Part shown: in pieces, positions 1 through 13,134 of the stretch | How the letters are laid out: each line of letters opens with the position of its first letter | Position numbering within the stretch: the stretch's first letter is position 1 | Origin: a virus | Direction: 5' to 3' (one strand) | DNA length: 13,134 bases | Virus record (IMG/VR): IMGVR_UViG_3300045988_132438 | Coordinates: 1 to 13,134 of that record | The notes under the pieces: generated by a model | Database searches by the model: none | What the model was told of the DNA's origin: nothing | What the model saw: the letters and a program-made list of their open reading frames with translations, nothing else | Program-made: the position numbers and the translations under genes

Positions 1-110
1 CAATATCACACAAAGTCTGTCACTTATCCTGTTGACATATTAGTTCATTTGGACTATAATAAACTCAACAAATCAATACAGCACAGCCAACTGGCAGGAG
101 GGAATATGAT
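1..110. repeat. Left inverted terminal repeat (ITR-L), 110 bp
   Basis: Bases 1-110 are the exact reverse complement of 13025-13134, compared by eye base by base. Identity ends at position 111 (a on the left, g in the right copy). The window starts and ends exactly on the repeat. Confidence 0.97.
32..60 (+). promoter_or_regulatory. Consensus sigma-A/sigma-70 type early promoter inside ITR-L, directed inward
   Basis: TTGACA at 32-37, a 17-nt spacer at 38-54, TATAAT at 55-60. The predicted TSS is near A67. AGGAGGG (96-102) follows, then start codons at 106 and 111. Confidence 0.8.
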
Positions 111-203
111 ATGAAAAGAGGAATGATCTTAAACGGACGTCATAGAGTATATGTTGGAAAAGAGATATTCAGTGATATCATGATTTTAAAGGAGGAACAG
201 TAA
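111..203 (+). CDS. Small early ORF, 30 aa (MKRGMILNGRHRVYVGKEIFSDIMILKEEQ), hypothetical
   Basis: Not in the ORF track (under 60 aa). ATG 111 lies 9 nt after the ITR-encoded AGGAGG. Its stop TAA 201-203 abuts ATG 204 of the next gene (TAAATG), which suggests translational coupling. Confidence 0.4.
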   Translation: MKRGMILNGRHRVYVGKEIFSDIMILKEEQ

Positions 204-638
204 ATGAAATCAAAATACACAAAAATTAAATATACGAACACCGGGGTAAAAGCCCCGGTAGTAACTCTTATGAAATCAAAATCAGATCTTGATAGAACAG
301 ACATGATAGAATTAAGATATTCAGACATAATCATAGTTATTTCAAGAATTTTACGAAAAACTATGTATAATAAAGCAGAATCAAGAATCGAAATACGAAG
401 AAAAAATAACACTCTTTGTGCACTAGTTAGAGTGAAAGATACTATCAATGATGCAAAAATAATGATTGAAAACTATTACATTTTTGCAAAACTTTATGTA
501 TATTTGAATGGAAAAAAATATATTAGTGACAAAGAGTATAGATACTATGAAGAATGGAATAAGATAGTGTGTGACAGGTTTAATCATAAACTATATGGTG
601 AAATAATGGGGGTACTCAAATATGCCAAAGAATCCTAA
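204..638 (+). CDS. Hypothetical early protein, 144 aa, Lys/Arg/Tyr-rich, encoded in a very AT-rich segment
   Basis: Track ORF with the strong RBS AAAGGAGG 6-7 nt upstream of ATG 204. I recognised no motif. It sits at the left-end early position upstream of the TP/polymerase pair. Confidence 0.7.
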   Translation: MKSKYTKIKYTNTGVKAPVVTLMKSKSDLDRTDMIELRYSDIIIVISRILRKTMYNKAESRIEIRRKNNTLCALVRVKDTINDAKIMIENYYIFAKLYVYLNGKKYISDKEYRYYEEWNKIVCDRFNHKLYGEIMGVLKYAKES

Positions 639-1242
639 AATCCCGACCACTTCTAAAGGTTTGAACGTCAATCCAAACATGCTGACTACCGCTGATGCTT
701 TACAACTTCGCAGACAGCTTGCAAAACGTCTGAATCAGCGTATGCGTAGATTAAAGGCAAAAGGATTTGATTCAGAAGTTGGAGGAGCGTATGCAGATTA
801 CCAAGACCTGCTTGCAAGATTTTTTCCAGGGAGATCAACCATTCCGGAAAATTTGGAAAATGAAAAGTATAAAGGGTTGCCAAGAACCCAAGTGAAAGCT
901 ATCCAGAAGATTCTGAAAGAAAAAAGTAGCACTGTGCAGGGTTGGAGAGAGATCATAGATCAACGTCAAAAAACACTCAGCACTGAATACGGAATCAATT
1001 TTAAGTCAAAAGAGGAAATGAAGTTGTTTTTTAAATCTGAGGTTTGGAAGTGGTTGCAGAAATTTTATGACAGCAAGCAAACTATGAGAATCATCAGTCA
1101 CAAACTGGATGATTCTACTGTTTCTGAGATCATAAAAGATCTGGAAAAATTCCGCGAGAGAACAGATCCGGATATGGCTGATACGATTGCAAAAGAACTT
1201 GGATTTTCCGGGGAGGCTGAGGCTTTGAAGTACAGACCATAG
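622..1242 (+). CDS. Terminal protein (replication primer) candidate, 206 aa
   Basis: It lies immediately upstream of the protein-primed PolB, as gene 3 precedes gene 2 in phi29. The basic N-terminus (MPKNPKIP..., QLAKRLNQRMRRLKAKGFD) loosely resembles the phi29 TP N-terminus (MARSPRIR..., AKIARTKKKYGVD). The assignment rests mainly on synteny and the presence of ITRs. Confidence 0.55.
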   Translation: MPKNPKIPTTSKGLNVNPNMLTTADALQLRRQLAKRLNQRMRRLKAKGFDSEVGGAYADYQDLLARFFPGRSTIPENLENEKYKGLPRTQVKAIQKILKEKSSTVQGWREIIDQRQKTLSTEYGINFKSKEEMKLFFKSEVWKWLQKFYDSKQTMRIISHKLDDSTVSEIIKDLEKFRERTDPDMADTIAKELGFSGEAEALKYRP

Positions 1243-1260
1243 CAGGGAGGAGACAAAGTA

Positions 1261-3384
1261 ATGATAGTAGCAGGATATCCGGTGGTCTATTTTAAAAACT
1301 ATGATTATATGCATTTATTTGATGGCAATTTTATACGGAGATCCAACGCAGGTCATTACCTTGGAGTATATGAAAAAATCATAACCGTAGACACAGAAAC
1401 CTTTGTATATCTTAACAAAAGCATTGGCTTTGTGACAGACTGGACAATCACCATAGAGAATGACTGCTGCATCTATGGTAATCATGTATCAGATCTGATA
1501 GACACGATAGACAGGATCTGTACCACATTACATGCTGATGACAGCCACCTTGTAAGATTTTTTGTTCACAATTTCCCTTATGATTATGTATTTTTAAGAA
1601 ATCATTTTTTCCAAAAATGGGGAAATCCGGACAAATCATTAGCTGCTAAAACTCATAAGTACATCTTTATGAAATGGACAGGACAGGGTATTGAGTTCCG
1701 GGACAGTCTTATCTTGACACAGAGATCATTAGAAAAGCTTTGTAAAGATATGGGCACCACTGAGAAAGCTGTCGGAACATGGGACTATAAGAAGTTTCGA
1801 ACGCCAGCAAGCCCACGTACGGCAAAAGAAATAGCATATGTCTGTACGGATACGATAAGCTTATGCAAAGCCCTACGCAAATACATAGATCAGAGAGGAT
1901 TTAACGTGGCGAACTGTCCGCTAACCAATACTGGTTTTATCCGAACCAATGCCCGCAGAAGATCAAGAAAAGACAAGAAATGGCGCAAGCAATTTGAGCA
2001 AATGGCATTAACACTTGAACAGTATGACCAGATGCTTGACTGCTATCATGGGGGGTATACCCATGCAAACAGATACTATATTAATCAATTGATAAAAGAA
2101 CCTGTTGAGTGCTATGACTTTGCAAGTTCTTATATTGCCTGGATGTGCTATTGCAAATTTCCTATGACGAACTTTTGTTATACAAATAGTATAACATTAA
2201 AAGACATTATGGACTTGAAAGAAGATTATGCTTTTTCCGGTTATATAAGATTAAAGAATCTGAGGTTGAAAAAAGACTGCCCTATGCCACCTCTTGCTTT
2301 TTCAAAAGCAAAAGTTTGTGTTTTCCCGGAAGCAAAAAGCAAAAAAGAACAGTTCCATGATAATTTGGACAATGGAAAGATTGTAAATGCAGATCTTGTC
2401 ATATATCCATTTACTGATCCGGATTTAGAAGTCATCCTGTCAAGTTATGATTATGAATGGGCGGACGTGTCAAAGGTCATGAGAGCGACAAAGGACTACT
2501 TGCCGGAGTGGTTCACAGGCTATTTGATGGAATTATTTTTTAAAAAATGCACCCTTAAAGGTTTGGATGAAGCAAACTATATGATCTCAAAAGGTGAGTT
2601 AAACGGCATGTACGGAATGACAGTACAGCGGATCATACAGATTATTTGTACTGAGTTGATGGAATCCGGAGAGTGGGAAGCAAAAGAACCAGAGGACAGG
2701 GAAAAAGAACTTGAAAAGTTCTATAAAAATAAAAACAGCTTCATGCCCTACCAGTGGGGAGTATTTATTACAGCTTATGCACAGGCTTATCTTTTCCGGT
2801 TGGGAGCCTGCTGCCGGAGGTGGCTATACTCTGATACGGACTCTGTTAAAGGCACAGACTGGGATCATGATAAACTGGATGCATTTAATCAGTCAATCGT
2901 TGATATGTCAAAAAAAAGAAACATCGGAGTAGTTGAGTATAAGGGCAAAACATTCCGTCTGGGTATCGCTGAGTTTGACGGAATATACAGTGAGTTTATA
3001 ACGATGGGTAGTAAGCGTTATTGCTACCGCTTAAAAAAAGATGCATCCTTGCATCTGACGGTCGCAGGAGTGCCAAAAGAGGGAATTTACTGTTTGGATG
3101 ATGACATAGCAAATTTCAGAAAAGGATTTATTTTCAGAAACGATTTGACATTCCGCAGGAACTACCGCAGGGTGAATGATTGGCAGGATCCTCATTGGAA
3201 AATGAAAACAGAGTATCTTTTTCATGACGGAATCAATGAACTGACCATTGACGGATGCAGGATTGAGTATGGCTGTGCTATCCGGTTGACCGATACAGAG
3301 TATGAATTGGATCATACGATTCCGTATGATAAAGAAACAGGATTGCCGTTGCCGTTTGAAATGGAATATACGGTATATGAATAG
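1261..3384 (+). CDS. Protein-primed family-B DNA polymerase (phi29 gp2-like), 707 aa
   Basis: RBS GGGAGGAG sits upstream of ATG 1261. Motifs read from the translation: ExoI D44-T-E46 (VDTET); ExoII N104-x3-D108 (HNFPYDYVF); ExoIII Y193-x3-D197 (YVCTD). Motif A is D286 (YDFASSY), motif B is K444-x3-N448-x2-Y451-G452 (KGELNGMYG), motif C is Y523-S-D-T-D-S528, and KxY is K585-R-Y587. About 70 aa separate motifs B and C, consistent with a TPR2-type insertion. Confidence 0.95.
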   Translation: MIVAGYPVVYFKNYDYMHLFDGNFIRRSNAGHYLGVYEKIITVDTETFVYLNKSIGFVTDWTITIENDCCIYGNHVSDLIDTIDRICTTLHADDSHLVRFFVHNFPYDYVFLRNHFFQKWGNPDKSLAAKTHKYIFMKWTGQGIEFRDSLILTQRSLEKLCKDMGTTEKAVGTWDYKKFRTPASPRTAKEIAYVCTDTISLCKALRKYIDQRGFNVANCPLTNTGFIRTNARRRSRKDKKWRKQFEQMALTLEQYDQMLDCYHGGYTHANRYYINQLIKEPVECYDFASSYIAWMCYCKFPMTNFCYTNSITLKDIMDLKEDYAFSGYIRLKNLRLKKDCPMPPLAFSKAKVCVFPEAKSKKEQFHDNLDNGKIVNADLVIYPFTDPDLEVILSSYDYEWADVSKVMRATKDYLPEWFTGYLMELFFKKCTLKGLDEANYMISKGELNGMYGMTVQRIIQIICTELMESGEWEAKEPEDREKELEKFYKNKNSFMPYQWGVFITAYAQAYLFRLGACCRRWLYSDTDSVKGTDWDHDKLDAFNQSIVDMSKKRNIGVVEYKGKTFRLGIAEFDGIYSEFITMGSKRYCYRLKKDASLHLTVAGVPKEGIYCLDDDIANFRKGFIFRNDLTFRRNYRRVNDWQDPHWKMKTEYLFHDGINELTIDGCRIEYGCAIRLTDTEYELDHTIPYDKETGLPLPFEMEYTVYE

Positions 3385-3386
3385 AA

Positions 3387-3438
3387 TTGTTATAAAATTG
3401 TAATACTTTTGTAACATAAATAAGTTAAACTGTATAAA
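3387..3438 (+). promoter_or_regulatory. Phased TTGTNA repeats and a weak candidate middle promoter downstream of the polymerase gene
   Basis: TTGTTA at 3387, TTGTAA at 3398 and TTGTAA at 3409 are spaced exactly 11 bp apart. The last one is followed by an 18-nt spacer and TATAAA (3433-3438). Confidence 0.25.
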
Positions 3439-3451
3439 GGAGGTATAACCT

Positions 3452-3565
3452 ATGAAAAAATTCTGGAAAGAAAACAAAGAAGATTTGAGTACTCTTTTCT
3501 GGACTTGCATTACTTTTGCCTGCATGTTTGCAAGCTGCCAAGTCTGGATGCTGTTAGGTGATTAA
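3452..3565 (+). CDS. Small hydrophobic protein, 37 aa (MKKFWKENKEDLSTLFWTCITFACMFASCQVWMLLGD), one predicted TM segment
   Basis: Not in the ORF track. The strong RBS AAAGGAGG (3437-3444) sits 7 nt before ATG 3452. It has a charged N-terminus followed by a hydrophobic stretch of about 22 residues. Confidence 0.5.
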   Translation: MKKFWKENKEDLSTLFWTCITFACMFASCQVWMLLGD

Positions 3566-3581
3566 GGAGGTGAGGAAAAAA

Positions 3582-3740
3582 TTGATTGACTTGTCTGAAA
3601 TTTATGAAATGCTTCGAACAAGCAGTCTGAGAAAAGTAAACTATGAGAATGAAGAAATCAGTGTAGTAGCTTACAAGGTAGGAGAAATCATTAGAATTGA
3701 TGTAAAGGAGGTAACAAAAGATGAATGTGTCCATGGATGA
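3582..3740 (+). CDS. Hypothetical small protein (about 52 aa from TTG 3582; start uncertain)
   Basis: The track ORF 3558-3740 begins at a GTG inside the preceding gene. AAGGAGGTGAGG (3564-3575) lies 6 nt upstream of TTG 3582. An alternative ATG at 3609 has no RBS. Confidence 0.4.
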   Translation: MIDLSEIYEMLRTSSLRKVNYENEEISVVAYKVGEIIRIDVKEVTKDECVHG

Positions 3741-3852
3741 TGCTTTTAAGGCACTTCACATTATTTCTCAAATCTGTACAGAAAACAAGGGTTGTAAATC
3801 ATGCCCATCTTATTGGAGTATAAAAGTACCTAAAATTAAATTATTTGATTAA
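3721..3852 (+). CDS. Small Cys-containing protein, 43 aa (MNVSMDDAFKALHIISQICTENKGCKSCPSYWSIKVPKIKLFD)
   Basis: Not in the ORF track. RBS AAGGAGG (3706-3712) lies 8 nt before ATG 3721, and the ORF overlaps the end of the previous ORF. Cysteines fall at positions 19, 25 and 28. Confidence 0.45.
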   Translation: MNVSMDDAFKALHIISQICTENKGCKSCPSYWSIKVPKIKLFD

Positions 3853-3870
3853 AAAAGGAGAAAAAATATC

Positions 3871-4170
3871 ATGTTAAAATCAAACGTAAAAATCACTTGC
3901 AAACCTTATAACGGTAGTTCAAAAACAAAAGCCTTTGTTGATCTGACTCTGGATGATACACTCATAATTAAAGGACTTACACTGCTTGAGGGGAAAAACG
4001 GGCTTTTCCTGTCATTCCCAAGTACAAAAGGAAAAGACGGAAAGTATTATGATTCCGTTTACTCTCTGGATAAAGAGTGGTTAAAACTTTTGCAGGATGC
4101 CTGCATCAAAAAATACAATGAATGCAACCAGACTTCACAGCCTGTATCCTCCGGGGGTGGATTCCGGTAA
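3871..4170 (+). CDS. SpoVG-family (nucleic-acid-binding) protein, 99 aa
   Basis: RBS AAAAGGAG. The segment KAFVDLTLDDTLIIKGLTLLEGKNGLFLSFPSTKGKDGKYYDSVYSLDKEWLKLLQDACIKKY aligns by eye with B. subtilis SpoVG as I recall it ([62 protein letters not shown]). Confidence 0.65.
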   Translation: MLKSNVKITCKPYNGSSKTKAFVDLTLDDTLIIKGLTLLEGKNGLFLSFPSTKGKDGKYYDSVYSLDKEWLKLLQDACIKKYNECNQTSQPVSSGGGFR

Positions 4171-5219
4171 TGAATATCTATGATAGAAATGGTTGGCTGG
4201 ATGTTCCAAGGATTGTCCAGCTTGCCGATAAAAATAAAATTAACTTTATCTTTATTATTGGGGCAAGACGAACCGGGAAAACGTATGGTATCTTCCAGCA
4301 CTTTATCAATGATGTCTTTTCGAAAAATGAGAAGATCATTTACATGAGACGCACAAAAGAGCAACTGACAAAAGTATTTCTTCCGGAGTTTGACCCCTGG
4401 CTGGACATAAACAAAAATATGAACAGGTTTTTTCACTTCGAAAAACCCAGAGGAGAATATGGTCGTATTAAGATTGTGGAGCAAACAGAGGAAGAGGAAG
4501 TATATAGAGGTGAGGCTTTTTGTCTAACTTCGATGCATAACAACCGTGGTTTCTCTGGATCTGATTTTTCTGAGGGAATTTATGATGAATTCATCCCAGA
4601 GAAGATAGCAAAAGCAATCAGTGGGGAAGATGATGCGTTTTTGAATGCTGTTGAAACAATCTCAGCAAACAGGGAATTGCAAGGAAAGAAACCGTTCCGC
4701 TGGTGGTTGGCTTCCAACTCCAATACGCTGGATAATCCGATTGTACAAGCTTTTGGTTTGCTTCCAATCCTTGAGCGAATGAAAAAAAATAAGCAGGAGT
4801 TTTCATTGCTAAAAGAAAGAGGAATCATTTTAGTTTTAATTAATGACTCTCCGATTTCAGAAAAAAAGAAAGACACTGCATTGTATCGTGCTTTATCGGG
4901 TAATACGGACTTTGCAAAGATGGCGCTTTCAAATGAGTTTGCATATGATGATGTATCGGCTATCCGATCAGAAGATATACGACAATACAAGCTTATTTGT
5001 GTCATTGGAAAAGTAGCAATTTATGAGCATAAATCAAAAGCCCATTTGTATGTGTCGGATCATATCTCTGGGTCTTGTAAGGATGTATTTGAAGACAACC
5101 AACATGGAAAAGACCAATTCAGATGCTTTTATAGTTGGATTGATAGCTATCGTCTGACAAATAGGATAAGTTATCAGAATATTTCAGTAAAATTTTATAT
5201 TGACAAATTATTCAAATAG
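4170..5219 (+). CDS. DNA packaging (encapsidation) ATPase, phi29 gp16-like, 349 aa
   Basis: Start ATG 4170 overlaps the upstream stop (TAATG). The track ORF's earlier start at 4122 lies inside the SpoVG-like gene. Walker A GARRTGKT is at 4260-4283. NFIFIIGARRTGKTYG...KIIYMRRTKEQLTKV parallels phi29 gp16 LNFVIGARGIGKSYA...QFIYVRRYKPELAKV. The Walker B-like IYDEFIPEK matches VFDEFIREK. Confidence 0.9.
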   Translation: MNIYDRNGWLDVPRIVQLADKNKINFIFIIGARRTGKTYGIFQHFINDVFSKNEKIIYMRRTKEQLTKVFLPEFDPWLDINKNMNRFFHFEKPRGEYGRIKIVEQTEEEEVYRGEAFCLTSMHNNRGFSGSDFSEGIYDEFIPEKIAKAISGEDDAFLNAVETISANRELQGKKPFRWWLASNSNTLDNPIVQAFGLLPILERMKKNKQEFSLLKERGIILVLINDSPISEKKKDTALYRALSGNTDFAKMALSNEFAYDDVSAIRSEDIRQYKLICVIGKVAIYEHKSKAHLYVSDHISGSCKDVFEDNQHGKDQFRCFYSWIDSYRLTNRISYQNISVKFYIDKLFK

Positions 5220-5228
5220 ACTTATATT
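5200..5228 (+). promoter_or_regulatory. Near-consensus promoter within the last codons of the ATPase gene
   Basis: TTGACA at 5200-5205, a 17-nt spacer at 5206-5222, TATATT at 5223-5228. The predicted TSS is about A5235/G5236. Confidence 0.6.
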
Positions 5229-5234
5229 TTAATT

Positions 5235-5313
5235 AGGTCAACGTGGCTACATCGACCGCCGGAAGCGGATGCCGTGGGGTGATTACCCGGAAGCGTTGAC
5301 CTATTTTAATTTT
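5235..5313 (+). ncRNA. Candidate structured small RNA (three-way junction); packaging RNA or late-leader attenuator
   Basis: A perfect 10-bp helix TAGGTCAACG (5234-5243) / CGTTGACCTA (5294-5303) encloses two hairpins. The first is an interrupted stem at 5245-5273 with a CGGAA loop. The second is GGGT 5277-5280 / ACCC 5285-5288 with a GATT loop. TTTTAATTTT (5304-5313) follows. The predicted promoter places the TSS at the first bases of the outer helix. No ORF with an RBS covers the element. Confidence 0.4.
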
Positions 5314-5337
5314 ACTTCCGGCAGAAAAGGAGAAAAA

Positions 5338-5649
5338 ATGAAAGTAGATCAGATTTTAGAACTTGGAAAACTTGGATTTACAAAAAATGAGATCATGGGG
5401 ATTCTGAACGCTCAGAGTATGTCCGGACTTGGACAGATTACAACTCCGGAACAGGGTACTACGCAGCAGACTACTCCTGGACAGGTTCCAACTCCGGGAC
5501 AGGATGCAACAAACACAGCGTTATTGACAGCAATCAATACTTTGACTGCTACCTTGCAGGCTGGGAACCTGTCAGCATCCGGAAAAGCTGGGTCAGCACC
5601 ACGTACCTCTGACAACGTAGCGGAAGATCTGATGAAACTCATGAATTAA
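5338..5649 (+). CDS. Scaffolding protein candidate, 103 aa
   Basis: RBS AAAAGGAG lies before ATG 5338. The track's earlier start at 5269 has no RBS and runs through the structured element. It is a small protein immediately upstream of the major capsid gene (phi29 gp7 position) with a low-complexity T/P/Q/G linker. Confidence 0.5.
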   Translation: MKVDQILELGKLGFTKNEIMGILNAQSMSGLGQITTPEQGTTQQTTPGQVPTPGQDATNTALLTAINTLTATLQAGNLSASGKAGSAPRTSDNVAEDLMKLMN

Positions 5650-5662
5650 GGAGGGTAAATAA

Positions 5663-6859
5663 ATGGCAAACAGTTTAGTAGTCCAGGATGCCTATTTAAT
5701 CATCAATGATTTATACAAAATGGCTACCGGACGCGAAAATATCAAAGCAGTAGACACAAGTTCCTTTGTGTCGGTTGGTGAAACTATGTTGCGGACAGGT
5801 GTAGAGCCAACACTGAAAGCACTCAGTCAGTGGTGCGGAAGAACATACTTTGAAATGGAAAAATACAGATCCGGTGTATTCCGCTCAATCATTGAGAATA
5901 ACGAACGCTGGGGGGCTATCACACGTGAGATTATTTCACTTCCGTTGGATGCAGAGGCTTCGCAGGATTGGAATACAGACTTGAATGAAAATCAGCTTGC
6001 TGATGGTCAGTCGGTCGACATGTACAAGATCAATGCCCCGAAAGTAGTGGAGTTGAAATTCTACGGTAGCAAAGTCTTACAGTCTCATATCACACGATTC
6101 CGTGATCAGCTGGCATTAGCTTTTTCTAATGAAACTGAGTTTCTTATGTTTGTAAGTAGCTATATGACCGCTTACTATAATGATATTGAATCCAGAAATG
6201 AAGCAAAGCGCAGACTGACAGTGCTCAACTTCATGGCAGGCATTTCCTATCTTGGAACAAATGAAGTAGATCTTGTAAAAGAGTACAATACAGCCTATGG
6301 AACAAAACTGACAAGAAAGCAGCTTTTAAGCCCGGAGTACCACAGAGATTTCATGGCTTTTGTGGTTGCAAGAATCAAAAAAGATTCCAAAAAGATGCAG
6401 GATCGCACGACAAAGTATCACATGAATCTGACTGGAAAAGATATCCTGCGCTTTACACGTCCGGAGAACCAGAAACTGCTTATGTATACCGATTTCTGGA
6501 TTGATTCCGAAACACAGGTATTTCCGACAGTCTTTAGTGATGAACAGTTAAAGATTGCCGACAAAGAACTTGTAAACGGCTGGCAGGAGTTTGACAGCCC
6601 AGCCATCAACATTAAACCTAACATCATTGATGCGACCGGTGTTTCCAAAACAGCTACGACAGCGGTAAATCTACCATATGTACTTGGTATTTTATATGAT
6701 CGTAGAGCAATGGGAGTGAACAATCAGTGGATGTACTCAGCAGCTACCCCATTCAACGCAGCAGGTGGCTATTACAATATCTTTGATCACTACCGGTTCA
6801 ACGCTTGGAATAATTTCACACACAACGCAGTCCTTTACGTACTGGGGGAGGGGGCATAA
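5663..6859 (+). CDS. Major capsid protein, phi29 gp8-like, 398 aa
   Basis: RBS AAGGAGGG. The C-terminal region ILYDRRAMGVNNQWMYSAATPFNAAGGYYNIFDHYRFNAWNNFTHNAVLYVLGEG aligns by eye with phi29 gp8 [54 protein letters not shown]. It ends there, with no C-terminal Ig-like domain. Confidence 0.85.
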   Translation: MANSLVVQDAYLIINDLYKMATGRENIKAVDTSSFVSVGETMLRTGVEPTLKALSQWCGRTYFEMEKYRSGVFRSIIENNERWGAITREIISLPLDAEASQDWNTDLNENQLADGQSVDMYKINAPKVVELKFYGSKVLQSHITRFRDQLALAFSNETEFLMFVSSYMTAYYNDIESRNEAKRRLTVLNFMAGISYLGTNEVDLVKEYNTAYGTKLTRKQLLSPEYHRDFMAFVVARIKKDSKKMQDRTTKYHMNLTGKDILRFTRPENQKLLMYTDFWIDSETQVFPTVFSDEQLKIADKELVNGWQEFDSPAINIKPNIIDATGVSKTATTAVNLPYVLGILYDRRAMGVNNQWMYSAATPFNAAGGYYNIFDHYRFNAWNNFTHNAVLYVLGEGA

Positions 6860-6860
6860 T

Positions 6861-7181
6861 ATGTTAGCAGCATCTTTACAAGTTCCTAGTGGGGGAAGTA
6901 TCGTTGCAAAATTACCTTTTAGAAAAGTCGGATTAAGAAGAATAGTTATTAGTGCCCCTAGTGACAGTGTGAATCTTACTTATGATGGCATCAATTTAGT
7001 AAAATTCAGCAAATACAACGGTTTTATTGATTTAAAATTCGAAAGTTATTTTGGTTTTCCGGATGCTAGCAATTTTGCCTTTGTAAACTACGACACTACT
7101 AATGCCAATGTTGTTGTTCTTGCTGACTGTGTTCCAGAATCACCTATAAACAATGATTATTTTGAGGTACAAACATCATGA
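6861..7181 (+). CDS. Hypothetical protein, 106 aa, probable virion component (occupies the phi29 gp8.5 position)
   Basis: ATG 6861 lies 7 nt after GGAGGGGG and 1 nt after the capsid stop. The track's longer N-terminus (from 6765) overlaps the capsid gene. The composition looks beta-rich and I recognised no motif. Confidence 0.6.
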   Translation: MLAASLQVPSGGSIVAKLPFRKVGLRRIVISAPSDSVNLTYDGINLVKFSKYNGFIDLKFESYFGFPDASNFAFVNYDTTNANVVVLADCVPESPINNDYFEVQTS

Positions 7182-7402
7182 CAGACACAATTTTGACAGT
7201 TTTAGGAAACTATGCTTTTCCGATCGTTTGCTGTATTGGCATGGCTTACTTTGTAAAATACATGTACGACCAGACCAATGCACGAGTTGACAAACTAAAC
7301 GAAGATCACAAGAATGAAGTTGATACGCTTTCTGAGGTGATCAAAAACAATACGATTGCCTTAGAAAAGATGAACGCATTAATCGAACAAATTGGAAAGT
7401 AG
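7178..7402 (+). CDS. Holin candidate, 74 aa, single N-terminal TM segment plus a charged helical tail
   Basis: ATGA overlap with the upstream stop. The hydrophobic stretch ILTVLGNYAFPIVCCIGMAYFV is followed by KYMYDQTNARVDKLNEDHKNEVDTL. This topology resembles the BhlA/UviB or YvrJ-type small holin-like proteins. It lies directly upstream of the endolysin. Confidence 0.55.
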   Translation: MTDTILTVLGNYAFPIVCCIGMAYFVKYMYDQTNARVDKLNEDHKNEVDTLSEVIKNNTIALEKMNALIEQIGK

Positions 7403-7409
7403 GTGCTAT

Positions 7410-8066
7410 ATGACAGCAAATGAACTTGTAGCATATGCTACTAATTTAATTGGCACTCCTTATGTCTGGGGTGGTAACACTCCTGCACAGGGACTTGACT
7501 GTTCCGGATTGCTTTACTATATCCAGAAGAAAGCAGGATCAGACGTGAGAGATATGACTGCTTCCGGATATTCCGAGTTTGGAAAAAAGATTGAAATTGG
7601 GCAGAAAAAACCGGGTGATTTTCTCTTTTTTGGTAGACCGGTCACTCATTGTGCTATTTATGTTGGAAACGGGTATATGATCGAAAGCCGAGGAGGACGA
7701 AAAAACACTGCTGAAAATCCAGGTATGGGAGTTGTAAAAAGCCCTGTAAGTCGTAGATCTGACTTATCTTGTATTCGCAGGGTATGGACAGAATACAATG
7801 AAGCACTAACCTATTCGATTGGAAAAACTTATACTACCAGAGTTGACCATTTACATGTTCGTTTTTCTGTCTGGGGACAAATCAAAGGATATGAACAGCT
7901 GACAGCTGACGGAATGAAACATGCTTATTCTGATGGATGCTTGAAAAAGGGAACCACAGTCACGGTAAAGGATGTCAAAAAGGATGCTGCCGGAGCAACG
8001 TGGGTAAGGATTCCATCCGGTTGGGTTTGCGCAATCACAGCAAAAGGAGATATCTATTTATCATGA
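7410..8066 (+). CDS. Endolysin: NlpC/P60 (C40) cell-wall peptidase with a C-terminal SH3b-like binding domain, 218 aa
   Basis: GTPYVWGGNTPAQGLDCSGLLYY carries the catalytic Cys31, and GDFLFFGRPVTHCAIYVGNGYMIES carries His80; together these are the NlpC/P60 signature. The C-terminal part (...GTTVTVKDVKKDAAGATWVRIPSGWVCAITAKGDIYL) looks SH3b-like. ATG 7410 is preferred over the track's TTG 7392. Confidence 0.85.
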   Translation: MTANELVAYATNLIGTPYVWGGNTPAQGLDCSGLLYYIQKKAGSDVRDMTASGYSEFGKKIEIGQKKPGDFLFFGRPVTHCAIYVGNGYMIESRGGRKNTAENPGMGVVKSPVSRRSDLSCIRRVWTEYNEALTYSIGKTYTTRVDHLHVRFSVWGQIKGYEQLTADGMKHAYSDGCLKKGTTVTVKDVKKDAAGATWVRIPSGWVCAITAKGDIYLS

Positions 8067-9406
8067 CGGAAATCATCTTATATCATTTTTCCAAAAGAAA
8101 AAACAGCACCAAAAGACCAACGGGACAGGGCACTACTGTGCCCTGTCTTTTAAAATCGAACACCACTTTTCAGAATCCAGTGTTTAAATTAAAATTATCA
8201 TTAGATAATGCATTGCAATACAACTATTTACAATGGGCTGACCATTACTATTTTATCAATTCGACGATGTCATTAAATAATGACATGGTTGAGATCTCAG
8301 CGAGTGAGGATGTGTTAGCTACCTACCGGACAGAGATCAGCAACTATACATGCTTTATTGAGCGTTCTGCTAAGCAGAATACGCTTGCAAATGATTCCAT
8401 GTATATCCCTACAAATGACTGGGTAAGTCAATCTACGATAGTTGGACAGCCAATAAATACGTTTGTGAATGGGTATGCACCAAACTATTTACTGCGCACT
8501 GTATCAGTTGAGGGAGTAAACACCTATTATATAAGAGGTAAGCAATTAAAAGAGTTATGCAACTTTATGTACACATATGGATCTATTCCAGATGTAATGG
8601 AAACAGCATTGACGCGTTTACTTTTTAATCCGTTTCAGTATATTCTTGATTTAAAATGGTTACCTTTTATGGTTGAAAAATTTGTAAATGCATTAGATAC
8701 TGTAAAGCTTGGCTACTGGGATAGCAACAAAAATGCCTATCTGATAGATGATGCATCTTGTACTTTTTCATATGATTTAAGCCTTGGGAATCCCTTATAT
8801 GCTGATACAGATTTCAGATTTTACAATCCTGCTTTTTCAAAGTATACTGTAAAGCTTCCATTTGTGGGGATTATTCCTATCAATCCAGCAAAGACCCATA
8901 AGGGGCAGTTAAAAGCTACTTATAACTTTGATGCTGTCTCCGGCATGGCAGACGTTTGGGTAACTTCCGGATCTGATGAATATGCACATTTTCAATGTCA
9001 GCTTGCCGTTCCGGTTCAAATTGGATATGCTACGGCAAACATTGGTCAGCTTACTACCAGCTTGATAGACGTAGGAACAAGCCTTGCTTCCGGTAACCCA
9101 ATAGGGGCTATCACAAATACGTTGGGGGCATTCCAGAGCGTAACCTCTCCGGAGCCTAACATGGTCGGAACTATTGGAAATATCAGTTCCATTTTGAACA
9201 ACATGGAAGCAAACAGCATCTGCTATGCCTGCACAAGCATAGGTCCAGATGGAGCAAGTGAGGGTTTTGTAGATGGCACTGTACGCTCTATATCTGGACT
9301 GACAGGCTTTGTAAAGTGTAGGAATGCATCTATACAGATTGCAGGATTTGAGGGGGATCAAGAGCAGGTGAATGAGTACTTAAACAACGGATTTTACTTT
9401 GAATAG
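8063..9406 (+). CDS. Tail knob / distal tail tube protein, phi29 gp9-like, 447 aa
   Basis: ATGA overlap with the endolysin stop. The N-terminal YNYLQWADHYYFINSTMSLNNDMVEISASEDVLATY resembles gp9 [41 protein letters not shown]. A Gly/Ala/Ser/Thr-rich hydrophobic loop (GQLTTSLIDVGTSLASGNPIGAITNTLGAFQS) sits at the position of the gp9 membrane-active loop. The C-terminal FVKCRNASIQIAGFEGDQEQVNEYLNNGFYFE resembles gp9 [32 protein letters not shown]. Confidence 0.7.
   Translation: MTEIILYHFSKRKNSTKRPTGQGTTVPCLLKSNTTFQNPVFKLKLSLDNALQYNYLQWADHYYFINSTMSLNNDMVEISASEDVLATYRTEISNYTCFIERSAKQNTLANDSMYIPTNDWVSQSTIVGQPINTFVNGYAPNYLLRTVSVEGVNTYYIRGKQLKELCNFMYTYGSIPDVMETALTRLLFNPFQYILDLKWLPFMVEKFVNALDTVKLGYWDSNKNAYLIDDASCTFSYDLSLGNPLYADTDFRFYNPAFSKYTVKLPFVGIIPINPAKTHKGQLKATYNFDAVSGMADVWVTSGSDEYAHFQCQLAVPVQIGYATANIGQLTTSLIDVGTSLASGNPIGAITNTLGAFQSVTSPEPNMVGTIGNISSILNNMEANSICYACTSIGPDGASEGFVDGTVRSISGLTGFVKCRNASIQIAGFEGDQEQVNEYLNNGFYFE
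8124..8151 (+). terminator. Terminator-like stem-loop inside the tail-knob CDS (possible attenuator)
   Basis: GACAGGGCAC (8124-8133), loop TACT, GTGCCCTGTC (8138-8147). This is a perfect 10-bp stem with 7 G:C pairs, followed by TTTT (8148-8151). It lies 61 nt into the gene. Confidence 0.4.
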
Positions 9407-9421
9407 AAAGAGGTGATAAAC

Positions 9422-10342
9422 ATGTGGACGCCGGTTAATTTTGACAAGATTAATATTTGCACAAATTACTTCCAACCGTCCGGAATTAAAGTCGACAGCT
9501 TATATACTGATACGTTTGATCGTATGCTTTATGAGCGTGTTTGTTCAATTTTAGACATTAGCTATAATGGAACTATTGACATTGATTACTTTAAATATTG
9601 TTTGCTTTTCGGTGGCTATATTTGCATAACAAAGACAGATCTTTATGGTCTGATTGCACAATACCCAATTTTGACAGGCTACAATATTTATTTCAAACCA
9701 ACCACAGCTACTATACACACGTATTCAAGCAATGCAGAGATTGACATGGAGGACATGGAGATCGGAAAAGACTGTTCTGTCATCTATCTCAGACCAACTT
9801 TCTGCGGCATTGGGGATATCATCGGTTTTTACAGCTATAAGCTGGCACTGGTAGCAAGTGCGTTTGATATGAATGTATTTAATTCAAAACTTGCTTTTCT
9901 GATAGCCGCTAAAAATAAAGCCGCGGCTCAGACCTTGAAAAAAATCTATGACAGTATTCAATCCGGTAATCCGGTTGAGGCTTTTGATGTATCAATAAAA
10001 AGCGAGGACAGACAAGGAGCCAAACAGGATGCTTGGGAGAGTTTCAACAAAGACTTGAAGCAGAACTTCATTGCACCGGAGTTGATTGAGGTATTTGAGA
10101 AACTTCTTGATCAGTTTGATACAGAGGTTGGTATTCCATCTGTCGGGTCTGATAAAAAAGAACGACTGAATGTGCTTGAAACAAGCAAAAATGATGCAGA
10201 ATCAGTAACACGGCTCACTACTTGGCTTGAGACTATAAAAGCAGGAGTTGACATGACAAACAGATTATATCCAGAAATGAACTTGTCAATCAAGATCAGA
10301 AGCTATGAAACTGCGGGGGTGAAAACTTATGGGTCTTTATAA
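9422..10342 (+). CDS. Portal / upper collar connector protein, phi29 gp10-like, 306 aa
   Basis: RBS AAAGAGGTG lies before ATG 9422. The track start at 9413 is the GTG inside that RBS. FDTEVGIPSVGSDKKERLNVLETSKNDAES parallels gp10 [29 protein letters not shown]. The central region AAKNKAAAQTLKKIYDSIQSGNPVEAF parallels [24 protein letters not shown]. The size matches gp10 (309 aa). Confidence 0.85.
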   Translation: MWTPVNFDKINICTNYFQPSGIKVDSLYTDTFDRMLYERVCSILDISYNGTIDIDYFKYCLLFGGYICITKTDLYGLIAQYPILTGYNIYFKPTTATIHTYSSNAEIDMEDMEIGKDCSVIYLRPTFCGIGDIIGFYSYKLALVASAFDMNVFNSKLAFLIAAKNKAAAQTLKKIYDSIQSGNPVEAFDVSIKSEDRQGAKQDAWESFNKDLKQNFIAPELIEVFEKLLDQFDTEVGIPSVGSDKKERLNVLETSKNDAESVTRLTTWLETIKAGVDMTNRLYPEMNLSIKIRSYETAGVKTYGSL

Positions 10343-11018
10343 GATTACGATAGCAGGTCTTTATGAATGGAACAACACTCTCTTTGACAAGATGGAATTC
10401 CCAGAATCAGCTGATCGGCAAAACTTTATTGATAGCTTGCTTTTGTCCTATGGGGATTGTGAGCCATTATACCCGGACTGGAATTTTATGTATGAGAGTG
10501 CTATTCCTGCATGGAGCAGGAAATGGAAAAATAGCATTGACAAGGTTTATAATGTGTTAGAATTAACTAATTATGAACCAATTGAAAACTATGATCGTCA
10601 TGAAGAATGGACAGATAGCCCGGATATGACACGAACAAATCAGAGTTCCGGCCAAGATGTAAATAGAGCAGAAGCAGGACAGGGAACCACTACTACTAAC
10701 TCTGGGGCAGATACAACTACCAATGAAGTCAGTGCTTTTAATGATGCAAATTACAGCCCAAACGAAAAAACAACGACGGAATACGGAGGAAGCACAAAGG
10801 TACAAAGTTCCGGAGAAAACAAAAACACGTTTGAATACGGAAAAGGAGAAACAAGCAGAGAAACAGGACAGAATAAGCATTCCGGACATATTCATGGCAA
10901 TATTGGAGTGACTACGTCTCAGCAAATGATCCAGTCAGAACTTGAGTTACGGAAACAAAGCTTTATTGATTATTGCACCGGACTTTTTGCACAGGATTTG
11001 CTTTTATTAACTTATTAA
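10329..11018 (+). CDS. Lower collar protein, phi29 gp11-like, 229 aa
   Basis: It follows the portal gene with a 14-nt overlap, preceded by RBS GGGGGTGA. It contains an NYEPIENYDR motif, a long Ser/Thr/Gly/Asn/Glu low-complexity middle, and a C-terminal FIDYCTGLFAQDLLLLTY. This matches the architecture I recall for gp11-type lower collars. Confidence 0.65.
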   Translation: MGLYKITIAGLYEWNNTLFDKMEFPESADRQNFIDSLLLSYGDCEPLYPDWNFMYESAIPAWSRKWKNSIDKVYNVLELTNYEPIENYDRHEEWTDSPDMTRTNQSSGQDVNRAEAGQGTTTTNSGADTTTNEVSAFNDANYSPNEKTTTEYGGSTKVQSSGENKNTFEYGKGETSRETGQNKHSGHIHGNIGVTTSQQMIQSELELRKQSFIDYCTGLFAQDLLLLTY

Positions 11019-11032
11019 GGAGGGAATAAATT

Positions 11033-12289
11033 ATGATTTTCAGATATCCACACAGTGGATCGCATGATATGAATTTAGACTGGTTGCTTAAAGTTGGCAA
11101 ACAGGTAGAAAAAGATCATGAAGAATGGACGCATATAAAAGATACAGCCCAAACCATGATCGATGATGCTATTCAAAAATCACTTGATGATGGAGAGATC
11201 GGAAAAGTGGTAAATGATGCTACTACAAAACTCATCACTGAACAGATTGACCCATTAAAAGAACAGGTTGGAACAAATACAGCTGATATCACAAAGTTAC
11301 AGAAAAGAGATGGGCTTTTTGACCACTCCGGAAAAACCATCATCATCGGAGACAGCTACACGGTTGGTTATAGTCCAGATGGCAACTTGACACCTTGGAC
11401 TACAAACTTTATCAAGTACACAGGGCTTGAGGATGTTACTATTTCTGCAAATGGGGGGGCTTCATTTTCGACAGCTTCCAATTCATTCCTTATGCTTTTA
11501 AACGCTGTACCTGCTTCTGATGACGTGAAGCAAATCTTGGTAGTTGGAGGGTTTAATGAGTTCGGAACCTATTCAGAGATTGAAAATGCAATCAATGCTT
11601 TTATGGGTGTCGCTGAGGTCAGATTCCCAAATGCAAAAGTGTTTGCCGCTATGGTAGCATGGTCAGTTGACCGGACGGACGACCCAAACGTGCAAAATCG
11701 GTTAAAGATTGCAAAATCTGTTTATAACACACAGCGGAAGAATTGGCGCTATCTGGCAGGCTCAGATTATATCCTCCATGCTGACGGCTTTCTTGCATCT
11801 GACGGGTTCCATCCAAACAGTACCGGACAGGAACGGCTTGCTACCTATCTTGCTACAGCTGTAGAAACAGGAGCATGTAGCCCATCATTTTATGAAGTTA
11901 CTGCAAATTTTGAAGCAGGCGACTTTACACCTACTCCTGGGTCAAGCTGGGCTTTTGTAAGTTCATACAATGAGAATACAAGCACTTTAATCTGGGGTAA
12001 CTATGTTTGCCTACCAAACAGCGGAACACTTGTCTGTGATGGCACTGAGTACCGTTTGGGGCGCATCTATTCGACTTCCTTTATCGGAGATCATAACGGT
12101 TATACATGCTACCCAACCACTGTGATCGTTAAGTCTGGCAGTGACTTTTTTCACATTCCTGCACAGCTTAACTTCCGAGGTCGACATATCTATTTGAGTT
12201 TGTATGATATTTCTGATGACAAGCACAACTACCGGACATTAACAGAGGTTACACAGGTACAGATTCACAGAGGATCAATTACCATGTAA
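11033..12289 (+). CDS. Tail appendage / receptor-binding protein with a central SGNH (GDSL) esterase domain, 418 aa
   Basis: RBS AAGGAGGG. SGNH blocks: I IIIGDS (G106-D107-S108), II ANGG (about 139-142), III VVGGFNE (N175), V D257-G-F-H260 (SDGFHPN). The N-terminal HDMNLDWLLK plus a coiled segment is typical of collar-attached fibres. The C-terminal 140 aa or so is Cys/Tyr/Ser-rich and probably the binding domain. Confidence 0.7.
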   Translation: MIFRYPHSGSHDMNLDWLLKVGKQVEKDHEEWTHIKDTAQTMIDDAIQKSLDDGEIGKVVNDATTKLITEQIDPLKEQVGTNTADITKLQKRDGLFDHSGKTIIIGDSYTVGYSPDGNLTPWTTNFIKYTGLEDVTISANGGASFSTASNSFLMLLNAVPASDDVKQILVVGGFNEFGTYSEIENAINAFMGVAEVRFPNAKVFAAMVAWSVDRTDDPNVQNRLKIAKSVYNTQRKNWRYLAGSDYILHADGFLASDGFHPNSTGQERLATYLATAVETGACSPSFYEVTANFEAGDFTPTPGSSWAFVSSYNENTSTLIWGNYVCLPNSGTLVCDGTEYRLGRIYSTSFIGDHNGYTCYPTTVIVKSGSDFFHIPAQLNFRGRHIYLSLYDISDDKHNYRTLTEVTQVQIHRGSITM

Positions 12290-12301
12290 ATATAAAATAT
12301 G

Positions 12302-12335
12302 ATAGCCCAGTGGATGCTGGGCTATTTTTTATTTT
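12302..12335. terminator. Bidirectional rho-independent terminator between the convergent late (+) and right-early (-) operons
   Basis: ATAGCCCAG (12302-12310), loop TGGATG, CTGGGCTAT (12317-12325), then TTTTTATTTT on the plus strand. A-rich sequence upstream gives a U-rich tail on the minus strand. Confidence 0.8.
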
Positions 12336-12637
12336 GTATCTTTCAAAAGTTTTCTGAGTAACTTGATTACACCCCAGTTTGTTGAGGCACTGTAAGTTCT
12401 TACACCTTTTTGAGGGTTCATAATAAATTCCCTTTTTGATGCTTCATAATAAAGAACCCTCCAGTCTTTAAAGTCTGTCATGCTTATTTCAACAAAACCA
12501 AAATAGTAGTTAAAGTGTTGAATAATCAAAGTATCACAATCTTTGCTAAGTCTACATATGAAGCCTTGCTTTTTGAGATCAAGAGCAAGCTGTTTAAGGT
12601 TCATTGTATCTTTGTTGTAGTATGGATTCACTCTCAT
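12329..12637 (-). CDS. Hypothetical right-end early protein, 102 aa, basic
   Basis: Track ORF with the strong RBS on the minus strand (TAGGAGGTATATAAC then ATG). It is the last gene of the three-gene operon driven by the right ITR promoter. I recognised no motif. Confidence 0.7.
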   Translation of the reverse strand: MRVNPYYNKDTMNLKQLALDLKKQGFICRLSKDCDTLIIQHFNYYFGFVEISMTDFKDWRVLYYEASKREFIMNPQKGVRTYSASTNWGVIKLLRKLLKDTK

Positions 12638-12649
12638 GTTATATACCTC

Positions 12650-12838
12650 CTATAATTCAATATTAAATAAGCTGTTAAGGCAATCTTCAAAACTTGGTTC
12701 AGTATTGCAATACGCAATGATAAACTCTTCATTTGTGCATGGTGCTAACTCACGATGGATAGACTCTCTGAGATCATCATTCATATATAATGCTATATCA
12801 TTCATTTCCCCATTTGTTACTTCTTTGACTGATTTCAT
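12650..12838 (-). CDS. Hypothetical small acidic early protein, 62 aa
   Basis: Track ORF with RBS GAGGTGA and an ATGA start/stop overlap with the upstream gene. It has 13 Asp/Glu against 4 Lys/Arg. Confidence 0.7.
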   Translation of the reverse strand: MKSVKEVTNGEMNDIALYMNDDLRESIHRELAPCTNEEFIIAYCNTEPSFEDCLNSLFNIEL

Positions 12839-13029
12839 CTTTTCACCTCATATTTTAAACCTATGATTTTCATTTCACTTTCAAGAGTGCATAACTCATT
12901 CCAGAGTTCTCTTTCTATTGACTTGAAAGACTCACAGCTAGGATAACTACGAACGTCTTCATACGCTTTTCCCCATTTTCCTAATAAGCACTCATGTGCT
13001 AACTCATATAATCTTTTTTCTTTCATCAT
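12835..13029 (-). CDS. Hypothetical right-end early protein, 64 aa (MMKEKRLYELAHE...)
   Basis: The start is the ATG at ITR position 106 (plus coordinate 13029), or the next ATG, downstream of the ITR AGGAGGG. The track's longer version (start 13086) begins upstream of the predicted TSS and is unlikely. Confidence 0.65.
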   Translation of the reverse strand: MMKEKRLYELAHECLLGKWGKAYEDVRSYPSCESFKSIERELWNELCTLESEMKIIGLKYEVKR

Positions 13030-13134
13030 ATTCCCTCCTGCCAGTTGGCTGTGCTGTATTGATTTGTTGAGTTTATTATAGTCCAAATGAACTAATATGT
13101 CAACAGGATAAGTGACAGACTTTGTGTGATATTG
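13025..13134. repeat. Right inverted terminal repeat (ITR-R), 110 bp
   Basis: Exact reverse complement of 1-110. Confidence 0.97.
13075..13103 (-). promoter_or_regulatory. Consensus early promoter inside ITR-R, directed inward (mirror of 32-60)
   Basis: On the minus strand: TTGACA (13103-13098), 17 nt, TATAAT (13080-13075). The predicted TSS is about 13068. Confidence 0.8.

Follow-up and report, generated by a model that had tools for sequence, protein, structure and literature searches.

Many of the more than 2000 phi29-like entries counted in a 2024 review are human-gut MAGs of 12–15 kb (PMC11476376). The hallmark set of these phages consists of the proteins p2, p8, p9, p10, p11, and p16 (PMC11476376). 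Packaging ATPases of the gp16 type are known to require a prohead RNA (pRNA) for docking (PMC5066667). In phiCPV4, a protease-sensitive terminal protein (TP) was shown experimentally, and the TP gene was accepted by its position only (PMC3362512). Isolated phi29-like phages of 10.4–12.3 kb are represented by Vibrio K58 g2, Astrithrvirus, Phanie, DU_PP_III, and Amedibacillus AD70P2/P3.

The stretch of DNA analyzed here, designated the window, comprises all 13,134 nucleotides of the IMG/VR record IMGVR_UViG_3300045988_132438. We interpret it as the near-complete, linear dsDNA genome of an uncultured phi29-like podophage that is very common in the human gut and presumably replicates by protein priming, with a probability of about 0.88. 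All six hallmark proteins are present in the window, and the genome is linear with inverted terminal repeats (ITRs) that are longer than the window shows. The gene identities and the promoter and terminator motifs, which have direct support, are listed in Table 1.

Table 1. Features of the window. Fractions of relatives are counted among 61 relatives.
Feature	Position	Strand	Basis or remark
Left ITR, inner 110 nt	1–110		True terminus probably ~121 nt farther out; complementary to 13025–13134
Hypervariable 7-nt patch in ITR (ATCACAC here)	5–11		Entropy peak in ITR alignment
Promoter TTGACA-17-TATAAT, left ITR, inward	32–60	+	Sigma70-type consensus, 12/12
RBS GGAGGG after left ITR promoter	97–102	+	
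30-aa accessory ORF	111–203	+	Called in L004 and L005; 17/61 relatives
144-aa early ORF	204–638	+	49/61 relatives, median identity 61%
Terminal-protein candidate, 206 aa, all-alpha	622–1242	+	Position directly upstream of PolB
Protein-primed-type family B DNA polymerase (PolB), 707 aa	1261–3384	+	PF03175 3.5e-12; phrog_1907 2e-50
37-aa hydrophobic ORF, conserved	3452–3565	+	54/61 relatives, median identity 95%
Variable accessory region, 52/60-aa and 43-aa ORFs	3566–3870	+	
SpoVG-like nucleic-acid-binding protein, 99 aa	3871–4170	+	PF04026 2.5e-17; 58/61 relatives
gp16-type packaging ATPase, 349 aa	4170–5219	+	PF05894 5e-17; phrog_2150 1.5e-28
Strong promoter TTGACA-17-TATATT, RNA element and late operon	5200–5228	+	11/12; conserved in relatives
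Three-way-junction RNA (P1, P2/P2a, P3), then U-rich tract	5235–5314	+	Core 5235–5302
Scaffold candidate, 103 aa, corrected start	5338–5649	+	Directly before MCP; RBS AAAGGAGA and ATG conserved
Major capsid protein (MCP), phi29 gp8 type	5663–6859	+	PF25622 (Phi29_MCP) 4.5e-15
106-aa variable ORF, gp8.5 slot	6861–7181	+	34/61 relatives, median identity 48%
Holin-like protein, 74 aa	7178–7402	+	phrog_4898 (holin) 1e-4
Endolysin, NlpC/P60 peptidase and C-terminal domain	7410–8066	+	PF00877 2.8e-18
Tail knob, gp9-like, 447 aa	8063–9406	+	AF2/Foldseek; phrog_2248 (phi29 gp9 family) 1.9e-5
Portal/upper collar, gp10-like	9422–10342	+	PF05352 3.4e-13; phrog_2038 4e-22
Lower collar, gp11-like	10329–11018	+	Profile A3 vs PDB 6qz9_0A (phi29 gp11)
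Appendage-slot receptor-binding protein, SGNH/GDSL esterase domain	11033–12289	+	phrog_31573 3e-24
Bidirectional intrinsic terminator between convergent units	12301–12326		Detected on both strands
102-aa right-arm ORF	12329–12637	-	41/61 relatives
AcrIC5-like acidic protein, 62 aa, candidate anti-CRISPR	12650–12838	-	7/61 relatives only
64-aa first right-arm gene, ATG at inner ITR edge	12835–13029	-	12/61 relatives
Promoter identical to that of left ITR, right ITR, inward	13075–13103	-	12/12
Right ITR, inner 110 nt	13025–13134		Complementarity; outward extension in relatives

The phi29-type replication and morphogenesis set described in the earlier note holds up for PolB, the ATPase, the capsid, and the portal, all of which pass Pfam, and for the lower collar by profile. 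The scores are 62.6 bits for the ATPase against PF05894 (cut-off 25), 56 bits for the MCP (cut-off 27), and 50 bits for the portal against PF05352, the gp10 connector family (cut-off 25.6). In BLASTP, PolB matches phi29 gp2 with E = 4e-9 over a region spanning ExoIII to motifs A, B, and C. The family profile A3 of the lower collar hits 6qz9_0A with E = 1.9e-8 (92% in hhalign). The start of the ATPase was set after the gene calls of L004. For the tail knob, single-sequence and small-profile searches against the PDB were negative and hhalign against gp9 was weak (6.8%), and it was structure prediction that settled the question. The AF2 model, which has a moderate pLDDT of 72.6, matches phi29 gp9 (5fb5) with E = 2.6e-13 in Foldseek at a TM of about 0.3. 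The top nine Foldseek matches are all tail knobs (phi29 gp9, Andhra 8egs_Y, and C1 4eo2), and the gp9-like identity proposed earlier is thus borne out by the predicted fold. The appendage-slot protein matches PF13472 with 4.6e-7, under the gathering cut-off. In an iterative profile search seeded with it, the same-slot protein of the relative L074, which matches pre-neck appendage PHROGs, was found with E = 1e-10, the matched part being unspecified. Neither the scaffold candidate nor the 106-aa ORF matched any profile in Pfam, PHROG, or profile searches, and both assignments are therefore positional. The start at 5269 that was originally given for the scaffold gene is not conserved and lies inside a conserved RNA structure (discussed below); the real start is at 5338. 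The 144-aa early ORF has no match in Pfam or PHROG. Neither tRNA genes nor counterparts of phi29 p4, p5, p6, gp13, and the head fiber were found in the window.

The candidate TP gene was identified by its position only, and this part of the earlier proposal is not confirmed; homology to any known TP is undetectable. A gene occupies the same slot directly upstream of PolB in HM2, AD70P3, astrithr, and the MT83xxxx genomes. Clustering of the candidate's family at 50% leaves 86 representatives. The AF2 model has a pLDDT of 88.8 and no neighbor in a Foldseek search of the PDB. Searches of the PDB by phmmer and two profiles, hhalign comparisons with phi29 gp3, the Cp-1 TP, and phiCPV4 gp06 (a putative TP), Pfam on 59 family members, and tblastn against 50,697 phage records were all negative. 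In the BFVD, only uncharacterized proteins of uncultured podoviruses were matched. By analogy, the protein may be the TP, and the positional argument is the same as the one accepted for phiCPV4. Proteins of about 200 aa with an all-alpha fold beside PolB, which constitute a broad family, are the obvious TP candidates for many small podophages. Downstream of PolB, the spacer to the SpoVG gene varies from 198 to 764 nt among the relatives. This spacer was considered as a pRNA site and rejected, as L039 is without it. A SpoVG gene has a precedent in phiCPV4.

The gene order, which the earlier note had regarded as unusual, has precedents; the ATPase gene adjoins the polymerase gene in phiCPV4, AD70P3, and astrithr. 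The accompanying statement that early and late genes are co-linear on one strand overlooked three minus-strand ORFs at 12329–13029, which form a unit running from the right ITR promoter to the bidirectional terminator. Co-linearity of early and late genes combined with a long ITR has a precedent in Cp-1. Within the minus-strand unit, the AcrIC5-like protein is a candidate inhibitor of type I-C Cascade; its match to PF22147 scores 34 bits (cut-off 27) and covers 35 positions of the 53-position profile, and the JGI annotation assigns it to the same family.

The two arms of the window are 100% complementary, and in this respect they form the perfect 110-bp ITR reported earlier. They are not the termini, however, because contigs of the same strain extend farther: L004 (99.8% identical to the window) runs 120 nt past the window ends, and L160 (99.95% identical) runs 118 nt past them. 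About 20 independent relatives also continue outward, and a common stop at 5'-AAACTTGGCAAG, approximately 121 nt outside the window, is shared by more than 20 contig ends of relatives. The terminus motif occurs 30 times in IMG/VR and metagenome contigs, in every case within 13 nt of a contig end and never internally. Ten UViGs have AAACTTGG at both ends, and eight of these have an ITR of 224–442 nt; the ITR of L061 is 117 nt in an ungapped measurement. In L035, AAACTTGG is immediately preceded by CTTCCGATCT, which we take to be the end of the Illumina TruSeq adapter, and this junction implies a physical DNA end. Linear ends common to independent assemblies are thus directly supported. We infer from the near-identical contigs that the window contig is truncated. 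As judged by this comparison, the true ITR is about 231 nt and the genome is about 13.4 kb, with identical ITRs ending in 5'-AAACTTGG. The window, which had been described as a complete 13.1-kb genome, is on the same evidence a near-complete assembly containing all genes and lacking approximately 121 non-coding bases at each end.

The truncation is symmetrical and falls inside the ITR at the hypervariable patch, most likely because of a break in the assembly graph. L160 and the window differ at five of the seven nucleotides of this patch and at five nucleotides in the other 10.8 kb. The window, L021, L037, L161, and L164 all break at or beside the patch. The assemblies of L005 and L162, which belong to the strain of the window, break elsewhere in the ITR at a k = 55 overlap, which shows that the ITR fragments assembly graphs. 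Because the perfect repeat extends precisely to the two ends of the contig, one could argue that the window is the whole genome, with the 110-nt ITR as the true termini of this strain and the relatives merely longer. This is highly improbable, given the additional 118–120 nt in contigs that are 99.8–99.95% identical, the break at a patch where four other contigs also end, and the breaks elsewhere in the ITR in assemblies of the same strain. Moreover, the conserved terminal origin sequence would be missing from a genome that stopped 121 nt farther in. De Bruijn assemblers can also produce spurious terminal inverted repeats, and the element might then be circular, concatemer-derived, or integrated, with the ITR as an assembly artifact. 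We consider the chance of this negligible. The same termini recur in dozens of assemblies that were produced independently and with different assemblers, the longest contig does not exceed 13.8 kb, internal copies of the terminal motif are absent, and the adapter directly adjoins the terminus in L035. Furthermore, both an integrase and host flanks are absent from the Pfam/PHROG annotation of the window. The linear genome with longer ITRs is thus retained, and the window shows by example that a contig can carry a perfect ITR at its two ends and still be incomplete.

These features suggest the following organization. The replication origin presumably resides in the outer ITR, which contains repeated TGAACA/TGTTCA hexamers, whereas the inner ITR carries the consensus promoter and RBS pointing inward. 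The left ITR promoter would drive the early genes (the small ORF, the 144-aa ORF, the presumed TP, PolB, the accessory ORFs, the SpoVG-like protein, and the gp16 ATPase), and the right ITR promoter would drive three small accessory genes, including the AcrIC5-like one, toward the bidirectional terminator. The strong promoter at 5200 would produce the 68-nt three-way-junction RNA and, by read-through, the late operon from the scaffold to the esterase-bearing appendage. Replication would be primed by protein from both ends, and the TP and PolB would slide back on the AAA at the terminus. The A-run of the terminus defined here, AAACTTGG, is suited to such sliding-back.

The RNA between the ATPase and scaffold genes is a previously unlisted, structurally conserved element, and its structure is directly supported. 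RNAalifold gave 19 pairs, seven of them compensatory, and covariation is found in all helices. The paired cells reach 99.8%, compared with 93.7% in shuffles (0/500) and 30–40% in slid controls. The RNA is 68 nt long in the window and 62–70 nt across lineages. Five distant lineages with 25–37% capsid identity to the window have the same architecture in the same place; at the RNA site of a sixth distant relative, L071, only a terminator-like hairpin was found. The covariance model R1 recovered no copies in distant relatives because it was too narrow, and the cross-lineage comparison was therefore conducted by folding with hand-defined segments. No Rfam match was obtained in the window or in the full-length L011, L051, and L002, whereas the phi29 control scored 145 bits for RF00044. 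The internal loop is complementary to the hairpin loop, and the complementary sequence changes between lineages, although the individual shuffle tests are weak (p = 0.02–0.56). Pairing of the apical loop with the downstream CUUCCGG in a pseudoknot was rejected; it shows no covariation and appears, by eye, to be broken in L067–69.

By analogy with phi29, the element could be a mini prohead (packaging) RNA of 62–70 nt that would act in DNA packaging, a tentative assignment to which we give somewhat less than an even chance. The reading of the element as a cis leader has roughly even odds. The leader would be a terminator/attenuator or an element for mRNA stabilization or translation control. In one version, a complex intrinsic terminator follows a constitutive late promoter and a phage factor enables read-through, according to the logic of lambda PR'-tR'/6S RNA. 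The location between the promoter and the late operon, the U-rich tract directly after P1, and the complementarity of the downstream CUUCCGG to the invariant apical CCGGAAG are consistent with a leader, and the loop–loop complementarity, with its weak shuffle tests, could also form in cis. On the other hand, some lineages (L076) have a poor U tract. P1 starts 6–8 nt past the -10 box in all lineages, and therefore the 5' and 3' ends of the RNA would pair with each other like those of a discrete small RNA. From 5' to 3', helices and loops follow one another in the order of the pRNA consensus of Rfam, and the dependence of gp16-type ATPases on pRNA for docking also argues against a leader. If the packaging-RNA assignment is correct, pRNA would not be confined to the Salasmaviridae of Bacillus and would be an ancestral, far more compact part of gp16-type packaging motors. 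The element makes the use of pRNA by phi29-like phages outside Bacillus directly testable. Isolates carrying it, Amedibacillus AD70P2/P3, already exist.

IMG/VR contains 59 relatives of the window, 55 of which have a capsid identity of at least 89%. The exact window proteins are also found on several contigs from other samples, and their 90% clusters have 1023–1592 members. At the nucleotide level, ENA and Logan contigs are 100% identical to the window and the JGI contig Ga0250087_01716 is 99.95% identical. Near-identical sequences, the existence of which the earlier note had named as a ground for refutation, are therefore already in the databases; none of them has been described or annotated. 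Identity is about 94% over 96–97% of the length for L020 and L012 and 83.7% over 86% for GenBank MT836115.1. No classified member of the named families (Salasmaviridae, Rountreeviridae, Guelinviridae, and Madridviridae) or of Astrithrvirus showed genus-level or family-level similarity to the window, and the lineage is unclassified. The best isolated relatives share 25–31% aa identity in PolB and the MCP and have no nucleotide match. This distance and the lack of a matching described genus might suggest an exceptional, near-minimal tailed phage of a categorically new lineage. We regard this as very unlikely, since smaller isolates exist (10.4–12.3 kb), gut MAGs of the phi29-like kind with 12–15 kb are already catalogued (PMC11476376), the hallmark set is standard, and public catalogues hold hundreds of copies. 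The genome size is ordinary for the small gut phi29-like group, and the notion of a size near the lower limit, with only Mycoplasma phage P1 smaller, is outdated. The genome itself thus adds little, being one more strain of an abundant, catalogued, undescribed gut phi29-like lineage. In a host scan of GTDB genomes with the endolysin, only identities of 32–48% in the NlpC/P60 domain were found. These matches are spread over Bacillota, Actinomycetota, Pseudomonadota, and others and are uninformative for the host.

Comparison with individual genomes places the window as follows. MT836115.1 ("Bacteriophage sp." from human feces, Mexico; unverified and unannotated), the UViGs L011–L066, and Ga0250087_01716 belong to the same genus-level lineage and share its gene order and ITR terminus, whereas they differ in the accessory genes of the two arms and of the PolB–SpoVG spacer. 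None of these near relatives is annotated or described. Amedibacillus AD70P2 and AD70P3, isolates of 12.2–12.3 kb filed under Guelinviridae, have the same core order (TP candidate, PolB, small ORFs, ATPase, RNA element, scaffold, MCP, knob, portal, lower collar, and appendage) and an accessory arm on the opposite strand. Their PolB and MCP share only about 30% identity with those of the window, no lysis cassette separates the head genes from the tail genes, a SpoVG homologue was not detected, and the deposited record is without a long ITR. Streptococcus phage Cp-1 (Salasmaviridae/Cepunavirus, 19.3 kb) resembles the window in its 236-bp ITR, promoters near both ends, TP gene directly upstream of the polymerase gene, early and late genes on one strand, and small leftward operon at the right end. 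It differs in being 6 kb larger, in having the ATPase and lysis genes at the right end, and in its non-homologous TP.

phi29 (Salasmaviridae) shares homologous p2, p8, p9, p10, p11, and p16 and the order 7-8-(8.5)-9-10-11-12. A terminal AAA is likewise common to both, as are an early operon on the right and a bidirectional terminator. In phi29, however, the ITR measures 6 bp, and the early and late genes lie on divergent strands. Rfam detects the 174-nt pRNA at the left end of phi29 but has no match in the window or its relatives. The topology and 5'-to-3' order of the phi29 prohead RNA (RF00044) are nevertheless shared by the window RNA. In both, the ends form a closing helix followed by a three-way junction, the first arm carries an internal loop on its 5' side as well as an apical hairpin, and the second arm is a hairpin with a loop complementary to the internal loop of the first. 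The RNA of 62–70 nt is shorter than RF00044 (117–120 nt), with no similarity in sequence or by covariance model, and it lies between the ATPase and scaffold genes, whereas the phi29 prohead RNA lies at the genome end.

The main interest of the window lies above all in a small conserved RNA, and also in the corrected termini and a broad family of terminal-protein candidates. The RNA is GC-rich, is followed by a U-rich tract, and is present in all 60 relatives (54 distinct sequences). RNAalifold, run on 33 distinct element sequences, gave a three-way junction of 19 pairs, seven of which show compensatory changes. Paired cells amounted to 99.8%; column shuffling gave 93.7% (0/500), and sliding the partners gave 30-40%. 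The scaffold ORF start previously placed at 5269 is inside this structure and is not conserved. The element has no Rfam match, and our own covariance model was too narrow to reach past the window lineage.

Features of the window and the evidence for each
Feature	Position	Strand	Basis or description
ITR arms	1-110; 13025-13134		perfect 110-nt inverted repeat
Variable 7-nt patch	5-11; 13124-13130 (mirrored)		window truncation point
ITR promoters	32-60; 13103-13075 (mirrored)		12/12 consensus, TTGACA-17-TATAAT, inward
Terminal-protein candidate	622-1242		position; stops 18 nt upstream of PolB
PolB	1261-3384		PF03175; phrog_1907 2e-50
37-aa hydrophobic ORF	3452-3565
SpoVG-like protein	3871-4170		between PolB and ATPase
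gp16 ATPase	4170-5219		PF05894
Promoter	5200-5228		11/12 consensus; between ATPase stop 5219 and conserved scaffold start 5338
Structured RNA	5235-5302		folding; GC-rich, then U-rich tract
P1			9 bp, pairs the two ends
P2			3 bp, then 8-nt internal loop on 5' side
P2a			4 bp, apical loop CGGAA
P3			3 bp, 7-nt loop
Phi29-type capsid	5663-6859		PF25622
Holin-like ORF			Pfam/PHROG profile
NlpC/P60 endolysin			Pfam/PHROG profile
Tail knob	8063-9406		AlphaFold2 model and Foldseek
Connector	9422-10342		PF05352
Lower collar	10329-11018		nine-member family profile vs PDB
GDSL/SGNH esterase in appendage slot	11033-12289		Pfam/PHROG profile
Bidirectional terminator	12301-12326
Three ORFs of the right arm	12329-13029	-
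AcrIC5-like 62-aa acidic ORF	12650-12838	-	PF22147, 34 bits vs cut-off 27

The region just 3' of the ATPase gene was also folded in distant relatives (capsid identity to the window, 25-37%). The same architecture was found in Amedibacillus phage AD70P3, MT836587, MT836155, MT836263, and MT835901: a sigma70-type promoter (in the four relatives other than MT836155), then P1, P2 carrying the internal loop and P2a, P3, the closing 3' strand of P1, and the scaffold ribosome-binding site. Among isolated relatives, the Amedibacillus phages AD70P2/P3 carry the element. P1 begins 6-8 nt past the -10 box in the lineages other than MT836155. Across seven lineages, the element measures 62-70 nt with every helix fully paired, and six of them have CGGAA, CCGAA, or CAGAA as the apical loop. 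No such architecture was seen behind the ATPase gene of astrithr, the genome L077, phiCPV4, or MT835998; in the last, a simple terminator-like hairpin alone follows the ATPase stop. In phiCPV4, a 213-nt intergenic region (16131-16343, minus strand) lies ahead of the scaffold-like and capsid genes, after a terminator and a promoter-like site. Its predicted fold is large and rich in GC (-81.8 kcal/mol over 221 nt) and may be a larger counterpart of the element.

The topology and 5'-to-3' order of the element are those of the prohead RNA (pRNA) of phi29, as given by the Rfam consensus. In that molecule, the A helix formed by the two ends leads to a three-way junction, from which extend the C/E arm, with a 5'-side internal loop carrying the R loop, and the D hairpin, carrying the L loop. 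The R and L loops of phi29 pair between molecules and build a ring on the prohead (PMC5066667). In our element, the internal loop and the P3 loop carry complementary bases, which differ from lineage to lineage: ACCA/UGGU in three relatives (L067-69), UCC/GGA in AD70P3 and the distant relative L076, GUCG/CGAC in MT836155, GGC/GCC in L074, and AAAAGGAA/UUCCUUUU in L070. For the window, the shuffle test, which counts Watson-Crick runs only, gave AUC/GAU, and reading the sequences by eye gave AUCG/UGAU including one G-U pair. This four-pair loop-loop interaction is 98.5% paired in the genus alignment, with one compensatory change from U:A to C:G. The shuffle tests of single lineages are weak (p=0.02-0.56), and their Fisher combination, by hand arithmetic, is ~0.005. 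Based on the shared topology and the lineage-varying complementarity, we propose that the element may be a miniature pRNA, with a probability of about 0.4. The main rival, for which we see roughly even odds, is a cis-acting leader or terminator heading the late operon. According to PMC5066667 and a second review, pRNA is known only in phi29 and related Bacillus phages.

The termini also required revision. Each ITR arm carries, besides its promoter, an inward GGAGGG ribosome-binding site. The inner boundary of the repeat (110|111) is natural, because it coincides with the point at which the arms begin to differ in their first coding sequences. The outer boundary is different. Two contigs of the same strain extend further: ENA k109_20983 (99.8% identical) by 120 nt to the left of position 1, and JGI Ga0250087_01716 (99.95% identical) by 118 nt past position 13134. 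GenBank MT836115 reaches 62 and 85 nt past the window ends, and 100% identical contigs are present in SRR413677 and ERZ1310504. An MCP-based scan of IMG/VR yielded 59 relatives on contigs of 12.0-13.8 kb, and all contig ends reaching the ITR were aligned. More than 20 independent ends stop at 5'-AAACTTGGCAAG (also written AAACTTGG), 121 nt outside the window ends; duplication of an 11-nt or 15-nt repeat lengthens this distance to 132 or 136 nt. Ten UViGs have this terminus at both ends (12,877-13,556 bp), with ITRs of 224-442 nt in eight of them and, by an ungapped measure, 117 nt in L061. A 30-nt terminus pattern matched 25 times in IMG/VR and five times in a metagenome collection, always within 13 nt of a contig end, with no internal occurrence among these 30 matches. 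Thus, the same-strain contigs and the common terminus indicate that the window is truncated by ~121 nt per side. The earlier note was correct about the perfect repeat but mistook its outer edges for the genome ends. From these alignments, we estimate a true ITR of ~231 nt and a genome of ~13.4 kb for the window strain.

In the UViG L035, the terminus is directly preceded (13215-13227) by CTTCCGATCT, which we take to be the tail of the Illumina TruSeq adapter; the library fragment therefore began at that base, a physical DNA end. The adapter is an untrimmed contaminant within the IMG/VR entry, yet useful evidence on this point. By analogy with the established biology of phi29, the terminal AAA would permit a sliding-back step.

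The window breaks off at a 7-nt patch where the ITR varies most in an alignment of 26 relatives, with alleles including ATCACAC, AGTGTAC, ATAGCAC, and ATTGCGC. The patch lies between two conserved copies of the direct repeat GTCTGnCA, shortly before the ITR promoter. The window and the JGI contig differ at five of the seven patch positions and at only five in the remaining 10.8 kb. Four other assemblies (L021, L037, L161, and L164) break at the same patch, suggesting that alleles coexist within samples, and we infer an assembly-graph break from such coexisting alleles. The break in the same-strain assemblies L005 and L162 is at another point of the ITR, where they overlap by 55 nt. The outer 121 nt, seen in both same-strain contigs and in the UViG L011, contain GTGAACA-AATT-GTGAACA with inverted TGTTCAT repeats and one or two copies of the 11-nt unit TTCATATTTYG; this arrangement looks like an origin or protein-binding array. 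At the right end of the UViG L030, an unrelated GC-rich sequence of ~45 nt stands in place of the last ~18 nt of the terminus, and the copy of the ITR there shows internal deletions; this is probably a chimeric assembly.

The ORF preceding PolB (94% median conservation) is part of a ~200-aa protein family for which clustering at 50% leaves 86 representatives; in HM2, AD70P3, astrithr, and several faecal genomes, a gene of this family immediately precedes PolB. For the window ORF, AlphaFold2 gives a confident, all-helical model (pLDDT 88.8) that has no neighbour in the PDB (E>3). The ORF product showed no sequence relation to either the phi29 or the Cp-1 terminal protein, nor to the putative phiCPV4 one. 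The position makes it fairly likely that this ORF encodes the terminal protein. In phiCPV4, the terminal protein was likewise assigned by position, and experiments on that phage showed its terminal protein to be protease-sensitive (PMC3362512). Residues A34, R40, G107, and S151 are near-invariant in the family, and Ser151 as the priming residue is speculation.

Gene identities were derived from Pfam and PHROG profiles. The alignment of PolB to phi29 gp2 spans ExoIII and motifs A, B, and C (E=4e-9). Two structural proteins, the lower collar and the tail knob, were recognised by no library. The lower-collar family profile matches phi29 gp11 in the PDB (6qz9_0A, E=1.9e-8; hhalign probability 92%). 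The tail-knob model, built with 32 diverse homologues (pLDDT 72.6), has tail knobs of phi29 (5fb5, E=2.6e-13), Andhra, and C1 as its nine best Foldseek matches. A weak match to phrog_2248 (1.9e-5) agrees with this result because phi29 gp9 belongs to that family. The set p2, p8, p9, p10, p11, and p16, by which a 2024 review (PMC11476376) delimits phi29-related viruses, is thus complete in the window, recognised by profiles, hhalign, and Foldseek, and the phi29-type gene content reported earlier is borne out.

Among 61 relatives, median identity is 86-96% for the core genes; the arms vary and are accessory. Between PolB and SpoVG, the spacer measures 198-764 nt; beside it, always ~67 nt past PolB, the 37-aa hydrophobic ORF is found in 54 of the 61 (95% median identity). 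The SpoVG-like protein (58/61), also encoded by phiCPV4 (Guelinviridae), could substitute for the missing p6/p5-type DNA-binding proteins or bind the RNA element. As a candidate anti-CRISPR, the AcrIC5-like ORF (7/61; its neighbour, 12/61) hints that the host has type I-C CRISPR-Cas. The appendage slot holds an SGNH/GDSL esterase in place of the gp12 beta-helix, suggesting possible receptor deacetylation. Proteins in this slot are much larger in L074 (737 aa), where pre-neck appendage families are matched, and in MT835998 (815 aa), where no PHROG family was matched.

The 90%-identity clusters that include the window's PolB, MCP, terminal-protein candidate, and appendage have 1399, 1592, 1023, and 1236 members, for which 'hypothetical protein' is the most informative name given. 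Among complete genomes in the catalogue, L020 and L012 come closest, at ~94% identity over 96-97% of the length, and MT836115 is 83.7% identical over 86%. PolB and MCP are only 25-31% identical to those of any isolated phage, so the lineage is unclassified, though of a known kind. The window covers nearly the whole genome of a gut phi29-like phage that is abundant and catalogued but undescribed. The overall finding of the earlier note is thus real but overstated: a size near the lower limit for tailed phages does not hold, as phi29-like isolates include Vibrio K58 g2 (10.4 kb), DU_PP_III (11.5 kb), Astrithrvirus (11.6 kb), Phanie (11.9 kb), and Amedibacillus AD70P2/P3 (12.2-12.3 kb). More than 2000 phi29-like entries are listed in the 2024 review, many of them human-gut MAGs of 12-15 kb (PMC11476376). 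Size and architecture are ordinary for the gut group. Nor are all genes co-linear, as three minus-strand ORFs run from the right ITR promoter to the bidirectional terminator, a logic common to the phi29 right early operon and the Cp-1 orfa-c operon. The core gene order is that of AD70P3; in phiCPV4, pol adjoins the ATPase gene, and Cp-1 has a 236-bp ITR and a one-strand organisation.

Follow-up and report, generated by a model that had tools for sequence, protein, structure and literature searches.

Inverted terminal repeats with a probable inward-read early expression cassette in an uncultured phi29-like podovirus of the human gut

The window, by which we mean the whole 13,134-nucleotide stretch of IMG/VR record IMGVR_UViG_3300045988_132438 that was analysed, begins and ends with a perfect inverted repeat (positions 1–110 and 13025–13134; 110 nt, 100% complementary). 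Comparison with related genomes makes it likely that this repeat belongs to a longer inverted terminal repeat (ITR) built of two parts, an outer part serving as replication origin and an inner early expression cassette that is read inward at both genome ends.

In the arrangement that we propose, the outer ~117–150 nt, which start from 5′-AAACTTGGCAAG and contain TGAACA/TGTTCA repeats, would serve as replication origin and in terminal recognition. The early expression cassette would be the inner ~110 nt, with GTCTG(A/T)CA boxes, a sigma-A promoter of consensus sequence, a ~30-nt leader and a strong Shine–Dalgarno (SD) sequence. After DNA entry, host RNA polymerase would start at the predicted sites near 67 (+) and 13068 (−) and read inward. 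The left transcript would include small early genes as well as those for the candidate terminal protein and DNA polymerase; the right one would carry three small accessory genes, including an AcrIC5-like gene, and end at the terminator at 12301–12326. The identity of the two copies may be kept by homogenisation from end to end, for which recombination or panhandle-type repair is the usual explanation in protein-primed genomes.

Genome type, true termini and the place of the origin

As part of the same two-part explanation, and held with the same good confidence, the window can be read as an almost entire genome of a protein-primed, phi29-like podovirus that is uncultured and comes from the human gut. 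Its family-B DNA polymerase (PolB) matched PF03175 (DNA_pol_B_2) in Pfam with an E value of 3.5e-12 and 46.4 bits against a cut-off of 25.8. Matches above cut-off were also obtained for a Gp16 packaging ATPase at 4122–5219 (PF05894; E 5.4e-17), a phi29-type major capsid protein at 5663–6859 (PF25622; E 4.5e-15) and a gp10-type connector at 9413–10342 (PF05352; E 3.4e-13). In GenBank, the closest record (84% nucleotide identity) is a contig from human faeces that carries no annotation, and the nearest cultured phages, at ~30% PolB identity, are Clostridium phage HM2, Amedibacillus phages and Gram-negative podoviruses of ~11.5 kb. Strong GGAGG SD sequences and these nearest cultured relatives suggest a Firmicute host.

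Plus-strand genes run from 111 to 12289 and three small minus-strand genes run from 13029 down to 12329, so that each gene is directed away from whichever ITR promoter is nearer (Table 1). On the left, the TAA of the 111–203 open reading frame (ORF) directly abuts the ATG at 204. The 206-amino-acid ORF upstream of PolB occupies the place that the gene order of Streptococcus phage Cp-1 gives to the terminal protein; it had no Pfam or PHROG match, and a BLASTP comparison with the Cp-1 terminal protein was not significant. The small early ORFs matched nothing in PHROGs or Pfam except for the AcrIC5-like protein and SpoVG. A search of the whole window against Rfam at E ≤ 1 gave no match, and so no pRNA or known leader RNA, and the window holds no sizeable non-coding gap; a divergent pRNA may nonetheless be present. 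The stretch after PolB (3385–3870) was considered as a place for a pRNA and ruled out, as it is full of small ORFs preceded by SD sequences.

Table 1. Coordinates of the terminal repeat elements and of the end-proximal genes in the window
Feature	Position	Strand	Remarks
Left terminal inverted repeat copy	1..110	+	Inner 110 nt only of an ITR estimated at ~231 nt; outer ~121 nt absent from the window
Right terminal inverted repeat copy	13025..13134	−	Shortened in the same way, on the basis of contig L061 (304 nt identical)
Hypervariable 7-nt patch ATCACAC	5..11 (mirrored 13124–13130)	+	Identified by allele comparison
Conserved box AAAGTCTGTCA	12..22	+	Promoter-proximal copy of the GTCTG(A/T)CA direct repeat
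−35 hexamer TTGACA, predicted left early promoter	32..37	+	Column conservation 0.975 (33 unique ends)
−10 hexamer TATAAT, predicted left early promoter	55..60	+	17-nt spacer after the −35; column conservation 0.944
Predicted right early promoter, TTGACA-17-TATAAT	13075..13103	−	Reads leftward into the right-end operon
Shine–Dalgarno AGGAGGG	96..102 (mirrored 13033–13039)	+	Last element common to all ends
Left mini-ORF ATG ATA TGA	106..114	+	ATG at 106–108 lies 4 nt after GGAGG
First left gene, 30 aa	111..203	+	Starts 9 nt after GGAGG; derived by in-frame deletion from an ~80-aa protein (family 2)
Second left early gene, 144 aa (family 4)	204..638	+	No family match; first gene after the ITR in six relatives
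Candidate terminal protein, 206 aa	622..1242	+	Assigned only because it lies directly upstream of the polymerase gene
Family-B DNA polymerase, protein-primed type	1261..3384	+	PF03175; downstream of the left ITR promoter
Bidirectional intrinsic terminator	12301..12326	.	Separates the long rightward block from the short leftward operon of the right end
Third right gene, 102 aa	12329..12637	−	No assigned family
Second right gene, 62 aa, AcrIC5-like (anti-CRISPR family)	12650..12838	−	PF22147; E 3.3e-8, 34 bits (cut-off 27)
First right gene, 64 codons from the ATG at 13029	12835..13029	−	Conserved start is the second ATG

To place the window's ends, we compared them with 54 relatives from IMG/VR. 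Approximately 20 independent contig ends of these relatives begin exactly at 5′-AAACTTGGCAAG, and the homologue of window position 1 lies 121–132 nt inside that terminus. Two nearly identical contigs from other assemblies extend in the same way. Contig L065 equals window positions 1–2138 except for four adjacent bases and reaches 120 nt further out, to AACTTGGCAAGG; contig L061 matches the right end's first 304 nt without a difference and reaches 116 nt further out, to TGGCAAGG. Their outer ends stop 1 nt (L065) and 5 nt (L061) short of the conserved terminus. The comparison indicates that the ends of the window are not the ends of the genome and that ~121 nt are missing from each. Because the near-identical contigs and the ~20 relatives place the conserved terminus 120–121 nt further out, the full ITR is ~231 nt long and the −35 hexamer lies ~153 nt from the real terminus, rather than 32 nt.

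The terminal AAA at the relatives' ends, which lies outside the window itself, is in line with this placement: phi29-like phages require a short terminal nucleotide repetition for sliding-back (PMC6266182; PMC4974454), and the AAA of the AAACTTGGCAAG terminus matches that requirement and so supports it as the true end. As part of the two-part explanation, it is likewise probable that the genome begins at AAACTTGG rather than at CAATATCAC. Both ends of the window break off at one and the same position of the repeat. Collapse of an ITR in an assembly graph yields symmetric, 100% identical contig ends, and the matching stop of the two window ends is what such a collapse produces. Many of the shortened relatives break nearby too, beside a strain-variable patch.

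The original prediction had placed origin function and early transcription on one stretch of ~100 bp, at which terminal protein and PolB would compete with RNA polymerase. This does not hold in that form, as the window lacks ~121 nt at each end and one relative has no promoter at its right end. That relative, L042, has complete AAACTTGG termini and an ITR of 117 nt, and lacks both the right promoter and the right operon; at its right end, no more than ~35 nt separate the repeat from the terminator and the last late gene's end. In a second relative, L050, the right promoter runs straight into the terminator; we note that L042 and L050 might each be a defective genome and not a viable phage. In both, the terminator adjoins the ITR directly. 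An ITR of 117 nt without a right promoter implies that the origin part and the expression part are separable. It would follow that the outer ~117 nt are enough to form a genome end, and that the right cassette and its operon are accessory.

A model with an ITR of ~110 bp, in which origin and promoter overlap and the terminal protein/polymerase competes with RNA polymerase, is thus unlikely, although two observations lend it some appeal. In the window as given, the −35 hexamer is 32 nt from the end of the sequence, and in phi29 the p6 complex, which nucleates 46–125 bp from the ends, turns off the very early promoter C2 (PMC4974454). By analogy, a weaker form is possible, in which a spreading origin complex may repress the ITR promoter later in infection. 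The strong form is contradicted by the ~153 nt between the −35 hexamer and the true terminus and by the promoterless right end of L042, which together leave no basis for direct competition between terminal protein/polymerase and RNA polymerase on a single ~100-bp stretch. Moreover, no p6 homologue was identified in the sequence.

Promoter, leader and Shine–Dalgarno sequence in the repeat

The elements that had been read from the window itself were all found where they had been placed: TTGACA-17-TATAAT at 32–60 and 13075–13103, AGGAGGG at 96–102 and an ATG at 106–108. The end of the 110-nt repeat, the left-end ATG ATA TGA with a 30-codon ORF from 111, and the 64-codon ORF on the right were likewise confirmed in the sequence. 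The promoter agrees with the sigma-70/sigma-A consensus (TTGACA, 17 ± 1 bp, TATAAT) at 12 of 12 positions with a 17-bp spacer. In the whole window, such 12/12 matches occur at the two mirrored ITR sites and nowhere else. For the exact pattern, the expectation is 0.01 occurrences per window, and two or more matches were seen in none of 200 shuffles, with the qualification that the two matches are a single sequence doubled by the repeat. No outward-facing promoter was found in the complete ITR, and a scan of the window detected no promoter upstream of the terminal protein/PolB operon besides that in the ITR.

Conservation was scanned in loci oriented by PolB, covering 50 ends of 34 related genomes. 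At these 50 ends, a consensus promoter located 132–175 nt from the true end is followed ~65 nt further inward by a GGAGG SD sequence and then by an ORF, which mostly starts 4–11 nt after the SD. The hexamers are the best-conserved columns among the 33 unique ends, with mean column conservation of 0.975 for the −35 and 0.944 for the −10, compared with 0.85 for the spacer and 0.70–0.81 for the flanking columns, and with 0.60 for the patch that spans window positions 5–9; TTGACA itself is present in 29 of these ends and TATAAT in 23. The same plan recurs in L056 and L057, which have 69% PolB identity and in which the terminus is AAACTAGGCAAGG, TTGACA-17-TAAAAT lies at 132 and the SD at 179. The earlier description of the ITRs as expression cassettes is borne out for the promoter, leader and SD at both ends, whereas the start codon that it included has to be removed from the repeated unit (see below). 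Taken together, these data suggest that the ITR probably carries a functional, inward-facing sigma-A/sigma-70-type promoter with a leader and an SD at both ends; its activity and early timing are inferred from the match to consensus, the conservation and the orientation of the genes.

A long repeat might also be kept for replication or packaging only, with the promoter-like and SD-like sequences of the ~231 nt being incidental and early transcription starting elsewhere. Long ITRs without a recognisable promoter do exist, for example the 110-bp ITR of PRD1. Nevertheless, we consider this reading very improbable, given that a 12/12 match is expected 0.01 times per window, that the hexamers are better conserved than spacer and flanks, that the SD is followed by an ORF start within 4–11 nt at 50 ends and that no other promoter precedes the terminal protein/PolB operon. 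In addition, the inner half of the repeat is dispensable at one end of L042, which argues against a requirement in replication.

All relatives are metagenome assemblies, in which perfect identity of the copies and symmetric ends are partly built in by de Bruijn assemblers. The duplication, or its perfection, could accordingly be an artefact, so that only one end would really have the promoter; de Bruijn graphs collapse inverted repeats, and the equal stopping point of the two window ends is compatible with that. Several lines of evidence reduce this reading to the barest of chances. The relatives derive from many independent assemblies and show sequence differences between their two copies: in L001, the copies are 92% identical over 143 nt and 81% identical over the full local alignment, in L026 the full local alignment gives 90%, in L029 the figure is 84%, and in L004, L040 and L046 the copies are 99.1–99.5% identical. 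Furthermore, in the single-end contigs L061 (right) and L065 (left) the cassette leads into unique genes that differ between the two, and the isolate genomes Cp-1 and HM2 share the layout. Evidence for an assembly artefact had been named as grounds for refutation; the sequences instead support a real terminal duplication, with imperfect copies in relatives and different genes beyond each end.

Inner boundary, first genes and the variable patch

In 15 of the 22 genomes with promoters at both ends, the left and right copies diverge 0–18 nt after GGAGG; in the window they diverge at +9. The full ITR lengths are 117 nt, 182 nt, 224–252 nt (nine genomes), 334 nt, 442 nt and 1,433 nt. A comparison of ITR lengths and contents across relatives had been suggested as a way to probe the cassette, and its outcome is divided: the cassette is kept at 50 ends, and the repeat of L042 stops short of the promoter, as in the sort of relative that had been named as a refutation.

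The start codons lie at, or beyond, this boundary. On the left, the conserved start is that at window position 111; the left end of L014 has no ATG at 106 yet keeps the MKRG... start, and the left end of L046 also has ATG ATA TGA ahead of its start. On the right, the conserved start is the second ATG (13026–13024), which straddles the ITR boundary and is the only one of the two retained at the right ends of L002 and L031. A start codon duplicated with the repeat, as had been suggested, is not what the relatives show, because the conserved starts are at 111 (left) and 13026 (right) and the ATG at 106 is the conserved start on neither side. Repeat identity normally stops where the two ends start to encode different proteins, a few nucleotides past the SD.

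At least ten unrelated families of first genes follow the same cassette, and most of them are specific to one end. Family 2, the window's left-end type, is on the left in 11 of 11 cases, and family 1 is on the right in 11 of 11. Family 3, the type at the window's right end, is on the right in seven genomes and on the left in three. Long ITRs copy families 3 and 5, both otherwise mostly right-end families, to both ends. The AcrIC5-like gene directly follows the ITR SD in four relatives and at both ends of L040. The presence of an AcrIC5-like gene in the right operon, together with terminal protein and PolB on the left transcript, would fit immediate-early expression by host RNA polymerase.

Upstream of the promoter, the patch at window positions 5–11 occurs as 12 alleles among 41 ends and is always equal at the two ends of one genome; it is also the sole difference between the window and L065 over 2.1 kb. 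A GTCTG(A/T)CA box stands on either side of this patch, each essentially without variation; the distal one is found 21 nt upstream of the proximal one, beyond the window, and L030 has three copies. The box is a candidate regulator site. The variability of the patch, which is upstream of the −35 hexamer, might reflect diversifying selection on a regulator site or a defence-recognition site.

A more far-reaching reading is that the cassette acts as a universal homology arm, by which first-position early (anti-defence) genes are swapped between phages and between ends and are occasionally copied to both, so that the ends would constitute a system for terminal gene-cassette exchange. The ten or more first-gene families, the occurrence of family 3 on both sides, the ITRs of 334, 442 and 1,433 nt and the variable patch between invariant boxes are consistent with such a system, which we put forward tentatively and regard as rather doubtful.

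Comparison with other protein-primed genomes

The closest parallel in layout is Cp-1 (Salasmaviridae, Cepunavirus), which was compared on the basis of its GenBank annotation and of the repeat computed on that record. Cp-1 shares with the gut clade its protein-primed replication and phi29-like podovirus nature, the terminal AAA, the long ITR, inward TTGACA-17-TATAAT promoters inside the repeat at both ends, and a layout in which the left operon leads from small genes to terminal protein and DNA polymerase and the right one has few small genes. Its ITR is annotated as 236 bp, and 236 nt are indeed perfect, but the inverted repeat actually extends to 352 nt at 98% identity. Each end has two tandem promoters, 222–344 nt from the terminus, which are named PE1/PE2 (left) and PE4/PE5 (right); the outer right-end copy alone differs, with a TACAAT −10. 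Annotated starts are at 351 for PE1 on the left and at the mirrored positions 257 and 351 for PE5 and PE4 on the right. In contrast to the single promoter per end of the gut clade, Cp-1 thus has two, and its repeat ends at the transcription start, leaving leader, ribosome-binding site and start codons in unique sequence, whereas the gut-clade repeat normally runs through the leader to the SD. No nucleotide homology was detectable between Cp-1 and the gut clade, and their terminal proteins are not detectably similar. The window shares the defining layout of Cp-1: an ITR of more than 100 bp with a near-consensus sigma-A promoter facing inward in both copies, the (candidate) terminal protein and PolB behind the left promoter and a short accessory operon behind the right one.

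In Clostridium phage HM2, the closest cultured phage by PolB (~31% identity), the ITR measures ~179 nt (97%), and both of its copies hold an inward TTGACA-17-GATAAT close to the inner edge. HM2 differs in its 17.5-kb genome and in where the repeat ends, which is ~10–15 nt past the −10 and close to the predicted start site, not at the SD; we know of no transcript mapping for this phage. Among other cultured relatives, the record of Amedibacillus phage AD70P3 shows no ITR and that of Salmonella phage astrithr an ITR of 18 nt only. Five further human-gut podovirus records (~30% PolB identity), with partial ITRs or none, contain no promoter matching at 11 or more of 12 positions.

In Bacillus phi29-like phages ITRs are 6–16 bp long, and in Clostridium perfringens podoviruses 25–30 bp. 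Phi29 itself resembles the window in having an end-proximal early promoter that reads inward and an origin-bound complex that is coupled to promoter shut-off (PMC4974454; PMC11476376). It differs in its 6-bp ITR (AAAGTA), in promoters located in unique sequence and in a left early operon transcribed towards the left end. The tectivirus PRD1 shares with the window a protein-primed linear genome, a perfect 110-bp ITR and early operons at both ends, and belongs to a different virus realm. It was considered as a precedent for an ITR promoter and ruled out, its only promoter-like match in a simple scan being at 144–173, outside the 110-bp ITR. In poxviruses, ITR length shifts between close relatives through the inner boundary, which doubles terminal accessory genes; the likeness is one of evolutionary dynamics only, as poxviruses infect eukaryotes, have genomes with hairpin ends and replicate by another mechanism.

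A full-text literature search for phage promoters within inverted terminal repeats returned nothing relevant. A contrast with phi29 alone had implied that such promoters are new, and this is not the case, as long ITRs with promoters in them are already present in Cp-1 and HM2. Among phi29-like phages with long ITRs, the placing of early promoters within the terminal repeat is an established trait; what this clade adds, as judged from its sequences, is the inclusion of leader and SD in the repeated unit.

These results extend the Cp-1 layout to an abundant, uncultured clade of human-gut podoviruses of ~13 kb. They also caution that metagenomic phage contigs flagged as complete on account of an ITR may still miss their true termini; here, the 121 nt missing from each end turned the mechanistic reading upside down. 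The conserved terminus and the minimal 117-nt end could guide the design of orthogonal protein-primed replicons for Firmicutes. For the clade itself, a modular picture emerges in which the origin part lies outside and the expression part, ending at the SD, lies inside; their separation is supported by natural deletion variants. As the cassette precedes highly variable first genes, among them one for an anti-CRISPR-like protein, the ends of these genomes may be a good place to look for new anti-defence genes.

A variable patch within the terminal repeats

The inverted terminal repeats (ITRs) carry, upstream of the −35 element of their promoter, a hypervariable 7-nt patch flanked by two invariant boxes, GTCTGACAAT and AAAGTCTGTCA. 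Twelve alleles of the patch were found in 41 ends, and within any one genome the two ends always carry the identical allele. When the window was compared over 2.1 kb with the near-identical contig L065, the sole difference was four adjacent bases, all inside the patch.

The outer, origin-proximal part of the ITR, which is missing from the window, was examined in the related contig L010 (positions 1–150). It contains a 17-nt inverted repeat, TGAACAAATTGTGAACA / TGTTCATATTTTGTTCA (22–38 / 50–66), and its single-strand DNA fold has a z of −2.2. An 11-nt unit of the outer ITR, GTTCATATTTY, occurs in two or three tandem copies, varying by strain.

Coordinates of features in the window and in related contigs
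Feature	Position	Strand	Details
Hypervariable patch	window 5–11, mirrored 13124–13130; L065 125–131		ATCACAC in window; 21–27 nt upstream of −35
First left ORF	window 111–203	plus	30 aa
SpoVG homologue	window 3871–4170	plus	PF04026, E 2.5e-17
Second-best promoter	window 5200–5228		TTGACA-17-TATATT, 11/12
21-nt inverted repeat	window 5223–5243 / 5294–5314		arms bracket gene start at 5269
AcrIC5 (anti-CRISPR) Pfam match	window 12650–12838	minus	62 aa; E 3.3e-8, above gathering score
L042 right end	118–200 (mirrored)		ITR ends at 117 nt, adjoins terminator
L050 right end	177–200 (mirrored)		terminator directly after ITR promoter
Long ITR, L052	1–1430 and mirrored right end		perfect or near-perfect
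Long ITR, L040	1–442		perfect or near-perfect
Long ITR, L010	1–334		perfect or near-perfect

Candidate regulatory elements in the interior

Outside the ITRs, the window contains hardly any non-coding space. An Rfam search of the whole window (E ≤ 1) detected neither a pRNA nor any other family, despite the presence of a Gp16-type packaging ATPase. Just upstream of the gene for this ATPase, and overlapping it, lies a phage-encoded SpoVG homologue, which could be a nucleic-acid-binding regulator. The 11/12 promoter, one arm of the 21-nt inverted repeat overlapping it, is located just ahead of the structural gene block and may be a regulated late promoter.

Terminal genes and ITR boundaries

Comparison with relatives indicates that the first left ORF is their ~80-aa protein minus an in-frame deletion; the longer form at the left end of L014 reads MKRGMILNGRHRVYVGKEI, then ~50 aa, then FSDI.... 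At the right end, the AcrIC5-matching gene is the second gene of the ITR-driven operon, and in several relatives it is the first gene after the ITR. This operon is missing from two natural variants, L042 and L050.

In the three genomes with long ITRs, entire genes are present at both ends, and those duplicated in L010 and L040 are mostly right-end genes in other genomes. The ITR boundaries of the clade are mobile. In the record of Streptococcus phage Cp-1 the ITR is given as 236 bp, yet inverted complementarity extends to 352 nt at 98% identity (1–352 / 18992–19343), taking in both annotated early promoters and stopping at the annotated PE1/PE4 start site.

Follow-up and report, generated by a model that had tools for sequence, protein, structure and literature searches.

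A three-way-junction RNA of small phi29-like gut phages as a candidate miniature packaging RNA

What is encoded in the gap that separates the DNA-packaging ATPase gene from the capsid genes of a small phi29-like phage? The window, that is the whole stretch of 13,134 nucleotides analysed here, is a complete 13.1-kb phi29-like phage genome, with a protein-primed PolB (Pfam DNA_pol_B_2) and 110-bp terminal repeats as hallmarks of this type. On its plus strand, where the parts of the element and its neighbouring genes lie, a gp16-type DNA-packaging ATPase gene (4122–5219; Pfam Podovirus_Gp16, 5.4e-17, profile positions 14–300 of 331), the product of which also matches a PHROG terminase (1.5e-28), is followed by a scaffold-like gene (5338–5649, ATG at 5338) with a Shine–Dalgarno sequence, AAAGGAG, at 5326–5332. 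A phi29-type major capsid protein gene (5663–6859; Phi29_MCP, 4.5e-15) and a gp10-type connector gene (9413–10342; Phage_connector, 3.4e-13) lie further downstream. The initial annotation of the gap proposed an RNA that was either a compact packaging RNA (pRNA) or an attenuator of the late operon. No RNA other than pRNA is known to be indispensable to a motor that packages viral DNA, and in nearly 40 years pRNA has been described only from the Bacillus relatives of phi29. The C-terminal domain of gp16 cannot bind the connector, a role that pRNA fills (2024 review, PMC11476376), and pRNA has been called unique to phi29-type phages of Bacillus (PMC11476376; PMC5066667).

We found that the gap holds a predicted small RNA gene of about 70 nt, which has its own promoter and sits between the ATPase and capsid genes. 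All coordinates given in the initial annotation were confirmed in the sequence, as was the local richness in G+C (0.60 in the element versus 0.39 in the genome). The −35 box TTGACA (5200–5205) and the −10 box TATATT (5223–5228), with a 17-nt spacer, match the consensus at 11 of 12 positions. This near-consensus sigma-70 promoter is the third-best match in the genome, both 12/12 matches being situated within the terminal repeats. The final codons of the ATPase gene overlap the −35 box. Transcription is predicted to start at A5235 or G5236. The promoter, its spacer and a fixed distance to the closing helix of the RNA, P1, are kept across all clades of homologues, and promoters are predicted in all lineages; in every clade the first paired base of P1 is the seventh base past the −10 box. 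This strong promoter abuts P1, and the transcript is therefore predicted to begin right at the helix.

The three-way-junction RNA spans 5234–5303 and is followed by a U-run. The 5′ strand of P1, UAGGUCAACG(U) at 5234–5244, pairs with (G)CGUUGACCUA at 5293–5303, and includes the perfect 10-bp helix (5234–5243/5294–5303) that was noted at the outset. Arm 1 begins with P2a (GGC, 5245–5247, paired with GCC, 5271–5273), continues through an 8-nt bulge on the 5′ side, UACAUCGA (5248–5255), into P2b (CCGC, 5256–5259, paired with GCGG, 5265–5268), and ends in the loop L2, CGGAA (5260–5264); two nucleotides, AU (5269–5270), separate the 3′ strands of P2b and P2a. L2 is nearly invariant in the family, its variants being CAGAA in clade 4 and UCGAA in the cultured Amedibacillus phage AD70P2. 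After J2/3 (GU, 5274–5275; 0–5 nt in the family) comes arm 2, the P3 hairpin (5276–5288), in which GGG (5276–5278) and CCC (5286–5288) enclose the loop GUGAUUA (5279–5285), with the GAUU that the initial annotation had placed there; the pairing bases of this loop are GAU (5281–5283). J3/1, GGAA (5289–5292), has the family consensus NNAA followed by a purine, and both As of its AA are invariant in clades 1–4. Directly 3′ of P1 lies the U-rich tract UUUUAAUUUU (5304–5313), and beyond it a linker segment, CUUCCGGC (5315–5322), that is complementary to GCCGGAAG at 5258–5265. An open reading frame from the ATG at 5269 was rejected as coding, having in-frame stops in homologues.

The fold is not significant on the window sequence alone (z-score −1.69), and perfect 10-bp inverted repeats with arms 3–60 nt apart are expected 1.1 times per resampled genome. 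It is the comparison of homologues that makes the RNA element certain. The related phages do align with compensatory changes, for which the initial annotation had proposed a test: in alignment A2, with 42 distinct homologues, double changes are found in 20 of 27 pairs, against 3–5 pairs in controls where the partner was slid by 1–3 columns, and 90% of cells are paired, against 34–47% in the slid controls. Alignment A1 has 98.9% paired cells, with compensatory changes in 13 of its 24 pairs. Each helix contributes. P1 has compensatory changes in 10 of 11 pairs of A2, with 95% of cells paired; P2a occurs in GC, AU, CG and GU variants, and the three pairs of the window form in 42 of 42 sequences; P2b is 100% paired, with two pairs switching from CG to UA. 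P3 covaries in clade 4, where GGGA..ACCC becomes GGAG..CUCC, and is formed in 15 of 15 lineages. Across these 15 lineages all four helices are complementary despite unrelated helix sequences, the exceptions being single mismatches in two short P1 helices, and the minimum free energy fold gives the junction in most of them. A search of Rfam (E<10) with the whole window and with 5190–5345 returned no family match, only noise (Ref1C with 19.9 bits and preQ1-II with 18 bits, each well short of its gathering score), and ARAGORN identified neither a tRNA nor a tmRNA.

The comparison also revealed a contact between the two arms. The initial annotation had extended arm 1 by a middle helix, AUC/GAU (5251–5253/5268–5270). 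This helix is not conserved, and arm 1 is better described as GGC/GCC, the 8-nt 5′ bulge and CCGC/GCGG. Instead, on the evidence of the alignments, AUC of the bulge covaries with GAU of the arm 2 loop (5281–5283), a pairing newly found here; a pairing of CGGAA with GAUU was rejected as not complementary or not conserved, and the repeats CCGGAAGCG are not the covarying partners either. All 42 sequences keep the three core bulge:loop pairs, two of which switch (AU/GC and UA/CG), and we found 11 lineage-specific complements: AUC:GAU, ACC:GGU, GCC:GGC, CUC:GAG, UCCAC:GUGGA, GAGG:CCUC, GGUC:GACC, GUUC:GAAC, GGACA:UGUCC, UCC:GGA and GCTA:TAGC. Their matched sum was 47, a value reached by 0 of 100,000 permutations, versus 27.3±2.7 for permuted pairings. 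Since P2a (3–5 bp) and P3 (3–4 bp) are of similar height, the pairing could be an intramolecular tertiary contact. By analogy with phi29, we infer that it may lie between protomers that form a ring on the prohead.

Diverged members of the family were found in small phi29-like phages of about 15 lineages, among them AD70P2, where the RNA occupies 5849–5908. Wider pattern scans of IMG/VR and metagenomes recovered clades 1–4 only, and the diverged members were reached solely through homologues of the capsid protein. Human-gut contigs of 1–15 kb account for 39 of the 42 metagenome matches. The motif does not occur in 185,579 species genomes of bacteria and archaea: the 5 pattern matches there are as many as expected by chance, and the covariance model accepts none of them. 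The RNA is present as a single copy per genome searched. Polymerase, ATPase and connector are only 24–33% identical across the lineages that keep it. The proximity to the ATPase gene, from which the initial annotation argued, is common: the RNA adjoins the 3′ end of this gene in clades 1–3, in AD70P2 and in 7 of 7 clade-5 genomes. It is not universal, as in clade 4 the RNA lies at the genome end, upstream of the scaffold gene. A SpoVG-like protein (3871–4170 in the window) was considered as a fixed partner and is unsupported, the equivalent ORF of clade 4 having no SpoVG match.

In about half of the lineages, the window included, the RNA doubles as the 5′ leader of a late gene. In clades 1–4 and AD70P2 it lies in the 5′ untranslated region of the scaffold gene; in four other lineages (L243, L238, L242 and L246) the gene that follows is a holin gene or a small gene. 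In three lineages (L237, L240 and L241), we found behind the ATPase gene the promoter, the three-way junction and a terminator hairpin with no gene after them on that strand; the terminator is followed by the end of a convergent operon. The terminator scan flagged that of L240 only (15-bp stem and T8), and those of L237 and L241 were read by eye. The unit would thus be an RNA gene that stands alone in these three lineages, and not only a leader.

In the window, P1 and the U-run probably constitute a leaky intrinsic terminator that ends part of the transcripts. Both a stem (P1, with GG/CC near its base) and UAUUUUAAUUUU are present; a simple terminator scan misses them because the stem closes a 50-nt junction, which exceeds the 8 nt taken as a ‘loop'. 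At least two Us come straight after P1 in clades 1–4, and P1 measures 9–14 bp where no separate terminator follows and 4–6 bp where one does. Contigs in public assemblies that carry the scaffold protein are mostly near-full-length genomes, and are uninformative on transcript ends.

The segment CUUCCGGC appears to be a selected alternative partner that would be available only in read-through transcripts. Its complementarity to GCCGGAAG (RNAduplex against 500 shuffles) gave p=0.024 in the window and 0.000–0.018 in clades 2 and 3; the pairing shows covariation in clade 3 and is found again in L246, while clade 4 lacks it. The repeats CCGGAAGCG (5259–5267 and 5287–5295) and their complement CTTCCGGC (5315–5322), from which the initial annotation had predicted such alternatives, are present, with the second CCGGAAGCG copy being clade-specific. 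In the window, the probability that the Shine–Dalgarno sequence is unpaired is 0.06 with the junction and 0.94 when the 3′ strand of P1 is blocked and the alternative pairing can form. A conserved switch that sequesters the Shine–Dalgarno sequence was nevertheless rejected, as this effect of the window is inconsistent across clades.

We favour, with a probability of roughly 0.55, the reading that the RNA is a miniature packaging (prohead) RNA of small phi29-like gut phages, largely by analogy with phi29. By this reading, the RNAs would join into a ring on the prohead, the bulge of each pairing with the P3 loop of the next; the CGGAA arm would touch the prohead, and P1 would present the gp16-type ATPase. 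In the window, terminated transcripts would yield an RNA of about 70–78 nt, and read-through would yield the scaffold/capsid mRNA; in the latter, CUUCCGGC (5315–5322) may invade GCCGGAAG (5258–5265), unfolding the RNA and freeing the ribosome-binding site. The wider proposal, that a minimal packaging RNA of 60–80 nt, homologous or convergent to phi29 pRNA, serves the whole radiation of 12–14-kb phi29-like phages of human-gut Firmicutes, we would give even odds. The idea of a compact pRNA is favoured by the order of the parts, the promoter-driven unit and the stand-alone copies, while its length, the connector arm and the lack of a match to the phage pRNA model (Rfam RF00044) do not fit. The position as a late-gene leader in about half of the lineages also counts against a pRNA, as does the alternative linker pairing in clades 1–3 and L246, which seems to bear the mark of a cis-acting switch.

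A first alternative, which we hold to be considerably less probable, is a trans-acting small RNA with a role other than packaging, which might regulate phage or host mRNA, divert a host protein or defence system as a decoy, or bind RNA polymerase or the replication machinery. The stand-alone units with promoter and terminator point to a trans-acting product and leave its function unspecified, and the near-invariant CGGAA loop would suit any conserved protein partner. This alternative also draws on the absence of sequence or covariance-model similarity to pRNA, and on the connector. The basic N-terminal arm of phi29 gp10, residues 1–14, binds pRNA. The connector of the window is 23% identical to phi29 gp10, and its N-terminus is non-basic (MWTPVNFDKINICTNYF...), as in every clade, versus MARKRSNTYRSINEIQRQKRNRW in phi29 gp10. 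Against a role outside packaging stand a topology that mirrors pRNA in each of its parts, the covarying bulge:loop pair among them, and the confinement of the RNA to phages with gp16-type motors, where it is usually beside the ATPase gene. For mRNA targeting in particular, there are too few conserved single-stranded bases, and we noticed no extended antisense target.

Somewhat less probable still is a leader or attenuator that acts on late genes purely in cis, in which the junction and U-run would terminate transcription or silence the scaffold/capsid or holin genes, with a phage protein, a ligand or the linker pairing as the switch. The U-run after P1, the location in the 5′ untranslated region of scaffold, holin or small genes in many lineages, the significant and covarying linker complementarity of clades 1–3 and the change in accessibility of the Shine–Dalgarno sequence in the window all suit such a leader, as does the plain hairpin and U-run that precede the scaffold gene of L237, whose junction RNA stands elsewhere on its own. 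The attenuator of the initial annotation thus retains a probable part-terminator and an apparently selected CUUCCGGC. On the other hand, the stand-alone copies of L237, L240 and L241 attenuate nothing, since nothing lies downstream for them to regulate; moreover, the downstream gene varies by lineage, the effect on the Shine–Dalgarno sequence is inconsistent among clades, and the alternative pairing is missing from clade 4. The least probable reading, a structural transcript end without a specific partner (stabilising late mRNA at its 5′ end, terminating the early/ATPase operon upstream, or both), would fit a P1 that starts, in every clade, right at the predicted 5′ end and could protect against 5′ exonucleases, the upstream transcripts of clades 1–3 that would run into P1 and the U-run, and the fact that the P1/U-tract part of the covariance model also matches ordinary terminators, but a simple hairpin would suffice for either job, and the phages have retained the junction, the near-invariant loop and the covarying bulge:loop pair across lineages in which polymerase, ATPase and connector share only 24–33% identity.

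If the wider proposal is true, motors that need an RNA to package DNA are widespread and no speciality of Bacillus phages, and the core of pRNA that forms the ring and binds the prohead could be reduced to about 50 nt plus a docking helix of 5–14 bp. A confirmed packaging role would make the RNA a minimal pRNA supplied by nature, of use for RNA nanotechnology and motor mechanics, and an example of a structural RNA gene fused to a late-operon leader. If a packaging role is not confirmed, it would still represent a new, abundant, phage-specific class of structured RNA in the human gut virome that is not in Rfam. Since the family is supported by covariation, driven by its own promoter, built on the plan of pRNA and spread over about 15 lineages, one of them cultured, the packaging question is directly testable, and AD70P2 allows a direct test of whether other gp16-type ATPases need an RNA adaptor.

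How, then, does the RNA compare with known systems? Like leader attenuators and the put RNAs of phage HK022, it is a structured RNA of about 70 nt that comes just after a strong phage promoter and precedes a long late operon, and its closing helix is followed by a U-run. The HK022 put antiterminator RNAs consist of two stem-loops and are not known to have a junction or a covarying bulge:loop pair; the gut RNA also occurs without a downstream gene. Aptamers of purine-type riboswitches share with it a size of about 70 nt, a junction closed by P1, two arms of similar height with a distal base-paired contact, a location in the 5′ untranslated region and, in several clades, a downstream segment that offers an alternative pairing. 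In the gut RNA, however, the distal contact varies by simple covariation instead of being a conserved loop–loop motif, the junction strands are short, no Rfam riboswitch matches, and the stand-alone copies regulate nothing downstream; on account of these copies and of the absence of the motif from the 185,579 species genomes, a metabolite riboswitch was rejected.

The closest system is phi29 pRNA (RF00044, Salasmaviridae), from which the gut RNA differs mainly in size and setting. It is 60–80 nt long, about half the length of a minimal pRNA, versus 117–174 nt; P1 has 5–14 bp and lacks the conserved bulges of the A helix (~25 bp), the equivalent of the C helix has 3–5 bp versus 9–10 bp, and J3/1 has 3–6 nt versus 0. 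The gut RNA gene lies beside the ATPase gene or heads a late operon, whereas that of phi29 is at the left genome end; the RNA is often also an mRNA leader; and the connectors of the gut phages lack the basic N-terminal arm. The RF00044 model gave no match at E<10, while phi29, the positive control, scored 145 bits; a longer candidate from a Clostridium phage did not match it either. The likenesses, in contrast, concern the type of phage and the architecture of the RNA. Both RNAs belong to phages with a protein-primed PolB, a gp16 ATPase, a gp10 connector and a phi29-type capsid, both have their own promoter, a predicted one in the gut phages, and in both the paired 5′ and 3′ ends (P1 here, the A helix in phi29) close a three-way junction. 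Arm 1 of the gut RNA consists of a helix, a 7–13-nt 5′ bulge, a 4–6-bp helix and a small loop, and arm 2 is a short hairpin; the order of parts in the RF00044 alignment of phi29 is the A helix, the C helix, a 9-nt 5′ bulge, a 4-bp E helix with a 6-nt loop, UUU and the D hairpin. Finally, as in the CE-bulge/D-loop interaction of pRNA, 3–5 bases of the bulge are Watson–Crick complementary to the hairpin loop and vary from phage to phage, and clade 3 uses the same bulge/loop bases, AACC/GGUU, as phi29.

The window, 13,134 bp long, comprises the entire linear genome of a phage, bounded by perfect inverted terminal repeats of 110 bp (1-110 and 13025-13134), and its closest database record, at 84% identity, is a human-faecal phage without annotation. 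Its genes specify a type-B DNA polymerase that is protein-primed (1261-3384), a packaging ATPase of the gp16 type (4122-5219), a scaffold-like protein (5338-5649; imperfect direct repeats at 5430-5510, spaced 30 and 18 nt, encode a T/P/G/Q-rich repeat), a major capsid protein of the phi29 type (5663-6859) and a connector of the gp10 type (9413-10342). A bidirectional terminator-like hairpin (12301-12326; 11 bp, T-runs on both strands) divides the long plus-strand operon from the short right-end minus-strand genes. In the right-arm region, a 23-nt direct repeat occurs as two neighbouring copies, CCTTTTTGAGGGTTCATAATAAA and CCTTTTTGATGCTTCATAATAAA (12405-12453), with 91% identity.

The initial annotation placed a promoter-driven three-way-junction RNA between the ATPase and scaffold genes, and all its coordinates were correct on re-checking: TTGACA, 17 nt and TATATT at 5200-5228, the perfect 10-bp helix (5234-5243 with 5294-5303), the CGGAA loop, the GGG/CCC hairpin, the U-run and both copies of CCGGAAGCG, plus CTTCCGGC. 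Only three sites in the window reach 11-12 of 12 promoter consensus positions, this one and two in the terminal repeats. The latter match the sigma-70 consensus at 12/12 and face inward (32-60 (+) and 13103-13075 (-)); a stretch of ~140 nt separates the left one from the first long ORF (204). On the window sequence alone, no feature of this promoter-driven RNA is beyond chance. Resampling leads one to expect about one perfect 10-bp inverted repeat within 60 nt in each genome; the sole other short-spacer example (4-nt loop) lies at 8124-8147, in a 489-aa tail-protein ORF. The fold z-score is -1.69, and the minimum free energy (MFE) fold favours an alternative pairing of CUUCCGGC. Rfam, tRNA and tmRNA searches of the window matched no family.

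We collected 80 related IMG/VR loci using the ATPase protein as a query. The intergenic element is kept 3' of the ATPase gene in clades with ATPase identities of 92-98% and 65-68%, and a covariance model built on these homologues matches it at 52-61 bits in a fourth clade (identity 40%). The end-closing helix P1 (5234-5244 with 5293-5303) is wholly rewritten yet paired (GGTCAACG/CGTTGACC, GGTCAGAG/CTCTGACC, GGGAAAAC/GTTTTCCC, GGAAGCG/CGCTTCC). Arm 1 consists of P2a (5245-5247 with 5271-5273), an 8-nt 5' bulge (5248-5255), P2b (5256-5259 with 5265-5268) and the CGGAA loop L2 (5260-5264); arm 2, between J2/3 (5274-5275) and J3/1 (5289-5292), is the P3 hairpin (5276-5278 with 5286-5288) with loop L3 (5279-5285). 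Among 30 distinct sequences, 98.9% of cells paired, with double changes in 13 of 24 pairs. Across 42 distinct sequences from all four clades, 20 of 27 pairs were compensatory (3-5 with slid partners) and 90% of cells were paired (34-47% with slid partners), establishing the structure and its conservation. G.U pairs occur solely in the plus-strand reading, so the element is a plus-strand RNA. Conservation does not extend to the inner AUC/GAU helix proposed for arm 1; AUC of the bulge (5251-5253) covaries instead with GAU of L3 (5281-5283). Three core bulge:L3 pairs are kept in 42/42 sequences, as AUC:GAU, ACC:GGU or GCC:GGC, and one switch is seen within clade 4 (L171).

DNA-pattern scans of IMG/VR, metagenomes and genomes revealed no clade beyond these four; the five hits among 185,579 genomes of bacteria and archaea equal the chance expectation, and none passes the covariance model. 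Of the metagenome matches, 39/42 come from the human gut, on contigs of 1-15 kb that are mostly 12-14 kb long. The RNA is restricted to this phage group and lies outside known families. Capsid-protein homologues (53-56% identity) led to seven further genomes, whose polymerase, ATPase and connector are only 24-33% identical to those of the window. Directly past the ATPase stop, all seven have a TTGACA-like box, 17 nt, a TATAAT-like box (TG-extended wherever the promoter scan was run) and a diverged copy of the RNA, with P1 at the predicted start, P2a, a 7-13-nt 5' bulge, P2b and the P3 hairpin. L2 is CGGAA in six of the seven, and the bulge:L3 complement is distinct in each (CUC:GAG, UCCAC:GUGGA, GAGG:CCUC, GGUC:GACC, GUUC:GAAC, GGACA:UGUCC). 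Two extra members come from L246, an uncultured faecal phage (MT835998, 12893-12973 (-); 14-bp P1), and the cultured 12.3-kb Amedibacillus phage AD70P2 (L244; OP172638, 5849-5908), whose record has no annotation there; the latter has TTGACA, 16 nt and TATATT, L2 = UCGAA and bulge:loop UCC:GGA. Across 15 lineages the four helices are all complementary, save that two short P1 helices each have a single mismatch; in most lineages the junction appears in the MFE fold. The summed own-lineage bulge:L3 complement is 47 versus 27.3±2.7 after permutation (0/100,000 permutations reach 47), which establishes the bulge:loop covariation.

The RNA lies between the ATPase and scaffold(-like) genes in clades 1-3 and AD70P2; in clade 4 it occupies the genome end, 5' of the scaffold operon and distant from the ATPase, and in L246 it lies near a genome end, 5' of a small gene. 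In the diverged relatives it is flanked by the ATPase and by a holin or small gene (L243, L238, L242), or lies past the ATPase where convergent operons meet (L237, L240, L241, probably L239); at the latter position the next feature is a terminator hairpin (flagged by the scan in L240 only), with no same-strand gene after it. The promoter context and stand-alone copies are established. In L237, whose RNA gene sits behind the ATPase, the scaffold gene has only a plain hairpin (GGGTAGG..CCTACCC; 165-201) and TATTTTATTT directly 5' of its ribosome-binding site. A SpoVG-like ORF (3871-4170; Pfam PF04026, 2.5e-17) overlaps the window's ATPase ORF directly 5' of it; such genes also lie 5' of the ATPase in L238, L239, L241 and L243, and none was matched at the equivalent position in clade 4 (L157). 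P1 is 9-14 bp without a separate terminator downstream and 4-6 bp with one (p=0.009; exception AD70P2), which fits P1 and the U-run (5304-5313) serving as a terminator in the window.

In the linker, CUUCCGGC (5315-5322) is the complement of GCCGGAAG (5258-5265). Complementarity of this kind between linker and element reaches significance in clades 1-3 (p 0.000-0.024, 500 dinucleotide shuffles), covaries in clade 3 (GUCACGGG:CCCGUGAC, GUCAUGGG:CCCAUGAC, GCCACGG:CCGUGGC), is absent from clade 4 and recurs independently in L246, where AUCCGUCCGU downstream complements its own P2b/L2 ACGGACGGA. In the window, the Shine-Dalgarno sequence is unpaired at 0.06 when the junction forms, as GGAG and the A-run are then paired with the U-run and CUUCC, and at 0.94 with the P1 3' strand blocked, when the alternative pairing can form; this opening is not consistent in other clades. 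The alternative pairing may be a device for read-through transcripts, in which the RNA domain would unfold and the ribosome-binding site open.

We favour, with a probability of about 0.55, a miniature pRNA-like packaging RNA, its gene fused in the window to the head of the scaffold/capsid operon via a leaky P1/U-run terminator. Transcription would start at the predicted site and end at the U-run; bulge and loop would pair in trans between RNAs, forming a ring, and the RNA would bind the prohead and ATPase. By the usual rules for three-way junctions, P3 would be directed away from P2, J1/2 and J2/3 being short and J3/1 longer; the similar heights of the arms would allow an intramolecular bulge:loop contact. 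A trans-acting RNA with a function other than packaging is unlikely, though it keeps some weight. A leader or attenuator acting purely in cis is more doubtful: the alternative pairing would suit it, but promoter, RNA and termination signal are constant, arguing for an RNA gene and not merely a leader. A transcript-end structure and no more is very improbable.

The packaging reading rests on comparison with phi29 pRNA, known only from Bacillus phi29 relatives (PMC11476376, PMC5066667); a targeted search of the literature on Guelinviridae-like phages found no earlier report of such an RNA. In phi29, the ring is built by CE-bulge/D-loop pairs that link protomers, with the A helices in contact with the ATPase and a hairpin loop bound to the connector (PMC5066667). 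None of the clades has a connector with the basic N-terminus of phi29 gp10, the arm that binds pRNA. Two cultured C. innocuum phages, CI130P2 (L245, ~4790-4900) and CI55P1 (L248, ~4762-4872), carry a ~115-nt stretch that separates the DNA polymerase gene from the ATPase gene and is preceded by a TGnTATAAT box; this intergenic stretch is ~98% conserved while its flanks diverge (one change keeps a U.G pair) and folds into a ~23-bp helix closing a branched core, in which, by eye, a 12-nt 5' bulge (..CACCA) complements a hairpin loop (CUGGUAA). It is possibly a pRNA-like RNA of canonical size; RF00044 does not match it. Nor does RF00044, on which phi29 pRNA scores 145 bits, match the new RNA. In size the new RNA is half of phi29 pRNA; its P1 and P2a are much shorter, and its J3/1 has 3-6 nt. 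The consensus order of phi29 pRNA is A helix, C helix, 9-nt 5' bulge ending AACC, E helix (4 bp, 6-nt loop), UUU and D hairpin (loop UGGUU); these parts recur in identical order in the new RNA, which also shows the same kind of lineage-specific bulge:loop covariation.
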